Shown: piece by piece, positions 1 to 64,000 of the stretch
How positions within the stretch are numbered: the stretch's first letter is position 1
How the letters are laid out: each line of letters begins with the position of its first letter
NCBI GenBank assembly: GCA_017499595.2
Contig: CM039001.1
Span: 3,844,001 to 3,908,000 of the forward strand
Source of the DNA: Psilocybe cubensis
Lineage: Eukaryota
Length of the DNA stretch: 64,000 nucleotides
Direction of reading: 5' to 3'
The notes under the pieces: model-generated
Told to the model about the DNA's origin: nothing
What the model saw: the letters and a program-made list of their open reading frames with translations, nothing else
Databases searched by the model: none
Translations under genes and position numbers: made by a program

Positions 1-2120
1 AATATGGGCCTACATATACTGTTCCGGGAGGCTTTGGGTCTAGTCGGATCGTTATTTGCGATCCGCGAGCAAACGCGCATTTCTATTCAAAGGAGACATT
101 TGGCTATGTACAGACCAAGTTATCTCGAACATTCATTAAGAATCTGGTAAGTAGCAACCTCGAGTCCTTCGTTTCTGTCTGACCCACGTCGCCTTGCCTA
201 GTTTGGTCGGGGACTGCTTTGGGCCGAGGGAGATAGTCATCGCAGGTATATATCTCTAGCGTTCCAACGCTCATTGTATTGATAACATGGTCCATTGTTA
301 GGCAACGCAAAGCCTTATCTCCAGCATTCAGCAATGCCGCTATCAGGAAACTGACTCCAGTGTTTTATGACGCTGCCTACAAGGTCTGATTGCGCATTCT
401 ACAATACCAGGTGGTACTAACCCTGTTAGTAGATGAAAGCAATATGGGATTCCGCATTAGATGCCGGTTCGGGGGAAGCGTTGATAGATGTTCAAGTATG
501 GTGCGCATCATTTTCCTACTGTCTCGAGTAGCCCGTGAAAGATCAATAGGATGAATAACATTGCGTGGGTTGCATTTATTCCGAGCTTTGCTGGTAAATT
601 CCAACTCTGCAACTAGTCTCGATTCAGTCGGTATCGCAGGTTTTGGCCATGATTTCCATGCGCTAGAAGGAAAGAACTCTCCCGTAGTGGACGTTTTCGA
701 ATCCTTTTCCGATGAAGACACAAGCTGGCTCTCACGATTTGTGTTCCTGATGGGGCCCGTTCTTCCCGTCCTACAAAACTTACCCACAGCTCAAAACAGG
801 ACACTCAAGCGCCTACGAGAAACAATGGGCGACATAGCCGATGAGCTCTTGGTCAGGAATAGGAAAGCGAAAGAAGGGAAATCGGTGTCGGAGGAAAAAT
901 CGATTATAGGTCTTCTTAGTAAGTGTCCTATCACTATATTTAGGACCCCTGGTAAAATTGTTCTCAAATTTATCAATGCTTGACTCGCAGTCAAAGCAGA
1001 ATCGAGCAACTCCTCTTTGGGAATGTCCCAGGAAGAAATTTTAGCCCAGGTGAACATCCTTCTATTTCCAATTTTACGCAGGAGATTCTAATTCACGTTT
1101 AAACAAGATGGTATGCTGAATTTACGACTTTTTTGAAACTGATGAAATCTTACATGCATCTTTGTTTCACCAAGAATGTATTATTGCTTGCTGGTACGAA
1201 CATCGTTTCATCGTATCATGTAGACTTATAGGAAACTTAAATCCAGGATACGAAACAACTTCCAGTATGTATCATTTTATTGTCTATTCTGTCCTCGCAG
1301 CTGACAGTGTTAACAGTCAGCCTTACGGTAAACATTCTTAACGTTGTGATCAGCCATTACATATCTAATTCCAGAACAGTGGGCCCTTATTGAGCTGTCC
1401 AGGCAACCTCAGAAACAAGAAATGCTAAGGGAGGAACTTTCACAGTACATCAACGAAGATCCTACTTTTGATCAACTGTCGACGGGCCTCCCGTATTTAG
1501 ACGCAGTCGTCCAGGAGATTTTGCGCCTCCATCCCCCTGTTAGCGAGACAACGCGAATAGTACGTATACACATACATCACTCATCAGCGACACTGCGCCG
1601 ACGCCCCTGTTAAATCGTTGTTAGGCCGCCGAGGACGACATCATGCCGTTCTCTTCTCCAATTTCGACCTCGACGGGGGATCAAGTATCCTCTCTTGTTA
1701 TCAAAAAGGGAACTGTCGTTACTTCGCCAATTCGGTACATGAATCGAGCGGAGGCCTTTTGGGGACCCAATGCACGGCAATTCGAGCCCGAGCGATGGCT
1801 TTCCGCGGATGGGTGCCTTCAGGCGAAAGACAATCCAGGACAGCGACATATACTCACTTTCTCTGACGGACCACGGACGTGTTTGGGACGCAGCTTTGCA
1901 TTAACAGAGTTCAAGGTACGTCACTCTTACCTGCTGCCAATCTTATTTGAAACTTTTTCTTTTTAAGGCTGTTCTTGCTGTCCTTGTTAGGAACTACACG
2001 TTCGAACTTCCTGATGGTCCAGACACGAAAATTATCAGGCACCCATCTATCCTGCCGAGACCTAAAATTTTAGGGGAAGTAGGCGCAAGAGTTCCATTGA
2101 AAATAAGACGGGTAGAGTAA
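1..2120 (+). CDS. Cytochrome P450 monooxygenase, multi-exon, 5' end outside the window
   Basis: Manual splicing gives the I-helix NVLLLAGYETTS, K-helix EILR (ExxR), PERW and the heme motif FSDGPRTCLG. Stop TAA at 2118-2120. GT-AG introns throughout. Confidence 0.95.
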
Positions 2121-2150
2121 GTACAACGTTTCCAAGAAGTCAGGGTCTAT

Positions 2151-3848
2151 CCTATCAGCGCCCAAGTCATCACCGGTACCAGTGTAATTCGATATAACTG
2201 AACGAACGCCCTTCTGATCCTCAATCTGACTGTAATAAGCACGATATCTTCGTTGTTAGCATATAAATGTGCATGAATATGATATCGTCTGTCTCACGGA
2301 CCTTTGATGGGACCGGGGGCGGTAGATCATCAGTCGTGGCTTGATCATGATTTCCAGTCCTAAAGGAAACCTGATATATCTATGTGTCAGTCAAAGTGAT
2401 TTAGACTGTTCGAAGACTTACTGATATGGGAACACTGTTGCTAAATTGAATCATCGTACTGATGGGTGCTTCTTGATCTCGATGGCGGGCATGTATGGTA
2501 GGCCGAGCGTTGAGGCTGAACATCAGAACAGCATTTAATGCTATATTTTGTCAAGGGAATGACCACGTACGATGCCAGAAGGGAGTTGGAGTAGACTAGG
2601 TCTTTCTGTGAGCACAAATGAAATTTCTGTAGTCCAAGGCGGCTTACTTTTAGCGAGAAGGATGTACAAGCCAAACCAGATCACTTAGACGTCCAATATT
2701 AGGCATCAATATGGAAGCCGCCAGACGAATGATTTACTATCACCCATAGCTTGAAACTGAATTGGAACAGATGAGATTCTGTGTAATTTTTGGAGACCTA
2801 AATTCTACTGTACCAAGATTATAACGGCCATGGATGTCAGGCTGGTTGTAGTGGGAACATCAGAAAGGGTAGAACGATTAATAAGAAGTAAAATTTATGT
2901 ACCTTGTGATGAGACCAGTCTCTGCCAATGTAGTAAAATTCATGGAGTTAATAGTGGTAGCATCAAATAAAAAATAGCCTTTACGGAGCGACCAGCGAAC
3001 GAGGCGATTGATAACTTCAGTAGTGCTGCGGACCATTTTCTTCAGTGAATATCGGAGGTATATTTTTCACGGGCTTACGAGGTGTGATTCATCGGGGATG
3101 AGAGTTTTCGTAGGTGAAAGAGCATGAGTCCAGCTATGAGGACGTCGGCAGCTCCACCACAAGCAAGGGATGCGGTAATCAGCCAGCTGAACGTAAAAAC
3201 AAACATGAGACCATTCTCGTTCTTCGGGACATCCATGAAGCTTTCCACTGTGAGGACAATACCTCCAATAAACCTCAAAAGAGAAAGTCCAAGGCAGGCT
3301 ACGCTGGGAAATACCCTCGATGATAACCTGTAAATCCGGTACGAAAAGAAAGACTAAGACATGTCAGTCCCATACCATTCGGGGGCCTTTGACGCATGAG
3401 CACTCGCCTGTACCACAACCGTGACTAATGTTTCCAGTGCGACAGTGGTGGAAAGAGGGTAAGAATTGGGCTGCGCAACCTTGAATCTGGTCACTGTATC
3501 GTAATAGATAGTTTGTGCTGCAGTAAATGAGTGAGATGATTCCAAAAACCTGTAGAATTTGAATTAATATTGAACGAAACGGTGCATTTGATACTTGACA
3601 TTCTTACACTAGAGAAACAACCTGGACACATAGAAAATGATGTTAATTAAATCCACGCACTGAGAAAGGATTATAACATGTACCAATGTCTTGAGTTTCC
3701 AATTGTCCCCATTCGTGCTGAAATACGCGTATGCTTGAGATAGGAATATGCCGAATAGAATTAGACTTAGGAACGTTGTAATTTGTATTGCGCCGAGGTT
3801 CACATTCGATTCCAAACGAAACGTAGAGGGTTGGATGTCTCTGACCAT
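2151..3848 (-). CDS. Multi-pass membrane protein, DUF6534-like basidiomycete family (3' end approximate)
   Basis: Exon ORFs NLGAIQITTFLSLILFGIFLSQAYAYF and WLITASLACGGAADVLIAGLMLFHL match the typical pattern of this family. Paralog at 57.7-59.2 kb. Confidence 0.75.
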
Positions 3849-4120
3849 GCCGGGTGTCAGTTATTAGTGTATACAAGTCCTGCTTGATGAAGGCTACTGG
3901 GTGATGATAAATACCTCAAAGGAGACCGTTAGATATAACCACCTCAGATATCAGTTTGTAATATTATCCCTTGCATTCTAATCAAGATCGTTGATTGGCA
4001 GATTTGAAGCAGCGGTGTACCATGACCACAAACATTGTTGTACTTTAAGGACGCCCACTGGTGGGGTATGTCGCCGTGTTCATGGGCGTGAGAATGCCGA
4101 TCCTCCGAACAGGTTGGACC

Positions 4121-4482
4121 CAGGGGGCACCCACCAGAGCTTACCGAGAAAACAACCCCTCCCTTGAGGTCAAGGGAGTGGCTGTGTTGCCGTGGGGGCA
4201 ATCACCACAACGTGATGGCAGTGTGACCTAGTGAAAGAGGTATATAACAAAGACATTAGTACTGTTTGTCGAGAATCCTTGATAAATACGACATAGTTTA
4301 GTATCCAGAACATGTAAAACTGTGTTAGATATGTCTACACTAGGTCCTTCCTCTCTTTTGAGACGTCACCCCACAGATCAGTAATGGTGACATTAGTGTC
4401 CCTCAGCCTTTGCCGCCCCGGCAACACAGCCACTCCCTTGGGAGGGGTTGTTTTCTCGGTAAGCTCCGGTGGGTGCCCCCTG
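4121..4482. mobile_element. Non-autonomous hAT-like MITE (362 bp)
   Basis: Imperfect ~75-bp TIRs begin CAGGGGGCACCCACC and end GGTGGGTGCCCCCTG. 8-bp direct repeat GTTGGACC at 4113-4120 and 4483-4490. Confidence 0.85.
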
Positions 4483-4537
4483 GTTGGACCTAAAAATGAC
4501 TGGAAATAAGGCCTCACCTCCTGGGAATTAAACTTTA

Positions 4538-4553
4538 GAGTCTGTCCGGTAAC
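4538..4553. mobile_element. Left tip of a PIF/Harbinger-like MITE split by the giant element
   Basis: GAGTCTGTCCGGTAAC is the reverse complement of GTTACCGGACAGACTC at 55412-55427. TTA lies at 4535-4537 and at 55428-55430. Confidence 0.85.
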
Positions 4554-4571
4554 CACTGCGGGCTCCGATAC

Positions 4572-4955
4572 ATGTTTGATGTCAAACATCGTCAATCAAA
4601 CACATATTATGTAAGAAGACGATGTTTGATGTCAAACATAAGTTGTGTTTGCTGACAAACAAGCATCAAACATAAGTTATGTTTGATAGGCATGTGATAT
4701 CAAACACAACGTATGTTTGACGCCTGTTTGTCAAAGAACACGGGCTTGACAGAAAATCTGTCAAGTTCGCTGTAAGATAACAAACGTACATTGTGTTTGA
4801 TAAATAGTGTTTGATTCCAAATATAACTCCTGTTTGATAATTTGTGCATGAAATCATCCGTATATTCTGTATGTTATCGACCATAAACATCAAACATAAG
4901 TTGTGTAAGAAATCAAACATAATATCTGTTTGAAATCAAACAGATTGTCAAACAG
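4572..4955. repeat. Subterminal TGTTTGA/TCAAACA repeats in both orientations (mirror 54318-54701)
   Basis: More than 15 copies, including palindromes ATGTTTGATGTCAAACAT. Such subterminal repeats are typical of CACTA elements. Confidence 0.85.
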
Positions 4956-5580
4956 ACATCGACACGCTCATCGTGCCGCTCAGCGCGCGCCTCCTCGCGC
5001 GATCAGCGCGCGCTTGACGCGCGATCGGCGCGCGTTGAGCGACACGCCCAGCGATTTTACGGCTATTTTGGCGTCTCGGTGATAAGCGACACACCTCACC
5101 AACGCTACTTAGGCGCTTGTGTATTCAGCGACGAGAACACGCTCTTCATTCAATAACGCTGTATCAGTGACGCATGTTTATTCAGCGAGAAAAAACGTAT
5201 TTTCGAGTGAAATATATGTATTTTTGGGGCTCGGGTGTGTCCTACTACCATACACATAAATTGACAAATGCTACACAGTCAAAGCTGCTTTTCTCCCTTC
5301 TTATTTCTAGAACCTGAGTCTCTATTTCACTGTAGTAGCAATGTATATACTCACATCAATGTATTTTATTCGTTTGCCATCGTTTGCCATTGCCTTCTAT
5401 GAATTGATGTCTCTCAGAACAACTTTCTCGCAGTCTCTTATCACTCACCACACTCCCACTCACTCACCACACTCACTCACACTCACTCACCACACTCACC
5501 ACACTCGCTCTCACTCGCTCAAACACATTCATTCATCGTCCTCGCTCATCACGCCCTCTATCAACATCGATATTCGTACC

Positions 5581-6124
5581 ATGTCCACAATAGTCTCCAA
5601 CATCTTTTCCACCATCGTTTCCTTCGTCAACGGCATCAAATACGGATTCGCGTCGGGATGCGAGATCGTGGAGTGGTTATGCACGTACGGAGGGCCCGCC
5701 TTCGGGGCGATAGCTCGCTACATCAACAAAAATAGCGAAGCGCCAGTTGTTCTGCGAAATCGTAGCGGTATGCCAGTGAGTATTTGTAGCTTTGAACAGC
5801 GTCTTACCGCTCCTTTCAGGAGGAAAGTTGATCAGCGACATGGAGGCTCAACACTCACCAGCCAACGACGCCGATTTCGAGGAACTCATCCGCGTTCGCC
5901 AGGAGATTAAAACCCTGAAAAAAATTCTCGACAATCGAAGCGCACGTACTCGGCCTGGTACATCGGAAGCGCACGAAATTCAGCTCGACCGCTTCGAACT
6001 TGAGCGCAAGAAAGTTCTCAACGATATTGCGATCGAGGCCCAAATACGTGCCACCTACCCTGCGCGAGCCCTGTATCTCGCAATGTGCGAGACATACGAT
6101 GTCGCTCCTGTCCGCACCGACTAG
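5581..6124 (+). CDS. TIR-encoded two-exon protein of unknown function (163 aa)
   Basis: ATG at 5581. A GT-AG intron at 5768-5819 joins MSTIVSNIF...LRNRS in frame to GGKLISDMEAQ...VRTD*. CACT-rich leader upstream and AATAAA near 6311. Confidence 0.7.
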
Positions 6125-6807
6125 GCGCCCCGGCGGGTTTTTCTTGTTGTTATCTTTTCTTCATTTTCTTGTTGCTTTCTTGTTGCTTTCTTGTTGCTTT
6201 CGGTTTATCGCTATCGCTTCGTATTATTGTACATATATCCCTGAATTTTACCATTTGATTCGCTATATTTGTATCATACTCATTGAAGACTCATAATCTC
6301 ATTTCTGAATAATAAAACTCCTTAACATTCGCGGACATCTGTGGCCTATGTTATTTCATGAAGCTTGAAACAACATTTTTTTTATTACCAAACAAGCGTC
6401 GTCAGCACCTTTAGAGGCAAATTAACGCGCGTTTGCCGTTTGGATACCTGCTGCACCGGCACCTGCTGACTCAGTCCTGCCCTTGTCCCTGCTGCAGCTG
6501 ACTCTGACTCTGTACCATGCGTATCGACGAGCTGCGCGACTGCGACGGCGCCGTGTTTGTCTCGTACCCTTCGCCATCCGTGCGGTCCGCGTCCGTCTGC
6601 GGCTTCTGGTAGGTATCCTGCTCCTGCTCGAGATCCTCCTCTGTGAACTCTCCCAGTACGGGTTCCGTGTCCAGGAAGGTATCCTATTGAAAAAAAAAGA
6701 CTGTCAATGTCAATAAAAACACGCACATAGAGAAAGAAGTAAAAAAAAGAAAAGGAAAAAAAAAGAGATAAAACACGCACCATCACCAAAAACAAATTCT
6801 TCTTATC

Positions 6808-7885
6808 ATGGAAACTCCACTCACAGCGGTCCTAACAGAAATCACACCACGCATGTCGTCAACACAAGCAACTCAGCAAGAAAGAGACGTCAATCTTACA
6901 GATGTTCTCCGGGGGCCACTACAATGCCAAAGAATTGAGCGTCTGCGGATGGGGCGAGAATGGATGCAGGACAATGGGCTAGCTATGGAACGTTTGGTAT
7001 CAGTTACGCATGCCAGGAAAGCAAGACGCATCAGGCTCCGATTTCGGGTGTATGCGGATGCGCAGGACTTCAGGGCATACGCAAACAGCAGAGCGGCGAT
7101 GACGGGTTCCACACATCGGGCACTGATAGAAACAAACAGCGCCAGATTCAGCGTAGCCTCCTGGAACTGCAACGGAGGACTCGCGGCATCAATCCATACG
7201 CCAATGTATAGGGATCTCGTACTATCTAATGATGTTACCTTCTTCCAGGAAACACACATGGCGCCAGGGCAAGAGGATATTCTGGATCTACCTCGCGGTT
7301 TTCATCCAGTGGCACGATCGCGACCATGGCGGCACCCCCTGGGCGGCGTCACTGTAATTATACGGGACACTGTAAAATATAGAATATGCGACGAGATCAT
7401 GCACCCAGATATACTGGTCCTTGAGCTCCCATCCCTAATCCTAATCTGCTCGTATCTTGTGCCAGAGAACTCCAGATGGGAATCTTGGACGCATGTGGAC
7501 CCTAAGACATGGCTGGGGGAGGCTATCGAATATTTGTGTCTTGCGATCCAAGGCATACATGATTATAGGCGACCTGAACGCGCGTATAGGCCTGCAACAA
7601 GCAGCGGGATCGCACTTAGTACGAGTGTCTCCAGATAATACCTGCATTGCTAGAGGGAATCGCCTACTGGAAATCATGGGGCAGAATTCTCTGCATGTCG
7701 TGAATGGGACACCAATCGACCGAACGCCGTTCCCACAGTGGACCTCCAGTCAGGCCAACGGAGGCCGCTCTGTCATTGACTACATCATCGTCTCGGAAGA
7801 CGCGCTCCTGTCGTTGGAAGCCATGGAGATAACATGGGTTGGAGGAAGAGTGGATGACCATGCAGGGATACATGTGGAGATGAGA
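6808..7885 (+). pseudogene. Non-LTR retrotransposon (LINE) apurinic-like endonuclease fragment, frameshifted (mirror 51388-52465, -)
   Basis: EEP motifs SWNCNG, FFQETH, GGV, IIGDLNAR, SVIDYIIVS and DDH are split over two frames, with the shift near 7540. No RT domain follows. Confidence 0.85.
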
Positions 7886-8715
7886 TCTTCTCTCACTCTT
7901 GGGCTGATCGTCTCAATAACGCCGCTCACGCGTTCATAAACCGCGAACACGATCGCCTGCCCGGGTGCCACGCGCAGCACGCGGGGGTGATGCCCTTGTA
8001 GAATGACCGCACGCCCTCCATCTTCCACATATCTGCCGCGATCGCGAATATGCGCTGGAAGGAGGATTGGCCTGGAGTTGCTTTGGCTTTTTGTAGACCT
8101 GATATAATTGATTTGAGTAAGAGAGGCTAAGAAAGTGTAGTTAAAAAGGGACGTACGAGTTTTGATAGTGTCTATTGGTGCATTTGAGAACGGACCCATA
8201 GCTCCAGAGATAAGACCAATCATCATGTGTTGGTAGGATGGTAGCTCGACCAAGTCTGGCTGGTACTTATGCGCGAGCTTCTTGATTTCTTGGTACGCGG
8301 TGAAGTTGGCACCTAAGGTGGACACACAAGCCTTAAGAAAGGCGTTCTTCGGCTATTCACGAATGAAGACGTACCCTGATTCGTAGCTTGTCTCAGTGGC
8401 GTCAAAGAGACACCACGATACAATGTCGAGATTCCTTCCTCACGAATGATGGTGTACACAGCATGACCAGCATTACGGTACCGAGGCGCTTCAAGAGGAT
8501 CAGCCAATGAATGTTGTTGAGCTTGCAGAGGAATCTTCACCACTTCCATGGGCGTCACGATGGCAACAGCTTCCGTCACTCCAGCCCCAAGACCGGCTAT
8601 ACGCAAGTAATTAAAAGATGACATCAGCTCAACACCTTCGCGGCAAGAGAAAAGAATTACATACCAATGAAGATATTCCCAATGCTCGTCTTCCCTGTTT
8701 GCTTATCGGCAAGCC
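7885..8715 (-). pseudogene. Captured fragment of a mitochondrial succinate-fumarate carrier (SFC1/ACR1-like), introns retained (mirror 50558-51388, +)
   Basis: AGLGAGVTEAVAIVTPMEVVKI, RQATNQGANFTAY, GPFSNAPIDTIKTR, RVAPGQAIVFAVYE. Three GT-AG introns. N-terminus missing. Frameshift at GITP/RVLR. Confidence 0.9.
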
Positions 8716-8999
8716 AACGATGGTACATCTCCTCTCAACTTTTTAATAACCCTTGCAGTATGTTTTTCTCTGTCTATTATTTGGCAATACAATTAACACA
8801 CGATAGACTTCGACGATGCCAGCGGGAACATCTGTGTCTATATCCTCCCCAAGTGGGATGATCAATCTTGACAAGGTACGGGGAATTCAGGCTCCAAGAA
8901 ATGCTGAGGAAACGACACGACCCAGACATCGAGGAATGGTATGCCATTGACTACGAAAGTCTTGCAAATTACCCGCCTTAACTCAAGCATAGGTTTGGA

Positions 9000-9510
9000 C
9001 GTCTTCGGCTGAAGGGCCCATGGGCTCATCCGATGCAGCGAGGTTGCACTGGTGGAACGCGCGCACCTGGTCAAGGGCATGCACCGACGACAGTGTGCAG
9101 AACTCCACGGTTGTGGAAGACCACAAAGTCATCTTCGCGCCAGTCGTGTGGATACACCAGCTGCTCCAAAATTCAGCTTCGAACAAAAAAGCGCAGACAA
9201 TATGCGAACTTACAGAAGGAGCGATCGCAGGTCATTGCTACGACTCCTGGAACAGGTGCAGATCAAGTGTCTGCGACGAATACTGGGTTTGGGTCCGAGG
9301 TCGATAACGGCAGTTCTTTATTCTGAAACAGGAGTACTTCCCATTAAATATAGGCGGTTAATCCTAGTACTACGTTACGACATCCCTCCCCGGAGAGCGA
9401 TAGTTAGGATGGTTGAGAGACCTAGTCCGGGCACTGGATCTACTTCCCTGCCCGGCGCAAGTAACAGCAAGAGAACTGTGGGAATCGGAGGGCACTGCGA
9501 AGGTGATCAA
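9000..9510 (+). pseudogene. LINE ORF2 C-terminal (post-RT) fragment (mirror ~49763-50273, -)
   Basis: LEQVQIKCLRRILGLGPRSITAVLYSETGVLPIKYRRLILVLRY resembles the region downstream of RT in fungal LINEs. Confidence 0.7.
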
Positions 9511-11765
9511 CGCATCTACGCCCGCTCCTCCCGATCCGATCCCGATCCTCCCGCTCCAGCATCCGCAACCGCAACAGCATCCGCATCAGTGTCCGTATAC
9601 ACACTAATCACATTCTCTGCCTACACATATACACATTTCTTAATCAGATAAAATCAAACTCCCACAACGAAAGAGAAGTGACGTACCATCTTCATCTTCA
9701 TCCCCACCTTCCCCTTCATCCGTCGAATTCGAATGCGAAACGGGAAACACCAGAAACAGAGCTCAAAGCAGGCGATGGCGCTCTCTCCCCTGCACCTCCT
9801 TGTTCGGAACCCTCACCCGAACCCTCAACGACCCAACTACGACTCACAGACCCGTTGTCCGATACAAACGACGACGATATCTCCTGCGTGTCGTGCGAGA
9901 TGGAAATAGACTCTGACTCTGTCCCTGAAAGCGAAAGGTACGGCGAGTGCAAAGAAACAGGCGAACGGGTACAACGACGCGGAATGCAACGACGCGGCGC
10001 GCGGCACGAACACGGGTGCGGGCGGCGAGAGTGTGAACGGTGCGGGCGCTGGTGTGGGTGATGGTGAGCAGGTGCGTGAAGCGTTTGATGAGGCTGGGGC
10101 TGAGCCTGAGCCTGTTGTGGAGGCGTTTGACGAGGCTGGGGCGGAGGTGGAGTGGAAGGGTACGGTGCAAGTGGGTACACACTCCTCTTATTCGCCGGTG
10201 CTTGTGCTGGTGTATTCCCATTCCCAATCCCCAACACCTGCTGCTCCCTATTCCCTTTACCCACCCGCGACCGTGCCTGCAACTCCCGCTTCACCGCATC
10301 CACATCCATCGCGCGCAGCACCTGCTCCGAGAGCGTCGGGAGCAGCGCGAGGAGGATGTTGCGATGTCTTCGTGTGTTTGGGTGAATTGAGTGCGGAGGC
10401 TTGTAGGTTGTAGTAAGTTAAATAAGTGTAGGGGAAGGGAGGGAAAAGAGGAAAAGGGGTGTTAGTTGTGTTTAGAAAATTAGAGATAAGAATGGGAATA
10501 GAATAGGATAAAAAAGAATGGGATACAATAAAAGCAAAGAAAATAAAAGTAAAAGCAAAAGCCCATCCGACGGTTCTTCTATCCATCCTGCTATCCGTCC
10601 TGAACCATCTATCCACCCGTATCAATCAACCCGTACATGCATGCATCGGCCAAAACGATCTATGCGAAGATGAAGACGAAGGCGAAGGATACACCCTCGA
10701 ACAAACAACAACATGAACAAGAACCAGAACCGTGCTCGTTCAAAGTACCTCTGCAAGATGGATGGAATAGAGAACCTCCGAAACTGGAATCTGTCCATTC
10801 CACCGAAATCTATCCAAATAAACCCACAAAAAAAACAATCCAAAAAACATACTCTCTAAAAACCACACTCCAAAAACAAAAAACCCCAAAAACCAGAAAA
10901 GAAAGAAAGAAAGAAATAAAAAAATAAAATAAAAAAACACTCACACATCCCTCGCCTGTTCCTCGGCGTCCATCTTCTGCCTCACCTCATCAAGCCGCAC
11001 GCGCATGAACCCGCGCGCGTCCTATAGGCCGCCGATGATGGTGGTCGTTTTGAGTGCATTATTCAACTTTGCCAGATGTTGCTGACGTTGCGAGCTAACA
11101 TTCTCCACCTCCATTTCATCCTCTTCGATAATACCGCCGGCCACACGACCATGAGCGTCCTCGCCTTCCGGGTGATCAATAGTCCTCTTTCTCTCTGTCT
11201 GTCGAGATGACCCCATCCCTATCAAGCGCGTCAGTGGACAACGCAGTCGACGCTAGATTCGTCATGGACGGCGCGGCAGACCACCCATTCACATCCCCTC
11301 CAATACTCCCACTAACACTCCAACTAAGCGTCATCGCACCAAACGAGCCAAACGGATCCGGGCCCTACTTGGCAGGAGCCATCACAAGCGGTGTATTCCC
11401 CCCTTTCTTCCCGATCCCAATGCCCATACTCATCCCCATCCCCTTGCCACCCCCAGGCGACGCCAGCCGCGAAAGCGTGTTCAAAAACGTCGACTTTCGT
11501 TTCTTCTCCTTCCCCTTCTTCTGCTGCGCGAGGGGCAGACCGGCGGGGTCGATGGGCAGCGATGGGATTTTGAGGCCCGGGTGCGTACTGCGCAGTTTCA
11601 CGTCGAGTTCGATGAGCTCCGCGGCGGTGCGTATGAGCGTGAGGTTGTGTGTGGGTGCTGGTGTGTGCAGTGTTGTGTTTGTTATCACAGGTGATGGTGG
11701 TCGGTGCATGGGAGTAGGTGCGCGGCGGCCGTGGTGGTGGTGGTAGAGATAGAAAGATCGGCGCG

Positions 11766-11807
11766 GGTGGTGGTGGTGGTGGTGGTGGTGGTGGTGGTGG
11801 TGGTGGT
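11766..11807. repeat. (GGT)n/(CCA)n microsatellite, 12 nt longer in the right arm (~47454-47507)
   Basis: Direct reading. The poly-Pro ORF is 233 aa on the left and 237 aa on the right. Confidence 0.95.
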
Positions 11808-12429
11808 GAGAGTCGACGAGCGGGGGTTGGATTCGACGATGTCGGCAGCGTGGATAGCGACGCGGACGATGCAGCGGATGAAGACGACGACGATGACGTC
11901 GGTGTGGGCGGGACGAAGTGAATGGTTAAAGTAGACGCAGACATCATACAGTGGGGAAAACCAAAAGCGCCACGATGAGATGATGAGATGATGGGAGTGT
12001 ACAGGTTCGTGTCTAGTGCTTTCATTTCGTCTTGATTTCGTGTTTGGGTTTGGGTTTATAAGTCGGAATTCGAGTTTGTCTGGTGGGTGTTGTGTAAGAT
12101 ATGCTATGCTATGGTGTGATATGTGGTGTGTAACAGTGTAAGATGTTCAGAGCGTACTGCAAGTCGGTGTGAGGTAAGATGAGCTGAGGCGCTAGTGTCA
12201 GCGTCGGTGTAGGCGTAGGGTGTAACCGTAGAACACAAACTGGGTTGGCAAACCAAAAGCCAATGTGAAGGTCGATAGTCGATAAACGGTGTTGGTGTAG
12301 GTGTAAGTGGGCAGTGGGTATACCACGCCATTCTCCCCGCTTCAGATCGAAAGGCAAAGTCAAACAAAGAGTCAACAGTCGAATCGAAAACCCGCAAAAA
12401 GGGGTTGGTGGTGGTGGTAGCACCCCACT

Positions 12430-13425
12430 GCACAACTTTGCCTGGTCTTCCTCGTCGTCTTCGTCGTCTTTTTCTTCTTCGAAATGAGGCCGTCGGAGAG
12501 GATGTGGACGTCGATGTCTACGCCCGTTTCCATGCCCATGTCCCTCATTGTCGACTTCATCGTCTTCATGGAAATCGTCCTCATCATCCTCTGTATCGTC
12601 CGATTCGCTGGGACTTACTAACCCAGGCTCGTCCCCGTCCTGCGCCACTGTAACATGTTGGTTGAATTTTTTCTTCCTCGCTTGCTCTAATTCAAATTGT
12701 ACATCCTCCTGGTCCGTTTCTCCCTGGTTTTCATCGCGTACCGTATGATGTGGGTTGAAGCTTTTGGCATTCATCTTTTTCTTCCTATCCCTAAGAGCGG
12801 CTATTTGGGCGTCTGCTCGCCATCTGTTGGGGTCCACGGCGATGTTTGTGTCCAGATTCTGACGCATTGCCTCCATACGTAGAGCCTCGATCTGACGCTC
12901 ATTGAAAGCGGCGCGTTCCCTCCACGCTCAAGGTTCAGGCTGGCAGGGTCGAGCGGCGCAAAATGGCGGACGAGCCTGGGTTGATGTTGCAGTTGTGGTT
13001 GCGGTGGAGGCGCGTGAACGGGGGGCAGATCGGGGAGCTCTTCCTCTTCGAATACGCCCAGGCGAGCATTCTGCGACATCCATTCACGGAGGAGGAAGAC
13101 GGCAACGAAGATGAGTACAATGAGCGATGCGATGATCAGGCCGGTGAATATGTCTGCCGAGGGCGCTAACCATGCCGGATGTGAAGAAACCTTGGAGAAA
13201 AAATGCTGTTGGATGGCGGCCCAGGGGCTTCGTAGCGAATTCTATCGATAGAGGAAGCTATCAGAAGTGGATATTAGATTGAGATCCCGGATGAGTACGT
13301 ACGCGGATTCTCCCATGGAAAAGACGTCCACACTGTTATGCATGGCAATATTCCTAGCCAGATTGTAGCAACAGCTATAATACGAACAACAGGGAGAAAA
13401 ATAATTGTTGTAAAAGCCGCCGAAT
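12430..13425 (-). pseudogene. Captured fragment of a Doa10/MARCH6-like ER E3 ubiquitin ligase gene (mirror 45836-46831, +)
   Basis: RRLLQQLFFSLLF, IWLGILP, FSMGES and ADIFTGLIIASLIVLIFVAVFLLREWMSQNARLGVFEE, followed by an acidic loop. Stops and frameshifts present; no RING-CH domain. Confidence 0.7.
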
Positions 13426-13510
13426 TACCCGTCTAACGTCACTGTCCGCAGTCCCTAAGCCTAAGTCGTAAGTAAGAGGGAAAGGATACAAAAAATACCC
13501 TCGAAAAATC

Positions 13511-13713
13511 TCGCATGCCCGAGGCATGGTGTTCATGGTATCATCTGGAATACAACTTCCAGATCGCAGTTTGATGTAAGCCAATTGGACAGGAATGCTG
13601 CTTAAGCCGTCCGTTCGAGTAGTATTTGGCCAGATCACTGAGGAGACCATACGCCAACCTCACTAGAGAATCAGAGCGTTCCTCGTCGAAGGCAGCGGTG
13701 AACAAGCTCCAAC
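13511..13713 (-). pseudogene. Captured C-terminal fragment of importin-beta (Kap95-like) (mirror 45548-45750, +)
   Basis: LELVHRC / DEERSDSLVRLAYGLLSDLAKYYSNGRLKQ / DTMNTMPRACE in shifting frames resembles the final HEAT repeat of fungal importin beta-1. Confidence 0.65.
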
Positions 13714-14461
13714 TTAAGTAGTCGAGCACGCCAAAGATGTCGCTGAGCGTCCTAGTGAACTGCGTCGTGATGGGCACGACTTTTGCCTGGCGAGGTGACG
13801 CACATGGACGACAATGCTCTCGTCTTTTCTGTGCCGCTCCGCCGCGAAACGGAGGTGAAACAGTTGTAGAAGTAGCCTAAGTGAAGTGGCAGCCAACCAG
13901 AGATGTCAGTAGGAATCGTTAGTGTTCGGGATAGGAGATGGGCTATACTATGTAAGTTACTACAGAAAATTAGGTAGACAGAACGAAACATACCTGTGTA
14001 GAACAAGAGGAAGGAAATGGTGAAACGAACGACTTGAGTGAGAATCGTGTGCGTCTAATCGCATGGTTAGCAAACGGCGGGTACACTGGAGTTGCGACTT
14101 ACCAGACATGCTTCGAAACTTTTGCGATGTCTTGTTCGCTGACCTGTATCTGCGCTGAATGACTGACCCAATATACAACACTGTGCAGAAAATTGTGTTA
14201 CTTACGGCGAGCGTAGAGATCTCATACATGCTTAACATCTGTGTTGGCACTTCGATTACACCTCACGCACAATATCATTCGGTCCCCATTTCGCTCCCTG
14301 TAGTAGTATTTGTATTATTTACATGGTACACTACGCTAGACTGCCTACATGGATAGCAGCGCTACTCGGTCTATATGTGCTACTTCACCCGCTAGATGAG
14401 CATGGTTGGAACAGAAGAAGAAGAAAGCGTGAGAATATGGCCAGCACGCCAACAAGTACCG

Positions 14462-14544
14462 CAGAAGTTCGATGCCGCTCATGCCGTCGCCAAATTGGTG
14501 ATGCGCGTGATTGGTGGCACGGCATCAGCGGCATCAAACTTCTG
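14462..14544. repeat. 83-bp imperfect hairpin; copies at 16834-16916, 32368-32450, 41873-41955, 44717-44799; half-sites at 15844-15879 and 30369-30393
   Basis: CAGAAGTTCGATGCCGCTCATGCCGT ... ACGGCATCAGCGGCATCAAACTTCTG. Confidence 0.9.
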
Positions 14545-15288
14545 TCCTGTATCATGGCGATTTTGTGACGGTGTGACGCCTTTCCACCTCTCTCTCAACA
14601 CTCACTCCTATGAAGCACGTCGTACGTAGAGATGGTTCGCATACGAGCTTACTGTAGTAGTAGCACTTTAGTGTAGACTCTAATACCATAAACTTAGCTA
14701 GCTGCGTACTCTAGTAATACAATTTTAGTTCAAGTGACATAGACCCGGCTTGGAAGGGCAGAGGAAATAGTCGGGTGAGCGACACAGAACGAGGAGGAAC
14801 TACAATTCATTTGGATAGTGAATTACGCAGAAACATAGGTGCGAATAGTATTTGTATTTACTATCAGGCACAAAACACAAGCCAAAAACACATTCTACAG
14901 CACACCCGCCGCCTCTTCGCCTGCCAGACCCGTATTCGAGCGTCACAAACATAGGTGAGGAATCATCTTTGCTATTAGTGCAGGAAACATATTCTACAGC
15001 ACATGTGCCGCCTCATTGCTTTACAGACCTCACTTATTCAACGACGCACCCACCTACATTCAAGAATTGAACGTTGAATGCTGCCATAACTTTATGTTTT
15101 GTACGACGCTGCCTACTGTAAGCACCCGATCTGCGAGGTACCCTCTTTGCAGGTTGCCGTTTTAATTTGGATTTCACGATATCGGGACTTGTGTAGGATG
15201 TGCACATGGCTTCCGTCGACTCTCCTGCTAATGCAACTATATGCAAGTCTATTCTCATCTGACACGAGTAACGTAAATATCTCATTTA

Positions 15289-15315
15289 CCCCCCCCCCCC
15301 CCCCCCCCCCCCCCC
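15289..15315. repeat. Poly-C tract (27 nt)
   Basis: Direct reading. Confidence 0.95.
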
Positions 15316-16442
15316 GTTGCTCTATTGAACCCCACAATTGGGATGACAGCCAGCGCTTTCACATGTTATTTACAACATCCTGATTTAATCAGGGGCTGCT
15401 AGAATTTTCGCTCATTCCGCACCTCGACTCGAGCCATATTTTTGAGAAGTAAGTTCAACCTTACACGCGTGTAGGCAACGCTCGTGTCCTTTCTGCCTCC
15501 GTACTAGTCTCTTGTTTGGTAAAGACCAATATGCTTTCTTACCACCTACATGAGATTATGAATCACCAGTTTCAGCAACGTTAAAAACAGTCGAGGTGTA
15601 ATGAGAGCACCGCAAATAAGCTGCCTTATACTGAGAGCGAGCTAGGGTATGTCTAATTGCACAGTTAACAAACGTTTGACGGTTTTTATTCGCTAAAACT
15701 ACATCTGCGCTAGATGATTGACCAGATATATCTCCCCGGATCCGAATCTGTGTTGGCACACTGTTTTATTTTCCATTGCTCCTCTTGCGTGTTATCATTC
15801 TGTCCTCGTTTCATAGGGACTACATCTAGTATGTAGACTACATGTTCGACGCCGCTCATGCCGTCGCTTGATTGGTGATTGCGCCAGCATCACATGTCGC
15901 CCAATTATCTTATCTTATCGCTGTCAGAATAGACAAAACAGCAAGAGATCCCTTAAGACTGCCGGCGCAGCGCGATGGCAGGCGCAGAGCGAGACCTGTA
16001 CTCGGATAATCCAAGGTGGCTTTACAATACGGATTGGTTTAACGGGCAGCCTATGATCAGATCAGAGTGGTGAAAGTGTCAAAATGAGTGAAGGCATTAA
16101 CAGCCGTGATTCATACGAGTTCTGAGAACACACCCCCGAGATTGTGTGGTTCAGCAAAGAAACAAAAAGATAATTGAGATATCTGGATATGAAGAGCTGT
16201 TTGAATTGCACCAATGCTAACGGAAGGCCACAACATATGTGCTTGTGGGACTCGATGAGAGCCATGAGCAATTCACATAAGATAAACACAGTCCGGCTCG
16301 ATATGGTGCAATCCAATTAAAACAGCACCTGCAAAGGGGGTACCTCCTAGACAGAATGCTTATCGTAAGAAGCATCGCAGAAAAAAATATGGCAGCGTTC
16401 TGTGAGTGTGGCGTCGTTTATTAAGTGACGTCTGTCAGGCGA

Positions 16443-17090
16443 CGAGGCGGCGCATATAGAATATGTTTTCCATACTAGTGATAGCAAGATGATTCTCACC
16501 TATGTTTCTGTGTAATTATGTGACCTCGAATGAAGGACTGGTGGGAGAAGAGGCGGCGCGTATGCTAGAACATGTTTTTGGTTTATCTTCTCTGTACTGA
16601 TAGCAAAAGATGATTCTCACCTATGCTTTTGCATAATTCACCAGCACATGAATTGTCATGTTCACCGGTCTTTGAATTAAAGTTATTATGGTGTTAAAAT
16701 CTACGTTAAAGTATCCCTACCGCTAAGCTAAATATTTGAATCGAATTTACATTCGACCCGCCGCATTGGAGAGTGGGGGTTGTCAGAGAGGAAGAAAGGC
16801 GTCACACCGTCACAAAATCGCCCTGATACAGCACAGAAGTTCGATGCCGCTCAAGCCGTCGCAACATTGGTGATGTGCGTGATTGGTGGCACGGCATGAG
16901 CGGCATCGAACTTCTGCGGTACATGTTGGAGAGCTGGACATATTCCCACGGTTTTCCCTTCTTTCCTGCGCACCATCCTGGCCACGACGTTCGGCGGGGC
17001 TGGTGAACCTGAACCTGTCGAAGCAGCACGTTGAGATTGAGTAGCGTAGCAATTTATGTACATGGACTAGCGTAGTGTGCAATGTATATA
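16443..17090 (-). repeat. Diverged, inverted copy of the internal hairpin module (cf. 14330-15015)
   Basis: Shares GAGGCGGC, GATGATTC(C)TCACCTATG, GAAAGGCGTCACACCGTCACAAAATCGCC and the hairpin, with many substitutions and indels. Confidence 0.8.
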
Positions 17091-17670
17091 GTACTAGATC
17101 AGAGGAAATATTCTGCTACGAGATGAGGACGGTGACGCGTCAGAGGCATGGGGATCATATAGACTCTACCACCCGGTGCGATGTCTAGCGTACGCCCTGG
17201 TTTTGTAGGAGGTATGATGCTGCACATTTGGTCAGTTATCCACACAGATCCACCTTTAGTGAACAGAACATCTCTTGGTTGGTGAGTCGCAACTCCAGTC
17301 TACCCTTCAATAGCAAAGCACACTGACTGCTTGCGGACCGTCCCGACCGTCCCAAGGAAAATTACAGACTGCTTGCTGAGCGTCCCTGGAAAAACTACAC
17401 TCACTTATTTCTTACCGAAGGTGCTCGTTGCACCGTCTGCTTCGTCTTGCTTCACTTAGGTATATTCGGTACACTCTACATGCAATTTCTTACAACTATA
17501 AACTTAGATTGAGTGCGTCGCAGCAAAGGAGGCCACAGGGCAGCTCTTAGCACCCACAAGACAGCTCACCTCCTTCCTTATGTTTTTACTCCAAGGTAAG
17601 CGTTCATCTCATAGCCGTTTATTAGCTGAAATTTATCGTTTCCGTAACAGTACTGCCTAATCCCTACTGT

Positions 17671-18550
17671 CTATTCTGCATCATTGACTCCTGCGATGTT
17701 GGCAAGGGCAGCTCGAACCCGAGCGCTTTCCCTCCTCCCCTCGACACGACGATGTGCCTCCGCCCTATATTTCAGCTTCAACTTCAACACGCTATGAACT
17801 GGCCAACATTTATCGTAATCCCTGAGAACCGGCCAACGCCTAGTTGCCTACCACGTGTGTCAGCCTTGCTTTTGAGTAGTAAAACAAACTGGTAATTACC
17901 TCTTGACATATTGCTTCAATTTTTTCCTTTTTCTGAGATCTGTAGCTTTTACTCATATCCAGCGACCTCCTTGCTTCTCGGGTGATGTATCCCTACGGAC
18001 AAAATCAAGGCATCAGTCAAGTATGGTGAGCCACTATTGATTTACATACCACCATATCTCCTATATCTTCCTCAGACCAGTGGAAGTCGTCCCTCAGGAC
18101 TGTCTGGATATTAAACCCACCACTTCCCCGACGGCCAGGTTCTCCCTTTGGCTTCTTATACATTTCGCCTCCTGGGACCGGCGAAGTCACGCGAGGATGA
18201 GAAGGCCCCGCCACTTGGAGGATCATAGCGGGATCAATGGGTTGCCCAGGATCGACCTGCACATGAGTTGCTGGTGTTGCAATTGAAGGCCCGATTGGAG
18301 GGACAGGTACGGTGTCCTGGCCTGAAGGTCCCTCTGCCTGTATGAGCTCTTCAGGCCCTGGAGCTGCGACGGATGATGGCTGTGGCGCGGCTCCACGCGG
18401 AATGGCGTGTCGCTGTAGCAGCTCTGGAGTCCATTGGATACGAGGGGTAATCTTAGGTAGAGGTTCTTGACTGGGTAAGAGGAATTCGATCCGGGGAGTG
18501 ATGAGGGGGAGATGACGAATGTATTCGTGTGAAGGATGCGAGGATGACAT
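17671..18550 (-). CDS. Element-encoded protein of unknown function (3 exons)
   Basis: MSSSHPS...KKPKGEPGRRGSGGFNI...W, then spliced GYITREARRSLDMSKSYRSQ and RDYDKCWPVHSVLKLKLKY...DAE*. Confidence 0.7.
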
Positions 18551-19180
18551 GGTATATGTCGAGGAAAGATTGTGCGTTTTTCTTTTCATTCACTATTTGT
18601 AGTTTCGTATTCGTCGCTCAATCATCCCCTTTGTTTATTCTATGTAACGTCTCGCTCTTCCGCAGACACTCATCCTCAGTGTGCACGTCAAATCTCAGTG
18701 CACGTCAAATACGCACCAATTGTTTCGCAAAGTCGCTCTGCTAGTGTCAAAGATTGTTTGATCGATATCTTCTCACCGTAGGGGTAACCATTGATCGCTA
18801 CCTATCATTCTTTCATCAATATCTATTTCAGGGAGGGCTCAAGAAAGCATCATTTGTCTCTACAATGAGTGAAAACCCCAATGACAATATTATCAGACAT
18901 TGAGCCTTAGTTATACTGAAAATGAGCCTTAGTTCCAATATGAATACGGTTTGGCGAAAACGTGACAAAAAGGCGACACGACTCAAAGGGAGATGTTATC
19001 TTTGACGAGTTATCTGTGACTCGTCAATGGCCAGTGCCAAGGGTGTCACAATGACTTCCGGCGGCGCTGGCGGTAAAGTACTTAAAGAGCAGGAGTTATC
19101 ACCAGTCGTAAACGATTCAAACCATCAGCACCCGCCATGGCAAGTGTAAGCTTTGCATCCTGTAGTTGTCGCCCGCTGAC

Positions 19181-20966
19181 ATGTTCGATAGGAGAATTTC
19201 GCAATATTCAGAACATATAAGTTGCCATCCATTCTGCCTATCAACACTTTATTGTTCTCAGAGGACGCTAGACTCTTAATATCTGGCGGTGAGTCTTTTC
19301 CTATCGTCAGTGTTAGGTAATCTTTAATAAGAACAATATCATACTTAGGAGATGACGAGACGGTATATGTCTTGGACACAAAAACGGGGGAATGCATTCA
19401 AACTCTTGAGGATGACAACTGGGGACAAATCACCACAGTTGTCTGGGGACAACAGGAGTTACCCAACAGAGAAAACGGCGTTGTGTTATGCATTGGCACG
19501 GGGAGAGGGTGTTTGGCGTTGGTTGCGCTAGACTATGATGCCACCGAAGTACTTCTCTTTCTCGTTTCAACTTCCTGTGTCCTTACATTCTGTATATCAT
19601 TCCTTAGCCATTCCCAGTAGGCGCGAACACATCTCCTGTATTTGCGTTCAATGACTCTGTCGAGAAAATGGCTTTCGACAAGCTCAACAATCGATTAGCC
19701 GTCACAAGTCACTCCGGTGAGATCAAGGTTTTTGCAGTAAACAACAGTAAGTACTCTTGTCAATCGCCCTAGCACTCAAACCACACGAATATGGTACTCC
19801 TAGCTTCCTTGAGGTTATTGTGGGCCGATAATATTGGCAAAGTGATCACCAGCGGCCTATTCTTTTTTGGGGGGTCGAATCAAAGCCTCTTGACCATCGG
19901 GTTGGAGACATCGGAAATGTGTGTTGATGTTTCTGTTTCCTTGCAATATATTCACGAATTTCTACCACAGGAAGTGCCTCGATGCTTCAAAGAGAGGTCC
20001 GCCATTATGGACGAAACATTTGATTGGTGGGATGTATGTGCTACTTTATGGAAACCCTCCATTATTTTGATAAATTTTTGAATATTTGACAGTGGAAGCG
20101 CGTCTCTGTCCAGCGATGAAACGTTGCTTCTTGTAGACAACCTTGCTACCGGTAACTTCGACGTCTATCAGATCGCCGACAACTCCCCTCTTCGTTCCCT
20201 GCCAATAGGCTCGACCCGTCGATTTTCCAAGCAATGCGCCTTCTTTGAAGGTTCGAAAATAGCAGTTTGCGGCAGTGACACCAATAAAGTTTTCATTGTG
20301 GATGTCGCAAACAACTATGTTGTTCAGACACTGACAACATGTCGAGGTTCGACTTTTCGCTTACCCCCGCATTTCAGTTTATTAATTTGTGGACTTAGGT
20401 ACTTACATGACACAAACGGTCTGTGTTACTCCATCGTCATCGCGCAACGTCTTTGTCGCCGCCGCATGTCGTGGCTATGTATATATCTGGGAAAAATCAA
20501 CTCCTCAAGTCCAGGTAAATGTTCGCGCAGATGACCCTCCCCCTTCGAGGTACCGTCGCGTTGGATCCGCTATTTTGCCTTACCTGGGATTTGCTGTCGC
20601 TGGTACTGTCGGCCATTGGTTACCACACGCCTGGAAGGTGAGCAGCTTACAATCCTTTTGGCATTTGACAAACTAATGATATTCAAGTTGGGCCAAGACA
20701 TAATCATGAAGACTGCTGATTATCTCATCCAGAATGGCGCAGATAGGACGATGGAACTTCCAAGAGAAGCTGTTGACAAAATCTTCGAGATGGCGGCAGC
20801 GGCCTCGAGGGCTTTGGATATGTCGTCGGCACTGGTGTCGTCGAGGACTCTCGACATGGCTGCTATTGCTACAACAACATACACGGCTGCTACTGCGACT
20901 GCTACGATGACATCCCCTTCTGCTACCTCTCTTTTTGACATGGCAGCAGCAGCGGCTGGCCATTAG
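19181..20966 (+). CDS. WD40-repeat (beta-propeller) protein, multi-exon
   Basis: INTLLFSEDARLLISGGDDETVYVLDTKTGECIQTL, VEKMAFDKLNNRLAVTSHSGEIKVF, IAVCGSDTNKVFIVDV; GT-AG introns. Confidence 0.8.
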
Positions 20967-21114
20967 AATCTGCATCTGCGTATCCTTCTAATTTGAAACG
21001 TGCCCTAGATTTCTTTTGTACATTTATGATATCGGATAATGACATTTTGCTGAGTAACCTGACTACATGCATCGAAGCTATGATCTACACAGTTTTCCAT
21101 TATGTTCTCAGTGG

Positions 21115-24100
21115 TCAAAGAATTTGCCTATCTACAGGTCGGAGTCGGGATAAAGATACACATACAGCGACGTCTCTATCTTCCCATGGGATGATACATT
21201 TGGCAAAGTGTCCTTCTACAGCTGAAAAAGGAAGGACTTCGAGGATATCTTGGACGTCGGTTCCCCATAGTTTGGCACGAAAATGAACCCACGGGATATA
21301 AGGATCGTATTTGACCCCCGCTTCTTGGTATCGATTAACCACAAACCATATATCATCCCTAAGTACTTTTTTAGGAAACTTGAGGACATTCTTGATACGG
21401 TAGGGCACATTTGACGCATTGAGGACCCCGCTATTGCCTTCATGTACGTCCCAAGATGTATAAGATATCCGACCAACGCGATAACGGTTTGTATACATTG
21501 CCCGCGCGGGCACGGTTGTCACACCATACCGTAAAAATGCCCGAGTAATGTCCATCTTTAACACCACCGCACGTCGATCATCGTATGGGATGGCTTCTTC
21601 TTGAAGATCTTCTTCGCTTTCCTCGTCGTCTGTCTCAGTGTCATCGTCGGCCTCAGCATTTGCGACATCGATTGTCTCTGCTTCTCCTGCGAGTATGTAC
21701 TGTCCTTGGGGCATCACCAACTTGCGAAAGATCGGCCAACAGTCCCGAATAGCTTGTGGACATCCTGGTCTTTGAAAAATTGCCATAAGTTTGGACCTTC
21801 TGTGCCAGGAAGTCGCAATTGTTTCCTCGTACTCGCCTACTATAGATCAGTAACCATGAAAGAGCAGGCAACAGGTAAAGCAAATTACCTTGCTTGTAAT
21901 TTGTGGGAATTCTTTGCAGCATCCCAATCATACGTTCGAAGGGAAACGTCCACCAACCATGAACAGGCCCATATTCGATGATAAACTCCCTCATATGCAT
22001 AGCCATATGATGATTAGGAACACACTGGTAGCTTGGAAACAGCCTTGAAAGCTCGGAACGGTATTGTACCATCAAATTCAGGTATTCATTGGCCATAGCT
22101 GGTGATGCGACCCGGGAAGTGATGACAGATATGGCCTCAAAAAGAAGCATCGTGAGGCGCAAAAGTTCTCGACGTGTTTGGGCAGGTTTCGAATGGTCAA
22201 TTCCCGACCATATTCGGATGAGGGTAACTGGGATGTAAAGTGCTGCCGCAATGCGCCATTGGTCTGATTTGAGTTTTCCACTCTTTGCGGACATCGACCA
22301 GGGTAACGACGAGACCCATGACGGTTTTACCATAGCTGCAATGTCTCGTCGGATGGATTTCATGTCTTCTGCTGTAAGTATCTTTCCCTGCTTGCCATCC
22401 ACTTCTGAAGTAGCCTGGCTTGACTGTGACTGGCCGAAATTTTTAGTTGTTAGAAGAATTGAAAAATTTAACAACGTACGGATCTTTCTTTACGCTATTC
22501 ACCGCGTATTAAACTATCAGATTGATGTTGAGGTAACGACGATGCAGACGTACCCATTGAACAAGCATTTGGGCCAGATCTTCTTTCTTGACTCGCATCA
22601 TACCATTTAACGTGTCCCGGCCACGATTGGTGATGGTAGAGGGTATACACCCCAGATGTTTACCAACAAAAACAAGGGCTTCTGCTGCGGTCTTCTTTGC
22701 CAACTCGTTTGCTACGTCGGCATCTTCGATTGGAAGAGGCTCTGCCAACCATTTTCTGATGATGCGTATTCCTTTTTGACCAGACTCTGAGGTTGGCAAA
22801 GGATTACTTTCATTGCCCTCAATGTTTTGTAATATAACGCTATCGCTCGATATAGGTGTTTGTTGTTTCTTCTTCTGCTTGGGTAAATCAGAACCGTCAC
22901 CGAGAATGTGCTGAAAATGCTCTTTGATGAGTCCAAGAAAAAGGTTATGCATCGGGTCTACAACAAGGCTCATGGTTGGCCGATAATAGGGCAATCGATG
23001 AAATTCTGACGTGCGCAATCCGGATTTGTCGAAAAGGCTTGCAGCGGCCTTTTCGGAGGGGGCTGCCTGGTATTTCCAGGCACCATCTCGACATTCGTCA
23101 TCGGTGCGCCATGTCCATTTTTCATAATCGAAGTTGTTGAATGTATGCACAGTTTTACTACACCAGCACATCGAACAGAAATATTCCTGATTGTATGAAG
23201 AAAATCCACCAGCCTTCCGTGCTGCAGGAAGATCGGCGATGATTGCAAGAAGAGCACAAAGAATAATGCGCCCCATAGCGTAAAGAGCGGTGCGCGTAAA
23301 AAAAACACCCACCCAAAACAGCAGGAAAGTGTCAACAATAGGGCGGAAGTATGGGTTTGCTGCTTCTAGACTGGGTTCATTGGGACCCGGAATAATACCC
23401 GCGAGAAAGATGTTTTCAGGTTTATATCGAGTAGTTATGGGAAGGTTGAGGCATGTTAATGCGATAACTCCAATTGAAATCTTCTTTCCAGCCGTAAGAT
23501 TACGCAAAGGATTAAAGAAATCAAAGCCGAGTGAAAATAGATAACGTCCAGTAGTTTCATTTCCGGATACACCGAAAAATTTCTTATCGCATCCCTTGAA
23601 GTTACGGATGCTGGAAGACTGAAAAATATCGTCCATGCGCCCATTTTCTTGAACAGGTTCGAACGTTTTCTTCCAAGCACCGTCCATTGCTTCCTCGTAT
23701 CCTCGACGCGATAACATGCCACCAAGCCAGTCCTGGAAATCGAATGATAGGAAGGGTTTGATGGGTACATTAATGGTCTTATTGCTGTATCTCTTTGGCC
23801 GGACAAGAAGTTCCCCACAACGATTACCGAACTTCCGGGCATTGCATCGTTCGCGATAGGTAGAAATATCGTCCTCTAGGGTTGGCTTGTAGATTTCATT
23901 GCACTTTGGACAAGCGGCATACACGATGAACTTCGAATCAATGTCAAAACGCTTGATTGCCGCTCGAACGTCTAGAGGAAACGAACGAAGAACTTGCTCG
24001 AGCCAACGAGGAAGGATTTTGTCGACAAAGATAGCCTCTCCCGTTCTTTGAGCGATATATTCGCACATGGAAAAGACAAAATAGCACCCACGTCGAGGAA

Positions 24101-24948
24101 ACCTCAATATAGCGTAGCAAGAAACAACCATAAGGTTGATCATCTGCATCGCGTCAATTATCCATGGGGGTAGCCAAGGCATACTGTATGCATAGGGAAG
24201 GAAGGGAAGGAAGTGGTGCCCTAGGGTCGATAGTTGATAAATAGTTCATCGAATACAAAGTGAAAAATAAACATGCTCGCTCACTTGAATCGTATAAATT
24301 AGGTACGCTATCCTGAATAGAAACTCGCTGGCGAGATCTCTTCGTTTGCCTCTCCTTCCATGTTGCCTCTACACGGTCTACATCTTCATTAAGTCGCTCG
24401 ATATTTTGGTGTGCATCATGTCGCAAAGATTTGATCGAGGCTTCCTTGCGCAAAGGACCGGATTTCGTAAAGTCTAAATCTCTCGATGCGTTGGAATTAA
24501 GAGCTCGTACTTCATGGCAAAGTTGAATTGCCTTATCAATTTCCCCATTGCTGAAATATTTCTCTCCTGAGATGTCAATGGTGTTGATTTGTTGGGCACG
24601 AAGTCTGGTATTGTCTAGAATATCTGCAATCAGAGCCACGATTTTTTTCTTCTGTTCGTGCTTGTACTGCACTTCCTTTTCCTTGATCGTCTCGGTGTCC
24701 GGGTCCTGAACAGATAAAAGTTGCATTGCTTTCTCCAAGGTGGTTTCGACCTTCTCCATGGCCCTTTGCTGCTCAAGGATCGCCCGTGATTCAAGATTCC
24801 TCTTCATCTGACCCACGCTTTCCTCGTGTTGGTGCTTTTTATATGTAGATGGCGACAATTGAACACCTGGCTGTCCTGTGACAGGATCGCGTTTCGCGCC
24901 GCACCCATGCACAGTGCACAGGCAAAACTTGGCTTTCCAAACCGGCAT
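21115..24948 (-). CDS. CACTA/EnSpm transposase (Transposase_21/Tnp2 family), apparently intact, 1202 aa
   Basis: Exons 24948-24285, 24220-22554, a 15-nt exon near 22490, 22429-21889 and 21836-21115 total 3609 nt in frame. Motifs FSLGFDFFNP, CLNLP..RYKPENIFLAGIIPGP.EP, DLPAARK, CSMCWC, VDPMHNLFLG, PNHH...H, FPFERMIGMLQ. Confidence 0.92.
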
Positions 24949-25479
24949 AGGTCTGTCGAATCAACCAGAATATCGATATCGATGTGGTAACGGTTAAGCA
25001 ATGATAAGAGAAATTTTACCACATGAGAAATTATTATGCGATCACGCAGCTGCAGCTGCAGCGGAGGCAATGACCCGGAGGAACTCGATAAGGTGATGTC
25101 GCCGAAACGCCGAGGCATAACAAAGGGACTGAGCGATGAAAGACTAGCGTTTTCTTTTAAAGCGCTTGTTCAGGAACTTTCTTCATTACCCTCACCTTCC
25201 AAACACCCAGCACAACTGAGTCTAGTCGTCCAACTAAACTATGTCTCAACCTTCCAGGAGTCGTAGTAACAGCAAATCATCCGTAACAGGGGCTACCCCA
25301 ATATATACCGCGATGCTTTCCCGCGAACACTATATAAAGGCTGTTAGCGCGAGATCAAGAAAGAACGCAGGGGTAAGTTGTCTAAGGATTGATTGAGGCG
25401 CATTTTTCAATGATACATTACCTTCTGTTAGAAGTCTGCTTCGAGGCAACGCCGGTCTCCTGAAGCAGGGGACGCTAGC

Positions 25480-26800
25480 ATGGTGGCAGGGCCATCGAGA
25501 TTCCAGGAAGTTGATGATGACGACATGGACCAATCCTTTGAATCCAATTCAACTGCGTTAGTCACCAACACCTTGACGTCCAACAAAACCCAGGCTGCGG
25601 TGCGCTTGAGTATAATGATTTATGTATTTCAATCTGACAGTACATACTTTCACCAGGGGAGTATTCAAAGGGCCTACACGGCCCCAATGGTCTCGTCCTT
25701 TGCCGAGAACCGTGAGGTTTCCACCGAAGGTCCATCGACAGAGATTGCGAATGTGTCGGTGGATGCTGGGAGAGACAATCTTATGACCAGACGTCCTCCT
25801 ATACAGGTGGCCAACGTGAATGCTATATTAGCCATACTCCCAGGCCGGAATGAATTGTTTCCCGCCATTCAACATAACCGATCTATTGCCAATGGATCGT
25901 ATGCAGCATCCACCAATGTCCAGAATGATCGAGGCATAACCAATCAACAAAGCGGAGTGGATGCTGGGATAGACCAAGTGATCATTAGTCAAGTACGCCA
26001 CGATCATACGCCGTCGACTTTAGCACTAATCAACTACTTTCGATGAACAGGATGAATATGACAGGCTGAAGTCCACTTCAAATGCTGCAAGGTTGAGAAG
26101 TGATGATATAATAGCGACCGTAAGAATAATGAAATGATTCATAAGGAGGCGACTTACATCTGCATCCATTTTCCAGGTTAGAGAAGTTCAAGCCGACAGG
26201 GAGCGCATTGCCGCCCTTGAGCGAGGTCTAACCGAGCAGGGAGAGACGTTTAAATGGGTTAGTTTGGTTTCTTCCCTCACATAACCTTATGACGTTTATC
26301 CGAGACCGTCACACTTTTTAAACAATTATATTATAGGAAATTGACAAAGCGAGCAAGATGTATACTGAGCTCTTGAAGGAGAAGGTGGCCCAGGAAAACC
26401 TGTACCTTGAAACGAAGAGGGTAAATTTACAATATGACCGATATCGATAATGTTAATGACAAATTTAAATAGGAAAATGACAGGTTGAAGGAGCTGGAAG
26501 AGACAGTACTTGGATTCGCAAAATGCACAATTTGCTATGAATTTATGGAGCAAATTTGCGTGTAAGCCTTTTCGAGAACTGTGTTTACAGATCAAAGTGA
26601 CCTCAGAACATTATCACAGCTTTGCTTGTGGTCATGTTTGCTGCAACGATTGCAGGACAAAGCTCGAGTTATTTGACACACTGAGGTGCTGCTTTGTATG
26701 CCGCACATTTGTTCCAGATGAACAACCCCTCTCGCGTTACCATCCCCTCAGCCAGATTCTGTCCAATGTAAAGGATAAGGCTAATGCAGAGGGTGTTTAG
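25480..26800 (+). CDS. Multi-exon protein with C-terminal RING-type zinc finger
   Basis: The last exon has ELCLQ...ACGHVCCNDC...CFVCR (C3HC4-like). Upstream exons are low-complexity or coiled. Exon structure only partly resolved. Confidence 0.65.
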
Positions 26801-26944
26801 AGTAATCCTACTCCCTCTGCACGCTGCAGCTTCTGTTCGAGGTGATCATATAAGTATATAGCAAATGAAGAATGTCATGTTTCATACCAGAATTTATATT
26901 ATCTTCACAAGACGAGGTGATGGTAGAGAAATACCAAAAACAGG

Positions 26945-29900
26945 TCACAGTATCTTTTTCTTGTACTGGTCTTTTAACTGAGTCATAACATTGGAGTTGA
27001 GGTCTCTGTCTTTCTTGGACTCGGGAACTGAACACAGGAAATCCGTGCTGAGTATAAATCGCTCGCCAGTTAAAACGTCTACACGATCTTTAGATCGGGT
27101 GACTACAGCGACCAAGACAGTTGGATTATCCGAGGTGCCTTCATGATGAATGCGACGAACGAATTTCCCGCAATGTTCCCCCTTGATAACCACTAGAGGC
27201 CCATTGTCATGTATTCGATTTGCATACTTCGGAGTGACCCAAGCGGGGTCCACCATAGTCCATGAACTGTACTTTTTGCACCTGAGTACGAGGTTGTTTG
27301 CATCCCAAACCGTTGAGGCGACTAATGTTTTATTGCTGAACTGTCCGCCGTTGACTACCACATTCAGGCTGATGTCCACCAGTTTGGGGTTTAAGAGAAC
27401 ATGTTCGCACACAGAAGAGGAAGTCGTATGACAGTTTGTTTCAGATGAGGAGGAAACAGATGTAGAGACGTCTGATAACGCAAGACTTGTTGGCGAATGA
27501 GCAGTTGGGTCAGGTGTCCTTGAGGAGGGGTCCCAAGCTGGAGTGATAGATTGCGGTGTACCGATGGGTGTCCTTGAGGAAGGATCCCAGGCTGGAGTTG
27601 CAGTGGGTTCTGAGTACATCGGTGTGCCGCTCGCTGACGCAATCGTTTGCGGTACGCCAGGGAGAACGCGGACGTGCTTCATGGAAGACTTAGGTATAGG
27701 ACGGAAAAATTTTGGCCCAGGATCAAGGAAAAGAACGAGCTCATTGAACGTCCTTGCGTACAAGTTAGACAGAGGGTACATGCAATGACAACACACTTAC
27801 GAAAGTTCGACGACATCGTCATAGTCCACAACGATTGTTTGGAACGGTGCAAAGGGATTAAAACGGGTGAGTTGAATAACGAGCTGCAGTCCGGCGTTGT
27901 CTGTATGATGAAGGACGTCTTTGATTCGTCCAGTCTCACCCTTGCGTGGGTGAAGATGCTTCTGTATAATGACCTCTAAACCAGTCCATGGGTGTCTTAA
28001 AAACTTGGTGTGGACTGGGTCTGACTCCGATAATAATGTCACATCGACAAGAGGTAGGGGCTCAGTAAATGAAGTGTCCAAGAGATTGACGTGTACCGCA
28101 AAATGCTGTTGAAAGGTATAGCCACGTTAAGAGAAAAACCGGTGAATATGTCAAGCTGCAAATTTACTCACTTCCACAATCTCAACCTTGTTATCATCTC
28201 CTACCCCAGAATTAAACTGGTTAGATGCTGCTGTTGTACTGACCACAGCGCCCTGGTTGTACGACTCCTGAGCTGCTGTTGGTTTTCCTACTCCTGTGAC
28301 ACACGAACTCCCTCCCGGCATCGACATTTCTTCTTCATCTAACGTTGCTGCTGATTCATCCAAAGTTAGAGCGATATCCGAATGCACCATTATACCCCCT
28401 GGCATCATTTGCGCTTCTACCGCCGTCCCCAGATCTGTCTCCGCCGAACCTTTTCTCAGATCATCGTTCCCTGTCGGCACGGGATATTGTTCTTTTCCGT
28501 TGGTGGGCGTCGAAGATGTTTCAGCATTTGTTTCCACAATGGAAATGCGACCATGCACCGAACTTTTCGTTATTAGTGCATGGTCTCCATGGATTCCAAC
28601 GACCCAACCTCTGTGATCGAAATAGGGGCCGCTCACAACTCGAACGAATTGCCCGATTTTTGGTGACTTGAGAATGTCTAGCCATGTTCCCCTAACACTG
28701 TAGCGGATTTCACGTTCACCTTCGATTGTTGATTGTTCTGCTTCAACGTCGTATGTGTCCAGCTTTTTCAGCACTGCAGGTTCCCACTTTGCAGACCGAT
28801 TCGCAACGTCGGGTGTACGAAAAAGAACCTCCTCTTCCAGTCCTAAGCACCATTCCCGAGGACGTGGCATACGCGCTCGCATTATGTCGGGATGATTGGT
28901 GCTCCTAAACATGGAGAAGTGGGAATACGGAATATCCATGACGGAATTTGCGATGGAGGTATAGTCGAAATCCTTTTCCAACAGTCCATGGTCAAACTTG
29001 AGAAGTCCAAGCGTGTATGATCCATCCGCATTGCGAATAATGGGAGTAGAAATGAGTTTGCGGGCTTCTTCAGGGTCGAAAAGTTTTGCTGGGGGTACTA
29101 GTACCGATGACTTTCTCTTTTGTGACTTTGCAGATTGCGAATTTAGCCGAGGAATGAGAAGAACCTGAGCGCCCCAGGAAAAAGTCGCTGAGATCAGTCC
29201 AACGTCTCCTTTGTATATGCCTTTCTTAACCAAAACCCAGGTCCCAACCTCAAAATCCTTCTTGACATCCCTCATCGTAAGAAGTTCGTGCTGATGGTTC
29301 CGATCCACTATTTCGCGCTTGACTCCAAGGTGGTTACGAAGGATTCCGGGCGTGGACAAGAGCAGATTCACGAGGGCTGGATCCATGATACCTTCAACGT
29401 AGATACTTCCGCGTATAGAGCCGCGAGTAAATGCGGAACGAATATGGTGGATCTCCCTTGCGGTCTGGAGAAGGGATAGGACAGCTGCATCCTCAGAGCC
29501 GATCTGCAAAAGTTGATAGAAAAATAATCAAGGGATAGGTATTCAGACTTACCCGACATCCAACCCTCCAGAGAGGATAGTCATTCTCAAGCGGAAGACG
29601 CGCAATCTTCTCCTGGAGCATGGTTATCCTATCTTCCTCCTCCAAACGTATAACCGGACGTGGTTGACGAGGGCCCTTTGCTTGAGCCTCCAGGCGAGCC
29701 AGTAGTTGGTTAAATGAATCCTCCTCGCTGTCATCTTCTGGCCTATGGAACGCCATAGAGCCTATGTGATCTTCCCCGTCCACTTCCGCTCCGTCGTTAA
29801 TGAAGGCATCTGTAAAGACAGTCAAATCAAGTCTATCGCAACATTCTGAACAGCTCGCCTTCAAGGTCCCGTTCTGCAGACGTAAGCTGCTCATCGTCAG

Positions 29901-30050
29901 AAAGCTCTCCATCATCAGCTACCTGTGCCTCCGTGTCCAGAAATTGGCGGACGTTCCTCATAACCTAGGGAGAAAAAATCATGAGTATCAAGATGCTTTG
30001 AACAGAAATCAAGCAAGCCTACCCGCTTCATCCTTTGGACTGTGTCGTTC
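26945..30050 (-). CDS. Spt5-like transcription elongation factor paralog (NGN + KOW + short CTR); start approximate
   Basis: AFINDGAEVD; NGN-like LWRVGCRIGSE..IRSAF....RGSIYVEG; KOW-like GTWVLVKKGIYKGDVGLI and VLLIPRL..PPAKLFDPEE; GQFVRVVSGPY; two TPAWDPSSRTP repeats; terminal LVVIKGEHCGK. Confidence 0.85.
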
Positions 30051-31374
30051 GATGGAAATGAACAAATTTAATTAGATGATCAGTTACCACTCTGACTTAG
30101 GAATCGGAATCTATATGACGTTGGTGTGCTCAGTAAGTTTTTTTCATCTTCATTACGATGGTGATCTCATTTTCATTTTCCAACTATCCAAATCTATCAC
30201 TGAACTACGTGTAATAGTACATATTCTCGTTCCGGTTCAACGCCAATGCAGAATCCGTGGCGTATCTTACCTGGAATGACAGCCCCTGAGCAACGAGGAG
30301 ACAAAACGGTATGGTGGAGAGAAGAAGAAAAAGAGCGTGGGAATGGGTGGGGGGCTGTAGAAATGGCGCAGAAGTTCGATGCCGCAAATGCCGAAACATA
30401 TCACGTGTTAATGTTCCTCGGGCATCCCGGGTGTGGATGAGGGTTCAAAACATTGAGAGCTGAGCGTCGTGCTGAAACTTATCAATGCGGAAGCGCTCAT
30501 GTGAACACTTAAGCTCGTATCCTGTTAAAAATGCATGGTGAAACCTATTGTAGGGAACCTAGACGATGGAGCGACACGAAGTAGTCGGCTCGTCCTGAAT
30601 GAAAAATTCATAGAAAATGGACATAATAAATTATTGACATGACCGTTGAGACAACTCATCCAGAATAAAATTTAGGGGCAGAACCAAGGGGCACACCGTT
30701 AGTTCCATCAAAAACCAAGGCACAAGTTATGTATGGCGTACCCAGGTCTATGCTACCGCGAAACTAAGTATTTCGTTGCTTGCATATTCAAAAGTACGTA
30801 CTACAGTTTACAAACAGTGGGAAATCAGCTACTCTACAAGAGTCTCAGGTGTTTGTATTTCCGAAGGAAAATAAGCACATTCAAATAATCTTGTAGTGAG
30901 CGGCGACCTTAGCATTTTGTGAGCCCAATAATTCGAGTATCAACGGTAGATATATTTGCGTGGAAAACGGTAAAAACAGACGAGGCCGTACTTCCAAGGA
31001 CCCGCAGAAATAAGTTAAGGAGAACATCCTGGTTCATTGATCCAATCATGTAGATAGGGTCACCATGACACTGTAATAGAAGAAGCGCGGTTGTAAAAAT
31101 ACAGGGCCAAGTCCTCAATAACGAATATGTGAAACATACAAATTAGGCACCTCGTCGTCGAAGTCGACAGATTTGCGGGCCACGTTGCGGTGTCTACCAC
31201 AACCTTTGCGATAATAAACATGGATAAGCTCGTACAGTTAGTGAGCAATGCAGAGCGGTGATGAAGCTCTACACATAATATGTCACTGAACATCTCGTGT
31301 TCGGGAGAGTAAATTCGGCTTACAGTACGTGTAAAACAATACCTCACGGCGATTCGAGTTCGAGGGTGAAGTGG

Positions 31375-32990
31375 GTGCTGGGCAATGGCCGTGTTAGATT
31401 GTTGAACGAGATTTTAAACCACCCACTGGCAGGACAAATTGGGGTTGGAAAGTCACCGAAGATTATTATATCAAGTAGAGCTTGGGTTAATAAATTTAGT
31501 ATATCAATTGCAGATATTGATGAAGCGACATACTTCATAGATTGAAGAGAATTATTAGACGGGAACATCTCGCGTGTTCGAGAGAGTAAATTTGGCTTAT
31601 AGTACGTGTAAAACAATTGAGACTGGTGCCGCTCGAATACCTGATAGAAAAAAGACGGAGCCAATCTATAGTTGCATAAGCAGGAGACTCGACGGGAGCC
31701 ATGTGCAAATCCTGTATATTCCAAGTCCCGATATCGTGAAATCCAAATTAAAACGGCAACCTGCAAAGAGGGTACCTCGCAGACCGGGTGCTTACAGTAG
31801 GCAGCGTCGTACAAAACATAAAGTTATGGCAGCATTCAACGTTCAATTCTTGAATGTAGGTGGGTGCGTCGTTGAATAAGTGAGGTCTGTAAAGCAATGA
31901 GGCGGCACATGTGCTGTAGAATATGTTTCCTGCACTGATAGCAAAGATGATTCCTCACCTATGTTTGTGACGCTCGAATACGGGTCTGGCAGGCGAAGAG
32001 GCGGCGGGTGTGCTGTAGAAGGTGTTCTTGGCTTGTGTTTCCTGCCTGATAGTAATAAAAATACGATTCGCACCTATGTTTCTGCGTAATTCACTATCCA
32101 AATGAATTGTAGTTCCTCCTCGTTCTGTGTCGCTCACCCGACTATTTCCTCTGCCCTTCCAAGCCGGGTCTATGTCACTTGAACTAAAATTGTATTACTA
32201 GAGTACGCAGCTAGCTAAGTTTATGGTATTAGAGTCTACACTAAAGTGCTACTACTACAGTAAGCTCGTATGCGAACCATCTCTACGTACGACGTGCTTC
32301 ATAGGAGTGAGTGTTGAGAGAGAGGTGGAAAGGCGTCACACCGTCACAAAATCGCCATGATACAGGACAGAAGTTTGATGCCGCTGATGCCGTGCCACCA
32401 ATCACGCGCATCACCAATTTGGCGACGGCATGAGCGGCATCGAACTTCTGCGGTACTTGTTGGCGTGCTGGCCATATTCTCACGCTTTCTTCTTCTTCTG
32501 TTCCAACCATGCTCATCTAGCGGGTGAAGTAGCACATATAGACCGAGTAGCGCTGCTATCCATGTAGGCAGTCTAGCGTAGTGTACCATGTAAATAATAC
32601 AAATACTACTACAGGGAGCGAAATGGGGACCGAATGATATTGTGCGTGAGGTGTAATCGAAGTGCCAACACAGATGTTAAGCACGTATGAGATCTCTACG
32701 CTCGCCGTAAGTAACACAATTTTCTGCACAGTGTTGTATATTGGGTCAGTCATTCAGCGCAGATACAGGTCAGCGAACAAGACATCGCAAAAGTTTCGAA
32801 GCATGTCTGGTAAGTTGCAACTCCAGTGTACCCGCCGTTTGCTAACCATGCGATTAGACGCACACGATTCTCACTCAAGTCGTTCGTTTCACCATTTCCT
32901 TCCTCTTGTTCTACACAGGTATGTTTCGTTCTGTCTACCTAATTTTCTGTAGTAACTTACATAGTATAGCCCATCTCCTATCCCGAACAC
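31375..32990 (-). repeat. ~1.6-kb direct repeat of 43723-45339 (also an inverted copy of 13922-15191)
   Basis: Same ORF set offset by ~12,348 nt (e.g. 31574 vs 43922, 32662 vs 45011). Confidence 0.93.
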
Positions 32991-33732
32991 CAATGATCCG
33001 CACTATGCGCTATTAAGCAAACAAGATCCCGGACTTGTCATCGTTCGGATACCGGTGTTCCTTCCAACTCAACTCCACAACCCCTTTCGCACGGATAGGG
33101 CCCTCTGGATGGGAATAGGTTATCAGAATTGCATTGCATGATGTGTAGAGCGCGTATACGCAGACGTATGACTGGGTAAGTCTGTTTACGTCGCATGTCC
33201 CATGGCATTCGCTGATATACCTGACAGACCCTGATTCCCATATCCTCCATGCACATTGCGCAGGTGGATGACATTCGCATCCTTCTCTCTGTGCAGAACG
33301 AGCATCGCTGAGAGTGCACGATAAAATACCAATCAAGTAAGTAGCAGGTTCACTTACCTTGACGCTTCCACTGATTTGCCACATCCAAACTTTGGCTAGC
33401 AAGTCGTCGAACCTGGATGGCCAGCGAGGGGTCCATCGTCGCCCGACACGAACGCATTCAGTCGTGGAGACGTGTAGGCTCGAGCGGGAAACTGGGGCAA
33501 CATTAATGTACGTGGCTGAACGAAGACGGCTGCGCACAGTACTCACTCCTCACACAGAGTTGCAACGCCCGTCCTTTGCTGTGTCCTCTCCATTCCATCG
33601 GTTGCATCAACGTTTTAGGGCAAACCATGACATATACAGAAGGTCATCATTTCGCGAGAGTACGTTTTTCGTCTTCTGTCTCTCTTTCTTAAGCACCAGG
33701 TTTTGATCTACAACTTCTCCTTAGCACGCTAT
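32328..33732 (-). repeat. Left arm of a nested ~1.4-kb inverted repeat
   Basis: Reverse complement of 40615-41995. ORF 33038-33319 (-) equals ORF 41004-41285 (+). Small indels. Confidence 0.93.
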
Positions 33733-34380
33733 TTCGAGTCCAATTTCGGGCAAGGACAGAATTCAAGTCTGCGATTATAGATTGTGAGCCCCTCTTTATT
33801 CAGTCTATGCGTTACCATAACCAACGCCCTGGTTATATTTGAAGGACCTTCAATCTGTCTCAAGAACGGTGCATTTCCTATTACAGGTCGATCCCATTTG
33901 GTTCTAGCACCATTTCCGTAGAAAAGATACACCCCAGAGCAGACAACTGATGCAACCCTTATTGATTTATTATTTAGTGATCTTTGCATGCTGCCTGCAC
34001 GCTTACCTACTGTGATCCTTGATGTTGAGAGCAATGCCCATCCTAGCCTAAGAGTTGGCATGTAAAAATAGATGTCGTTTGCGCATTTGCTAGTTAATAT
34101 GATCTTCCCCCTGTAATTCCCATTTTCCAGGTCAATTATATTTCTGAGTATCGCGCGGACTACATAAGCGTAAAGTCAATTATTAACCGTTGAAGCCGTT
34201 TGTCTGGCTGTCCTTATGAAAGCGGAGATCTTTCTGGTTTAACCGCATTTTGGACGAAGGACTGAATAACGTGCGATGCATTGTGAATATATCTTTGTAC
34301 ATACATAGAAGCATGAGATTAACAGCTAGAATCTTTGTGACAGGAAATATCCGAGTTGATTTAAAAAAGTGATTCTACGC

Positions 34381-35935
34381 CTACTCCCCGAAAAATGGTT
34401 TTGCATCTTTCATTTTCAAGAGCGCTATATCATAACGAGATAAGCAGGCCCGCCAAGAAGAATAGTAATAATTTTCTGGACGCTGATCTGGAGCTGGTTG
34501 ATAACCTTCCCGTGCGGATTGTAGTCTTCTGCGTTTAAGGGGTCGGCTACCTGGTCGTCTGGTTCCATTGACGCTTGTAGCCGGTCGCAGGCTATCAGCG
34601 ATCTTTAATGGAGTCAGGAGCTTTGGGTTGCGCCATTGCGTCAAAAGGACGACTGTGGAATCTTCTCCGTCTGTTTCGTCTTCGCTCATTCCATCTTCGC
34701 CAAGTGTCAAGACGACATCTGCAATATCATGACGACCGGCATCTATGCAGTTACTATAACGGTCCACATACAACTTCTCCGACATTAGCAAAGAAATTGT
34801 GTAAGTGTAAGGAAACAGATATTGACATACATTACGTTGCCTAGTGCGGCGCCGCTTCCTGCGATTGGCATTTAGACGTTCCTCCCTTACGCGATCGAAA
34901 CATTGTTCGCTGGTTTCTCCTGGCCTTGGAACGATGGAAATCAATTTCTCACGAAACATTTGCACTCTTGCCATGAAGTGTTCCTTGATTTGATCGGCAG
35001 TAGCATTAAGATTGCTGTGTAATCGCAAGAACTGTTCAGCAAAGAGGTCCGCAAGATAAGCGTTCCATTTCACTTTCACTTGGTCGAAGTGAAGTTGAAG
35101 AGGTTCCAATGGTGGGGGGTCTCGTAGCGAATTCTCGAACTTATCTACTTCGGCTGGTGATGCAATGTGAATGGAATCCATTATGAAGATGTCGTCATCT
35201 TCGGATATTCCGAGGAGATATTGTTGTAACTGCCGGCTGGCATTCTAAAAAATCATATTCAGTCAATGGATGATGTGGAGGCGAAAAGAATACTACTAGA
35301 ATAAGAACTCTGTCCACTGAGCGGGGACGAACAGGACCAGCTTGCTTGTAAGGAGAGTAAGGTTTCCTGTTTGGAATCCTCCTACGAGGGGTTGCAGGTT
35401 GTGTATTTGCATTAGACCGAAGTTCTTGCACGTCCAAAACGACGCCTCTCACATCACTCGACAGAGTGCTTAGCGTATTCAATATTCTTTCTTGAAAAGC
35501 ACGTTCAGCAGCAGATACTGAGGCAACAGGAGGAACAGGAGTGACAGGAGGCGTCGAAGAGAATACAGAGTGAGGTGGAACCACAGAGGGGTCAGCGACC
35601 GTTGCCGGAGTATCTGCATGGAAGGCTGTCGAAGCCTCGACTCCTCGCACATCGTCTCGACCAGATCTGGGTATAGCACTGGAAGGTGGAGGTGGAGATT
35701 GATGTGTAGCTCTACCTCTTCGATAGTGACCCGGCTTTGAAAATCTGTTGGGTATTGATGGCCCTGGATTGGAAGAAGAGGCCAGGTCACCGTCTCGGAC
35801 GGGCGAAGAACGGTTCGCAGAGGTAGAGAGAGTGGGAGTAAATTCCGTTTGGTTAAAAAAATTTGAAAAGGTGGGTCGTTCTGCTGAATTTTCTGGCTCC
35901 ATATTTACCTGCAGGTCGCCGTTCCTATGGTTCAT
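34381..35935 (-). CDS. Element-encoded protein of unknown function (may be the 3' part of the upstream coiled-coil gene)
   Basis: A long Pro/Ser-rich exon, then exons with basic RRKRRRTRQR, acidic GMSEDETDGED, WRNPKL and PENYY..SW. Confidence 0.7.
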
Positions 35936-36310
35936 CTAAAGGATATTTGACTTCAGTTATACCAAATAAAGTGGCGGTAGTCGGTATCTTACAAACGTAT
36001 AGACAGGTGTGCTGCCTACGATATCCGGTGTTGGCTGGAAACACTTTCCTGGTAGTTTTTTTGATAACCTTGAAAAGGGCGAACGCTGTGGCCATTCTTT
36101 GGGCATATCATTCATCTGCAGGACATTGTTAGCGACATGTGGCCAAGCTACAACACCGCTAATTGTCTTACAAGCGTATATAGGGTGGTATCCGGCATCA
36201 TCGACATTTGACGACGTTTGCCCGCCGCTTTTTGAGATTTTCCAGTCGCCGACGGAGTACTTTCTGGTGCATCCGGGTCCATCGCCTATGGAGTTTTCAT
36301 TAGATATACA

Positions 36311-39300
36311 TCAAAAGATACAATTAGAAGTAATTACCGAGTCCGAATCTTGCGCTTCCTCTCCAAATTCGATGTGGTCAGCCATGGTGGCCTCTAATTG
36401 ACTGTTAAGAATTGAGATGGCTTTTTGAGAGTCCACAAGGTCGCTTTGTAAAAGCTCCAACAGTGACTTGGTATTACCATGGTCCTCAAATTCTTTTTCA
36501 AGAGCGGCCTTGACAGTACTGAGATCTTCAGTTGTTTGAGATAGCGCTGCTTGTTGTTTTTGAAACTCAACGGACATCTGTTGGTATCGCTCCCGTTCTT
36601 TACTAAGTGAATCGCGAGAGTTGGTCGCGGCTTGTTCCAACTCCTTTTCGAGGTCTCGAACTCGTGCGTTAAGCGTTTTAATTTGCTCACTGCGCTTTTC
36701 ACGCACAGTTTGGAGTTCTGAAGCGAAAACATTCTCGCGATGGCTTGATAATTGTTGTGCTTGAATCAATTTCTCCCTTTTGCTGTCAGACTCCTGGAGA
36801 CGAGCCTGTAAGTCACCAATGCGATTTTCAAGTTGCTGGGCATGAGAGGTTGACTCCTCCCTGGACTTCTTCAGTTCTGCAGTCTTCGCGTCTAGATCGT
36901 TGTTGAGTTGAACGATACGGTTCTCTCTGTCGATACCATCAGTTAACTGTCCCTCAAGCTCCTGAACAGCACGCGTTAGCCTTGACGACTCCGCCTTCTG
37001 ATCCTTCAAATCAGCATTGAGCTTCGCTATCTCAGCCTCGTCAGCGGTCCTACGCTGGGTAGACGCCGCGCGCAGTCTCTCCAGCTCCTGACCTTGATCT
37101 TTAAGTGCAGTTTGATTTCCGGACAATTCGTTTTCGAGGAGTCGCACTTGGGCAGTAAGCGTTTTAATTTGCTCACTGCGCTTTTCGCGCATAGTTTGGA
37201 GTTCTGAAGCCAAAACATTCTCGCGATGGCTTGATACTTGTTGTGCTTGAATCAATTTCTCCCTTTCGCTGTCAGACTCCTGGAGACAACCCTGTAGTTC
37301 GTTGATGCGATTTTCAAGGTCTTGGGCGTGAGAGGTAGAGTGCTTCAACTCTTCAAGTTCGGTCGTCTTCGCCCTCACAAGAGCTTCAAGTTCCGTGATA
37401 CGCTCCTGCTTGCTGATACCATCGACAGACTGTCCCTCAAGCTCCTGAACAGCACGCGTCAGCTTTGACGACTCCGCCTTCTGCGCCTCCAAATCAGACT
37501 CAAGTTGTTTTACACGAGTCTCGTAAGCAGACGCATTCTCGATAGAGGCTGCGTTCATTATCTCGAGCTGTTGAACCCTATTTGTCTGTGCCGTCAACTG
37601 AGCTTCAAGCTTTTGAATGTGGTCGGCGTCCAAGGCACCACGATCAGCGGATGACTGTTGCGAATCCTTGAGCGCCTTCAAATCAGCATTGAGCTTCGCT
37701 ATCTCAGCCTCGTCAGCGGTCCTACGCTGGGTAGACGCCGCGCGCAGTCTCTCCAGCTCCTGACCTTGATCTTTAAGTGCAGTTTGATTTCCGGACAATT
37801 CGTTTTCGAGGAGTCGCACTTGGGCAGTAAGCGTTTTAATTTGCTCACTGCGCTTTTCGCGCACAGTTTGGAGTTCTGAAGCTAAAACATTCTCGCGATG
37901 GCTTGATACTTGTTGTGCTTGAATCAATTTCTCCCTTTCGCTGTCAGACTCCTGGAGAGAACCCTGTAGTTCGTTGATGCGATTTTCAAGGTCTTGGGCG
38001 TGAGAGGTAGAGTGCTTCAACTCTTCAAGTTCGGTCGTCTTCGCCCTCACAAGAGCTTCAAGTTCCGTGATACGCTCCTGCTTGCTGATACCATCAATAG
38101 ACTGTCCCTCCCGTTCTCTTTCGAACTCCCCAAGACGAGCCTGTAGTTCGTTGATGCGATTTTCAAGGTCTTGGGCGTGAGAGGTAGAGTGCTTCAACTC
38201 TTCAAGTTCGGTCGTCTTCGCCCTCACAAGAGCTTCAAGTTCCGTGATACGCTCCTGCTTGCTGATACCATCGACAGACTGTCCCTCAAGCTCCTGAACA
38301 GCACGCGTTAGCTTTGACGACTCCGCCTTCTGCTCCTCCAAATCAGCATTGAGCTTCGCTATCTGAGCCTCATAAGCAGTTATTCGCTCCGTAAACGCCA
38401 TATTTGAATCCTCGAGCTCCTTGATATGGGACGTGTCCTCTTCCAAGATATTGGACCCCTCTCCATCGGGTTCATTTAGCAATATTTTCGCAGTTTCTGA
38501 TTCTTCAAGACTGTCTTCCACCAGAGATGAAATCTGAAGAGACTGGGATTCAACCTTTTTGTTTAATTCCTCCACCGTACGGTCATGATGAATTTGGAGT
38601 TCTTCGATTTGTTGTTTGAACTTTGCTTCCAGCTTGAAAACAGCTAGCAATGAGAGGCTGATGCTTCTGATTTTTGGTAGACTACATACCTCAGACATTT
38701 CGTGCTCTTTAGCACGGGATGCTTCTTTATGTTGGCGATCCACGTCCTGTTCGATGCTTAAACGCAGGTACGATAACATGAAGCCTGGGAAACGTACTCG
38801 TTTATAGTCTTCGAATTGGGATTGTAAGGTCTTATATGCCCCATCAGACGCCGATTTCTCTTTGGATATCTGGATGATACATTACTATTAGTACATATAT
38901 CTTTCCAATAATCAAAGTCTCAACCTTTTGCTCTACAACGCAAAGGTGTCGAATTTCAGCATCTTTCAAATCGTTGACGCTCGGCTCTATGCTCTGAAGG
39001 CGCTTTATTTCTTTATCCTTCGATTTGAGCTTCTTAGTCAACTCATCAACCTTGAATACAACGGTATGTTGAGTTAAAATTTGAGACGGCAATTGAAGTG
39101 AGTTACCGCGAACTCGAGTTCTTGAAGATACTCAGGCTCGACTGCAATTAACTTTCTCGACGATATCTCTTCATGATCACTCCTTTTTCGCTTGCCCGAT
39201 TCTTGTGGTTTGAGAATCTGGGACTGTAATTGGGGAGTCTGGGACGGTCCTGGATGATTGCGGGCGTCGTCGTCGCTGGAGGTGATATCCATTTGCTCTG

Positions 39301-39739
39301 TAGGGGATTGGGGAGTCTGGGACGGTCCTGGATGATTGCGGGTGACGTCGTCGCTGGAGGTGATATCCATTTGCTCTGTAGGGGAGCTGTTGAAGGCTCC
39401 CGGCAGAGAGAGATTTTCCATCGAAGCGTCGTCCATGCTTGGATCTGGTGTGATGATTGGGAGTGGCGCTCTTACAAGATGGAAATACTGACGATCAAGT
39501 ATAAGCCATGCCAGGTTCTTTGTCAAAGGACGAGCAAGTGAACACACCGTATCTTCCTTTGTTAAATGCGCCGCGCCGAACCGGCGCGGATTGAAGGAAG
39601 CGAGCGCATGCCCATTCGAGTGCTTTTGATGGAAACCAGGGCCAAACAACTTCTTTGTATCAAAGGCGTCGTGAATGATTATGTTAAAACTCACTGGTCC
39701 TGTACCTTCAACCTCTCTTTCAACCCTATACACCCACAT
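36311..39739 (-). CDS. Large coiled-coil protein with internal tandem duplications; boundaries approximate
   Basis: An 822-aa open stretch with heptad character; ELEGQSVDGISKQERITELEALVRAKTTELEELKHST occurs three times. Upstream exons at 38844-39739. Confidence 0.75.
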
Positions 39740-39772
39740 TCACCCTCTACCGTCATTCAGTCCCGCCAAACT

Positions 39773-40338
39773 ATGGTTTCTGCACTTGCTAAATATATCC
39801 CACGGACTAGGGTGAGCAATTTCGCGAGGATACTTGACGTTCTTCTTAAGGATTCCAGGACACCTCGCTATCATTAAGAGCGCGCTACTATGGCGCGCAC
39901 GCAGAAAGACCCGTGAACAAAGCGATACACACCCTTCAGAACACAAGCGGCAGAAGCCCCCGTCTCGACCTGGTCATGGGAGGGAAACGCCTGCAGCCAT
40001 ACATCCACGATGCTATTGTTTCAATTTCGAATAGAGGGAAGATTGCGCAGTTTCATGTCTTTGTCAAGAACCATTGCAGGCTCCCCCCTAACAGAAGCAT
40101 TTGGAGATGGAGAGTGCGCAATTGGAAGGGTGATATTGTCGTCTTTAAGAAAGGAAAACACCAAGAATTGGTAAACCTCGGGGGGCGCGACAGAATTTTA
40201 GCTGATTTTGCGACCAAAAGGTGAGGCCGGATGCCAATATGAAGTTTGACGACACTAACAACCCCTAGTTTCATTCAATCAGTGAATCAAACCAGGCCAT
40301 TCAAAATCCCGAAAAACCTGTTTTTTGTAAAGCATTAG
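39773..40338 (+). CDS. Small three-exon protein of unknown function
   Basis: Splicing gives MVSALAKYIPRTR/DTSLSLRARYYGAHAERPVNKAIHT...FHVFVKNHCRLPPN...WKGDIVVFKKG...FVKH*. Confidence 0.65.
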
Positions 40339-40614
40339 CCTGCATGAAAGCACCGACAACGAATCCACAGACCAGCGGTGCACAAAGACTGTCTGCGTTA
40401 GTAGACTTCGTGTTATCTTTGGTCACACTTGCACGATAGCATTCGGTCGTCATTTCATAGCAGAAAAGTCCCCCGTAGTACTGTTGTTTACGTTGTACGC
40501 TACGGTAGACTATTGCTGCGCTTTTTCGGTCTGTATGTGGTACTTCACCCTCCAGATGTCCATTCTGCGGAGGGCCCGCCCTTGCGGATGATGGCTAGTA
40601 TCTCGGGCGTAAGT

Positions 40615-41995
40615 ATAGCGTGCTAAGGAGAAGTTGTAGATCAAAACCTGGTGCTTAAGAAAGAGAGACAGAAGACGAAAAACGTACTCTCGCGAAATGA
40701 TGACCTTCTGTATATGTCATGGTTTGCCCTAAAACGTTGATGCAACCGATGGAAGCAACTCTGTGTGAGGAGTGAGTACTGTGCGCAGCCGTCTTCGTTC
40801 AGCCACGTACATTAATGTTGCCCCAGTTTCCCGCTCGAGCCTACACGTCTCCACGACTGAAGTACATGCGTTCGTGTCGGGCGACGATGGACCCCTCGCT
40901 GGCCATCCAGGTTCGACGACTTGCTAGCCAAAGTTTGGATGTGGCAAATCAGTGGAAGCGTCAAGGTAAGTGAACCTGCTACTTACTTGATTGGTATTTT
41001 ATCGTGCACTCTCAGCGATGCTCGTTCTGCACAGAGAGAAGGATGCGAATGTCATCCACCTGCGCAATGTGCATGGAGGATATGGGAATCAGGGTCTGTC
41101 AGGTATATCAGCGAATGCCATGGGACATGCGACGTAAACAGACTTACCCAGTCATACGTCTGCGTATACGCGCTCTACACATCATGCAATGCAATTCTGA
41201 TAACCTATTCCCATCCAGAGGGCCCTATCCGTGCGAAAGGGGTTGTGGAGTTGAGTTGGAAGGAACACCGGTATCCGAACGATGACAAGTCCGGGATCTT
41301 GTTTGCTTAATAGCGCATAGTGCGGATCGTTGGTGTTCGGGATAGGAGATGGGCTATACTATGTAAGTTACTACAGAAAATTAGGTAGACAGAACGAAAC
41401 ATACCTGTGTAGAACAAGAGGAAGGAAATGGTGAAACGAACGACTTGAGTGAGAATCGTGTGCGTCTAATCGCATGGTTAGCAAACGGCGGGTACACTGG
41501 AGTTGCGACTTACCAGACATGCTTCGAAACTTTTGCGATGTCTTGTTCGCTGACCTGTATCTGCGCTGAATGACTGACCCAATATACAACACTGTGCAGA
41601 AAATTGTGTTACTTACGGCGAGCGTAGAGATCTCATACGTGCTTAACATCTGTGTTGGCACTTCGATTACACCTCACGCACAATATCATTCGGTCCCCAT
41701 TTCGCTCCCTGTAGTAGTATTTGTATTATTTACATGGTACACTACGCTAGACTGCCTACATGGATAGCAGCGCTACTCGGTCTATATGTGCTACTTCACC
41801 CGCTAGATGAGCATGGTTGGAACAGAAGAAGAAGAAAGCGTGAGAATATGGCCAGCACGCCAACAAGTACCGCAGAAGTTCGATGCCGCTCATGCCGTCG
41901 CCAAATTGGTGATGCGCGTGATTGGTGGCACGGCATCAGCGGCATCAAACTTCTGTCCTGTATCATGGCGATTTTGTGACGGTGTGACGCCTTTC
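40615..41995 (+). repeat. Right arm of the nested ~1.4-kb inverted repeat
   Basis: Reverse complement of 32328-33732. 41333-41995 also directly repeats 13922-14584. Confidence 0.93.
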
Positions 41996-42360
41996 ATCCT
42001 GTCCCTCAAATGCGGCGCGTTGTATCGTATGTAAATTGGTTAAATGATGGACACAATTCATGTGCTAGTATTATACGGAAGCGTAGGTCAGAACTGTATT
42101 TGCTATCAGCGGAGAGAAAATAGTGTTTCCATTCATGATACGTTATTGATCCATCCACCGAAAATGAGTTTAAAATAGAAAATGAAGTCTGGTAGATAAG
42201 TCCCCGCTTTCATACCGTATTGAATCTTCCAGCATCCCATCCAAATAATCGACTTCAAAATATCCAGGCATATGACCCCGCGTACACTTAGGAGTTCCCC
42301 CAGATTTTCCAGCCGACGGACTCGCATTTCCCTTTTCTTTGAACGAAAAGAGCACATTCT

Positions 42361-42639
42361 TTAACGCATCCTTGACCTACGAGAATGTTCGTCACGATAC
42401 TTGTAAGGACAATCAAGAAAAACACTTACAGCGAGGTATGGCCAAAATATTAATGAGTGATCCACCTCCAAGTGTTCTCCCTGTTGCGAAAGAAACCGCG
42501 AGCGTCGGATGAACTTGATTTCTTCCGGAGGGTTTCGCGGAACACATAGGGGTGAGAGCTGAGAAAGTCGAAATTCGATTCTCGGAGTGATGAGTGGAAG
42601 TGGCGCTTTATTGAACATTTTTGCTATGAGAGGTGCCAC
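42361..42639 (-). pseudogene. Possible remnant paralog of the 17671-18550 gene
   Basis: Shares LPLITPRIEF with that protein's N-terminus. The rest is not obviously conserved. Confidence 0.4.
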
Positions 42640-44069
42640 AACTGGGTTTGGGGCAGTCTGTAAGTTGCGATGGAGGTGTATGCAATCAAGGATTCACGAC
42701 GCTTTATAAGAAGCAAGAACAAAGGCAATCTCCGCGACAAAATATCCTGACCAATCTTGACAAAGGTATTAACTAAATGAGCGCTTTATTCGCTCAACAC
42801 CCATCTGAACATAGAAAATGACCTACCAATGAGATATATAGAAGCTAGAGAAGGTCATGTATTTCTACATACCCACACTTACCCCGGAATGCGAGATTTT
42901 GGGAAGGTGATTTCATGATTTCAACTGGCGGAGATCATCAATGATCAATGGGATAATATATAGTTTTAATATCCACTGTCGGTCATACCGCCATAACAAC
43001 GTTTATCGTCATTATGACGGCGCCAAAGGGCGTGATTACGTGGCTGCATGAGCGACATTGGAATTGTTTGCTATGTCAAAGCGCTCCTGCGACAATGCCA
43101 TCTTTATCCCCTTTCCCATAACTCTTCGACAAAGAGAAACAAGATAAGATGGATCTTTGTTCAGAAAACATTTAAAAGGTCAATAGGTTAATATGTACTC
43201 AGTACGATATTTCCTGCTGTAAGAAACTTCATGATGCCCGTGACGAGGGAAGGCCACGATGTAATTCTGAAGCATATCGTCATCGTTTCGTGGCTGATCC
43301 GTACTAATCATTCCTACAGGTCGATAACCACAGTGATGACAATGACTATCAGAATCAGAAGCAAATGATCGAAGCAAAGTTGAAAGAACTAGTAAGTATT
43401 TTAGAACATCATTTTATTAAATCATGACAAAACTTTGCGATGACAGATTTCAATGATGCGGGCTGTATTTTGTGACACCCATGGTAGACGCGAAAACGAC
43501 GATGAAGACGGAAAAAATAGTGAACAAGACGAGCAAGACGAGGACTTGGATCCTTGGCCGGCGAACAGCAAACACTCAAGGCGCGTTCAATGGCGGCTGG
43601 GGCGCAAAACTAAGCGATCTCGAAGGAATTTCAGGCGCAGAATGAGGGGTGCTTCGCGCTCTCCCAACAAGCTCCGCGGGTCCGACTCCGACTAGTGGGC
43701 AGACAACAAGGTATGGGGTTGTGCGCTGGGCAATGGCCGTGTTAGACTGTTGAACGAGATTTTAAACCACCCACTGGCAGGACAAATTGGGGTTGGAAAG
43801 TCACCGAAGATTATTATATCAAGTAGAGCTTGGGTTAATAAATTTAGTATATCAATTGCAGATATTGATGAAGCGACATACTTCATAGATTGAAGAGAAT
43901 TATTAGACGGGAACATCTCGCGTGTTCGAGAGAGTAAATTTGGCTTACAGTACGTGTAAAACAATTGAGACTGGTGCCGCTCGAATACCTGATAGAAAAA
44001 AGACGGAGCCAATCTATAGTTGCATAAGCAGGAGACTCGACGGGAGCCATGTGCAAATCCTGTATATTC

Positions 44070-47000
44070 CAAGTCCCGATATCGTGAAATCCAAATTAAA
44101 ACGGCAACCTGCAAAGAGGGTACCTCGCAGACCGGGTGCTTACAGTAGGCAGCGTCGTACAAAACATAAAGTTATGGCAGCATTCAACGTTCAATTCTTG
44201 AATGTAGGTGGGTGCGTCGTTGAATAAGTGAGGTCTGTAAAGCAATGAGGCGGCACATGTGCTGTAGAATATGTTTCCTGCACTGATAGCAAAGATGATT
44301 CCTCACCTATGTTTGTGACGCTCGAATACGGGTCTGGCAGGCGAAGAGGCGGCGGGTGTGCTGTAGAATGTGTTTTTGGCTTGTGTTTTGTGCCTGATAG
44401 TAAATACAAATACTATTCGCACCTATGTTTCTGCGTAATTCACTATCCAAATGAATTGTAGTTCCTCCTCGTTCTGTGTCGCTCACCCGACTATTTCCTC
44501 TGCCCTTCCAAGCCGGGTCTATGTCACTTGAACTAAAATTGTATTACTAGAGTACGCAGCTAGCTAAGTTTATGGTATTAGAGTCTACACTAAAGTGCTA
44601 CTACTACAGTAAGCTCGTATGCGAACCATCTCTACGTACGACGTGCTTCATAGGAGTGAGTGTTGAGAGAGAGGTGGAAAGGCGTCACACCGTCACAAAA
44701 TCGCCATGATACAGGACAGAAGTTTGATGCCGCTGATGCCGTGCCACCAATCACGCGCATCACCAATTTGGCGACGGCATGAGCGGCATCGAACTTCTGC
44801 GGTACTTGTTGGCGTGCTGGCCATATTCTCACGCTTTCTTCTTCTTCTGTTCCAACCATGCTCATCTAGCGGGTGAAGTAGCACATATAGACCGAGTAGC
44901 GCTGCTATCCATGTAGGCAGTCTAGCGTAGTGTACCATGTAAATAATACAAATACTACTACAGGGAGCGAAATGGGGACCGAATGATATTGTGCGTGAGG
45001 TGTAATCGAAGTGCCAACACAGATGTTAAGCACGTATGAGATCTCTACGCTCGCCGTAAGTAACACAATTTTCTGCACAGTGTTGTATATTGGGTCAGTC
45101 ATTCAGCGCAGATACAGGTCAGCGAACAAGACATCGCAAAAGTTTCGAAGCATGTCTGGTAAGTCGCAACTCCAGTGTACCCGCCGTTTGCTAACCATGC
45201 GATTAGACGCACACGATTCTCACTCAAGTCGTTCGTTTCACCATTTCCTTCCTCTTGTTCTACACAGGTATGTTTCGTTCTGTCTACCTAATTTTCTGTA
45301 GTAACTTACATAGTATAGCCCATCTCCTATCCCGAACACTAACGATTCCTACTGACATCTCTGGTTGGCTGCCACTTCACTTAGGCTACTTCTACAACTG
45401 TTTCACCTCCGTTTCGCGGCGGAGCGGCACAGAAAAGACGAGAGCATTGTCGTCCATGTGCGTCACCTCGCCAGGCAAAAGTCGTGCCCATCACGACGCA
45501 GTTCACTAGGACGCTCAGCGACATCTTTGGCGTGCTCGACTACTTAAGTTGGAGCTTGTTCACCGCTGCCTTCGACGAGGAACGCTCTGATTCTCTAGTG
45601 AGGTTGGCGTATGGTCTCCTCAGTGATCTGGCCAAATACTACTCGAACGGACGGCTTAAGCAGCATTCCTGTCCAATTGGCTTACATCAAACTGCGATCT
45701 GGAAGTTGTATTCCAGATGATACCATGAACACCATGCCTCGGGCATGCGAGATTTTTCGAGGGTATTTTTTGTATCCTTTCCCTCTTACTTACGACTTAG
45801 GCTTAGGGACTGCGGACAGTGACGTTAGACGGGTAATTCGGCGGCTTTTACAACAATTATTTTTCTCCCTGTTGTTCGTATTATAGCTGTTGCTACAATC
45901 TGGCTAGGAATATTGCCATGCATAACAGTGTGGACGTCTTTTCCATGGGAGAATCCGCGTACGTACTCATCCGGGATCTCAATCTAATATCCACTTCTGA
46001 TAGCTTCCTCTATCGATAGAATTCGCTACGAAGCCCCTGGGCCGCCATCCAACAGCATTTTTTCTCCAAGGTTTCTTCACATCCGGCATGGTTAGCGCCC
46101 TCGGCAGACATATTCACCGGCCTGATCATCGCATCGCTCATTGTACTCATCTTCGTTGCCGTCTTCCTCCTCCGTGAATGGATGTCGCAGAATGCTCGCC
46201 TGGGCGTATTCGAAGAGGAAGAGCTCCCCGATCTGCCCCCCGTTCACGCGCCTCCACCGCAACCACAACTGCAACATCAACCCAGGCTCGTCCGCCATTT
46301 TGCGCCGCTCGACCCTGCCAGCCTGAACCTTGAGCGTGGAGGGAACGCGCCGCTTTCAATGAGCGTCAGATCGAGGCTCTACGTATGGAGGCAATGCGTC
46401 AGAATCTGGACACAAACATCGCCGTGGACCCCAACAGATGGCGAGCAGACGCCCAAATAGCCGCTCTTAGGGATAGGAAGAAAAAGATGAATGCCAAAAG
46501 CTTCAACCCACATCATACGGTACGCAATGAAAACCAGGGAGAAACGGACCAGGAGGATGTACAATTTGAATTAGAGCAAGCGAGGAAGAAAAAATTCAAC
46601 CAACATGTTACAGTGGCGCAGGACGGGGACGAGCCTGGGTTAGTAAGTCCCAGCGAATCGGACGATACAGAGGATGATGAGGACGATTTCCATGAAGACG
46701 ATGAAGTCGACAATGAGGGACATGGGCATGGAAACGGGCGTAGACATCGACGTCCACATCCTCTCCGACGGCCTCATTTCGAAGAAGAAAAAGACGACGA
46801 AGACGACGAGGAAGACCAGGCAAAGTTGTGCAGTGGGGTGCTACCACCACCACCAACCCCTTTTTGCGGGTTTTCGATTCGACTGTTGACTCTTTGTTTG
46901 ACTTTGCCTTTCGATCTGAAGCGGGGAGAATGGCGTGGTATACCCACTGCCCACTTACACCTACACCAACACCGTTTATCGACTATCGACCTTCACATTG

Positions 47001-50000
47001 GCTTTTGGTTTGCCAACCCAGTTTGTGTTCTACGGTTACACCCTACGCCTACACCGACGCTGACACTAGCGCCTCAGCTCATCTTACCTCACACCGACTT
47101 GCAGTACGCTCTGAACATCTTACACTGTTACACACCACATATCACACCATAGCATAGCATATCTTACACAACACCCACCAGACAAACTCGAATTCCGACT
47201 TATAAACCCAAACCCAAACACGAAATCAAGACGAAATGAAAGCACTAGACACGAACCTGTACACTCCCATCATCTCATCATCTCATCGTGGCGCTTTTGG
47301 TTTTCCCCACTGTATGATGTCTGCGTCTACTTTAACCATTCACTTCGTCCCGCCCACACCGACGTCATCGTCGTCGTCTTCATCCGCTGCATCGTCCGCG
47401 TCGCTATCCACGCTGCCGACATCGTCGAATCCAACCCCCGCTCGTCGACTCTCACCACCACCACCACCACCACCACCACCACCACCACCACCACCACCAC
47501 CACCACCCGCGCCGATCTTTCTATCTCTACCACCACCACCACGGCCGCCGCGCACCTACTCCCATGCACCGACCACCATCACCTGTGATAACAAACACAA
47601 CACTGCACACACCAGCACCCACACACAACCTCACGCTCATACGCACCGCCGCGGAGCTCATCGAACTCGACGTGAAACTGCGCAGTACGCACCCGGGCCT
47701 CAAAATCCCATCGCTGCCCATCGACCCCGCCGGTCTGCCCCTCGCGCAGCAGAAGAAGGGGAAGGAGAAGAAACGAAAGTCGACGTTTTTGAACACGCTT
47801 TCGCGGCTGGCGTCGCCTGGGGGTGGCAAGGGGATGGGGATGAGTATGGGCATTGGGATCGGGAAGAAAGGGGGGAATACACCGCTTGTGATGGCTCCTG
47901 CCAAGTAGGGCCCGGATCCGTTTGGCTCGTTTGGTGCGATGACGCTTAGTTGGAGTGTTAGTGGGAGTATTGGAGGGGATGTGAATGGGTGGTCTGCCGC
48001 GCCGTCCATGACGAATCTAGCGTCGACTGCGTTGTCCACTGACGCGCTTGATAGGGATGGGGTCATCTCGACAGACAGAGAGAAAGAGGACTATTGATCA
48101 CCCGGAAGGCGAGGACGCTCATGGTCGTGTGGCCGGCGGTATTATCGAAGAGGATGAAATGGAGGTGGAGAATGTTAGCTCGCAACGTCAGCAACATCTG
48201 GCAAAGTTGAATAATGCACTCAAAACGACCACCATCATCGGCGGCCTATAGGACGCGCGCGGGTTCATGCGCGTGCGGCTTGATGAGGTGAGGCAGAAGA
48301 TGGACGCCGAGGAACAGGCGAGGGATGTGTGAGTGTTTTTTTATTTTATTTTTTTATTTCTTTCTTTCTTTCTTTTCTGGTTTTTGGGGTTTTTTGTTTT
48401 TGGAGTGTGGTTTTTAGAGAGTATGTTTTTTGGATTGTTTTTTTTGTGGGTTTATTTGGATAGATTTCGGTGGAATGGACAGATTCCAGTTTCGGAGGTT
48501 CTCTATTCCATCCATCTTGCAGAGGTACTTTGAACGAGCACGGTTCTGGTTCTTGTTCATGTTGTTGTTTGTTCGAGGGTGTATCCTTCGCCTTCGTCTT
48601 CATCTTCGCATAGATCGTTTTGGCCGATGCATGCATGTACGGGTTGATTGATACGGGTGGATAGATGGTTCAGGACGGATAGCAGGATGGATAGAAGAAC
48701 CGTCGGATGGGCTTTTGCTTTTACTTTTATTTTCTTTGCTTTTATTGTATCCCATTCTTTTTTATCCTATTCTATTCCCATTCTTATCTCTAATTTTCTA
48801 AACACAACTAACACCCCTTTTCCTCTTTTCCCTCCCTTCCCCTACACTTATTTAACTTACTACAACCTACAAGCCTCCGCACTCAATTCACCCAAACACA
48901 CGAAGACATCGCAACATCCTCCTCGCGCTGCTCCCGACGCTCTCGGAGCAGGTGCTGCGCGCGATGGATGTGGATGCGGTGAAGCGGGAGTTGCAGGCAC
49001 GGTCGCGGGTGGGTAAAGGGAATAGGGAGCAGCAGGTGTTGGGGATTGGGAATGGGAATACACCAGCACAAGCACCGGCGAATAAGAGGAGTGTGTACCC
49101 ACTTGCACCGTACCCTTCCACTCCACCTCCGCCCCAGCCTCGTCAAACGCCTCCACAACAGGCTCAGGCTCAGCCCCAGCCTCATCAAACGCTTCACGCA
49201 CCTGCTCACCATCACCCACACCAGCGCCCGCACCGTTCACACTCTCGCCGCCCGCACCCGTGTTCGTGCCGCGCGCCGCGTCGTTGCATTCCGCGTCGTT
49301 GTACCCGTTCGCCTGTTTCTTTGCACTCGCCGTACCTTTCGCTTTCAGGGACAGAGTCAGAGTCTATTTCCATCTCGCACGACACGCAGGAGATATCGTC
49401 GTCGTTTGTATCGGACAACGGGTCTGTGAGTCGTAGTTGGGTCGTTGAGGGTTCGGGTGAGGGTTCCGAACAAGGAGGTGCAGGGGAGAGAGCGCCATCG
49501 CCTGCTTTGAGCTCTGTTTCTGGTGTTTCCCGTTTCGCATTCGAATTCGACGGATGAAGGGGAAGGTGGGGATGAAGATGAAGATGGTACGTCACTTCTC
49601 TTTCGTTGTGGGAGTTTGATTTTATCTGATTAAGAAATGTGTATATGTGTAGGCAGAGAATGTGATTAGTGTGTATACGGACACTGATGCGGATGCTGTT
49701 GCGGTTGCGGATGCTGGAGCGGGAGGATCGGGATCGGATCGGGAGGAGCGGGCGTAGATGCGTTGATCACCTTCGCAGTGCCCTCCGATTCCCACAGTTC
49801 TCTTGCTGTTACTTGCGCCGGGCAGGGAAGTAGATCCAGTGCCCGGACTAGGTCTCTCAACCATCCTAACTATCGCTCTCCGGGGAGGGATGTCGTAACG
49901 TAGTACTAGGATTAACCGCCTATATTTAATGGGAAGTACTCCTGTTTCAGAATAAAGAACTGCCGTTATCGACCTCGGACCCAAACCCAGTATTCGTCGC

Positions 50001-53000
50001 AGACACTTGATCTGCACCTGTTCCAGGAGTCGTAGCAATGACCTGCGATCGCTCCTTCTGTAAGTTCGCATATTGTCTGCGCTTTTTTGTTCGAAGCTGA
50101 ATTTTGGAGCAGCTGGTGTATCCACACGACTGGCGCGAAGATGACTTTGTGGTCTTCCACAACCGTGGAGTTCTGCACACTGTCGTCGGTGCATGCCCTT
50201 GACCAGGTGCGCGCGTTCCACCAGTGCAACCTCGCTGCATCGGATGAGCCCATGGGCCCTTCAGCCGAAGACGTCCAAACCTATGCTTGAGTTAAGGCGG
50301 GTAATTTGCAAGACTTTCGTAGTCAATGGCATACCATTCCTCGATGTCTGGGTCGTGTCGTTTCCTCAGCATTTCTTGGAGCCTGAATTCCCCGTACCTT
50401 GTCAAGATTGATCATCCCACTTGGGGAGGATATAGACACAGATGTTCCTGCTGGCATCGTCGAAGTCTATCGTGTGTTAATTGTATTGCCAAATAATAGA
50501 CAGAGAAAAACATACTGCAAGGGTTATTAAAAAGTTGAGAGGAGATGTACCATCGTCGGCTTGCCGATAAGCAAACAGGGAAGACGAGCATTGGGAATAT
50601 CTTCATTGGTATGTAATTCTTTTCTCTTGCCGCGAAGGTGTTGAGCTGATGTCATCTTTTAATTACTTGCGTATAGCCGGTCTTGGGGCTGGAGTGACGG
50701 AAGCTGTTGCCATCGTGACGCCCATGGAAGTGGTGAAGATTCCTCTGCAAGCTCAACAACATTCATTGGCCGATCCTCTTGAAGCGCCTCGGTACCGTAA
50801 TGCTGGTCATGCTGTGTACACCATCATTCGTGAGGAAGGAATCTCGACATTGTATCGTGGTGTCTCTTTGACGCCACTGAGACAAGCTACGAATCAGGGT
50901 ACGTCTTCATTCGTGAATAGCCGAAGAACGCCTTTCTTAAGGCTTGTGTGTCCACCTTAGGTGCCAACTTCACCGCGTACCAAGAAATCAAGAAGCTCGC
51001 GCATAAGTACCAGCCAGACTTGGTCGAGCTACCATCCTACCAACACATGATGATTGGTCTTATCTCTGGAGCTATGGGTCCGTTCTCAAATGCACCAATA
51101 GACACTATCAAAACTCGTACGTCCCTTTTTAACTACACTTTCTTAGCCTCTCTTACTCAAATCAATTATATCAGGTCTACAAAAAGCCAAAGCAACTCCA
51201 GGCCAATCCTCCTTCCAGCGCATATTCGCGATCGCGGCAGATATGTGGAAGATGGAGGGCGTGCGGTCATTCTACAAGGGCATCACCCCCGCGTGCTGCG
51301 CGTGGCACCCGGGCAGGCGATCGTGTTCGCGGTTTATGAACGCGTGAGCGGCGTTATTGAGACGATCAGCCCAAGAGTGAGAGAAGATCTCATCTCCACA
51401 TGTATCCCTGCATGGTCATCCACTCTTCCTCCAACCCATGTTATCTCCATGGCTTCCAACGACAGGAGCGCGTCTTCCGAGACGATGATGTAGTCAATGA
51501 CAGAGCGGCCTCCGTTGGCCTGACTGGAGGTCCACTGTGGGAACGGCGTTCGGTCGATTGGTGTCCCATTCACGACATGCAGAGAATTCTGCCCCATGAT
51601 TTCCAGTAGGCGATTCCCTCTAGCAATGCAGGTATTATCTGGAGACACTCGTACTAAGTGCGATCCCGCTGCTTGTTGCAGGCCTATACGCGCGTTCAGG
51701 TCGCCTATAATCATGTATGCCTTGGATCGCAAGACACAAATATTCGATAGCCTCCCCCAGCCATGTCTTAGGGTCCACATGCGTCCAAGATTCCCATCTG
51801 GAGTTCTCTGGCACAAGATACGAGCAGATTAGGATTAGGGATGGGAGCTCAAGGACCAGTATATCTGGGTGCATGATCTCGTCGCATATTCTATATTTTA
51901 CAGTGTCCCGTATAATTACAGTGACGCCGCCCAGGGGGTGCCGCCATGGTCGCGATCGTGCCACTGGATGAAAACCGCGAGGTAGATCCAGAATATCCTC
52001 TTGCCCTGGCGCCATGTGTGTTTCCTGGAAGAAGGTAACATCATTAGATAGTACGAGATCCCTATACATTGGCGTATGGATTGATGCCGCGAGTCCTCCG
52101 TTGCAGTTCCAGGAGGCTACGCTGAATCTGGCGCTGTTTGTTTCTATCAGTGCCCGATGTGTGGAACCCGTCATCGCCGCTCTGCTGTTTGCGTATGCCC
52201 TGAAGTCCTGCGCATCCGCATACACCCGAAATCGGAGCCTGATGCGTCTCGCTTTCCTGGCATGCGTAACTGATACCAAACGTTCCATAGCTAGCCCATT
52301 GTCCTGCATCCATTCTCGCCCCATCCGCAGACGCTCAATTCTTTGGCATTGTAGTGGCCCCCGGAGAACATCTGTAAGATTGACGTCTCTTTCTTGCTGA
52401 GTTGCTTGTGTTGACGACATGCGTGGTGTGATTTCTGTTAGGACCGCTGTGAGTGGAGTTTCCATGATAAGAAGAATTTGTTTTTGGTGATGGTGCGTGT
52501 TTTATCTCTTTTTTTTTCCTTTTCTTTTTTTTACTTCTTTCTCTATGTGCGTGTTTTTATTGACATTGACAGTCTTTTTTTTTCAATAGGATACCTTCCT
52601 GGACACGGAACCCGTACTGGGAGAGTTCACAGAGGAGGATCTCGAGCAGGAGCAGGATACCTACCAGAAGCCGCAGACGGACGCGGACCGCACGGATGGC
52701 GAAGGGTACGAGACAAACACGGCGCCGTCGCAGTCGCGCAGCTCGTCGATACGCATGGTACAGAGTCAGAGTCAGCTGCAGCAGGGACAAGGGCAGGACT
52801 GAGTCAGCAGGTGCCGGTGCAGCAGGTATCCAAACGGCAAACGCGCGTTAATTTGCCTCTAAAGGTGCTGACGACGCTTGTTTGGTAATAAAAAAAATGT
52901 TGTTTCAAGCTTCATGAAATAACATAGGCCACAGATGTCCGCGAATGTTAAGGAGTTTTATTATTCAGAAATGAGATTATGAGTCTTCAATGAGTATGAT

Positions 53001-54719
53001 ACAAATATAGCGAATCAAATGGTAAAATTCAGGGATATATGTACAATAATACGAAGCGATAGCGATAAACCGAAAGCAACAAGAAAGCAACAAGAAAGCA
53101 ACAAGAAAATGAAGAAAAGATAACAACAAGAAAAACCCGCCGGGGCGCCTAGTCGGTGCGGACAGGAGCGACATCGTATGTCTCGCACATTGCGAGATAC
53201 AGGGCTCGCGCAGGGTAGGTGGCACGTATTTGGGCCTCGATCGCAATATCGTTGAGAACTTTCTTGCGCTCAAGTTCGAAGCGGTCGAGCTGAATTTCGT
53301 GCGCTTCCGATGTACCAGGCCGAGTACGTGCGCTTCGATTGTTGAGAATTTTTTTCAGGGTTTTAATCTCCTGGCGAACGCGGATGAGTTCCTCGAAATC
53401 GGCGTCGTTGGCTGGTGAGTGTTGAGCCTCCATGTCGCTGATCAACTTTCCTCCTGAAAGGAGCGGTAAGACGCTGTTCAAAGCTACAAATACTCACTGG
53501 CATACCGCTACGATTTCGCAGAACAACTGGCGCTTCGCTATTTTTGTTGATGTAGCGAGCTATCGCCCCGAAGGCGGGCCCTCCGTACGTGCATAACCAC
53601 TCCACGATCTCGCATCCCGACGCGAATCCGTATTTGATGCCGTTGACGAAGGAAACGATGGTGGAAAAGATGTTGGAGACTATTGTGGACATGGTACGAA
53701 TATCGATGTTGATAGAGGGCGTGATGAGCGAGGACGATGAATGAATGTGTTTGAGCGAGTGAGAGCGAGTGTGGTGAGTGTGGTGAGTGAGTGTGAGTGA
53801 GTGTGGTGAGTGAGTGGGAGTGTGGTGAGTGATAAGAGACTGCGAGAAAGTTGTTCTGAGAGACATCAATTCATAGAAGGCAATGGCAAACAATGGCAAA
53901 CGAATAAAATACATTGATGTGAGTATATACATTGCTACTACAGTGAAATAGAGACTCAGGTTCTAGAAATAAGAAGGGAGAAAAGCAGCTTTGACTGTGT
54001 AGCATTTGTCAATTTATGTGTATGGTAGTAGGACACACCCGAGCCCCAAAAATACATATATTTCACTCGAAAATACGTTTTTTCTCGCTGAATAAACATG
54101 CGTCACTGATACAGCGTTATTGAATGAAGAGCGTGTTCTCGTCGCTGAATACACAAGCGCCTAAGTAGCGTTGGTGAGGTGTGTCGCTTATCACCGAGAC
54201 GCCAAAATAGCCGTAAAATCGCTGGGCGTGTCGCTCAACGCGCGCCGATCGCGCGTCAAGCGCGCGCTGATCGCGCGAGGAGGCGCGCGCTGAGCGGCAC
54301 GATGAGCGTGTCGATGTCTGTTTGACAATCTGTTTGATTTCAAACAGATATTATGTTTGATTTCTTACACAACTTATGTTTGATGTTTATGGTCGATAAC
54401 ATACAGAATATACGGATGATTTCATGCACAAATTATCAAACAGGAGTTATATTTGGAATCAAACACTATTTATCAAACACAATGTACGTTTGTTATCTTA
54501 CAGCGAACTTGACAGATTTTCTGTCAAGCCCGTGTTCTTTGACAAACAGGCGTCAAACATACGTTGTGTTTGATATCACATGCCTATCAAACATAACTTA
54601 TGTTTGATGCTTGTTTGTCAGCAAACACAACTTATGTTTGACATCAAACATCGTCTTCTTACATAATACGTGTTTGATTGACGATGTTTGACATCAAACA
54701 TGTATCGGAGCCCGCAGTG
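44070..54719 (-). repeat. Right terminal inverted repeat arm (~10.65 kb)
   Basis: Mirror of 4554-15191, with about a dozen substitutions noticed and a 12-nt microsatellite difference. Confidence 0.97.
53149..53692 (-). CDS. Second copy of the TIR-encoded two-exon gene
   Basis: Mirror of 5581-6124, with one D/N difference (KILDN vs KILNN). Confidence 0.7.
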
Positions 54720-54722
54720 AAC

Positions 54723-55427
54723 GATAATTCCGTAGGAATTATTCAAATGATGGTATTCTCAAATTTGATGGCTGATGGGAACAATTCTCACGTCCCAATT
54801 TGGGTAGGCGTCACATTTGAGTCACACGGCTGATCCACGACTGATTATTGTGTGTAACCTCGCAATTTCAATGTTTTTGCCCTACGTTCACCTTTTTCCC
54901 TTCACATTCACAAGCTCTAAACATATTATACATGTGTATTCAATGTAGTTAAATGAAATACAGCATTTTAAAGAATGATCAAAGTTCTATTGATACTTAT
55001 TTAGAACTTACAGAGGTAGATGTTTGTTCTGAATGGGTTAGAATTCAGCTTGAAGGTTTAGGAGCATTTACTGAAGTGTTGTGACTTCCGATTTTACATT
55101 TTTCACTCGTTTAATTACTTTATATTTGTTTATATCTTCTACATTTATTACATTTTATATACACTTGCTAATAGTCAATTGTTTATATAAAGTGATTTAT
55201 TCTTCAACTATCCTCCAGGCATTGGAAAAATGGTTCAAAGAACAGTAACAAATGCAAAAGGATAGATAGCTTACACAGGCGGCCGCTGGGCACATTTTTA
55301 GATGTGTTTCGCCAATGTGTCACACATTTCTATTTTTGGGATGTGAGAATTGTTCCCATCAGCCATCAAAGTTGAGAATACCATCATTTGAATAATTCCG
55401 TAGGAATTATCGTTACCGGACAGACTC
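54723..55427. mobile_element. Body of the PIF/Harbinger-like MITE (~721 bp when rejoined to 4538-4553)
   Basis: 54723-54800 is the inverted repeat of ~55335-55411. AT-rich non-coding interior. TTA target duplication. Confidence 0.85.
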
Positions 55428-55519
55428 TTAAAGAGGTAAATATAACAGAAGGATTTATTAATAATATAATGACACTACTAGCTTGCATACCCTGACTATG
55501 AGTATCGCACATGTCGTAG

Positions 55520-57062
55520 CTATGGTTTATAGCTTGAACGCGCTTTTAGCAATGGATCTACCTCCCTAGGCCCCTCCTCCCTCTGAGCTCGGTCATTTAA
55601 ACTTGTGTACGATGGGGGGATATCTACCACGACTATCTGCTCCACCGGCTGGATAGGTACTTCCCCACTGTCTTCATGTACTCGGGTAACAACTCGGATG
55701 GGTGCCGATGACGCTGGTAAAGAATTTTGCTGGGTTTCCACTTGTCCAACATGTGTTTGCGAGCTGTTCTTTTCGGAGGCTTCGCCTACAGAATCTCCGT
55801 TACGTATTGAGAGAGCAGAGTAATCGAAGAATGGAACAATTGCCATTGCAACAGGACCTGGATCAAGACTGTAAGAAGAAAATCGCTTTGATTCAAGGCG
55901 ACGTTTTCTTCTGCGGTAAAGCAAGAATCCGATCAAACATAGAAGTACTACCAATATGACGCTGACAGCTACCGCAGCTGCAATAATTCCTCTGTGCGTC
56001 TTTGGGTGGCTAGAATTCGATGGTACAGGGGAAGGATTCGACGAAGACGGGTTTGAAAGGCTAGATGATGATGGCTTTGCTGGTGGAGGGGGATCCACAC
56101 TAAGAATTGTCTTTGTACCGGTTACAAGGAGGGACATCAGTGTGAGAGGAGTCGTAGTACTATTCCCATGATAGACGATCTGGATGGTGTGATTTCCAGG
56201 AGCTACCTGATTGGTCTGAAATATTGTTTGCTCCGTTATGGTATCCAGCACCGACGTTGCTAGATTATTAACAGTAAATTTTACTGGGTCGCCTCCATCT
56301 ATTGAGTATGATGCCATGGCCTGAATGTGCGAGTCGTTTACGCCATTTCCACCCAGTCCAGCCACTGATGTGCCTATCATTCAAATAAACATAGGGCCAA
56401 GGGTATCCATCGAAACACTTAACGCACCAGTGAAACTAAATGTGTACGGAGCATCGGGAGTGGTAGTACTTAAGAAATCCGAGCTATCCCATCCCGGTGG
56501 TGCAGCCCCATATGTGAAATCATCAGAAACCGTGTATTCCATAACCCCAACTGTTATATCTTCTGGTTTTGAGAACCCCGACGGCATGAATCTGGCGAAG
56601 TCAAACGCAACTGGGTTGTCTTTGGTACCAGTCACTGTCATTGTGAGAGCGTTTATTGAACCTTCCTGCCACTCCGTCGGATCATACCCAGCAGAGAAGC
56701 GAAAGCTTGGCTGTTCCCCAGGAGCAGTACTTCCTCCAAACGATGAAGATAACGAATCAATTAAATGTCCGTTTGTGGTGCCATTCCATACTCCTGAAGA
56801 GGACGAAAGCCCCCAAAGCTCAATCCCAGTCCCTAAGGCGAGTTCCACTTAATTCAGAAATATTAAAAAAAGAGCTTAGGTGAGCTTTACCTTGAAATCT
56901 AATGGTAAAAGACGCCTGTTGGAAAGTGATATGAGCTGTGTTATTGAACGGCCTGCCGCTGACTGTGTAGTTCAGGGAAGAAGTGTCTGTTATCCATTTC
57001 CCTTCCTCGTATAAGATGCTGGAATCACTGTCGTCGATAATAACACTGTCAGGGAGAGACAT
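55520..57062 (-). CDS. Single-pass membrane protein with Ser/Pro-rich stalk (3 exons)
   Basis: IIDDSDSSILY N-terminus; introns after FQG and FTG; TM helix IIAAAVAVSVILVVLLCLIGFLLY followed by RRRKRR; HEDSG and PPSY in the tail. Confidence 0.8.
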
Positions 57063-57699
57063 TAGGACGATATCATCTACCAGAGACGATTGGAAAAGGG
57101 AAGATAGTCTTTACATTCATAGTGGGAAATATGGGAATAATGTACGTTTCATTTTCCGACGTAGTCAAGCACAGGATGAAGGCATTGATCCATGACAACA
57201 GGTGCTGCCAAAAACCAGACACTGATTAAGCCATTACGCAATCAGACACTCGTCCCCCCATTGAATGTGAAAGTTATGATTGAAGGAGGCTTTGCGAGCT
57301 ATTCCAGGAAAAACGGCATCATTTGCTGACTGCGCCGATTATGTGCCGCATTATGTCATTCAGTGATTGCCGTGATTGCCGTTGATGCGTCTCAACGTCT
57401 TATTGCAGTAATGTTTTATTGCTGTATGTTTAGGTGTTGATAGTCAAGCAATCAATGTACAGACTCTAAAGTTCGCTCCACAGATATACGGACAGCATGG
57501 TGCTATTGGTTGCTTCAGTAATATTGAGTGTGCAATGGAAGGCTCTTGATGCCACAAGCTTCAGGTCTGCACAGTATGCAGTCATCGTGATATACCTCGC
57601 CTTCTCCCTTTAAACATCATCAATCTTTTAAAGTGAAGGGCGTGGATATGTTAAATATAATGATGTTTTGTTTCGTTTAACCGTAACTTACCTTGAACA

Positions 57700-59206
57700 C
57701 CGGTTTCAAATCCCCAGGCCGGGAGGTTTGGAATGAAATCTATCCCACCCATTAGCTTCATTCAGGATTGTCCTTCCATTGTGTGTGTTCATGCATACTT
57801 ACCGAGATTGGCTCCGTTCCTGGTGAGAACTCCAAAATACTTCGATGTGTAAGATTTCCTCTTGCATTCCCGTTTTGTCTCACAGGACGTGCGTTGAGTC
57901 TGATGAACTCCTGATTTCAATTTTTGTTGACGGTGATGAACCGGAAATGACACTTACGATACAAAGAGTGAGTTTGAGTATACTTTGGGGAGAATTAAAA
58001 TCCTCGATATTACCAGATTTACAATCACTCACATTTAGCCAAGATGATGTAAAGTCCAAACCAGATCACTGTAGGCGTTTCCATCGTCAAATTAAGTTTT
58101 TATATTTGTAGTTATGTGCTCACTGTTGGGCATTGCCTGGAACTATATTTTTTTGTTGATTATCACGTTAGCTGACATCAGTAGAGAAAGGTAGCTAAAT
58201 TATCTTACGCAAATAATAACCGCTACCGAGGTCATGCTACGGAAATTATTACCGTCAAGGGGAGCTATAAAGTAACAACTAGATACTGTAGAATGCACCT
58301 AGTTATCAGCCCTGTTTGCAAAGAAAACCTAATCAACTTGTTCAAAATCATGGTCGTTCTAGCCATCCAATTTAGTTATCAGCATCAAACCACGGTAAAA
58401 AAATCTCAAGAGTCTCACGATGTGAGGTTGGTGGGGGAAGCAAATTTACGCAGGTAATACGTCATGCATATTGCAATCAGTATATCCGTCGCCGCCCCAG
58501 AGGTCAATGCAGAAGTAATCAGCCAGTCAAAACGGACACCCAACCCAATCCCATTCACGGGTCCTCTTGGGACGTCGGAAAAGGTCTTCACTGATATGGC
58601 CACACCTCCAATAAATCGTAATAGAGCAAAAACGAGGCAGGAAATGCTGACGGGGAGTCTGTTTGACAATTTGTAAATTCTTAATGAGAAGAAGCACTGA
58701 ATGAAGGGGATTTTAGTCTGATAAAAATCTGAGATTTCTGAGAGAATTGGTTCAAATACCTGGACAATGAGGGTAATAACAATTTCCACCCCCACGCTAG
58801 CTGCAATGGGATATGAATTGGCCTTTGCATGTTCATATCGCGTGACTGTATCATAATAAATGGCCATCGAGGCTGTGAGAGTGTGAAGCGTCTCTAGAAA
58901 TCTAAGTATGGGTAGTATAGAAGATCAGTAGCTCAACTTGTTCTGGTAAAAAAAGTCTATACAGAAGTAAGGAGACCTATAGGAATTTATTGGTGTTAAT
59001 TTGTAGGAGAAAAAAAGTCGACGCACCATGAGCTTTAGGAAAATTCTGTCATTCTCACTTCTCCTGAAGTACGTGTATCCTTGACTTAACGATACGCCGA
59101 ATAGGATCAGAGTGAGGAAAGTGGCAATCTGGACAGATCCAATGTTTTCATTGGAGATTAGTTGAAAATCTATCGGATTTGCGGTGGTGGATATGAGGTC
59201 CACCAT
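57700..59206 (-). CDS. DUF6534-like multi-pass membrane protein, paralog of 2151-3848 (3' end approximate)
   Basis: NIGSVQIATFLTLILFGVSLSQGYTYF, IYYDTVTR, WLITSALTSGAATDILIAICMTYYL. Confidence 0.75.
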
Positions 59207-59652
59207 ATCACAATGTGGGCTGATTTTTTTGGAAACGGCACAAGAAAGATAGATACCCTAAGTAATAGGGATAGAACAGAGTTCCGAAAAAGAGTAAAAA
59301 TCGAAGCTCCAGAGCTCCGGTCCAAGATATGCCAAACACCAGGGTCTATATAGAACGAATCGTAAGAAGAGAAGGGTGAGAGAGCAACGGGGAGAATTAT
59401 GTGATTATATCTAGTGATATGGGAGTCCGGATACTCGGATTACTGTTATCGGCCGCGAAAATACCGCCAATAGTAGACATTGAGTGGCAGATGACAAGTT
59501 GTATCCATTATGATAACTTGTGGCGTTTGATTTGCAAACTACTGCGTAAGCATTTTGTCAAGGATTAACCCAAAACAAATGTATTCATAAAGTATACTGT
59601 GGCTTCATCAGTGTAATTGTAACCTCTTGTTCTCAAGGTATACTGCGTGTAT

Positions 59653-60937
59653 CTATCTACTTGCACCGGAGAAGCATTTGTTTAGATCACTGCTGGACCG
59701 CCCACCATTGATAGATATGTCAATTGGACATTCCCACCATCCATTAGATTGACGTTCTCTTGATGGCGTTAATAGTATGTAGATATTCCGGTGAATACCA
59801 AGTACTAATATGTACCAATGAAGGCAATCGATTATCCTGTCCCAAAATACAAGCAATTTTGTCCATGATAGAAATACACTTGCTCTGAGAGACATCTCGC
59901 GTAGCAGTGGTGAATAATCCACAAGGTACGAGCAAAGTTATCGATTATAACGTCTATATCCCAAGGCCGGGAACAAATATTAAGGACCTGTGGTTTTTCT
60001 TTCACAAGATCCATCTAAAAGATCCCATATTCCATATATGCCCTGCTGTGGCTATAAAGACAAAGGATATTAAGACCATCTAACTGGGTACAGGGTTTGT
60101 GCTTACCAAACTATGGCAACGATCTGGACCACCAAAGTGATGTCCATCAATATCAGCCGGTGTGGTAGCACACATAATTTGCCAACTCGAGCCAGCTTGA
60201 AGATTCTCTAAATGCGATTCAACACGCTGTATAAAGGTCAATTGTGAAGTTCGGTTTGATGAAAGCAACACAAACTCTGAAATGATCCTGTTGGCCTCCG
60301 TTCAAGTATCCACATCCCTGAGAAGGTGCATAGAAGGTATCGATAACGGGTTCTTCCTAGATTAGGCCAAGAAGCCCGGAACGACGTACAAGGTCAATAA
60401 ACTCGCCCCATTTCGTTTCACAGTCGTCTTCCTGGAAGTCCACAATCCAGTACCCCCACACTCCGCGCCCAAAACCCTATAGAAATTCAATTCTGTTAAC
60501 AGACGGAGTCATAATAAAGTACGTACAAGGTCTTGACAAAAATCTGTGAACAGCTTCCGATTGTGAATCACGGTCGGGGTTTCTTTGCACAGTTGTATCA
60601 TGCCTTCCTGCCCAATGGTGTCCATAGAGGGTCCAACCGTAAGTTTTGCAGTATATTCCCTAGTAGAGTACCGCAGACAGTGCTCCCCTCCTTTCAGTCC
60701 GTACCAGGAGACCACGTCCGTTTCTGCCATTGGTTCTTTTGTGTTGACCTTTCCAAGATAGCCGAACCAGAATACGCTGTATATCCAATATTGGAGTATT
60801 CTTCCTTTGGAGCCGTCAAGCAGCTCGAAAAGGAAACCAACGGACATAGACACCGCCAGAAAAAAGCTCAGAACAAAGAAGAAGACCAGTATTGCAAGGC
60901 GGTATCGCATCGCGTGCTGTCTTTCGCAAGCCAACAT
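59653..60937 (-). CDS. Membrane-anchored protein with a repeated Cys-containing domain, unknown function
   Basis: Hydrophobic N-terminus; CLRYSTREYTAKL..C..TP..IH repeated in later exons (e.g. MCATTPADIDGHHF..PDRC). Confidence 0.6.
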
Positions 60938-61884
60938 GATCTCGTAACATGGCTCCTCCGATGCTACAGGATAGAGGGATTTCCGTCTGTATTAGACAAA
61001 TTGAGACCTAAATGATTCTTAAAAGAAATCAGGATGAGGCGCACGGAGACTGGATTGCCATTCACAGATGAAAATAGAAAATAGAGGCCGGAAGTGGAAG
61101 TTCGACAAGAGGTGAGGCGAGGCTTCCCGCTTCCAGTTACCAGTACTAATAAAGAAAAGGATGAAGGAACTTGAAGAACCATGAAGTTCTCCAACAATTT
61201 TATGGGCGTAAAGCGTTCGAGAAGAGGGGCAGAAATGACGAGGTCTAGCTTTCCAATCGCTTCGTTGACACGATCATTGCACACATTAACCGCCTACGAC
61301 GATCCATGGACATGAGGCTGCTCTCTGTTTCCGAGGCATTTGCGCTGCTAAAACGCCTGGACGTCGAACTTCCTCTACACAGAAGATACCTTAATGAGCC
61401 CTCTTACCTTTCAGAATTCAGAAGCAACTACCATTTCTGATTCTTTGAATCCACCAATTCACAAATTTTCCCGGAGCCGCGACACCATAAAGAGTCGAGA
61501 GTTTACTCATGGAAGAGTAAGAATGTATTCTTCATAGGTCTAATCATTCCAAATCGTTTTAAGGAGATTATTAAGTTGAGCTGGAAGAGGCAAGGTTGAA
61601 ACGTTTAGAACATTCAAGATCGGGCAACGTGGACTCTGGAGGCAATAACAGCTTCAAATAAATGGCAATCCCCGGCGGCCTCTCGGACCCTCGGCAGCAT
61701 TAAATTACGGGGTCAATCCTTGAACTGTTACGGTCATGATTATAGGTACGTTTGGCATACCAGTTATTTGGAGAGGAATCAACTCACATATCTGTTGAAG
61801 ATTCGAAAGAAAAGTCGGCGGAAGCTCTGCCTCCCAAGTACAAAGCTTTACTCATGCTCTAGCGCACAACCCACCTGCTCATGA

Positions 61885-62673
61885 TGCCACCCATATAGCT
61901 ATGAAGCAGTCGTGAAAGGGAGAAGAAATGATGCTACGGTCTACACCTTCACCGGATGGCTTCGGGACTCAATGTTCCTAATGCCACCCTCCGATGCTCC
62001 AAATCAGACACCACTATATCGCATTAACGTGGAACTCGATCTGAATCCATTTCTCCCCGTTTCATATGTGACCAAGATCATACGGTATGGTGTCAATCCT
62101 CCCGAAAGTCTCGTCGCAGAGTTTGCGTGAGTGCGTTATCTATTTCTCTTCATTGACAATACCATTCATGAATTCAATTTTAGAATCGCATTGAATAACA
62201 AGCGGGCGGTGTTGAGGATGGGAGATACGTCTACACGGCTGTCGAATGTTTTGTACAGCGTCCACAAGTCTCCAGTAAGCCTCATGTGATTTAGGTCGTT
62301 TCCGGTGGAATTGTATAAATCATGTTGCAGAAACACTTCAACTGGATTCTCGCACATCAATTGCATTGGGACTGCCGTGAGGTTTTGAGAGATGGATCAC
62401 CATTATGTATCGTAGGTACCGTCTTTTTGTTCACGATATGTCACTAAACCCCCTGTATGACCTAAGTGCTACTTACCTGCGCCAAAGGACCCGTCTCTCC
62501 CCGCAGATTCGTCTTCCAATCAAAGTATTAAGATCGCACAATTCATTCCACCACCCCCAGACAGATCACCTCCTCACCCCGATGCGACTCTGACCGTCTA
62601 CCCAACTGGCCATCAAATCATGGATGAAATCATTGTCTCGGCACTGGTCGTCGAGCGAATGCTTACTAGATAA
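61885..62673 (+). CDS. Fungal protein, DUF6593-like; start not resolved
   Basis: PLYRINVELDLNPFLPVSYVTKI and terminal ATLTVYPTGHQIMDEIIVSALVVERMLTR*; GT-AG introns. Confidence 0.6.
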
Positions 62674-62836
62674 AGCGCAGACTACGATGAACGCACAGAA
62701 TTATCGATATACTACTAAATTCTTAAAAAGCTGATTCAGCTTTAGCGGCCTGTACGGCCATTCACCAATCATTGAGGAAACGGAGAGACTTCGCGACAAT
62801 TGAATTGACCTACTAGAAAATTTTCAGCTCTGGACA

Positions 62837-63182
62837 CACGCCGGACAAAAATGCTGACCAGTTAGCCTGGGTGTTGTCCTGACCAGTGACGTGACTAGTA
62901 CCGTGACCAATTACATAGCGTCACATATATGTTGTCACGCTAATTCATTATTAGTAGACTCGACAGTAAATGGCAAATTACTTGATTGTCTTGCGTTAGA
63001 ACTCAGTTCGGAGTAGGAAGAAGTATTAAACAATCAAGTAATATGTTATTTACTGTTGAGCCTACTAATAATGACTTAGCGTGACAACATATGTGTGACA
63101 CTATGTAATTGGCCACCGTACTAGTCACGTCACTGGTCAGGACAACACCCAGGCTAACTGGTCAGCATTTTTGTCCGGCGTG
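62837..63182. mobile_element. Foldback MITE with CAC...GTG ends (CMC/CACTA-like), 346 bp
   Basis: CACGCCGGACAAAAATGCTGACC... / ...GGTCAGCATTTTTGTCCGGCGTG. Arms of ~150 bp cover most of the element. ACA at 62834-62836 and 63183-63185. Confidence 0.88.
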
Positions 63183-63360
63183 ACAGCGAGGGAGGCCCGA
63201 ATACCTGGCATCAACCAAGTCTCTTTTACTGCGCACCTAAGCCCGATTGATGGATGACAGTGATATTCGCAACAGAAGCTATGCTGATTGGAATGGAAGG
63301 GAATGTGTCTACATATAAGCCATAGGAACCCGCTTCGATGTCTAGACTCCCAAGTACAGC

Positions 63361-64000
63361 TTATTTTACACCACGCAAACCCATTCCAACCTTCCGGCTG
63401 ACATGCCCCACAAAGCTCTCGAAAAGTGCCCGATCGTTTCCAAAAATCCACTGATTCTCTACTACATTGACGGGATCAGCATGGGCTGTGTCCGCGAGGA
63501 CTCTACAACTGCAGGTTAGAGCAGGTTGAGAACCAGACAAAATATCGTCTGCGTCCAATGACGCCGGATCAGGTTTTTTACTACTATTCTTGTTCGCCCG
63601 GCTCCTCCGAGCGCTCCTCGACCACGTGTTCTGGCGAGCTTCCACGAAGAAAGAATTTAGTGACGTAGTCGTGTATGAAACACCTTCGATGCCATGCAAA
63701 GTTTCTATTAGTTTTGTGGATACAAGATGTGTTGCAGGGCCAGGGAATGCCTGCACCAGAGTGTTTTTTGGAGGCATACATGGGTATAGAGCATGCTTGG
63801 GTGATATTGATTGAATGCGAGCCATTGTCTGTTCGACATTAATAAGCACTGCATTAGAACACGGGGGTGCGAACTCACGTCTGGCAGTCGAGTATCTGCG
63901 AATGACCAGGCAATCGCCCAGCGGCGCGTTTGGCCTTGCACAAATTCAGTGACGGCGTAGTTCGTTATCTGCATGAGCTATTAGAACGTGGCGCTCCATG
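63361..64000 (-). CDS. METTL16-family RNA m6A methyltransferase, 3' part
   Basis: ITNYAVTEFVQGQTRRWAIAWSF followed by a C-terminal extension with NTWSRSARR and GNDRALFESFVGHVSRKV. Confidence 0.85.

Follow-up and report, generated by a model that had tools for sequence, protein, structure and literature searches.

Cut-and-paste transposons are generally considered to be limited in size. The Starships of ascomycetes extend over tens of kb, carry extra genes and have at one end a 'captain', a tyrosine recombinase (DUF3435); foldback elements have long inverted ends made of tandem subrepeats, the unique middle being small or missing. Starships are also mentioned in two papers (PMC11162782, PMC13066641). 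In the CACTA/EnSpm superfamily, fungal EnSpm families were described by Kojima in 2025 (PMC12730594), and CNIRT6 from Cryptococcus neoformans has CACTG termini, as does the element described here (PMC12810828). Plavaka, a CACTA-related lineage of Agaricomycetes, is described with TGT..ACA ends and a 2-bp duplication or CATCA..TGATG ends and a 2-3-bp duplication (PMC12730594). Sizes stated in the parts of the literature covered include a maximum of 15.2 kb for Ectocarpus EnSpm (PMC12477816), 16-20 kb for the enlarged En/Spm families found in a red alga (PMC6431247), and 20.5 kb for a soybean element (PMC2613891). Giant KDZ, EnSpm, and Sola-1 elements of algae were enlarged by nested insertions and by accessory genes fixed across copies, so they kept transposing after growth; the top sizes reach 30.3 kb, and an active KDZ element measures 31.7 kb (PMC12477816). 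Teratorn of medaka is presented as a fusion of piggyBac and a herpesvirus (PMC6431247).

The window analyzed here, i.e., the whole stretch of 64,000 nucleotides, comes from Psilocybe cubensis (contig CM039001.1, positions 3,844,001 to 3,908,000). Positions 4554-54719 of the window (50,166 bp) quite likely hold one copy of a CACTA/EnSpm transposon that is young, present in several copies, and probably autonomous, with 10.7-kb terminal inverted repeats; it would move and would have originated as proposed below. A preliminary description had read this stretch as a giant, gene-carrying DDE (CACTA) transposon moving as a unit; that reading is supported, tests for a fold-back and for closer termini both being favorable.

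Ends, arms, and internal repeats

The window has a single CACTGCGGGCTCC, at 4554-4566, and a single reverse complement of it, at 54707-54719. The termini, CACTG at 4554 and CAGTG at 54715-54719, lie inside a 50-bp perfect terminal match and agree with the CACTA/EnSpm pattern 5'-CACT(A/G)...(C/T)AGTG-3'; AAC on both sides constitutes the 3-bp target-site duplication of the superfamily. These termini and the duplication had been proposed before and could be read directly at 4551-4566 and 54707-54722. A 3-bp flank match such as AAC has a chance of 1/64. CACTA elements usually, though not by definition, have terminal inverted repeats of only about 10-30 bp; those here are far longer. The subterminal repeats noted previously are reflected by the motif TGTTTGA, found 44 times on both strands (13.2 +/- 4.0 expected; 0 of 100 shuffles reach 44). 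As many as 34 matches fall within the two subterminal clusters (Table 1), with 17 per end of about 380 bp, forming arrays of short repeats in both orientations as known from CACTA/EnSpm elements. By likeness to En/Spm, they are presumed to be binding sites of an accessory protein.

The claim of nearly identical arms of about 10.6 kb agrees with self-BLASTN, in which 44015-54719 matches 15241-4554 with 99.69% identity over 10,705 columns (16 mismatches, 3 gaps). A repeat search returned exact or near-exact complementarity between the arms in blocks of 7,255 nt and 3,426 nt, and the extent of the inverted repeat is 10,638-10,688 bp. A MAFFT alignment has 34 differing columns. Up to 15191 there are 11 substitutions, all of them transitions and nine at CpG, as well as a 12-bp (GGT)4 indel at position 11765; six substitutions and a 5-bp indel fall in the final 50 bp. 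The near-identity ends abruptly at 15191, while homology continues to 15241; the core between the arms amounts to 28.8 kb. The inner end of each arm lies within a repeat, R, present in four copies. In X14 reads (see below), R at the inner left arm has a depth of about 495x, which fits 3-4 copies per element.

Table 1. Features of the element, in window coordinates
Feature	Position	Strand	Basis
Target-site duplication AAC, left copy	4551-4553		direct reading; equals 54720-54722
Left arm, 10.7-kb terminal inverted repeat	4554-15241	+	nearly identical to right arm up to 15191, last 50 bp diverged
Left subterminal cluster, 17 TGTTTGA/TCAAACA motifs, several as tail-to-tail pairs	4573-4954		motif count
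Endonuclease/exonuclease/phosphatase-like frames	6772-7939, mirrored 51334-52501	+	PF03372 23.1 bits, PF14529 24.1 bits, both slightly below cut-off
Mitochondrial succinate/fumarate carrier fragment (SFC1-like), 5'-truncated	7783-8738, mirrored 50535-51490	-	Pfam, tblastn
Peroxin-3-like fragment	9716-10417, mirrored 48856-49557	-	PF04882 29.7 bits, only profile positions 63-142 of 458
Importin-beta-like TPR fragment	13541-13876	-	PF25574 22.6 bits, below cut-off 29.1; profile positions 338-373 of 388
Repeat R copy a, inner end of left arm	13915-15241	+	self-comparison
238-bp segment, in window copy but missing from most X14 copies	15531-15768		joint 15530->15769: 74 reads in X14, one contig in X1
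Companion gene B	17713-18589	-	tblastx matches beside transposase in 6/80 loci (L001, L007, L008, L009, L013, L014)
Companion gene A, several exons, tail to tail with transposase	19210-20496	+	tblastx/tblastn, 8/80 loci (L001, L007, L008, L011, L013, L014, L040, L061)
CACTA/EnSpm DDE transposase, four open exons (~24930-24274, 24254-22512, 22441-21875, 21837-21133)	21133-24930	-	Pfam and homolog alignment
Spt5-like protein, NGN-like and KOW motifs, 458-aa open frame	28151-29527	-	Pfam, Atlas
Repeat R copy b, inverted	31377-33563		self-comparison
287-aa open frame	34381-35244	-	homolog at L001 1417-2292, directly upstream of transposase
856-aa coiled-coil protein, internal tandem duplications	36311-38881	-	direct repeats D1, D2, D6
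124-aa open frame	39850-40224	+	conserved upstream of transposase in L002, 46% identity over 103 aa
Repeat R copy c	40755-42009		self-comparison
Repeat R copy d, inverted	43725-45346		self-comparison
Right arm, inverted copy of left arm	44015-54719	-	12 extra bases (GGT)4 at 47496-47507
Right subterminal cluster, 17 TGTTTGA/TCAAACA motifs	54319-54700		motif count
Target-site duplication AAC, right copy	54720-54722		direct reading

Transposase, companion genes, and gene fragments

The transposase had been called apparently intact, and its four open exons are indeed collinear with residues 83-1361 of the homolog P0240 (1364 aa), as well as with other homologs. They match Transposase_21 (PF02992) above the cut-off (E 4.8e-9, 36.2 bits vs 28.6). 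Asp242 and Asp338 are invariant in 16 sequences, Cys357 and Cys360 of a CxxC motif nearly so, and the motifs HHMAMH and FPFER are found in the transposase exon after D242/D338/C357xxC360. PF02992 and the conserved D, D, CxxC, HxxxxH, and FPFER are the hallmarks of a CACTA/EnSpm transposase. The putative catalytic residues are assigned by conservation; the gene appears to be intact, and its activity is predicted from the sequence. Some database homologs also bear the Plavaka domain PF18759.

About seven further core genes and a multi-gene cargo had been assumed. The number is a fair tally of the long open frames, but the nature of the genes differs from that assumed. Judging from 80 related transposase loci in other fungal contigs (tblastx/tblastn), at least four core genes are companions of the family itself and not cargo; their homologs adjoin related transposases elsewhere. 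In L001, a smaller relative, homologs of the 287-aa gene, the transposase, gene A, and gene B lie within about 8.5 kb. The 287-aa frame shares 31% identity over 296 aa with its L001 homolog (E 2e-16), and the L001 homolog of gene A has sub-threshold WD40 matches only (best E 0.0011). Gene B, which has no Pfam match, can also be aligned with the P0243 C-terminus. Two genes, the Spt5-like and the 856-aa coiled-coil gene, were found in none of the 80 related loci and are candidate cargo. The former has a KOW match of 31.7 bits (cut-off 22.3), and its closest Atlas clusters are KOW1_SPT5 proteins, mainly from Basidiomycota (score 0.90); for the latter, coiled-coil Pfam matches are all sub-threshold and the Atlas clusters are generic coiled-coil.

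The arms hold decayed fragments, old pieces of host-type genes, instead of working cargo. The SFC1-like fragment retains two Mito_carr repeats (42.7 and 52.3 bits) and spans residues ~80-314 of 319-aa orthologs with 45-63% identity (tblastn). The endonuclease-like frames possibly represent a LINE endonuclease. Three minus-strand frames neighboring the Peroxin-3-like fragment have no Pfam match.

Copies of the element and alternative explanations

Read analysis covered window positions 1001-21000, including 5.8 kb of the core, with 151-nt Illumina raw reads of X14 and Logan contigs of further runs. In X14, the depth is 31.7x for the flank, 308x for the arm, and 156x for the core, i.e., about five core copies and ten arm copies per flank copy, with an arm:core ratio of 1.98. 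Depth is uniform, both across the eight bins of the core and across the thirteen of the arm. Logan contig depths, which are not copy numbers, give ratios of 1.87 (X1), 2.02 (X9), and 1.5 (X6). Core-to-flank depth varies among the runs (about 4.9, 5.0, 3.0, and 1.9). The contigs at core depth are unbroken over 10-11 kb, so the copies of the element must be almost identical. Within 1001-21000, they share one internal architecture in different flanks. T at 6028 and 11674 occurs in both arms of the window copy, and C in all four runs.

At the outer terminus (4554), 369 reads leave the element toward many flanks with a consensus agreement of just 0.38, while 247 reads leave the inner arm end at 15191 with an agreement of 0.99 to right-arm/R sequence, a single alternative. 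With 151-nt reads, the right arm inner junction and R copy b are indistinguishable. The loose reads at 4554 exceed the number expected from ten arms, and 65 reads diverge at 4613; shorter relatives with the same terminal 60 bp probably add to them.

A second insertion is present in X14: joints 4315->4554 (nine reads) and 4313/4554 on opposite strands (eight reads) duplicate TGT at 4313-4315. The site, with 17 reads in total, is inside a 370-bp repeat, and the insertion may sit in another copy of this repeat. The near-identical copies, the depth differences among runs, and this insertion are indirect evidence of recent activity.

It is unlikely that the usual mobile unit is smaller, with the 50-kb form being one variant and the extra depth coming largely from deletion derivatives or arm-only fold-back elements. 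Deletion variants are indeed present (7030->9808, 14063->14146, and 15530->15769, with 10, 38, and 74 reads), X6 departs from the twofold ratio, the 65 reads diverging at 4613 fit such units, and the depth derives from 5.8 kb of core. However, the ratio would exceed 2 with arm-only derivatives and fall short of 2 with core-only forms; the raw reads and two contig sets stay close to this value, and the uniform bins and the single alternative at the inner junction also speak against smaller units.

Segmental duplication or rearrangement of a region holding an ordinary CACTA element, with no amplification of the 50-kb unit by transposition, is improbable. The large inverted repeats and the four-copy repeat R show that recombination has reshaped the element, but the flank is at single-copy depth, repetition begins exactly at base 4554, and the copies have many different flanks. 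The second insertion with its 3-bp duplication, as well as the matching AAC around the window copy, also points to transposition.

Composite 'macrotransposons' are known for maize Ac/Ds and bacterial IS pairs, and two inverted 10.7-kb non-autonomous elements around a stretch with a separate autonomous element might look similar; for this locus, such a composite is very hard to sustain. It needs an inner terminus for each arm, whereas a motif search inside the element found no second CACTGCGGG and no TGTTTGA cluster, including at 15241 and 44015. At their inner ends, inside repeat R, the arms fade over 50 bp, with no varied flanks. A fold-back assembly error in one arm is hardly conceivable: assemblers are known to fail on long near-identical inverted repeats and the reads used here are short Illumina reads, but the arm has twice the core depth in an independent Illumina run, the arms differ by transitions mostly at CpG, unlike assembly noise, and by a microsatellite indel, and the right flank starts with the same AAC.

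Proposed movement and comparison with known systems

In the preferred reading, a 50-kb CACTA transposon, the transposase would cut at the outermost CACTG on either side, one and the same end being used twice, and would move the whole 50 kb by cut-and-paste. Copy number would grow when the emptied site is repaired from a sister or homologous copy. During such repair, or at a stalled fork, synthesis might have jumped to the wrong end, made an inverted copy of it, and rejoined the core within repeat R, which is present there in both orientations; the original second end would have been lost. We infer this template switch, and subsequent gene conversion that keeps the arms alike, from a single copy; conversion is suggested because of the shared T at 6028 and 11674 and the sharp stop of near-identity at 15191. 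The present element would be an L001-like module enlarged by inserted segments, namely the Spt5-like and coiled-coil genes and internal duplications, and by arms filled with old captured fragments of genes. A bolder version is possible but rather doubtful: a DDE transposase might routinely move 50 kb between identical 10.7-kb ends, the arms being re-templated by conversion or gap repair so that the element is symmetrical and self-repairing, and the Spt5-like cargo may counter transcription-coupled silencing by the host. If this holds, mushroom-forming fungi would have a DDE-based equivalent of Starships.

A CACTA element of 50 kb in several copies with >99.9% identity, varying in number among strains, would raise the size ceiling; about 15-20 kb in EnSpm and about 30 kb in KDZ are presented as remarkable in parts of two papers (PMC6431247, PMC12477816). 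It would also show that a transposase of the CACTA superfamily can work with two copies of the same end, and would give basidiomycetes a large gene-moving vehicle independent of a tyrosine recombinase. The 10.7-kb inverted arms lend themselves to tests of palindrome-like conversion and of inverted-repeat genome instability. Five copies constitute about 250 kb of sequence that will be collapsed or broken in assemblies from short reads.

Within the literature searched, no description of a 50-kb CACTA element with 10.7-kb ends was found, and in the portions of the literature surveyed the element is larger, and its end repeats far longer, than those of other superfamily members. With En/Spm of maize, CNIRT6 (PMC12810828), and fungal EnSpm (PMC12730594), as far as these sources describe them, it shares the 3-bp target-site duplication, two-way subterminal repeats, and Transposase_21; ahead of the last acidic residue, CACTA/EnSpm transposases and the present one also have CxxC and H(3-4)H motifs in common. 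It differs in its length of 50.2 kb, in terminal inverted repeats of 10.7 kb instead of tens of bp, and in having the same end on both sides. The CACTG..CAGTG termini with a 3-bp duplication do not correspond to Plavaka. Nor is it a foldback element, as its arms are complex unique sequence with gene fragments and enclose a 28.8-kb core.

Like the algal giants, it is a cut-and-paste transposon enlarged by insertions and accessory genes, but the available text on them does not mention kb-scale terminal inverted repeats (PMC12477816). Teratorn is reported in part of the same literature to have extra 'internal TIRs' at repeat/unique boundaries, used more often than the outer ones (PMC6431247), whereas the present element has no internal termini. 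Fragments of unrelated host-type genes (carrier, Peroxin-3, importin-beta, endonuclease-like) recall Pack-CACTA and Pack-MULE elements; as far as the source describes them, these are small and non-autonomous (PMC6379663), whereas the present element encodes a transposase and companion genes. No Starship captain (DUF3435) was matched by Pfam in 63 window frames (frames above about 55-100 aa). Starships and the present element are both fungal, tens of kb long, and carry extra genes; the former depend on a tyrosine recombinase, whereas the latter bears the hallmarks of a DDE transposon.

Structure, copy number and reality of the long inverted ends

The giant CACTA/EnSpm element (50,166 bp) begins at 4554 with CACTGCGGGCTCC, whose exact reverse complement ends at 54719; each sequence occurs once in the window, and AAC lies directly outside both ends. 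Two inverted arms run inward from these termini with 99.69% identity over 10,705 columns of the self-BLASTN alignment. Counted column by column, the arms differ in 34 columns, with 11 substitutions and a 12-bp (GGT)4 indel (at 11765) within 4554-15191, and a 5-bp indel and six substitutions packed into the final 50 bp of homology (15191-15241). The window contains 44 copies of the motif TGTTTGA (13.2 expected), a total reached in 0 of 100 shuffles; 34 of the 44 lie inside the outermost 400 bp of the element ends (17 per end), often as tail-to-tail pairs. Direct reading, self-BLASTN and the motif count confirm the preliminary description in its CACTG/CAGTG termini, AAC duplication, subterminal repeats and near-identical arms of ~10.6 kb. 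Its alternative of closer, inner termini finds no counterpart, as neither a second terminus nor a further TGTTTGA cluster occurs inside the element. A run of ~30 C residues (15291-15316) lies just on the core side of the left arm/core boundary. Beyond the right end of the element, a 350-bp sequence of the flank (62837-63182) matches its reverse complement at 87%.

Nine of the 16 public sequencing runs listed contain 50% or more of the words sampled from 2001-12000, and four of these (X1, X6, X9 and X14) were mapped onto 1001-21000, which covers the leftmost 5.8 kb of the core between the arms. In raw Illumina reads of X14, mean depth is 31.7x in the flank (1001-3668), 308x in the arm (5003-13673) and 156x in the core (15675-21000), i.e., the arm has 1.98 times the depth of the core and the core 4.9 times that of the flank. 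For Logan contigs of the other runs, whose depth is not a copy number, the flank/arm/core values are 18/170/91 in X1 (arm:core 1.87) and 25/95/47 in X9 (2.02), while X6 departs from the 2:1 ratio (12.5/57/37; 1.5). Positions 13674-15007, mostly belonging to a repeat termed R, reach ~495x in X14, in keeping with three to four copies of R in each element, as in the window. At core depth, 10-11-kb contigs show one to five differences from the window, so the copies are almost identical.

A fold-back assembly artefact, in which one arm would be spurious, had been named in the preliminary description as one of two outcomes that would refute its reading. It is contradicted by the read depth, with two arms per core in X14, and by the differences between the arms: all 11 substitutions within 4554-15191 are transitions and nine fall at CpG, which points to deamination of methylated cytosines in two real copies and not to assembly noise.

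Probable movement as one unit

In X14, 369 reads run off ahead of the outer terminus at 4554, and their consensus agreement is as low as 0.38, indicating many different flanks. Past the inner end at 15191, 247 reads run off with an agreement of 0.99; their sequence is that of the right arm's inner end, also present in R copy b, the two being indistinguishable with 151-nt reads. A further 65 reads diverge at 4613, an indication of shorter relatives that have the terminal 60 bp in common with the element and push up the number of loose ends. Some copies carry deletions (7030->9808, 10 reads; 14063->14146, 38 reads), and a joint 15530->15769 (74 reads) reveals that 238 bp are missing from most X14 copies.

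Another insertion of the element, duplicating TGT at 4313-4315, is present in X14. A same-strand joint between 4315 and 4554 has nine reads and an opposite-strand joint between 4313 and 4554 has eight; as the two element ends have the same sequence, the joints represent both junctions (left and right) of one insertion. The TGT site falls within a 370-bp MITE-like repeat (4112-4481), so this insertion may lie in a different copy of the repeat. The MITE-like insertion has inverted ends of ~50 bp (GGTTGGACCCAGGGGGCACCCACC... and its near-complement); one X9 contig is devoid of it (joint 4111->4482), and contig depth over it is raised in X1 and X6.

Sequence repeated from an exact terminus, with two arms per core, constant inside and variable outside, is what a transposon moving as a unit predicts. 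The earlier proposal that the element moved as one unit is therefore borne out by the depths, the variable outer flanks, the single inner junction sequence and the further TGT insertion. A composite of separate elements, in which core and ends would have separate histories, is contradicted by the uniform inside, the two arms per core and the differing outside. Duplication in place conflicts with repetition that begins exactly at the terminus and with the differing flanks. The 50-kb element with its 10.7-kb inverted ends is very probably a genuine CACTA transposon that has multiplied recently.

Coding content of core and arms

Features of the element and the basis of their assignment
Feature	Position	Strand or orientation	Basis
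Left arm	4554-15241		self-BLASTN
Right arm	54719-44015	inverted	self-BLASTN
Repeat R, copy a	13915-15241		
Repeat R, copy b	31377-33563	inverted	
Repeat R, copy c	40755-42009		
Repeat R, copy d	43725-45346	inverted	
Gene B	17713-18589	minus	found in 6/80 related loci
Gene A (several exons)	19210-20496	plus	found in 8/80 related loci
Transposase (four open frames)	24930-24274, 24254-22512, 22441-21875, 21837-21133	minus	collinear homologue alignment
Spt5-like 458-aa frame (NGN-like and KOW motifs)	28151-29527	minus	KOW above Pfam cut-off
287-aa frame	34381-35244		found in locus L001
124-aa frame	39850-40224		found in locus L002

The four transposase frames are collinear with residues 83-1361 of a 1364-aa Gymnopilus dilepis protein and with other full-length homologues, and the main frame exceeds the Pfam Transposase_21 cut-off. 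Across 16 aligned sequences, D242 and D338 never vary and C357xxC360 is almost invariant; HHMAMH and FPFER are encoded in the next exon. This layout (D, D, CxxC, H-motif) is that of EnSpm-type enzymes as described by Kojima (PMC12730594). Judged by its sequence, the transposase gene looks intact. Its relatives occur in Agaricales and other Agaricomycetes (119 proteins of near-equal length and 13 longer ones), the best being 53% identical; the transposase lineage of the element is thus absent from the protein collection searched.

Comparison of the core with 80 transposase-related loci from metagenome contigs identified four further genes that accompany such transposases (genes A and B and the 287-aa and 124-aa frames). 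L001 packs the 287-aa gene, transposase, gene A and gene B into ~8.5 kb; in the window, 9.4 kb separates the 287-aa gene from the transposase. The assignment of gene A as a WD40 protein was demoted to a weak lead, as all WD40 matches are sub-threshold, and the WD40 part of the fused model P0247 has no match in the window. Within and beyond gene A (19773-20966, plus strand), single stops are all that divide three in-phase open frames; these stops may be intronic, or else the window copy of gene A may have been damaged.

The Spt5-like frame and an 856-aa coiled-coil frame, both present in 0 of the 80 related loci, are the foremost candidates for cargo gained by the element. The nearest Atlas clusters of the former are KOW1_SPT5 proteins, mostly from Basidiomycota. 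Several Atlas clusters consist of similar short KOW1_SPT5 proteins (50-168 per cluster), again mostly basidiomycete, raising the question of whether the whole family is carried by transposons. An Atlas search with the 856-aa frame returned generic coiled-coil look-alikes only. Internal duplications of 240-440 bp in this frame (36500-38400; 95-99% identity) indicate recent enlargement of its gene by tandem duplication.

The arms, scanned against Pfam by single frames, contain gene fragments and not genes. A succinate/fumarate carrier fragment, devoid of the first ~80 residues, is 45-63% identical to agaric orthologues and has one close relative, an uncharacterised Psilocybe cubensis protein (94% identical), which hints at the genus of the host. 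A Peroxin-3 fragment covers ~80 residues of a 458-position profile, an importin-beta piece is sub-threshold, and endonuclease-like frames score slightly below Pfam cut-offs; PDB sequence searches with the endonuclease-like and Peroxin-3-like frames gave no match. Contigs of X1, X6 and X9 branch at 8717, 8764 and 8877, in a bin (8717-8877) with ~20-40% higher depth, implying that ~160 bp adjoining the start of the carrier fragment have a further occurrence in the genome, perhaps in the source gene of the fragment.

Origin of the long ends and comparison with known elements

Repeat R makes up the innermost 1.3 kb of each arm and occurs twice more in the core, once per orientation. The right-arm copy stays in step with core copy b for another 290 bp; the left-arm copy breaks off. 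One end could have been copied in inverted orientation via a template switch, either while an excision gap was being repaired or at a replication fork; synthesis would then have rejoined the core through R, with loss of the original second end.

At 6028 and 11674 (mirror positions 53245 and 47599), both arms of the window copy carry T, as CpG-to-TpG changes, and all four runs carry C (in X14, 269/285 reads at 6028 and 214/214 at 11674). Near-identity of the arms stops abruptly at 15191, and an older, more diverged homology runs on to 15241. The shared T residues and the abrupt boundary point to continuing exchange of sequence between the arms, in which case their low divergence (0.1%) does not date the fold-back event.

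Among the metagenome loci, those of at least 6 kb contain no CACT(A/G) end pairs, and self-BLAST of loci of at least 9 kb detected inverted repeats in four (L008, L041, L046 and L068), with no terminus-like appearance at their outer edges. The repeats of L041 (359-945/12965-13548; 597 bp, 91%, ended by the contig edge) and L046 (4257-4694/11177-11617; 450 bp, 79%) flank distant transposase relatives (~31% identity).

The main texts of the literature searched yielded no CACTA element with kb-scale inverted ends, no mushroom CACTA element above 20 kb and nothing on Psilocybe transposons. The absence of a tyrosine recombinase among the 63 window frames scanned argues against a Starship. The ends also differ from those of Plavaka (PMC12730594). 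The CACTA/EnSpm hallmarks examined (termini, 3-bp duplication, subterminal arrays and transposase type) are all found here, and the active Cryptococcus element CNIRT6 is likewise reported to have CACTG ends (PMC12810828). According to PMC6431247, EnSpm families of 16-20 kb are called 'significantly enlarged', and Teratorn has long inverted repeats, but with internal termini at their edges, which the present element lacks. Its unusual feature is scale, making it an extreme form of CACTA element.

Follow-up and report, generated by a model that had tools for sequence, protein, structure and literature searches.

A 50-kb EnSpm/CACTA transposon of Psilocybe cubensis with long inverted arms containing a mosaic of host-gene fragments

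Introduction

The capture of gene fragments by cut-and-paste transposons has been described mainly in plants; here we report it from a mushroom. The terminal inverted repeats (TIRs) of CACTA transposons are tens of bases long, Pack-TYPE elements measure only a few kb, and Mutator transposons are characterized by TIRs of ~200 bp and a 9-bp target duplication. Mu killer of maize, a rearranged and immobile derivative in which part of MuDR is duplicated in inverted orientation, reportedly silences the family.

In the portions of the literature considered here, the closest described systems are the Pack-TYPE elements of plants, which are defined as non-autonomous; among them, Arabidopsis Pack-CACTA1a resembles the present locus in its CACTA ends and in pieces of several unlinked host genes that are moved as a unit (PMC6379663). 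Pack-MULEs of rice and animal Pack-TIR elements share with it transduplicated, intron-bearing gene fragments and chimeric gene models (PMC8277862, in the part cited), but the former belong to another superfamily, Mutator. Enlarged EnSpm/CACTA families of 16–20 kb with 4–5 ORFs are cited for the red alga Chondrus crispus, and Teratorn of medaka, in which a piggyBac transposase is joined to a herpesvirus, carries additional internal TIRs at its repeat borders (both in the relevant part of PMC6431247). Fungal EnSpm elements are classed by 5'-CAC..GTG-3' ends and 3-bp target duplications (PMC12730594, classification part).

Results

The element and its termini

Within the window, i.e. the 64,000-nt stretch of Psilocybe cubensis DNA analysed, positions 4554–54719 constitute an EnSpm/CACTA transposon of ~50 kb (Table 1). 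The sequence CACTGCGGG starts at 4554 and its reverse complement finishes at 54719, thus providing termini of the EnSpm/CACTA type, 5'-CAC(TA/TG)..GTG-3'. The terminal 21-mer matches twice in the window (0 expected), both times at the outer ends of the element, and the ends are bordered by an AAC target duplication, a 3-bp agreement expected by chance in 1 of 64 cases. Both class marks of fungal EnSpm elements are therefore present, whereas the ends of PlavakaA (TGT..ACA, 2 bp) and PlavakaB (CATCA..TGATG, 2–3 bp), as given in the cited part of PMC12730594, do not fit. The motif TCAAACA occurs 44 times in the window, 17 times within 4501–5000, where the average over the window is 0.34 per 500 bp, and 17 times within 54001–55000; the subterminal 18-mer motif occurs in each arm only within the outermost 400 bp.

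Between the arms, the element copy carries a predicted transposase, an ORF matching Pfam Transposase_21 (Tnp2-type DDE transposase) with an E-value of 4.8e-9 and 36.2 bits (cut-off 28.6). A Starship giant element is not indicated, no captain (tyrosine recombinase, DUF3435) being found among the 28 ORFs of at least 130 aa outside the arms and the 153 arm ORFs of at least 40 aa, in scans that may miss genes split by introns. A TET/JBP gene was likewise not detected among the 28 ORFs outside the arms.

Table 1. Coordinates of the element and its parts in the window
Feature	Position	Strand	Remarks
Target site duplication, 3 bp, AAC	4551–4553 (left copy); 54720–54722 (right copy)		Read from sequence
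Whole EnSpm/CACTA element	4554–54719		50,166 bp; CACTG..CAGTG ends
Subterminal repeat zone	4554–4960		TCAAACA / ATGTTTGATGTCAAACAT motifs, both orientations
Left inverted arm	4554–15191	+	10,638 bp; weaker identity extends to 15241
Unnamed captured piece	6480–6700		X17 and X5 contigs, ~10 listed differences over 6510–6652
Non-LTR retrotransposon (LINE) endonuclease piece	6772–7936	+	Frameshifted
SFC1-like succinate/fumarate carrier piece	7886–8738	-	~aa 80/95–314 of 319; three introns retained
TauD/TfdA-family dioxygenase C-terminal piece	8969–9169	-	Pfam match at 9074–9169
Peroxin-3 (Pex3) N-terminal piece	9734–11054	-	Interrupted by ~545 bp at 10402–10946
Several unnamed pieces	11100–12451		Partly low-complexity; include (GGT)14 array 11766–11808
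Doa10 piece	12452–13414	-	aa 19–282 and later acidic segment of 1702-aa parent
Probable importin-beta C-terminal HEAT piece	13604–13750	-	Sub-threshold matches
Repeat R, inner end of arm	13915–15241	+	Self-BLAST
Predicted transposase ORF	22512–24245	-	578 aa stop to stop; Pfam Transposase_21
Further repeat R copies	31667–32997; 41326–42009 (partial); 44015–45346	-; +; -	Self-BLAST
Right inverted arm	44070–54719	-	10,650 bp; mirror of the mosaic ~45341–52888

Inverted arms

Over 10,638 bp the two arms differ by 11 substitutions and one 12-base (GGT)4 length difference at 11766–11808; the arm-to-arm coordinate sum is 59273 in the outer part and 59261 inside the GGT array. Consequently, every stop, frameshift and junction is common to both arms, in agreement with the identical lesions noted in the original prediction. 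All 11 substitutions are transitions and nine of them lie at CpG (binomial P 4.6e-7). The CpG observed/expected ratio across the mosaic is 1.0 and thus excludes a long-term CpG decay; for an element methylated throughout its history, this agrees poorly with the 9–10% by which some pieces have diverged. The inner arm borders fall within repeat R, which is present in four copies and is covered at ~2x arm depth by the raw reads of run X15.

Composition of the mosaic

The arm stretch 6385–13920 is a patchwork of dead pseudogene fragments of ~100–1300 bp each. Pfam and tblastn searches identified pieces of SFC1, TauD, Pex3 and Doa10, and the predicted mosaic of captured host-gene fragments is thereby confirmed. 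The SFC1-like piece, matching Pfam Mito_carr with E-values of 4.9e-11 and 4.9e-14, is 78–91% identical to fungal succinate/fumarate carriers and lacks the first ~80–95 aa. The TauD piece corresponds to the last part of its protein (E 4.3e-6, 27.3 bits at a cut-off of 27, profile 227–253 of 267). Peroxin-3 is represented by roughly its first quarter to third, with a Pfam Peroxin-3 score of 29.7 bits (cut-off 27.6) and tblastn matches to aa 13–48, 49–62 and 65–94 of Pholiota Pex3 and to aa 135–174 of another Pex3. In the Doa10 piece, aa 19–282 of the P. cubensis protein align by tblastn to 13414–12640, and a short later acidic segment was placed at 12640–12452 on the basis of an RNA contig and a reading of the sequences by eye, without a tblastn match; by this placement roughly 400 parental aa are absent between the two segments.

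While the proposed SFC1 and Doa10 identities hold, that of importin-beta is weak, as all matches are sub-threshold. Pfam TPR_IMB1 scored 22.6 and 21 bits, under the cut-off of 29.1, the importin-beta structures (PDB 4xri/4xrk) matched with E 0.052 at chain aa 798–832 of 882, and the 256 protein-search candidates included no true importin, only two element gene models. Judged by these similarities, 13604–13750 is probably an importin-beta piece. Four stretches previously left unidentified can now be partly named: 9680–10410 and 10945–11020 are peroxin-3, and 6480–6685 and 11365–11709 remain unnamed but are matched by diverged contigs of run X17, which consists of spliced contigs labelled as the same species, P. 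cubensis. At 6480–6700, the Pfam search gave no match, and the letters of the diverged X17 and X5 contigs make up ~12% of the X15 reads at 6510 and fewer further on. The region 11100–12451 is touched by X17 contigs at 11118, 11209–11464 (27 differences in 256), 11428 and 11817–12001.

Two further pieces had escaped the earlier survey, the TauD match at 9074–9169 (minus strand) and the LINE endonuclease piece at 6772–7936 (plus strand). The latter comprises two successive ORFs with matches to Exo_endo_phos (E 7.1e-5, profile 1–86) and Exo_endo_phos_2 (E 3.5e-5), both slightly below cut-off; no reverse transcriptase follows the endonuclease, and X17 contigs have zero depth across 6906–7773.

The expected location of all recognisable host pieces on the minus strand was found for five of the five named ones, but a contig joint 8757>8807, whose GT..AG borders read on the plus strand, hints at one host piece of the opposite orientation.

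Parent genes

Intact, expressed host parents, whose absence had been set in advance as a refuting condition, are documented by the transcript contigs and by the Doa10 gene of P. cubensis itself, which encodes 1702 aa on a 3.52-Mb contig. In a tree that took in 28 of the 120 matches listed, the element piece is the sister of this Doa10 (SH-aLRT 100; branch lengths 0.33 vs 0). The 22 X17 contigs on the mosaic, none of them at least 99% alike (0, 4, 5 and 13 in the identity bands), match SFC1, TauD, Doa10 and other pieces with 89.5–97.5% identity. They comprise an SFC1 contig (record 9; 15 differences and one 1-nt gap in 591 nt), a 3337-nt TauD contig on 8969–9160 (5 differences, 2 gaps), two Doa10 contigs (record 14, 51 differences and 7 gaps in 557 nt; record 13, 15 differences and 12 gaps in 189 nt), a peroxin-3 contig on 10979–11022 and an importin-like contig with 3 differences on 13633–13642. 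Parent-type letters account for ~7–21%, mostly 11–13%, of the X15 reads at the summed sites.

A derivation from one contiguous host locus, the second refuting condition set in advance, is contradicted by the pieces, each an internal part of its gene, and by the contigs, which are separate records running into unlike sequence in a share of 0.94. The SFC1 contig lacks three introns of 58, 62 and 68 nt, bordered by GT..AG on the gene's strand, all of which the element contains. Retroposed (processed) gene copies are thus ruled out and capture occurred at the DNA level, as originally deduced from the retained introns.

Copy number and mobility

The depth of X15 reads, used to estimate copies per single-copy equivalent, amounts to ~31 in the flank, ~310–370 in the mosaic and ~125–140 just inside the arm, which translates into roughly 8–11 copies of the arm and about 4 of the interior. 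At position 4554, 801 reads overhang with unlike flanks (agreement 0.38), and 249 raw reads proceed from 15191 into the sequence that continues the right arm (agreement 0.99). From the depth ratios and junction read counts we infer two arms in every copy. Further loose ends at 4634 (402 reads) and 4956 (135 reads) represent other family members, whose likeness to this element ends after 80 or ~400 bp from the tip, so that smaller relatives exist. Gene models of the mosaic are recorded on at least four different contigs of one P. cubensis assembly. Five 373-aa models differ pairwise by 1–2 residues; over aa 125–373, one is identical to the right arm and two to the left arm. The gene models P0250 and P0247 suggest a shorter derivative devoid of the interior.

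As all ~8–11 arm copies carry the mosaic at even depth and are inserted between many different flanks, mosaic and arm duplication are older than the recent burst. The original prediction that one arm was copied from the other after capture is accordingly retained, but the event is relocated from this locus to the family ancestor.

Discussion

Origin of the mosaic arms

We consider it likely, with a probability of about 0.75, that the element belongs to a multi-copy CACTA family with a mosaic of unlinked, expressed host-gene pieces and an internal LINE piece taken up at the DNA level, the stretch 6385–13920 and its right-arm mirror being the passenger part of a long inverted terminal duplication. 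This reading builds on the observed pieces and their parents, the introns retained in the element, the identity of the arms, the number of copies and their many flanks. The host pieces, which presently diverge by ~2.5% to 10.5% from their parents, would have been taken up stepwise, probably by template switching during repair of the excision gap. One mosaic-bearing end might then have been duplicated in inverted orientation by a fold-back event with the new junction inside repeat R, and cut-and-paste transposition of the two-armed form would have produced the near-identical copies of today, whose arms may since have diverged only by deamination of presumably methylated CpG. The same-strand orientation of all five named pieces is without explanation under random template switching and speaks against this scenario.

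It is precisely this orientation that a single polar source could account for, if a ready-made mosaic had been taken up once from the cargo of a Helitron-like element or from a pseudogene-rich junk locus; the pieces moreover adjoin one another and include a LINE fragment. However, the approximately fourfold spread in divergence suggests several capture times, Helitron, Rep and helicase domains are absent from the 153 arm ORFs scanned, the X15 depth is even over the mosaic, and the loose ends listed include no additional type of junction, which makes an uptake en bloc improbable. Somewhat less so, yet still unlikely, is a composite or macrotransposon in which two smaller Pack-type CACTA copies were inverted around an autonomous element, lost their inner ends and are mobilised together with everything between them by the outer ones. 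One and the same end sequence at both outer ends for 10.6 kb, the smaller relatives and the interior-less derivative indicated by P0250 and P0247 would fit such an assembly, and the Arabidopsis Pack-CACTA model, in the part of PMC6379663 cited, involves neighbouring insertions with complementary end losses. A composite transposon should exhibit an inner terminus on each flanking copy, but neither the 21-mer (up to 3 mismatches) nor the subterminal 18-mer occurs at the inner borders of the arms or in the interior, and the borders sit inside the four-copy repeat R. Near-identical 10-kb inverted repeats are also known to cause assembly errors. An artefact, or a plain inverted segmental duplication of host DNA unrelated to transposition, is nevertheless very improbable in view of the biological signature of the 11 arm differences and the differing microsatellite length, the CACTG termini with their matching duplication, the recovery of both inner junction types in independent raw reads and the database gene models that match each arm separately.

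A more far-reaching variant of the stepwise capture and fold-back scenario, to which we give only a small chance, would see in the element an autonomous exon shuffler of novel design that is active today, in which the fold-back converted a cargo-laden end into 10.6-kb TIRs and small RNAs from the arms act on the parents or on the element. Every transposition would then spread two inverted copies of pieces from housekeeping genes, namely SFC1, PEX3, DOA10 and a TauD dioxygenase, and the outward-pointing same-strand pieces, combined with read-through from the interior or from flanking genes into the opposite arm, would give rise to sense and antisense RNA of these genes. The arms might thereby serve as a small-RNA source acting in trans on the parents or as a built-in self-limiter of the Mu killer kind. 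Mu killer is similar in being an inverted duplication of transposon sequence and a potential source of double-stranded RNA, but the Psilocybe duplication makes up the very termini of an element that moves, and RNA from it was not observed.

Relation to described systems

The feature is real and its content Pack-CACTA-like, in so far as fragments of more than one host locus (SFC1, TauD, Pex3, Doa10) are present, as in Pack-TYPE elements. The absence of an own transposase, by which these are also recognised, does not apply, and the Transposase_21 ORF removes the Psilocybe copy from the Pack-type in the strict, non-autonomous sense, a correction to the original prediction. In contrast to Pack-CACTA, the element is 50 kb long, resides in a fungal host and contains the fragments inside a 10.6-kb inverted duplication, hence twice per element. 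The Chondrus families belong to the same superfamily and are likewise oversized, but the Psilocybe element is ~2.5 times larger, and the cited part of PMC6431247 describes extra ORFs and does not mention long arms or gene-fragment patchworks. Unlike Teratorn, the inner arm borders are without a terminus. In the literature we found no description of CACTA arms this long and mosaic; a 50-kb element with 10.6-kb arms composed of unique, mosaic sequence stretches the known reach of the superfamily (reported up to 16–20 kb in the cited part of PMC6431247).

The family copies are still near-identical, and a comparison of strains should therefore allow capture and arm formation to be traced step by step. 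Long inverted arms of this kind are especially prone to inversion, deletion and mis-assembly, and their CpG-biased divergence offers a clean natural read-out of what is probably methylation-driven mutation on a young repeat. P. cubensis annotations contain at least 12 'hypothetical protein' entries read from dead arm fragments, and the gene model JR316_0003488 is a chimera fusing the importin-like and Doa10 pieces.

Identity of the element

A single large inverted repeat in the window pairs 4554-15191 with 54719-44070. Its outer ends read CACTGCGGG... and are bordered on either side by AAC (4551-4553 and 54720-54722); with up to three mismatches allowed, the terminal 21-mer is matched twice in the window against 0 expected, at the outer ends only. 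TCAAACA and ATGTTTGATGTCAAACAT motifs in both orientations crowd the outermost 400 bp of both arms, and the 44 TCAAACA matches in the window include 17 at 4501-5000 and 17 at 54001-55000. On the basis of these ends, the target duplication, the subterminal repeats and a transposase reading frame (see table), the element is an EnSpm/CACTA transposon of 50,166 bp. PMC12730594 applies these criteria to fungal EnSpm elements. Database proteins named Psilocybe cubensis match the arm ORFs at 98-100%.

Composition of the mosaic

All 153 stop-to-stop ORFs of at least 40 aa in the left arm (78 on the minus and 75 on the plus strand) were scanned with Pfam, and real proteins were placed back on the window by tblastn.

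Features of the element and matching contigs of the public run X17, in window positions
Feature	Position	Strand	Evidence or remark
Importin-beta, probable	13750-13604	-	Pfam TPR_IMB1, 22.6 and 21 bits, below cut-off 29.1
Doa10	13414-12452	-	tblastn with P0003 (P. cubensis Doa10, 1702 aa): aa 19-94, 51-185 (63.7%), 188-282 (86.3%)
Several unnamed pieces, partly low-complexity	12451-11100		minus-strand reading order
Peroxin-3	11054-9734	-	Pfam, 29.7 bits (cut-off 27.6)
TauD/TfdA dioxygenase, end piece	9169-9074, on to ~8969	-	Pfam, 27.3 bits (cut-off 27), profile 227-253 of 267
SFC1-type succinate/fumarate carrier	8738-7886	-	two Mito_carr repeats
LINE-type endonuclease, two halves in successive frames	6772-7936	+	Exo_endo_phos, profile 1-86 then 124-206; Exo_endo_phos_2; each just below cut-off
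Transposase ORF, 578 aa, between the arms	22512-24245	-	Pfam Transposase_21, 36.2 bits (cut-off 28.6)
X17 contig, 2144 nt (SFC1)	7886-8096, 8155-8310, 8373-8596		15 differences and 1 gap in 591 nt (97.5%)
X17 contig, 3337 nt (TauD)	8969-9160		5 differences and 2 gaps
X17 contig, 1194 nt (Doa10)	12639-13195		51 differences and 7 gaps (90.8%)
X17 contig, 3797 nt (Doa10)	12452-12640		15 differences and 12 gaps
X17 contig, 258 nt	11209-11464		27 differences in 256 (89.5%)
Other X17 contigs	6510-6652, 8842-8917, 10979-11022, 11118, 11428, 11674-12001, 13633-13642

The SFC1 piece is 78-91% identical to fungal carriers and spans approximately aa 80/95-314 of 319, so that the first repeat is absent. 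It carries a proline inside the motifs reading VVKIRLQ and SLTALRQ in the compared homologues and a 1-nt gap relative to its own transcript contig. A later acidic Doa10 segment, read by eye from the sequences and supported by a separate X17 contig at 12452-12640, directly adjoins the Doa10 piece, and about 400 aa of the parent are absent between the two parts; against the PDB, the Doa10 piece gave two chance photosystem matches and nothing else. The importin-beta piece matches PDB importin-beta at chain residues 798-832 of 882 (E 0.052), and a protein search with this ORF returned, among 256 candidates, only two element gene models and no parent. ORF 8986-9231 found no match in the PDB.

Two stretches listed as unidentified in the original prediction, 9680-10410 and 10945-11020, can now be named as Peroxin-3. 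This identity derives from Pfam and from tblastn (Pholiota Pex3 aa 13-48, 49-62 and 65-94; a second Pex3 at aa 135-174), and not from the search of 1.84 billion representatives, where the Pex3-like ORF gave six matches, one being the element's own model and the others weak. One X17 contig joins 9711 to 11423, as if Pex3 had been set into an earlier captured piece; with one side of only 21 nt, the joint is too weak to carry that reading.

LINE insertions normally retain their 3' end. Since no reverse transcriptase follows the endonuclease at 6772-7936 (+), this stretch has the look of an internal LINE piece that was captured, rather than of a LINE insertion. A candidate reverse-transcriptase tail at 9172-9459 (+), suggested by a motif, was rejected: Pfam was blank even at E 10, the PDB was blank for ORF 9013-9648, and the Atlas neighbours were unrelated and below 0.9.

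Parent genes and level of capture

At least part of the stretch is contained in 14 of 18 listed public runs (5 studies), and four runs were aligned to window 3000-16000 at 80% likeness. Run X17, guessed to be RNA and bearing the same species label as the runs containing the stretch, contributed 22 contigs, all of them less than 99% alike (0 at 99% or above; identity bands 0/4/5/13), and a share of 0.94 continues into unlike sequence past the matched part. The listed runs containing the stretch itself include no RNA run. Runs X10 to X14 cover small shares of the stretch; in X10, the one compared, the contigs are few, short, of low depth and mostly identical and were read as same-species traces, not as a relative's version.

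The SFC1 contig of X17 omits exactly 58, 62 and 68 nt, each with GT..AG ends on the gene's strand, which identifies it as a spliced transcript and the omitted segments as introns retained in the element. Capture at the DNA level, as originally predicted, is thus borne out. At the sites checked, the parent-type letter is present in approximately 7-21% of raw X15 DNA reads, most sites giving 11-13%; this corresponds to about one copy of the parent for every eight of the arm.

For Doa10, a tree of N-terminal regions (28 rows chosen from 120 listed matches; 419 columns) places the element piece as sister to the P. cubensis protein with an SH-aLRT of 100, with branch lengths of 0.33 on the element side and 0 on the parent side. 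This placement, with all branch length on the element side, puts the capture within the Psilocybe lineage, after which the piece evolved without constraint. The Doa10 parent is located on a 3.52-Mb contig, the element gene models on contigs of other lengths.

Copy number and age of the family

Copy numbers were taken from the raw-read depth of X15; the contig depths of X5 were not used. Summed over bins, this depth comes to about 31 for the left flank (3000-3867) and to about 310-370 for the greater part of the mosaic, where a few bins, mostly of low-complexity or repeat stretches, fall to 210-285; just inside the arm (15152-16000) it is about 125-140. For each single-copy equivalent there are thus roughly 8-11 copies of the arm and about 4 of the interior, as two-armed elements together with a few shorter forms would give. 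At 4554, 801 X15 reads overhang into unlike flanks (agreement 0.38), indicating many insertion sites, and at 15191, 249 reads extend into an inner junction of the right-arm type (agreement 0.99).

Importin/Doa10 chimera models are annotated as JR316_0003488, 0005418, 0011931, 0010152 and 0000025, and a Pex3-like model occurs on three contigs, with one further locus for a longer form; element gene models sit on contigs of 4.19, 4.15, 3.13 and 4.68 Mb. Five models of 373 aa are 1-2 residues apart, and over aa 125-373 one equals the right arm of the window and two the left arm. Depth, unlike flanks and near-identical gene models agree; the mosaic and the second arm therefore predate the recent burst of the family and did not originate at this locus. 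Other X15 reads leave the terminus at 4634 (402 reads, first 80 bp shared) or 4956 (135 reads, 400 bp) and continue in sequence that is unlike the arm but highly consistent between reads, so that family members with the same ends and different interiors exist.

Divergence between the arms

Aligned base by base over 10,638 bp, the arms differ by 11 substitutions and one 12-base difference in (GGT)n at 11766-11808. All 11 substitutions are transitions, and nine lie in CpG (CpG to TpG or CpA), against a CpG share of 13% of arm positions (binomial P 4.6e-7). This is the signature of 5-methylcytosine deamination; it speaks for true mutations that arose on two physical copies, against assembly noise, and for a probable methylation of the element. 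At 7023, 8502 and 8716 every X15 read and the X5 contig there carry the right-arm base, so the left arm is the mutated one. At 6028 and 11674, and their mirror positions, T stands in both arms, but C in about 94% and 100%, respectively, of the X15 reads and in the other runs' contigs covering each site; both are CpG to TpG changes, for which arm-to-arm conversion, a family sub-lineage or a strain difference are possible causes.

Proposed origin and likeness to known elements

In the original prediction, contiguity of the fragments at one host locus was named as the sign of a simple segmental duplication. This explanation fails, as the pieces are internal gene parts that match separate transcript contigs of differing depth. 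Short, unlinked, intron-bearing pieces adjoining inside a cut-and-paste element point to repeated template switching during excision-gap repair as the most likely way in which parts of unlinked genes, introns included, were taken in. Such switching is among the routes discussed for Pack-TYPE elements in PMC6379663. The degree to which the pieces differ from their parents varies approximately fourfold, a sign that they were probably captured on several occasions. Most simply, the second arm would have been copied from the loaded end by fold-back or strand switching. A composite origin of the two-armed element is weakened by the failure to find an inner terminus within it; the inner arm border lies inside a repeat, R (13915-15241), present in four copies in the element. 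The proposed template-switching and copying origin leaves unexplained that all five named host pieces share one orientation.

The predicted likeness to Pack-CACTA elements holds for the content of the arms; with its own transposase ORF, however, this copy falls outside that non-autonomous class. CACTA elements reported in the literature consulted reach 16-20 kb, in Chondrus (PMC6431247). Searches of the openly available literature found no account of the family or of kilobase-long CACTA arms, and only passing mentions of P. cubensis transposons. The finding is real and unusual.

Further features in and near the element

The gene models P0250 (JR316_0000025) and P0247 join exons from the interior (42200-42618) to R and importin/Doa10 exons (13544-14174), 28 kb apart in the window, which implies another copy with the left arm joined straight to 42010-44014. 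Direct-repeat recombination between two copies of R, R1 (13915-14598) and R3 (41326-42009), would produce that copy, and the predicted derivative of about 23 kb without transposase would be a true Pack-type form. Within 31377-33732 and 40615-42009 lies a second, nested inverted repeat, about 1.4 kb long and 99% identical, that flanks 33733-40614 and consists partly of R; in addition, 31377-32997 is a direct copy of 43725-45346 (99.3%). It seems that the element readily undergoes internal duplication in the neighbourhood of R. An 83-nt unit, which by eye looks like a near-perfect hairpin, occurs five times, four times in R and once in the interior (14462-14544, 16834-16916, 32368-32450, 41873-41955 and 44717-44799).

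An 856-aa open frame at 36314-38881 (-) contains direct repeats of 270-440 nt and matches a coiled-coil model (Tropomyosin) weakly; it may be either cargo or a gene specific to the element. A 458-aa frame at 28154-29527 (-) contains a KOW motif (Pfam E 1.2e-7) and might also have been captured, as a whole gene or as part of one. The left flank at 3868-4553 has about four times single-copy depth in X15, and 4315 is joined straight to 4554 in 15 reads; probably the element lies within or next to another repeat, and other strains differ here by 238 bp. Outside the element, a palindrome at 62837-63182 has 153-nt arms, 93% complementary and 40 nt apart.

Follow-up and report, generated by a model that had tools for sequence, protein, structure and literature searches.

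Transposons of the CACTA/En-Spm group (CMCT clade) carry a DDE transposase of the Transposase_21 type, CAC..GTG termini, a 3-bp target duplication, a dense subterminal array of short motifs in both orientations and captured pieces of host genes (Kojima 2025, PMC12730594). En/Spm families of 16–20 kb have been termed 'significantly enlarged' (PMC6431247). Plavaka A/B elements of the Agaricomycotina end in TGT..ACA with a 2-bp duplication or in CATCA..TGATG with 2–3 bp (PMC12730594). The Cryptococcus KDZ transposons (~11 kb) are large basidiomycete cut-and-paste elements with inverted termini and target duplications (PMC12510652). Galileo/foldback elements possess long inverted arms with internal subrepeats and owe structural variety to recombination between these arms, which are their own termini, and their families are dispersed (PMC4168063). 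In maize Ac killer 1, a case of alternative transposition, a cut-and-paste element bears large inverted duplications of its own sequence (PMC13635294), and quasi-palindromes are fragile in yeast (PMC3855049).

The 64-kb window (the whole stretch of DNA analysed) contains a 50,166-bp unit (4554–54719) that is one CACTA/EnSpm-type cut-and-paste transposon of a mushroom-type fungus, sharing all features of the group listed above. Because its inverted termini run 10.7 kb, where those of the group are short (tens of bases), it is classed as a variant, set apart further by its total size of 50 kb and the nested palindromes of its interior. Its Plavaka-like transposase has relatives that bear the Pfam domain PF18759 (Plavaka), and its host belongs to the group from which Plavaka A/B are known, but its CACTG..CAGTG ends with a 3-bp duplication place it outside Plavaka A/B as defined in PMC12730594; they are closer to the fungal EnSpm families of that report, whose supplementary data may include nearer ones. 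The KDZ elements belong to another transposase group and are five times smaller, and nested palindromes are not mentioned in the portion of that report considered. While the inverted arms inside the transposon resemble those of Galileo, they are internal to and confined within another transposon. Like Ac killer 1, the present element carries large stretches of itself duplicated in inverted orientation, and two copies of its 83-bp near-palindrome that are truncated at the centre point to breakage, as hairpin-induced breaks of the kind described in yeast would predict.

Termini, insertion site and genes of the transposon

The termini read 5'-CACTGCGGGCTCC at 4554 (+) and 54719 (-), without any other match in the 64-kb window, and conform to the pattern CACT(A/G)...(C/T)AGTG of CACTA/EnSpm elements. 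The subterminal region (4554–4950, +; mirrored at 54323–54719) displays the short-motif array typical of the group, with 17 TGTTTGA/TCAAACA motifs within 400 bp at each end and 10 across the remainder of the 64 kb. The transposon was inserted into the left arm of a small inverted-repeat element, whose right arm is intact (55336–55433, -) and whose left arm is split into 4533–4553 and 54720–54798. Its left flank (4533–4553) aligns with the reverse complement of 55433–55412 and its right flank (54720–54798) with that of 55414–55336. Both alignments use the single AAC of the uninterrupted twin arm, so that the AAC at 4551–4553 (+) and 54720–54722 is a 3-bp target-site duplication.

The transposase gene (21689–24930, -) comprises several exons, which were mapped by tblastn, and its C-terminal part is conserved. 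The main exon (22509–24182) is open, encodes 557 aa and matches PF02992 Transposase_21 in Pfam (E 4.8e-9, 36.2 bits versus a cut-off of 28.6). It aligns with relatives (n=291, the best at 53% identity) across 96% of its length. A Starship giant transposon was rejected, since a captain tyrosine recombinase was missing and the DDE Transposase_21 was the sole transposition enzyme found. Two accessory genes within 17689–20496 (17689–18514, -, and 19210–20496, +) are conserved beside related transposases, with tblastx matches in 7 and up to 18 of 80 related loci. Another accessory gene (34384–35437, -) has matches in 4 of the 80 and lies directly upstream of the transposase in one of these relatives (L001). 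A KOW-domain ORF (28151–29509, -; PF00467, E 1.2e-7) is a cargo gene and was present at none of the 80 loci with related transposases. The outer arms contain host-like gene pieces with Pfam matches to Exo_endo_phos (6772–7939, +) and Mito_carr (7780–8702, -) and a weak importin-beta-like match (13541–13876, -).

Nested repeats and hairpin modules

Four hairpin modules sit in long repeats. The outer inverted repeat (left 4554–15241, +; right 44015–54719) spans 10,705 aligned columns at 99.69% identity, its arms differing by 16 mismatches and 17 gap positions. CpG transitions account for 9/11 arm-to-arm substitutions, suggesting that the element is cytosine-methylated. The inner inverted repeat of 1.4 kb surrounds core 2 (left 32314–33732, -; right 40615–42009), and the 1.6-kb direct repeat (31377–32997, -; second copy 43725–45346) covers 1,622 columns at 99.26% identity. 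All three overlap in segment a (684 bp), which contains the module and whose copies were numbered 1–4 in the order 13915–14598 (+), 32314–32997 (-), 41326–42009 (+) and 44663–45346 (-). Segment a proper (13915–14584) has only four variable columns across the four copies; copy 3 is identical to type 1 as far as the final base of the box (14584) and follows another lineage from 14585 on. On its left, segment a is joined twice to segment X and twice to segment d, on its right three times to segment b and once to the third lineage. As it thus has two different left and two different right neighbours, simple duplication alone is insufficient. Variants are shared in a mosaic fashion, with copy 1 equal to copy 4 and different from copy 2 at 14847–14892, and copy 2 equal to copy 4 and different from copy 1 at 14976–15194.

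The sequence-only reading had described six hairpin modules of alternating orientation, arranged in three head-to-head pairs that bracket two gene blocks of one element. The six modules are real, five being full and one partial. Full copies are located at 14399–14607 (+; type 1; hairpin 14462–14544, box 14565–14584), 16771–16979 (-; type 2, the old lineage; hairpin 16834–16916, flipped relative to its flanks), 32305–32513 (-; type 1; hairpin 32368–32450), 41810–42018 (+; type 1 as far as the box end at 41995, continuing to ~42121 in a third, diverged lineage) and 44654–44862 (-; type 1; hairpin 44717–44799, within the right outer arm). The partial copy (30309–30421, +; type 4) contains only the 5' box and the left hairpin stem. 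The box 20-mer GTGACGGTGTGACGCCTTTC occurs five times without mismatch (14565 (+), 16794 (-), 32328 (-), 41976 (+) and 44677 (-)), against an expected count of 0.00 in 100 shuffles. A hairpin-arm 24-mer yields 12 matches at ≤3 mismatches, corresponding to both arms of five hairpins and the half-copies at 30371 (+) and 15841 (+). The 83-nt hairpins have 26-bp stems and a 31-nt centre and fold with -27.5 kcal/mol (z -6.4) and -35.4 kcal/mol (z -11.5). The orientation of the copies, the distance within pairs (2.0–2.8 kb) and the way in which the two gene blocks are bracketed agree with the description, and the termini and target duplication confirm that arms, core 1, core 2 and arms form a single element. 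Strict alternation is broken by additional fragments, all on the + strand: a half-hairpin in the spacer of the first pair (15832–15880), a piece of the outer part of an arm, lacking the module, where core 2 ends on the right (40485–40560; nhmmer E 1e-4) and, weakly, 43028–43124.

The six modules are not independent of one another. Those at 14.5, 32.4, 41.9 and 44.7 kb share 98–100% identity in each 100-column window (25 columns vary in total) and belong to repeats of 0.7–10.7 kb, so that only ~2–3 independent lineages exist. Old material is limited to the 16.8-kb copy and some fragments. Conservation extends beyond the module: the full type 1 arm (14312–15222, +; also 31686–32600, -, and 44034–44949, -) aligns with the old arm (17094–16249, -) at ~75% identity, the ~25% divergence consisting of 79 transitions and 64 transversions. 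Within the module, 182/209 positions are identical between types 1 and 2, versus ~75% elsewhere in the arm. Around the box, 29 consecutive nt are invariant in the alignment, and the longest exact run measures 32 bp. In the diverged old arms, no stretch other than the module keeps ~30 bp of perfect identity. Flipping the type 2 hairpin raises its agreement with type 1 from 59/83 to 77/83 positions, and this flipped match (93%) exceeds that of its flanks (76–87%).

Read support for structure and copy number

Long-read artefacts can give rise to near-perfect palindromes of 10.7 kb. The structure was compared with Illumina run X13 from another study (151 nt, shorter than the 0.7–1.6-kb repeats), with depth ratios obtained by arithmetic on its read-depth table and copies detected at ≥85% likeness. 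Depth was 1.9x on the outer arms. Segments a and b reached 3.2x and 3.4x, where 3.26x and 3.39x were expected, and the type 2 module and core 1 stood at 1x; for segment a, depth and junction reads fit four copies. Junctions were covered by 206 (d|a), 107 (a|third lineage) and 249 reads (copy 2/4 variant of b), and the same junctions are present in contigs of two further runs. Because X13 recovers every repeat junction and shows depths of 2x, 3–4x and 1x as expected, the repeat structure is real, and an assembly artefact (palindromic chimera, collapsed or expanded repeat) is in effect refuted and extremely improbable.

At ≥85% likeness, X13 depth across the genome revealed no sizeable family of additional module copies. 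A small TE scattered genome-wide, which would have contradicted the sequence-only reading, is therefore not indicated, and the little depth room left for many extra copies implies that the repeats arose locally. The lack of many dispersed copies at this likeness likewise speaks against module/arm pairs as independent MITE or foldback elements, the depth being that predicted from the copies in the window (type 2 at 1x). Variant shares in X13 differ from the window at 14847 (~60% versus 1/3 of copies) and 14976 (94% versus 2/3), which points to ongoing copy-correction. No flip-flop heterogeneity of the hairpin is listed at a share of ≥15% in the X13 reads, and only 4 reads show opposite-strand joins at the hairpin. 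Contigs of other runs contain two loose ends that are absent from the window, so that at least one diverged copy lies elsewhere or on the other haplotype; they hint at one or a few diverged copies.

Origin of the repeat pattern

We favour, with moderate confidence, a combination of nested inverted duplication and gene conversion, with the module serving as a homology island and fragile palindrome that bounds exchanges. The module would represent the best-conserved core (~210 bp) of a ~0.9-kb non-coding repeat arm, a core that consists of a quasi-palindromic hairpin (26-bp stem) and, behind it, the invariant box. Nested inverted duplications of element-internal sequence would have built the alternating arms, and homologous recombination and gene conversion between arms would maintain the pattern. 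Since only the module retains ~30 bp of perfect identity in the old arms, exchanges would begin or end there. The long palindrome is a likely point of breakage or template switching, and exchange through its self-complementary stems would yield the flipped type 2 hairpin. The duplications may have originated by fold-back or template switching, segments between arms may have been inverted, and the role of the module is probably passive. The nested repeat map, the copy numbers borne out by reads, the mosaic variants and the breakpoints at the module are shown directly. Together with the overlap of all long repeats in segment a, the switching of its neighbours, the lineage switch at 14584 and the hairpin-truncated copies, they argue for this explanation, as does the finding that the arms have neither a protein family match nor short-motif clusters like those of the true subterminal regions. 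Against it, the ~25% divergence means that several arms have long coexisted in the lineage, the conservation of the module beyond the rest of the arm could equally reflect a selected function, the common outer start of three or more old copies near 14300 is what the end of a mobile unit would look like, and the contig loose ends imply a diverged copy or copies elsewhere or on the other haplotype.

An unlikely reading is that each head-to-head pair (~14300–17106, ~30300–32612 and 41711–44961) is a nested, non-autonomous foldback/Galileo-type transposon, one arm of which was later overwritten by type 1. It would account for inverted arms of ~0.9 kb around unrelated spacers of 1–2 kb, for the two internal subrepeats of ~100 bp in the arms, for the outer homology limit near 14300 common to types 1 and 2 and the 40.5-kb fragment and, through the loose ends, for possible further copies. 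However, the boundaries at 13915, ~14300 and 14329 show no target duplication by eye, and none was found at 13915/32997, 41326/45346 or ~14300/17106, where type 1 flanks were co-duplicated and original duplications could have been erased. The depth leaves little space for more copies at ≥85% likeness genome-wide, the spacers share only the recently duplicated segment c, and it is very unlikely that three separate insertions in a ~45-Mb genome would all hit the same 50-kb element. A very unlikely reading is that inverted arm pairs are transcribed into long hairpin RNA and silence the element through small RNAs, in the manner of maize Mu killer or Ac killer 1; three inverted pairs with ~0.9-kb arms and the predominance of CpG transitions agree with this, but the arms overlap neither the transposase gene nor the true termini, the targets of silencing in those maize cases.

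The sequence-only reading had regarded the module as a site through which the element grows or shuffles cassettes. Growth is borne out, as inverted duplication fits the nested repeats, and so are the position at block borders and breakpoints in or at the module, but the duplicated units are 0.7–10.7 kb rather than the 200-bp module, and no recombinase was found. That the module is a selected cis-acting site bound by a protein of the element (for regulation, replication or recombination, with directed inversion or exchange of cassettes) is quite unlikely. Its conservation beyond the rest of the arm, with the invariant block and long exact run, would suit such a site, as would the presence of module-bearing arms at every border between canonical genes and cargo blocks and the flipped hairpin, reminiscent of flip-flop systems. 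Against it stand the absence of a tyrosine, serine or HUH recombinase from 60 ORFs in a Pfam scan (which could miss one encoded by a split eukaryotic gene), the lack of hairpin heterogeneity in raw reads, and stem changes that, as read from the sequence, are one-sided, none being compensatory. Related elements lack the module, an outcome that the earlier reading had named as contradicting it, with no homologue detectable at 80 loci with related transposases, though at 35–54% protein identity these are too distant for DNA homology to be expected; hairpins with stems ≥18 bp occur at only 7/80, at no common position. FLP/FRT-like or shufflon-like inversion is not supported, for want of a co-encoded tyrosine or serine recombinase among the 60 ORFs, and a parvovirus-like or hairpin-telomere replicon was rejected because the hairpins are internal (≥10 kb from the termini) and no Rep/HUH or resolvase domain was found. 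Repeated inverted duplication with copy-correction is the most likely builder of the pattern, ahead of a dedicated cassette-shuffling site.

A decidedly improbable extension is that hairpin and box form a cis site at which a protein of the element inverts, duplicates or exchanges canonical and cargo gene blocks on purpose. If this is true, the invertible or cassette systems of bacteria would have a counterpart on a eukaryotic transposon, and the growth of a cut-and-paste element to 50 kb, with inverted ends of 10.7 kb, would be explained. The giant transposon itself is the more notable outcome than the hairpin modules.

Copies and fold of the hairpin module

The 20-mer box of the module, GTGACGGTGTGACGCCTTTC, occurred five times without mismatch in the window, at 14565(+), 16794(-), 32328(-), 41976(+) and 44677(-), with none expected by chance (100 shuffles). 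A 24-mer from the hairpin arm gave 12 matches at up to 3 mismatches, ten of which corresponded to both arms of five hairpins and the remaining two to half-copies at 30371(+) and 15841(+). Together with an alignment of the five full copies (~350 columns), these matches bore out the places, orientations and spacings that the sequence-only reading had assigned to the module. A profile search with the arm, the ~0.9-kb repeat around the module, returned further fragments at 15832-15880(+), 40485-40560(+; outer arm part only) and 43028-43124(+; weak).

The module hairpin comprises 83 nt, with 26-bp stems and an asymmetric 31-nt centre. Both the type 1 form, present in the copies at ~14.5, 32.4, 41.9 and 44.7 kb (copies 1-4), and the type 2 form of the 16.8-kb copy folded far better than shuffled sequences (-27.5 kcal/mol, z -6.4, and -35.4 kcal/mol, z -11.5, respectively). 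When the whole module (218 nt) was folded, its purine-rich 5' box also paired with the pyrimidine-rich 3' end, so that the module forms one long quasi-palindrome. Identity between the two types was 76% in the outer part of the arm, 79% in the 5' box, 87% in the 3' part (which includes a 29-nt block invariant across the alignment), 42% in the stretch past the module and 74% in segment b; the hairpin itself reached 93% (77/83) when flipped and 71% (59/83) unflipped. The longest exact run shared by type 1 and type 2 was 32 bp.

Rfam models gave no match at gathering scores over the whole window; two microRNA-precursor-like matches on the type 2 hairpin lay far below threshold and were treated as hairpin-shape noise. 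A coding reading was rejected: two open frames run through the module, of which the flipped hairpin of type 2 stops one and rewrites the other. The lack of Pfam matches among 10 arm ORFs also counts against a coding module.

Repeat architecture and read support

Self-comparison yielded four long repeats: an outer inverted repeat (4554-15241 vs 54719-44015; 10,705 columns, 99.69% identity), a further inverted repeat (13915-15241 vs 32997-31667), an inner inverted repeat (32314-33732 vs 42009-40615) and a direct repeat (31377-32997 vs 43725-45346). All four overlap in segment a (684 bp; 13915-14598 and three other copies), which contains the module and, in its proper extent (13915-14584), has just 4 variable columns among the four copies. 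With letters denoting repeat segments and cores 1 and 2 the gene blocks at 17-30 kb and 33.7-40.6 kb, the layout reads X a b / spacer, old arm(-), core 1, partial module(+), spacer / c' b' a' d' e' / core 2 / e d a / Z / c' b' a' X'. Four of the five full copies lie inside long near-identical repeats; the module copies are not independent, and the 16.8-kb copy is the only truly separate lineage. Its arm (16249-17094) matched 14312-15222 at ~75% identity with 79 transitions and 64 transversions, and has thus diverged in the ordinary way over a long time. In the 41.9-kb copy, type 1 sequence extends exactly to the last box base (14584 in copy 1 coordinates), past which the copy follows a third diverged lineage to ~42121. 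Two different neighbours adjoin segment a on its left and two on its right, and variants among the arm copies are shared in a mosaic, with different variant shares in sequencing run X13.

Before 15191, the 10.7-kb arms (4554-15190 vs 54719-44066) differ by 11 substitutions, all transitions and 9 of them at CpG, a pattern suggestive of methylated and deaminated cytosines in these repeats. They also differ by one 12-bp GGT-repeat indel at 11765. Reads appear cut at a run of ~27 cytosines (15291-15317) situated a little inward of the left outer arm's inner end.

Raw Illumina reads from another study (run X13) and contigs of three other runs were mapped onto 11001-31000, with X13 depths obtained by summing both strand columns by hand. 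Mean depth was ~159 in the single-copy bins (15670-31000) and ~298 (1.9x) in the arm bins (11001-13668); it reached 511 (3.2x; 3.26x expected from four a and two X copies) at 13669-14335 and 547 (3.4x; 3.39x expected) at 14336-15002, and the type 2 module, the transposase and the partial module each stood at 1x. Loose read ends fell exactly at the predicted junctions 13915 (206 reads, verified as sequence of d), 14598 (107 reads, third lineage) and 15191 (249 reads, copy 2/4 variant). Depths and junction reads together exclude an assembly artefact in practice. The X13 depth also leaves little room for more copies of the module region at a likeness of at least 85%, which agrees with a module that is not scattered genome-wide. 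In contigs of other runs, two loose ends had no match in the window, indicating that a diverged copy, or a few of them, lies at another place or on the other haplotype; run X10 yielded nothing but short pieces, identical and of low depth.

A 238-bp part of the first arm pair's spacer (15530-15769) was skipped by 74 X13 reads and one contig of run X1 (depth 24.5 vs 73), which is an insertion/deletion polymorphism or haplotype difference. Another skip, of 82 bp of segment a (14063-14146) in 38 X13 reads, indicates that one of the four segment-a copies is deleted there in the X13 isolate. A 2,937-nt X1 contig (depth 26.8 vs 74) shared ~85% identity with the 5' portion of the region around the KOW gene (29150-29971), and a second low-depth X1 contig joined short pieces near 21.9, 23.2 and 27.1 kb; part of the transposon is probably present in the genome a second time, in diverged or deleted form.

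The surrounding transposon and related loci

CACTGCGGGCTCC opens the outer repeat at 4554 and recurs in inverted orientation at 54719. TGTTTGA/TCAAACA, counted in both orientations, occurs 17 times in the first 400 bp, 17 times in the mirror copy and 10 times in the rest of the window. The transposon has split a small inverted-repeat element in its left arm; the intact right arm of that element (55336-55433) aligns with the left (4533-4553) and right (54720-54798) flanks, which overlap there by AAC. Demonstrated against this internal stand-in for the empty site, AAC is a 3-bp target duplication, and the 50,166 bp therefore moved as a single unit. A Transposase_21 DDE protein was the sole transposition enzyme found in the window; it has 291 relatives (best 53% identical), the named ones from Agaricomycetes and many with a Plavaka domain. 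By the criteria in the available text of PMC12730594, the termini and the 3-bp duplication match fungal EnSpm and not Plavaka A or B. We class the element as a CACTA/EnSpm-type transposon that is unusually large, has inverted ends of 10.7 kb and is built internally of nested palindromes. Literature searches turned up no CACTA or Plavaka element of giant size that bears nested hairpin repeats, which does not in itself show absence from print.

Directly past the TGTTTGA array, GC-rich palindromes of the CGCGCG type with 20-bp stems were seen at 4955-5050 (mirrored near 54227-54301). The flanks carry two small inverted-repeat structures (4120-4483 and 62837-63182) that may be miniature transposons, one with 82-bp arms of 87% identity ~210 bp apart, the other a 350-bp palindrome of 87% identity.

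For comparison, 80 metagenome loci encoding related transposases were used. Conserved transposase neighbours were the genes at 17689-18514(-; 7 of 80 loci), 19210-20496(+; up to 18), 34384-35437(-; 4) and 39859-40227(+; 5). In the closest relative, L001, the gene at 34 kb lies directly upstream of the transposase, so that cores 1 and 2 are halves of a single canonical gene set. The interval that separates them, 25.0-34.4 kb, contains a KOW-domain ORF (beside related transposases in none of the 80 loci), the second arm pair and d' e'. Host-like pieces in the outer arms comprise Exo_endo_phos, a mitochondrial carrier and a weak importin-beta C-terminal match. An 822-aa minus-strand ORF (36311-38779) has long internal tandem repeats (36500-38400; spacings 486, 672 and 177 bp) and weak, coiled-coil-type Pfam matches.

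All borders between blocks of canonical genes and of cargo are occupied by arm pairs, in line with the earlier proposal that the module brackets the gene blocks. No homologue of the module was found in the 80 loci, and an exact scan of metagenomes for the 20-mer box gave no match. Blastn and tblastx against these loci recovered transposase and accessory genes only, the few near-module matches being spurious short segments with stops, and an nhmmer arm model matched 0 of 80. Hairpins with stems of at least 18 bp were present in 7 of 80 loci, at positions not in common. Flanking inverted repeats of 70-290 bp were noted at L062:336-7019 (opening with CACTCCC), L048:1-13642, L052:6692-12967 and L015:1321-17982, and clusters of other short motifs, which may be subterminal arrays, at L047, L027 and L018.

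Origin of the internal repeats

In our preferred reading, to which we give an even chance, the internal repeats arose through nested inverted duplications, and within them the module acts as a homology island and a fragile palindrome. The duplications may have proceeded by fold-back priming, template switching or alternative transposition. The two left and two right neighbours of segment a require more than duplication alone; mixed neighbours and mosaic variants argue for recombination and gene conversion among the arms. Given the invariant 29-nt block and the 32-bp exact run, the module is the sole place with enough perfect identity for diverged arms to pair, and copy 3 switches lineage exactly at the module edge. 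Exchange via the self-complementary stems could have produced the flipped yet unusually similar type 2 hairpin, and breakage at the long palindrome the two module copies that end within the hairpin. The suggestion that the module is a recombination site through which the element grows or shuffles cassettes finds partial support. No recombinase or HUH domain was detected by Pfam in 60 ORFs, which speaks against a dedicated system, as does the lack of a module homologue in the 80 related loci. Two further results point the same way: in X13, no hairpin heterogeneity at a share of at least 15% was detected and only 4 reads joined opposite strands (reads of 151 nt are blind to inversion isomers), and sequence comparison of the copies found no compensatory stem changes in the hairpins.

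Against nested inverted duplication stand the outer limit near 14300 that three old copies share and that resembles the end of a mobile unit, the long persistence of several diverged arms, and the stronger conservation of the module, for which selection could be responsible. These results leave room for two rivals, of which nested transposons with long inverted repeats appear rather unlikely and a selected cis site quite improbable. As a CACTA terminus of the arms, CACTACGCTAG (14329 and four other sites) was rejected, since inter-lineage homology runs 17 nt beyond it and its flanks have no 3-bp duplication; the idea that the arms bound the canonical gene set, their 15222 end facing outward, was likewise rejected, as no terminal motif was present at that end. 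A putative hairpin-RNA silencing role of the arms was judged very unlikely.

The giant cargo-carrying transposons known so far in fungi are mainly Starships, which use a tyrosine recombinase and have been reported chiefly from ascomycetes. The available text of PMC13066641 reports Starships in a basidiomycete (Tremella). In contrast to Starships, the element described here is a 50-kb unit of a mushroom-type fungus with an ordinary DDE (CACTA-type) transposase. On the reading by nested inverted duplication, its interior would record how the element grew, through successive inverted duplications centred on a palindromic repeat. Should the inter-arm segments still be flipping, the element would make a compact natural model in which to study concerted evolution and palindrome-driven rearrangement in a mobile element.

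What the first reader, a model, noticed from the sequence alone, without database searches (positions are those of the whole stretch)
17671..30050. Compact five-gene core: unknown ORF, WD40, transposase, RING, Spt5-like
The genes alternate strand (-,+,-,+,-) with gaps of only ~150-630 bp and look intact, unlike the degraded fragments in the arms. WD40 + RING + Spt5-like suggests a nuclear or ubiquitin-related accessory module serving the transposon rather than host metabolism (inference).
Basis: partly seen in the sequence, partly recalled or inferred. Interest (0 to 1): 0.7.

Follow-up and report, generated by a model that had tools for sequence, protein, structure and literature searches.

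The report
Mushroom transposon gene cluster with Spt5-like insert
Five intact genes sit tightly together in a Psilocybe genome: three are the usual gene set of a cut-and-paste transposon family, and the other two (a RING protein and a very divergent copy of the transcription factor Spt5) are wedged inside that transposon's gene array.

Summary
Five intact genes alternate strand at 17671-30031, with gaps of 144-531 bp. They are a small Pro-rich ORF, a WD40 propeller, a Tnp2/CACTA DDE transposase, a C3HC4 RING protein and an Spt5 paralog. Protein matches name Psilocybe cubensis.

The five are not one uniform module. In 80 metagenome loci encoding related transposases, the WD40 family recurs in 16 and the small ORF in 14. 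Where both occur they lie head to head in 11 of 12. Two further families, encoded in the window at 34.4-35.4 kb and 39.85-40.2 kb, recur in 24 and 6. RING and Spt5-like recur in 0 of 80.

The closest locus, L001, has the same order and orientation as the window: small ORF, WD40, transposase, 34.4-kb family. L001 has 350 bp between the last two; the window has 9.5 kb, which holds RING, Spt5-like and a local repeat. So these two genes lie inside the transposon's gene array. In P. cyanescens an Spt5-like gene again adjoins this transposase family.

Read depth in an independent isolate shows a single copy. I found no terminal repeats or target duplications. Cargo status and any service to the transposon remain inference.

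The parts
17671..18586 (-). Small Pro-rich gene ('unknown ORF'), three exons. It carries conserved short motifs (HLPLITPRIEF-type near the N-terminus, KPKGEPGR..GGYN-type before the first intron).
   Evidence: ORF and exon reading. Family alignment A3. Homologs in 14 of 80 transposase loci. Head to head with the WD40 gene in 11 of the 12 loci that hold both. No Pfam family.
19027..20966 (+). WD40 beta-propeller gene (annotated protein P0142, 500 aa). In 12 of 14 family members a hydrophobic stretch of about 19 residues follows the propeller.
   Evidence: P0142 maps here. (WD40 30.9 bits against cut-off 27). (hydrophobic stretch). (family in 16 of 80 loci).
21115..24948 (-). Tnp2/CACTA-type DDE transposase, four exons, about 1215 aa. 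Candidate catalytic D242, D338 and E442 and the CxxCxC cluster are present in the 578-aa exon.
   Evidence: Transposase_21, 36.2 bits. (DUF4218, sub-threshold). (homologs at 38-55% identity in Agaricomycetes and metagenomes). (conserved columns). (introns).
25480..26800 (+). RING gene, six exons, 338 aa: a low-complexity N-terminal part, short heptad-like (probably coiled-coil) exons by eye, then a C-terminal C3HC4 RING split by the last intron.
   Evidence: gene model and motif. (zf-RING_5, E 0.037 on the last exon). (only weak PDB hits, nearly all to RING E3 ligases). 0 of 80 loci.
26945..30031 (-). Divergent Spt5 paralog (P0001, 948 aa): acidic N-terminus, NGN, KOW domains, two copies of a CTR-like repeat, and a further C-terminal region conserved among P0001-P0004.
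   Evidence: 100% match; paralog P0002 at 74%; P. cyanescens 41%; Panaeolus 31%. (NGN 24.7 bits against 22.4; KOW 31.8 against 22.3). (S. pombe Spt5 only E 1.4e-17; plant RDM3/KTF1 E 2.2e-11). (0 of 80 loci).
34384..35437 (-). Canonical companion gene of this transposon lineage (called the o34381 family here). In relatives it sits 1.0-2.4 kb upstream of the start of the transposase match, on the same strand. In this window it lies about 9.5 kb from the transposase gene.
   Evidence: 24 of 80 loci; by my count, 20 of the 24 are upstream on the same strand. (collinear with L001 1188-2292). (confident model, pLDDT 86, no clear PDB fold match).
39850..40221 (+). Second companion ORF (the o39850 family). 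Its homolog is fused to the N-terminus of the Spt5-like gene model of P. cyanescens.
   Evidence: P0003 residues 13-117, 49% identity, E 1.7e-33. (6 of 80 loci).
42364..42693 (-). Fragment of a second copy of the small-ORF family (it carries the PLITPRIEF motif).
   Evidence: Seen in the ORF translation. Not scored statistically.
31377..33732 (.). Copy B of a local repeat, R1. The other copies are at 13915-15241, 40615-42009 and 43725-45346 (98-100% alike, alternating orientation), with a diverged copy at about 16249-17300. Copy B lies inside the 9.5-kb stretch between the transposase and its usual upstream companion.
   Evidence: Read depth in 31079-31600 fits two copies, so R1 is not a high-copy family.
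30370..30393 (+). Single copy of a 24-nt motif, about 340 bp upstream of the Spt5-like start codon. Elsewhere the motif occurs as inverted pairs inside every R1 copy.
   Evidence: 12 matches; none in 100 shuffles. (none in the 80 loci).

Best explanation
The region holds one old, single-copy, rearranged copy of a multi-gene CACTA/EnSpm-type (Tnp2) DNA transposon lineage of Agaricomycetes.

The lineage's canonical gene set is a DDE transposase, a gene of unknown fold just upstream of it (here at 34.4-35.4 kb), a head-to-head pair of a small Pro-rich protein and a WD40 propeller, and often a fifth small ORF (here at 39.85-40.2 kb).

The RING gene and the Spt5-like gene do not belong to it. They lie in a 9.5-kb stretch that separates the transposase from its usual upstream neighbour. 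That places them inside the element's gene array, as an addition restricted to this lineage.

Shown: the genes are intact; the canonical set recurs and co-diverges; the array is collinear with L001 apart from the extra 9.5 kb; the region is single copy.

Inferred:
- The transposase cuts and pastes in the way of DDE enzymes.
- The small ORF and the WD40 protein are accessory factors, possibly for DNA binding and scaffolding.
- The Spt5-like gene, with the RING gene beside it, was captured by a Psilocybe branch of this transposon family and travelled with it. I put this last step at about 45%.

If it is cargo, the most likely role is to help or redirect RNA polymerase II elongation on the element's own genes. 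That is speculation.
For: - Transposase family: Transposase_21 above cut-off; 18 and 119 homologs, mostly 35-55% identical, including four long paralogs in Gymnopilus dilepis and three fragments in P. cyanescens.
- Intact genes.
- Companions in the 80 loci: WD40 in 16 (15 of the 31 with at least 3 kb of flank, 9 of the 14 with at least 7 kb); small ORF in 14; o34381 family in 24; o39850 family in 6. All five families lie together within about 10-12 kb in L007, L014 and L064.
- A Gymnopilus gene model (P0008) fuses the transposase with the small-ORF family.
- Co-divergence of WD40 and transposase: Mantel r 0.754, 0 of 5000 permutations as high, n = 17.
- Collinearity with L001 in order and orientation, with 350 bp in L001 against 9.5 kb in the window between the o34381 gene and the transposase.
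- Spt5-like next to this transposase family in a second species: P0003 is locus tag CVT25_015172 and P0124 is CVT25_015171, both on a contig of 14830 bp. The same P. cyanescens gene model starts with an o39850-family segment.
- The Spt5-like family is highly diverged: 74% within P. cubensis, 41% and 31% to the two other species, and only E 1.4e-17 to S. pombe Spt5.
Against: - No terminal inverted repeats with a target-site duplication were found in the window, nor in L001 or L034. The element's ends are therefore unknown.
- Read depth in run X13 is flat at about 160 across 15100-31600, with no empty-site joint. There is no evidence of recent movement or of more copies at 88% identity or higher.
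- In the L010/L011/L012 family only about 4.0 kb is shared, which is the transposase alone. So the transposase gene can recur without its companions.
- Companion order and orientation vary between loci.
- RING and Spt5-like are absent from all 80 loci. The Spt5-like family has only 4 known members, so this absence may reflect taxonomy rather than a lack of linkage.
- No transposase hit came from Panaeolus cyanescens, the species of P0004.
- A second fragment of the small-ORF family at 42364-42693 leaves room for remains of two elements flanking host genes.
- The Mantel correlation could also arise from shared host phylogeny.
Confidence: 0.55

Rival explanations
1. The five genes, or the whole 17.7-40.2 kb stretch, form one giant CACTA element that moves as a unit. 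WD40, RING and Spt5-like together form a functional nuclear or ubiquitin-related accessory module for it.
For: - The genes are tightly packed and intact.
- RING and Spt5-like lie between canonical element genes.
- Spt5-like adjoins the same transposase family in P. cyanescens.
- Each canonical family occurs once in the window as a full-length copy, apart from one extra small-ORF fragment. That fits one expanded element better than two.
Against: - RING and Spt5-like are in 0 of 80 related loci, while WD40 is in 16. The three do not behave as one module.
- No ends were found and the region is single copy.
- No RING homolog was found anywhere. No database search was left for it.
- There is no expression or interaction evidence.
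Confidence: 0.25
2. RING and Spt5-like are ordinary, fast-evolving host genes that happen to lie in a transposon-rich, locally rearranged island. The Spt5-like gene could be a host factor for silencing-related transcription, in the manner of plant SPT5L. Remains of one or two elements flank them by chance.
For: - The window is heavily rearranged: a 10.7-kb inverted duplication and five R1 copies.
- There is an extra small-ORF fragment at 42.4 kb.
- The Spt5-like gene is annotated as a normal gene, and its cluster holds 10 member sequences.
- An in-frame repeat-number polymorphism suggests the gene is kept open.
- The stretch is held nearly complete (0.96-0.99 of sampled words) by the 9 best runs, which come from 3 studies.
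Against: Linkage to the same transposon gene families is seen in two species at only 41-57% protein identity. The position falls exactly between two genes that are adjacent in L001 (350 bp apart) and, in 17 of 80 loci, separated by 1.0-2.4 kb from the start of the transposase match (my count).
Confidence: 0.15
3. The whole cluster is a domesticated, immobile former transposon kept by the host for a cellular function.
For: It is single copy, intact, present in all holder runs, and has no TIR.
Against: The family is multi-copy and highly diverged in other Agaricomycetes. Its gene order varies, and the transposase recurs alone. That is transposon behaviour. The runs listed as holders were selected for holding the stretch, so their agreement says little.
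Confidence: 0.05

Closest known systems
CACTA / En-Spm (CMC superfamily) DNA transposons; Pfam Transposase_21 (Tnp2) with DUF4218
   Same: The DDE transposase is of this family. [quoted passage not shown] More than one protein is encoded. The two-protein TnpA/TnpD system of maize En/Spm is recalled, not checked here.
   Different: No CAC..GTG termini, 3-bp duplication or subterminal repeat arrays were found. The companions are separate genes on both strands rather than alternative splice forms. The companions (WD40, a small motif-bearing ORF, and two families of unknown fold) were not mentioned in the papers I could search.
Fungal EnSpm/Plavaka/KDZ transposons that carry a TET/JBP dioxygenase gene (Kojima 2025, PMC12730594; Iyer et al. 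2014, not held here)
   Same: These are Agaricomycete DNA transposons of the same broad clade that carry a chromatin-related passenger gene thought to help the element escape silencing (abstract and passages).
   Different: No TET/JBP gene is present here. The candidate passengers are an Spt5 paralog and a RING protein. The window's transposase matches Transposase_21, not Pfam Plavaka. Only its relative P0005 has a sub-threshold Plavaka hit.
Spt5 paralogs dedicated to silencing-related transcription: plant SPT5L/KTF1/RDM3 and Paramecium Spt5m
   Same: All are divergent Spt5 copies that keep NGN and KOW domains. P0001 matches the plant RDM3 chain 8hyj_W at E 2.2e-11 over NGN-KOW1. Both known paralogs are tied to transposon or non-coding transcription (abstracts listed: PMC3111484, PMC5416832).
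   Different: The known paralogs are host genes and are not linked to a transposase. The protein here keeps CTR-like repeats that align with those of S. pombe Spt5. No function is known for it.
Canonical transcription elongation factor Spt5
   Same: The domain order is the same: acidic N-terminus, NGN, KOW domains, C-terminal repeats. Public records name it SPT5.
   Different: Similarity to solved Spt5 chains is weak (best E 1.4e-17). There are two paralogs at 74% in one species, and only 41% identity within the genus. That pattern is not expected of the essential, conserved gene. The canonical P. cubensis SPT5 could not be fetched for direct comparison.

Membership tests
CACTA/EnSpm (CMC) transposon | Tnp2-type DDE transposase (Pfam Transposase_21) | tested here: met
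   36.2 bits against a cut-off of 28.6, E 4.8e-9; homologs carry PF02992.
CACTA/EnSpm (CMC) transposon | [quoted passage not shown] | tested here: met
   D242, D338 and E442, plus C357/C360/C362 and H433/H443, fall in invariant or nearly invariant columns of 20 sequences. Which columns are catalytic is assigned by analogy, not by structure.
CACTA/EnSpm (CMC) transposon | Terminal inverted repeats (5'-CAC..GTG-3') flanked by a 2-5 bp target-site duplication | tested here: not met
   the scan found only 5 pairs, which by their coordinates lie in or beside the local R1 repeat or the arms; nothing convincing in L001. The 260-nt inverted pair in L034 is specific to that locus. Old ends may be decayed beyond recognition.
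CACTA/EnSpm (CMC) transposon | Several copies in the genome, or insertion polymorphism | tested here: not met
   flat depth across the core in run X13 and no empty-site joint; the 9 best holder runs hold 0.96-0.99 of the sampled words. The whole genome was not available.
Spt5 family | NGN domain and KOW domains | tested here: met
   Spt5-NGN 24.7 bits against 22.4, and KOW 31.8 against 22.3, in P0001.
Spt5 family | C-terminal repeat region | tested here: met
   P0001 residues 711-768 align with the repeat region of S. pombe Spt5 (8qsz_Y, 939-1049). Pfam CTD is sub-threshold (E 0.012).
Canonical (orthologous) SPT5 | Single, highly conserved ortholog | tested here: not met
   a 74% paralog in the same species, 41% identity within the genus, and a best PDB match of E 1.4e-17.
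WD40 repeat propeller | WD40 repeats above Pfam's cut-off | tested here: met
   on the annotated protein P0142: WD40 30.9 bits against 27, ANAPC4_WD40 30.3 against 22.9. The raw exons alone were sub-threshold. The structure was not predicted.
RING (C3HC4) E3 ligase | C-x2-C ... C-x-H-x2-C-x2-C ... C-x2-C spacing of the eight metal ligands | tested here: met
   the motif is complete once the 58-nt intron at 26562-26619 is removed. Pfam on the last exon alone gives only E 0.037. Ligase activity cannot be tested here.
Plavaka transposons | Pfam Plavaka transposase domain | tested here: not met
   no Plavaka hit for the window's transposase exon; only 16.3 bits against 26.3 in the relative P0005.

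The most novel reading that the evidence does not exclude
A branch of an Agaricomycete CACTA-type transposon family captured a copy of the RNA polymerase II elongation factor Spt5, together with a RING ubiquitin ligase, and carries them as cargo between its own genes. The transposon-borne Spt5 paralog would steer or protect transcription of the element, or interfere with host silencing. It would be a selfish-element counterpart of the host Spt5 paralogs that plants and ciliates use in transposon control.
Probability: 0.25. Interest if true: 0.75.

Novelty: new variant of a known kind. Interest (0 to 1): 0.5.

Why it matters
Fungal CACTA/EnSpm elements are usually catalogued by their transposase alone. 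This analysis shows a recurrent, co-diverging set of four companion gene families: a WD40 propeller usually followed by a hydrophobic segment, a small motif-bearing protein paired with it head to head, a confidently folding protein with no match among solved structures, and a fifth small ORF. I found none of these in the searchable literature. They are concrete candidates for transposition cofactors in mushrooms.

The Spt5-like gene is the more unusual piece. Spt5 paralogs have been described only as host genes, in plants and ciliates, and there they serve transposon-related non-coding transcription. A highly diverged fungal paralog that sits inside a transposon gene array in two Psilocybe species would, if it is cargo, be a new kind of passenger gene. 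It is a testable one: binding to Spt4 and Pol II, and the effect on element transcription.

If it is instead a host gene, it is still an undescribed fungal Spt5 paralog family.

Tried and rejected
- Whole-genome search of the window's own assembly: not held.
As a result, synteny around P0002 (P. cubensis paralog) and P0004 (Panaeolus) could not be examined.
- Earlier findings of this scan: nothing by place or by sequence.
- RNA evidence: no RNA holder was listed, so there is no statement on expression.
- Runs X10-X12: only scattered low-depth pieces at 99% identity or more. They were not informative.
- TIR/TSD scans gave no ends: window, L001, L034, ends of the L010/L011/L012 unit.
- The 24-nt motif of the R1 repeat as a possible subterminal repeat: 12 copies in the window but none in the 80 loci. 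Only a 27-nt match lies on the right flank. I rejected it as evidence for element ends.
- CpG depletion as a mark of methylated transposon DNA: observed/expected is 0.75-1.12 everywhere, with no contrast between genes.
- Predicted complex of the WD40 propeller with the small ORF: no verdict. It counts neither for nor against binding.
- Fold search for the o34381-family model: no Foldseek match at E <= 0.001. The best VIA-align Z was 5.2, within the noise range the tool states.
- PDB sequence search with the RING exon: only non-significant hits, 7 of the 8 to RING E3 ligases. It gives no support for a Bre1-like assignment, which was an idea from recall.
- P. cyanescens model P0003: its C-terminal coiled-coil tail has no match in the window.
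- Phlebia gene model P0012, which combines WD40 and transposase Pfam domains: it was not matched by the family-specific WD40 profile, so I did not count it.
- Literature: no paper holds Spt5 + transposase + Agaricomycetes. WD40, Spt5, KOW and RING do not occur in PMC12730594. WD40, KOW and 'additional domain' do not occur in PMC5751038. Searches found nothing on such companions. Iyer et al. 2014 (PMC3918813) is not held and may bear on the companions. Supplements of PMC12730594 (transposon sequences) were not opened.


Full report
**What is there.** The window is fungal. The largest exon of the last gene (28151-29527, minus strand) is 100% identical to a 948-aa UniRef protein of Psilocybe cubensis named 'Chromatin elongation factor SPT5' (P0001). 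No whole genome is held for the window.

Stop-to-stop ORFs, Pfam scans, mapping of annotated proteins and splice-site analysis give five intact genes:
- a small Pro-rich gene, 17671-18586 (-);
- a WD40 gene, 19027-20966 (+);
- a Tnp2/CACTA transposase, 21115-24948 (-);
- a RING gene, 25480-26800 (+);
- an Spt5-like gene, 26945-30031 (-).

The gaps between coding ends are 440, 148, 531 and 144 bp. The pairs are head to head, tail to tail, head to head, tail to tail.

On raw exons, WD40 and RING were only sub-threshold. The annotated WD40 protein P0142 passes Pfam's cut-offs. The RING shows a complete C3HC4 ligand pattern once a 58-nt intron is removed.

The transposase can be joined from four ORFs by three consensus GT-AG introns, giving about 1215 aa. 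It keeps the conserved D/D/E and Cys-cluster columns of a 20-sequence alignment.

**Context in the window.** Two 10.7-kb arms (4554-15241 and 44015-54719) are inverted copies, 99.7% alike. They carry pieces resembling host genes (mitochondrial carrier, peroxin-3, importin) and LINE-type endonuclease pieces. They are a segmental inverted duplication or an assembly artefact, not transposon ends.

Between the arms, a local repeat (R1, 1.3-2.4 kb) occurs in alternating orientation at 13915-15241, 31377-33732, 40615-42009 and 43725-45346. These copies are 98-100% alike. A diverged copy lies at about 16249-17300. R1 holds an inverted pair of a 24-nt motif. The motif occurs 12 times in the window and in none of 100 shuffles.

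**Copy number and mobility.** Raw reads of an independent isolate (run X13) cover 15100-31600 at an even depth of about 160. Only the R1-related bins are raised. There is no joint that would mark an empty site.

The listed indels whose length is not a multiple of three lie outside the coding sequences. A 3-nt deletion lies between the transposase and RING genes. A net 54-nt in-frame change lies in the Spt5-like repeat region.

The 9 best holder runs, from 3 studies, hold 0.96-0.99 of the sampled words of 18000-27999. That list is selected for holders. A scan for CA..TG termini with a 2-5 bp duplication found nothing outside R1. The block is therefore single copy, with no recognisable ends.

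The transposase exon has many relatives in Agaricomycetes and in metagenome or run assemblies, mostly at 35-55% identity. Four long paralogs are in Gymnopilus dilepis. None is annotated in P. cubensis.

With an alignment of 20 of them I fetched 80 metagenome loci that encode relatives, with up to 10 kb of flank on each side. Some loci are near-duplicates of each other. Profile searches of their six-frame ORFs gave:

| Family | Loci with a member (of 80) |
|---|---|
| WD40 | 16 |
| Small ORF | 14 |
| RING | 0 |
| Spt5-like (profile of P0001-P0004) | 0 |

The WD40 family is in 15 of the 31 loci with at least 3 kb of flank, and in 9 of the 14 with at least 7 kb. Its matches run collinearly along the whole profile, so they are not generic WD40 hits.

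In 11 of the 12 loci that hold both the small ORF and the WD40 gene, the two lie head to head, 190-440 bp apart, as in the window (my count). L046 is the exception.

WD40 and transposase distances correlate across 17 pairs (Mantel r 0.754; 0 of 5000 permutations as high). Shared host phylogeny could contribute to that correlation. One Gymnopilus gene model (P0008) fuses the transposase with the small-ORF family.

Testing other ORFs of the window against the loci showed two further families. The ORF at 34384-35244 (the o34381 family) has relatives in 24 of 80 loci. The ORF at 39850-40221 (the o39850 family) has relatives in 6 of 80.

By my count, 20 of the 24 o34381 relatives lie upstream of the transposase on the same strand. 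Of those, 17 end 1.0-2.4 kb before the start of the transposase match. All five families lie together within about 10-12 kb in L007, L014 and L064.

The canonical gene set of this lineage is therefore transposase, o34381, small ORF with WD40, and often o39850.

The o34381 protein folds confidently (pLDDT 86) but has no convincing match among solved structures.

**Where RING and Spt5-like sit.** The closest locus, L001 (about 50% protein identity), is collinear with the window in order and orientation: small ORF, WD40, transposase, o34381. L001 has 350 bp between the o34381 gene and the transposase. The window has about 9.5 kb (24925-34383). That stretch holds the RING gene, the Spt5-like gene, 1.3 kb with one copy of the 24-nt motif, R1 copy B, and a 148-aa ORF that had no Pfam hit and no match in the 80 loci. 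RING and Spt5-like therefore lie inside the element's gene array, as an addition that L001 lacks.

In P. cyanescens the Spt5-like protein P0003 (41% identical) carries locus tag CVT25_015172, and a transposase of this family (P0124, 48-57% identical) carries CVT25_015171. Both are on a contig of 14830 bp. The P0003 gene model begins with an o39850-family segment (49%, E 1.7e-33).

This is a second, strongly diverged instance of an Spt5-like gene among this element's genes. No transposase hit came from Panaeolus cyanescens, the species of P0004. The surroundings of the P. cubensis paralog P0002 could not be examined.

**What the Spt5-like protein is.** It has an acidic N-terminus, an NGN domain (24.7 bits against 22.4), KOW domains (31.8 against 22.3) and two CTR-like repeats that align with the repeat region of S. 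pombe Spt5.

Its best match among solved Spt5 chains is only E 1.4e-17. It matches the plant Pol V factor RDM3/KTF1 at E 2.2e-11. There is a 74% paralog in the same species, and only 41% and 31% identity to the two other known members. It is a highly diverged paralog, not the canonical SPT5. I could not fetch the canonical gene for a direct comparison.

**How it most likely works.**
- *Shown:* the canonical gene set recurs and co-diverges, and the transposase keeps its conserved catalytic columns.
- *Inferred from the DDE/CACTA family:* cut-and-paste transposition.
- *Inferred from anatomy only:* the small ORF (two conserved short motifs in an otherwise variable chain) and the WD40 propeller act as accessory factors. 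In 12 of 14 WD40 family members the propeller is followed by a hydrophobic segment, which is weak in the window's own protein. A predicted-complex job for this pair gave no verdict and counts neither way.
- *For RING and Spt5-like,* I commit to capture by a Psilocybe branch of the element, at about 45%. The likeliest role is in Pol II elongation on the element's genes, but this is speculation.

**Novelty.** The kind is known: a CACTA/EnSpm transposon, and fungal DNA transposons that carry chromatin-related cargo (Kojima 2025, PMC12730594; abstract and passages read). The companion set and the link to an Spt5 paralog were not found in the literature I could search. Iyer et al. 2014 was not available. 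I rate the finding a new variant of a known kind, of moderate interest. The decisive data, which are genomic context in other assemblies and expression, were out of reach here.

Noticed in passing
window 4554-15241 and 44015-54719: A 10.7-kb inverted repeat, 99.7% alike, encloses a 28.8-kb spacer. The arms carry pieces that look like host genes (Mito_carr, Peroxin-3, importin) and LINE-type endonuclease pieces. It is either a very recent inverted segmental duplication or an assembly artefact.
   Followed up: partly
window 13915-15241, 16249-17300, 31377-33732, 40615-42009, 43725-45346: Local repeat R1 occurs in alternating orientation. Four copies are 98-100% alike and one is diverged. Each copy holds an inverted pair of a 24-nt motif. 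The motif occurs 12 times in the window, in none of 100 shuffles, and in none of the 80 loci. Read depth fits local copies only.
   Followed up: partly
window 34384-35437 (-): This is the most frequent companion of the transposase family (24 of 80 loci). The predicted structure is confident (pLDDT 86): helical with a small beta part. There is no Foldseek match at E <= 0.001, and the best VIA-align Z is 5.2. It may be an undescribed domain.
   Followed up: yes
window 36314-38881 (-): An 856-aa open frame with a coiled-coil look. It has internal DNA repeats spaced 486 and 672 nt apart, up to 98% alike, and only a weak tropomyosin-like Pfam hit. It has no relatives in the 80 loci.
   Followed up: no
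window 15290-15316: A run of about 27 C lies directly inside the left arm boundary. Reads of run X13 appear cut there.
   Followed up: no
window 15531-15768: A 238-bp stretch is skipped by 74 reads of run X13. This is about half the local depth, so it is an insertion/deletion polymorphism within that isolate.
   Followed up: no
window 27550-27612: 11 reads of run X13 replace 61 nt with 7 others. The net change of 54 nt (18 codons) is in frame, in the repeat region of the Spt5-like gene. It is a repeat-number polymorphism.
   Followed up: no
window 15100-31600: Of the 234 places where run X13 differs from the window, 154 are C>T or G>A and only 35 are T>C or A>G. The asymmetry is unexplained. 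It may come from reads of deaminated paralogous copies. Most of these places were not listed.
   Followed up: no
window 42364-42693 (-): A second, partial member of the small-ORF family (PLITPRIEF motif) has no WD40 or transposase remnant beside it.
   Followed up: partly
L010 8968-12991, L011 5678-9711, L012 607-4573: Three metagenome contigs share only about 4.0 kb (86-88% alike), which is the transposase gene alone, with unrelated flanks. In that sub-family the transposase recurs without its companions. No clear terminal repeats are visible at the ends of the shared part.
   Followed up: partly
window 1625-1963 (+): A cytochrome P450 exon (Pfam p450, E 2.2e-17) lies outside the left arm. 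It is probably ordinary host sequence.
   Followed up: no

Follow-up and report, generated by a model that had tools for sequence, protein, structure and literature searches.

Factors of the Spt5/NusG family are, to our knowledge, the sole transcription factors conserved across all domains of life. The specialised NusG paralogues RfaH, ActX, TaA, LoaP and UpxY reside in mobile or acquired DNA of bacteria and take the place of the housekeeping factor on the polymerase, which lets the long operons of the element be fully transcribed and escape silencing. In plants, SPT5L/KTF1 is the partner of Pol V in RNA-directed DNA methylation and bears a long array of GW/WG motifs, and a development-specific Spt5 paralogue of ciliates is reportedly tied to transposon control. 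Fungal DNA transposons, in turn, are said to carry TET/JBP dioxygenase genes, as reportedly described by Iyer in 2014. The main text of a later account places these genes in KDZ, Plavaka, EnSpm and other families of fungal DNA transposons, relates Plavaka transposases to EnSpm, and gives termini of the form CAC..GTG, TGT..ACA or CATCA..TGATG with duplications of 2-3 bp (Kojima, 2025, PMC12730594); this main text makes no mention of 'Spt5', 'KOW', 'NGN' or 'elongation'. No description of a eukaryotic transposon-encoded Spt5/NusG-family factor was found in the literature searched.

Here we describe an Spt5-like gene, Spt5L, within a window of 64,000 nucleotides from contig CM039001.1 of Psilocybe cubensis, and we consider it very probable that this gene is a transposon-borne paralogue. 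Spt5L occupies positions 26945..29961 of the minus strand and is intact. Its five exons (29961-29859, 29809-29553, 29503-28172, 28105-27801 and 27752-26945, with a TGA at 26945-26947) encode 934 aa if the first intron is read as GC-AG, and the protein length varies between 934 and 948 aa depending on the gene model. An earlier note had assigned the gene to 26945..30050 and had judged its long exons to be open and free of obvious disablement. The gene is indeed found there, on the minus strand, but the end at 30050 lies about 20-90 nt beyond the probable initiation codon, which is at 29961 or, in the UniRef model, at 30031. The judgement on the exons holds: open stop-to-stop frames at 29493-29918, 28151-29527, 27797-28126 and 26945-27796 (minus strand) connect via GT-AG introns, with the caveat of the first intron, a GC-AG splice with a rare GC donor (GCGAGC...TTACAG, 49 nt). 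Across the same join, the paralogue P0006 reads ERDLE|DAFINDG. The public full-length protein P0005 (948 aa) equals the Spt5L of the window at 899 of 900 residues from 'DAFINDG' on; the two differ at one residue and in how the N-terminus is modelled. At the N-terminus the two public models of Spt5L also disagree with each other, each sidestepping the in-frame stop of the first intron in its own way, and both are less plausible than the GC-AG splice.

Judged by its sequence, Spt5L is a paralogue of the Pol II elongation factor Spt5 that has diverged yet looks complete. Sequence and predicted fold together give a domain order of putative acidic N-terminal region, NGN, KOW1, KOW2-3, KOW5, two TPAWDPSSRTP repeats and a KOW6-7-like tandem; KOWx-KOW4 and nearly the entire CTR repeat array are missing. 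The NGN-like and several KOW-like motifs reported in the earlier note were recovered by HMM search of P0005, which exceeds the Pfam cut-offs for Spt5-NGN and KOW. Structure prediction, proposed there as a check, points the same way, the top 24 Foldseek matches of the full Spt5L model being Spt5 chains in Pol II complexes. When the family profile is compared with the PDB, K. pastoris Spt5 ranks first (E 1.1e-57, from the N-terminus through KOW3), followed by the S. pombe, S. cerevisiae and human proteins.

The NGN coding region (29261..29582, minus strand) spans the intron 29552-29504 and is recognised by Pfam, by Foldseek and by hhalign to the canonical-type protein P0158, with pLDDT 80-89. 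PF03439 scores 24.7 bits on P0005 against a cut-off of 22.4 and 15.2 bits in the main exon alone, because the first strand is encoded in the preceding exon; the model matches the NGN of human SPT5 (3h7h_B) with a Foldseek TMt of 0.72. KOW1 and its linker domain (28871..29248, minus) resemble 4ytk (Foldseek TMt 0.81, rmsd 3.0), and the KOW1_SPT5 Pfam model reaches 17.5 bits, under its cut-off of 22. The KOW2-KOW3 tandem (28556..28843, minus; pLDDT about 90), with the KOW motif GQFVRVVSGPYFDHRGWVVGI, aligns to KOW2 and KOW3 of both K. pastoris Spt5 and P0158, and PF00467 scores 31.8 bits on residues 418-443 of P0005 (cut-off 22.3). At the canonical place of KOWx-KOW4 lies a disordered, acidic and subfamily-specific linker (28184..28534, minus), with pLDDT <50 over residues 458-574 of P0005, columns that are filled in only two of 22 family members. 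Neither KOWx nor KOW4 has a Pfam match in P0005 at E<=0.01, and the hhalign alignment to P0158 stops after KOW3.

Downstream of the linker, exon 4 encodes a KOW5-like domain (27803..27997, minus) that was identified by structural alignment in VIA-align to residues 726-796 of S. pombe Spt5 (Z 9.4), to K. pastoris KOW5 (5xog_W; Z 8.5, rmsd 1.5) and to human KOW5 (Z 7.9, 29% identity). The TPAWDPSSRTP repeats (27512..27598, minus) number exactly two, as had been noted before, at 27598-27566 and 27544-27512, and by their sequence appear to be what is left of the C-terminal repeats of Spt5. The CTD repeat model PF12815 gives 16.6 bits, under its cut-off of 25.4, and the family consensus retains one PAWDPxSxTP. 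The C-terminal tandem beta-barrel (27017..27394, minus; pLDDT about 96) is KOW6-KOW7-like and superposes on human DSIF KOW6-KOW7 (5ohq) over 104 of 110 residues (Z 11.3, rmsd 2.2; Foldseek E 1.5e-4). At the other end of the protein, Spt5_N (PF11942) has no match on P0005; the N-terminal motif FLDxEAxVDD...FIDD aligns to K. pastoris Spt5 and P0158, and amongst relatives Spt5_N reaches 25.4 bits in P0131 (cut-off 24.2) and 18.2, below it, in P0071. A strand motif, SAFTRGSIRGxIYxE, is conserved in the family and is suggestive of Spt4 or Pol II clamp binding.

Spt5L is not a single-locus housekeeping gene. NCBI lists at least 11 loci named SPT5 in P. cubensis, which fall into three subfamilies: five loci on five contigs with >98% identical proteins, five loci of a second subfamily with 43% identity to the first, and one singleton locus. 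Within a subfamily, copies are 98-99.9% identical. Raw reads show an even multi-copy depth over 15846..31133, a stretch that holds both the transposase gene and Spt5L, with 122-185 per bin in X12 (28 bins) and 119-164 in X13; this would equal about four copies under the genome size assumed, with no single-copy control in the stretch. At least 11 loci and a depth that fits about four copies thus set Spt5L apart from an ordinary housekeeping SPT5. Reads on this stretch are >=99% alike in 87% (X12) and 86% (X13), many minor variants occur at 10-25%, and a 10,275-nt contig of run X9 bridges 16895-27169. The depth at the repeat junction 43724/43725 is about equal to that of the unit, so the unit extends to at least 45.3 kb.

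There is good support for the carriage of Spt5L by a transposon in P. cubensis. Spt5L is followed, 2 kb downstream and on its own strand, by a Transposase_21 or Plavaka-like transposase gene of the EnSpm/CACTA group (21118..24960, minus strand, about four exons), in which PF02992 scores 36.2 bits on 22512-24245 (cut-off 28.6); PF18759 scores 14 bits, under its cut-off, and is recorded for the nearest relative P0178. Transposase relatives of 30-49% identity from Panaeolus, Armillaria, Mycena, Galerina and Ganoderma align over 24224-21142. A protein search with the exon frame 21656-22489 returned 10 matches at E<=1e-10, the best from Panaeolus cyanescens (CVT24_009431, 47%); none of these 10 came from P. 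cubensis and none has a locus tag adjoining that of an Spt5L gene or a contig of the same length. The description of Spt5L as transposon-borne, already made in the earlier note, is borne out by this neighbouring gene, the common even depth, the copies on five contigs and the CACTA-like end features.

These features suggest that a large DNA transposon of EnSpm/CACTA-Plavaka type carries Spt5L as cargo; it would measure about 51 kb in the present copy. Its putative left end (4538..4960, plus strand) starts with GAGTCTGTCCGGTAAC-CACTGCGGG... and continues into subterminal repeats, and its putative right end (54353..55427, minus strand) mirrors these repeats and has CAGTG at 54715-54719, followed by a MITE-like insert of roughly 693 nt (54720-55411/14), beyond which 55412-55428 completes the terminal inverted repeat with its last 16-17 nt. 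Short subterminal repeats in both orientations are present at the element ends. The 9-mer ATGTTTGAT occurs 13 times in the window against 0.95 expected, and 12 of the 13 are no more than about 370 nt away from one or the other CACTG end, six of them at the left end (4572-4920). Inside the ends lie inverted arms of 10.7 kb each, the left at 4554..15241 (plus) and the right at 44015..54719 (minus), with the left 99.7% identical to 44015-54719 and containing Mito_carr, Peroxin-3, an endonuclease and an importin-beta-like piece. Inverted arms of this length with host-like genes are unusual in a CACTA element.

Judged by sequence, two exact placements of the termini and of the target duplication compete. 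In one, the element has CACTG ends and an AAC duplication, with the CACTGCGGG... termini at 4554 and 54719 each bordered by AAC. In the other, the inverted homology, which continues for 16-17 nt past these points (4537-4553 versus 55412-55428), gives GAGTC ends that are each bordered by TTA. This 17-nt inverted match farther out weakens the first placement. No open frame runs across the rejoined flanks of the element. Loose read ends at 16789 and 31377, considered as unit ends, stem from further copies of repeat R within the window. A CACTA-like end motif seen in those at 25907/25914 belongs to another element inserted in some copy and has 0 matches in the window. Nine ATG-to-stop frames of the unit have no exact match in the protein collection, and Pfam assigns no family to most of its other frames or to a small ORF, 'X' (39856..40221, plus strand, about 120 codons), which has no ATG at the homologous start. 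In subfamily 2 and in P. cyanescens, homologues of ORF X either immediately precede Spt5L or are fused with it: tblastn gives 49-59% identity to P0170 (residues 1-117), P0171, P0172 and P0157 (residues 13-117), and the accession numbers of Spt5L (KAH9474229) and X (KAH9474230) are consecutive.

We speculate that the Spt5L protein would dock on RNA polymerase II through its NGN and KOW domains, replacing host Spt5, with host Spt4 as its probable partner. The elongation complex formed in this way would be altered, because Spt5L has neither KOWx-KOW4 nor more than a small part of the phospho-CTR platform, and the element might use it for read-through of its own long transcription units or for blunting co-transcriptional silencing. 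An element-cargo Spt5 paralogue that acts on Pol II for the element is the best explanation of the whole, and one we hold with slightly less than even confidence. Its functional core, a Pol II-bound factor that would serve element expression or anti-silencing, is a tentative proposal. More doubtful is the broader scenario in which CACTA/Plavaka-type transposons of Agaricales have long carried a 'private DSIF' that replaces host Spt5 at the element and resists methylation- or RNAi-linked co-transcriptional silencing, in some lineages maybe with protein X as an Spt4-like partner. With such an element, whether a transposon can rewire Pol II elongation to evade silencing would become a directly testable question.

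Alternatively, Spt5L could be an accessory transposition factor, either a tether to Pol II-transcribed or open chromatin that guides target choice or a counterpart of the second protein of CACTA elements. Plant En/Spm requires such a second, fast-evolving protein (TnpA) beside its transposase; the position of Spt5L directly upstream of the transposase gene on the same strand would fit this precedent, and the loss of the CTR platform and of KOWx-4 would suit docking on Pol II alone. Yet no domain that would bind the ATGTTTGAT subterminal repeats is evident in Spt5L, and a full chain of Spt5 domains including KOW5 and KOW6-7 exceeds the needs of a simple tether. We regard this role as unlikely.

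Less likely again is a neutral passenger, that is, a host SPT5 copy captured by the transposon and intact only through the youth of its copies. CACTA elements are known gene-capturers, and the arms of the unit contain other host-like genes. At 98-99.9% identity between copies, intactness proves little, and the eight coding differences shown between copies (four synonymous, four nonsynonymous) are too few to speak for constraint. Differences between copies are mostly C-to-T at CpG, a pattern that is compatible with methylated repeats and uninformative on the role of the protein. The GC donor of the first intron would also fit a passenger, as would the sequencing runs, no RNA run being listed among those containing the stretch. 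Two presumed RNA runs contain next to none of its sequence words. Comparison at greater evolutionary distance argues against neutrality, however. Spt5L relatives form several lineages in at least nine species of Agaricales and retain all folded domains, and 510 representatives (<=50% identity) match at E<=1e-3. Members at 25-45% identity keep open frames of 690-1290 aa, each folded domain is present in 19-22 of 22 members at pairwise identities of 29-37%, and 17 of 23 long members pass the Pfam cut-off for NGN. Most of what separates P0005 from P0006 falls in linkers, and the two subfamilies, 43% identical, have each been recently amplified. Spt5L has thus probably been kept by selection. Pairs of Spt5L lineages are common to Panaeolus species, and likewise to Psilocybe species; several lineages per genome lie on short repeat-type contigs of 3.6-19 kb.

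A family of specialised Spt5 paralogues that serves the host in small-RNA or methylation silencing, and that merely lies within repeat-rich duplicated DNA, has a lower probability still. Arabidopsis KTF1 provides the precedent and is matched by the family profile, more weakly than canonical Spt5, at E 5.6e-31; the element boundaries, moreover, are derived from sequence and come with no empty site. For such a host gene, however, one or a few stable copies would be expected, rather than near-identical copies on five contigs at the same depth as the neighbouring transposase, or several lineages per genome on the repeat-type contigs just described. Furthermore, KTF1 has its long GW/WG array, whereas the 948-aa Spt5L protein contains one GW and one WG, and no Argonaute-hook array of this kind was found in it. 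That Spt5L is the canonical SPT5 of the organism, as the name 'Transcription elongation factor SPT5' in public records has it, can practically be dismissed in view of the at least 11 loci, the two CTR repeats, the 24% identity to P0158, the low NGN score and the missing KOWx, KOW4 and Spt5_N matches; the ESM Atlas, as a lead only, likewise separates a well-scoring Basidiomycota SPT5 cluster from two weak-scoring ones.

The element-borne paralogue that we favour can be set against four known systems. Canonical Spt5 (K. pastoris 7wbv_W, S. pombe 8qsz_Y, human 5oik_Z) shares with Spt5L the domain order from the putative acidic N-terminal region to the KOW6-7-like tandem, with a TP-containing CTR motif before the latter, and hhalign pairs Spt5L with P0158 at a probability of 99.9. 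The divergence claimed in the earlier note is nonetheless plain: at about 24% identity Spt5L lacks KOWx-KOW4, has two CTR repeats rather than an array, and scores at or just under the Pfam cut-offs, with NGN at 24.7 bits against 82.9 in P0158, where alone KOWx, KOW4 and KOW5 find Pfam matches (58-84 bits; 58.3 and 65.7 for KOWx-KOW4). Unlike canonical Spt5, it is multi-copy per genome and lies inside a transposon-like unit. As a natural Spt5 variant without KOWx-4 and CTR, it could help to dissect the functions of those parts, and the at least 11 P. cubensis genes publicly named 'transcription elongation factor SPT5' are probably transposon genes. Plant SPT5L/KTF1 (8hyj_W), matched over NGN-KOW1, is likewise a lineage-specific Spt5 paralogue with an altered C-terminal half, but it and the ciliate paralogue are host genes directed against transposons, whereas Spt5L is multi-copy and lies within the element. 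The EnSpm/Plavaka elements of basidiomycetes that carry TET/JBP genes similarly possess a second gene that is likely aimed at host silencing; their cargo is a dioxygenase, that of the Spt5L element an Spt5 paralogue, and a conserved, multi-lineage and amplified Spt5 paralogue in mushroom transposons would constitute a new cargo class beside these dioxygenases. The specialised NusG paralogues on bacterial plasmids and islands, finally, offer a functional analogy only, as Spt5L is not a member of those families: they consist of NGN and one KOW and are recruited via a DNA signal, while Spt5L has the eukaryotic multi-KOW build. By this analogy Spt5L would be their eukaryotic counterpart and, if our reading is true, the element would be the first known eukaryotic mobile element to encode a NusG/Spt5-family factor, comparable to RfaH and ActX of bacterial mobile DNA.

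The Spt5-like gene Spt5L (26945-29961, minus strand) is described by a five-exon model of 934 aa, with exons at 29961-29859, 29809-29553, 29503-28172, 28105-27801 and 27752-26945. The long open exons of the earlier note correspond to four frames on the minus strand (29493-29918, 28151-29527, 27797-28126 and 26945-27796), which connect via canonical GT-AG introns, the first intron excepted. This intron is the sole weak point of the model: it requires a GC-AG splice of 49 nt, where the UniRef model has a mini-intron of 19-20 nt and the NCBI model a different frame. The paralogue P0006 reads ERDLE directly followed by DAFINDG across the join, in agreement with the GC-AG five-exon model, and from 'DAFINDG' through the C-terminus our model equals the UniRef counterpart P0005 (948 aa, labelled Psilocybe cubensis 'Chromatin elongation factor SPT5') at 899 of 900 residues. 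The two TPAWDPSSRTP repeats lie at 27598-27566 and 27544-27512.

The proposed NGN and KOW motifs hold up on the full protein, with Pfam Spt5-NGN at 24.7 bits (cut-off 22.4) and KOW at 31.8 bits (cut-off 22.3); KOW1_SPT5 (17.5 bits) and the Spt5 CTD (16.6 bits) fall under their cut-offs. AlphaFold models of P0005, made with the family alignment, confidently fold NGN (residues 125-215), KOW1 (220-345), KOW2-3 (355-450), a single KOW (615-680) and a C-terminal tandem barrel (800-925), and leave residues 458-574 and 689-793 disordered. For the full model, Foldseek ranks Spt5 chains from Pol II elongation complexes in all of the first 24 places. The exon-4 domain resembles KOW5 (Z 9.4 in S. pombe, 8.5 in K. 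pastoris and 7.9 in human, the latter at 29% identity), and the C-terminal tandem resembles human KOW6-KOW7 (5ohq; Z 11.3, rmsd 2.2, 104 of 110 residues). A family profile built from 22 members was compared with solved Spt5 chains; it aligns with the K. pastoris chain (E 1.1e-57) from the acidic N-terminus through NGN, KOW1 and KOW2 to KOW3, with the S. pombe chain over profile positions 4-602, and with the human chain at E 1.9e-46. Altogether, these matches identify Spt5L as an Spt5 with a nearly full domain chain.

In solved complexes, NGN sits on the Pol II clamp with Spt4, KOW1 on upstream DNA and KOW5 at the RNA exit. Spt5L keeps these polymerase-holding parts, namely NGN, KOW1, KOW2-3 and KOW5, and may act as a Pol II-binding Spt5 substitute. 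With KOWx-4 and the recruiting platform of the phospho-CTR lost or reduced, its recruitment would be altered, and the element might use it to get itself expressed or to dampen co-transcriptional silencing. This is the simplest reading, and we favor it tentatively.

The description of the gene as transposon-borne is well supported by its surroundings. A multi-exon transposase gene (24960-21118) lies 2 kb downstream of Spt5L on the same minus strand; its 578-aa frame scores 36.2 bits on Transposase_21 (cut-off 28.6) and matches Plavaka weakly, and the whole gene can be aligned with relatives from Panaeolus, Armillaria, Mycena, Galerina and Ganoderma (30-49% identity). Two raw-read DNA runs labelled P. 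cubensis, X12 (about 1.63 billion letters) and X13 (1.73 billion), were mapped on 15300-31650, where 15420 of 17687 and 14275 of 16538 reads, respectively, are at least 99% alike. Depth is even over 15846-31133, an interval holding both genes, ranging across all 28 bins from 122 to 185 in X12 and from 119 to 164 in X13. For a genome which we take to be about 46 Mb, this corresponds to roughly four copies of the unit, read from a stretch without a single-copy control. Many minor variants occur at 10-25% and some at 83-89%, fractions not expected from a single-copy locus in a dikaryon. Independently, the five near-identical protein loci described below imply that reads of several copies must pile up here. 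One 10,275-nt contig from another run bridges 16895-27169, which together with the even multi-copy depth places the transposase and Spt5L in one repeated unit. The final depth bin implies about twice the unit depth over the first 270 nt of a 2.4-kb repeat, R, and 92 loose-end reads at 31377 carry a flank found at 43695-43724; the junction 43724/43725 is thus present at about the unit copy number, and the unit extends to at least 45.3 kb. Spt5L might alternatively be an accessory factor in transposition or target choice, which we consider less likely.

The copies are not uniform. About half of the reads (74 in X12, 40 in X13) skip 238 nt at 15531-15768, a deletion by which copies or nuclei differ. 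Read breaks in X12 and X13 at 18564-18568, 23771 and 25907-25914 mark further insertions in some copies; one has the ends TGTCAGGG...CCCTGACA (TGT..ACA, as reported for PlavakaA) and another has CACTAGTAGCTGCCACTTA-type ends, and both sets of end motifs are absent from the 64-kb window. Frames at 19321-20966 (plus strand) inside the unit are faintly WD40/beta-propeller-like (E 0.03-0.04) and are possibly another cargo gene. Within 15300-31650, C>T (65) and G>A (61) make up 126 of the 160 places at which X12 reads differ from the window, against 11 T>C and 7 A>G; of 23 C>T and G>A transitions shown, 16 are at CpG, 11 of these in TCG. The bias is compatible with repeats having undergone deamination at methylated CpG or a RIP-like process. 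CpG is not depleted in the window copy, where the observed/expected ratio is 0.93-1.05 vs 0.84-0.86 in the flanks.

The candidate element that would carry the unit spans about 4538-55427 (51 kb), as judged from its termini. It contains a 10.7-kb inverted repeat (4554-15241 vs 54719-44015, 99.7% identity) whose outer ends begin CACTGCGGGCTCC... and are followed inward by about 370 nt dense in ATGTTTGAT/ATCAAACAT in both orientations; 12 of the 13 window matches to these motifs are subterminal (0.95 expected), the classical subterminal repeat layout of EnSpm/CACTA elements. If the terminus is taken to be CACTG, AAC flanks both sides. The inverted homology runs 16-17 nt past CACTG (4537-4553 vs 55412-55428) and is split on the right by a MITE-like insert of about 693 nt (54720-55411/55414) with 79-nt inverted ends (AACGATAATTCC...). 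Only 16-17 nt separate this insert from the right end of the big element, which lies outside it. The alternative termini GAGTC...GACTC have TTA on both sides, and the exact terminus and target duplication can be read either way. Kojima 2025 (PMC12730594) gives EnSpm termini as CAC..GTG with a 3 bp duplication and Plavaka termini as TGT..ACA or CATCA..TGATG with 2-3 bp, and places Plavaka beside EnSpm.

Such long inverted arms and their gene content are unusual. They hold an endonuclease/exonuclease/phosphatase frame (6772-7936, plus strand) and, on the minus strand, a mitochondrial carrier (7783-8702; Mito_carr, 52 and 43 bits), Peroxin-3 (9719-10417) and an importin-beta-like piece (13544-13876); the arms with these host-like genes could be a product of gene capture, inverted duplication or an assembly fold-back. 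The inner edge of the arms falls within R, four copies of which are nested in inverted order (31377-33732; inverted at 13915-15241 and 40615-42009; direct at 43725-45346), with a partial copy at 16771-16954. Each R copy contains an 83-nt near-palindrome on CAGAAGTTCGATGCCGC, which has 11 matches in the window vs 0.1 expected. Between two inverted R copies inside the element lies an 856-codon open frame (36314-38881, minus strand) with internal tandem repeats spaced 177-672 nt apart and weak, coiled-coil-type Pfam matches (Tropomyosin, 20.8 bits).

Spt5L cannot be counted among the housekeeping genes. At the 90% level, P0005 belongs to a cluster of ten, made up of five NCBI proteins from five contigs of unequal lengths and five UniRef-only sequences, 98-99.9% identical and differing mostly through N-terminal gene models. 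Subfamily 2 (P0170, P0168, P0008) adds five NCBI accessions, two sequences each occurring at two loci, with 43% identity to subfamily 1 and 99.4-100% internally; P0006 is a singleton at 77% identity. These five, five and one accessions give at least 11 loci named SPT5. In public databases, at least 11 P. cubensis proteins named 'Transcription elongation factor SPT5' (P0005, P0159-P0170, P0006, P0008) fall in the transposon-linked family, and their N-terminal gene models conflict among themselves. From the universality of Spt5 we infer a separate canonical SPT5 in P. cubensis; the ESM Atlas, taken as no more than a lead, contains a well-scoring Basidiomycota SPT5 cluster next to two Basidiomycota clusters that score weakly.

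Scanned in full with HMMER, a set of 1.84 billion representatives yielded 510 proteins at E<=1e-3; 198 of these reach E<=1e-10, and 64 reach E<=1e-30. Fragments of 250-450 aa are numerous among them. Source names were obtained for 19 of 20 representatives examined, the exception being P0012 (Logan/JGI), and all are agarics: P. cubensis, P. cyanescens, Panaeolus cyanescens (at least seven representatives), Panaeolus papilionaceus (at least five), Pholiota conissans, Pholiota molesta, Flammula alnicola, Dendrothele bispora and Armillaria novae-zelandiae, with the order confirmed for three of the nine species. Many members lie on contigs of 3.6-19 kb, and 17 of 23 long members pass the Pfam NGN cut-off (best 38.2 bits). 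In a quick maximum-likelihood tree of 24 rows, with SH-aLRT as the only support measure, rooted at the midpoint (on the long canonical branch) and with long branches flagged, subfamily 2 pairs with a P. cyanescens protein (100), this pair joins subfamily 1 and P0006 (99), and three Panaeolus cyanescens/papilionaceus pairs are found (99, 80, 100), so that several Spt5L lineages are older than the species splits. Of the 22 members aligned, 19-22 contain the folded domains, with a mean pairwise identity of 29-37%, and just two have residues in the acidic linker 458-574. P0006 departs from subfamily 1 chiefly in the linkers, and one of its CTR repeats has been lost. The eight coding differences shown between copies divide into four synonymous and four nonsynonymous. 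The retained domains and the lineage pattern, rather than a dN/dS measurement, argue for long-term purifying selection, and a neutral passenger appears improbable in this light.

Comparing every retrieved protein with the window by tblastn also revealed a small ORF, X, of about 120 codons (39856-40221, plus strand). It shares 59% identity with residues 1-117 of P0170, 58% with P0171 (a separate 134-aa protein whose accession is numbered beside an Spt5L gene), 52% with P0172 (a separate 140-aa protein) and 49% with the N-terminus of the P. cyanescens protein P0157. With homologues adjoining or fused to Spt5L, X accompanies it in three lineages. The window copy of X lies 10 kb from Spt5L on the opposite strand, inside a 6.9-kb segment bounded by inverted R copies, and has no ATG at the homologous start; X matches no Pfam family, and the Atlas gives basidiomycete hypothetical clusters only.

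Full-text literature searching found no paper on a fungal transposon-borne Spt5, and the main texts of Kojima 2025 and Muszewska 2017 contain no occurrence of Spt5, KOW or NGN. Among known Spt5 proteins, the family profile matches the silencing-related Arabidopsis KTF1/SPT5L more weakly (E 5.6e-31) than the yeast and human chains. A host-serving silencing paralogue is the least probable of the roles considered. The earlier note had rightly sensed a distance from canonical Spt5. The canonical-type P0158 scores 82.9 bits for NGN, 75.9 for Spt5_N, 58.3 for KOWx, 65.7 for KOW4 and 83.7 for KOW5, models on which Spt5L has a low score or none; hhalign joins the two with a probability of 99.9 at 24% identity, in an alignment that ends after KOW3. 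Relative to canonical Spt5, Spt5L is without KOWx-KOW4, and two CTR repeats replace the array.
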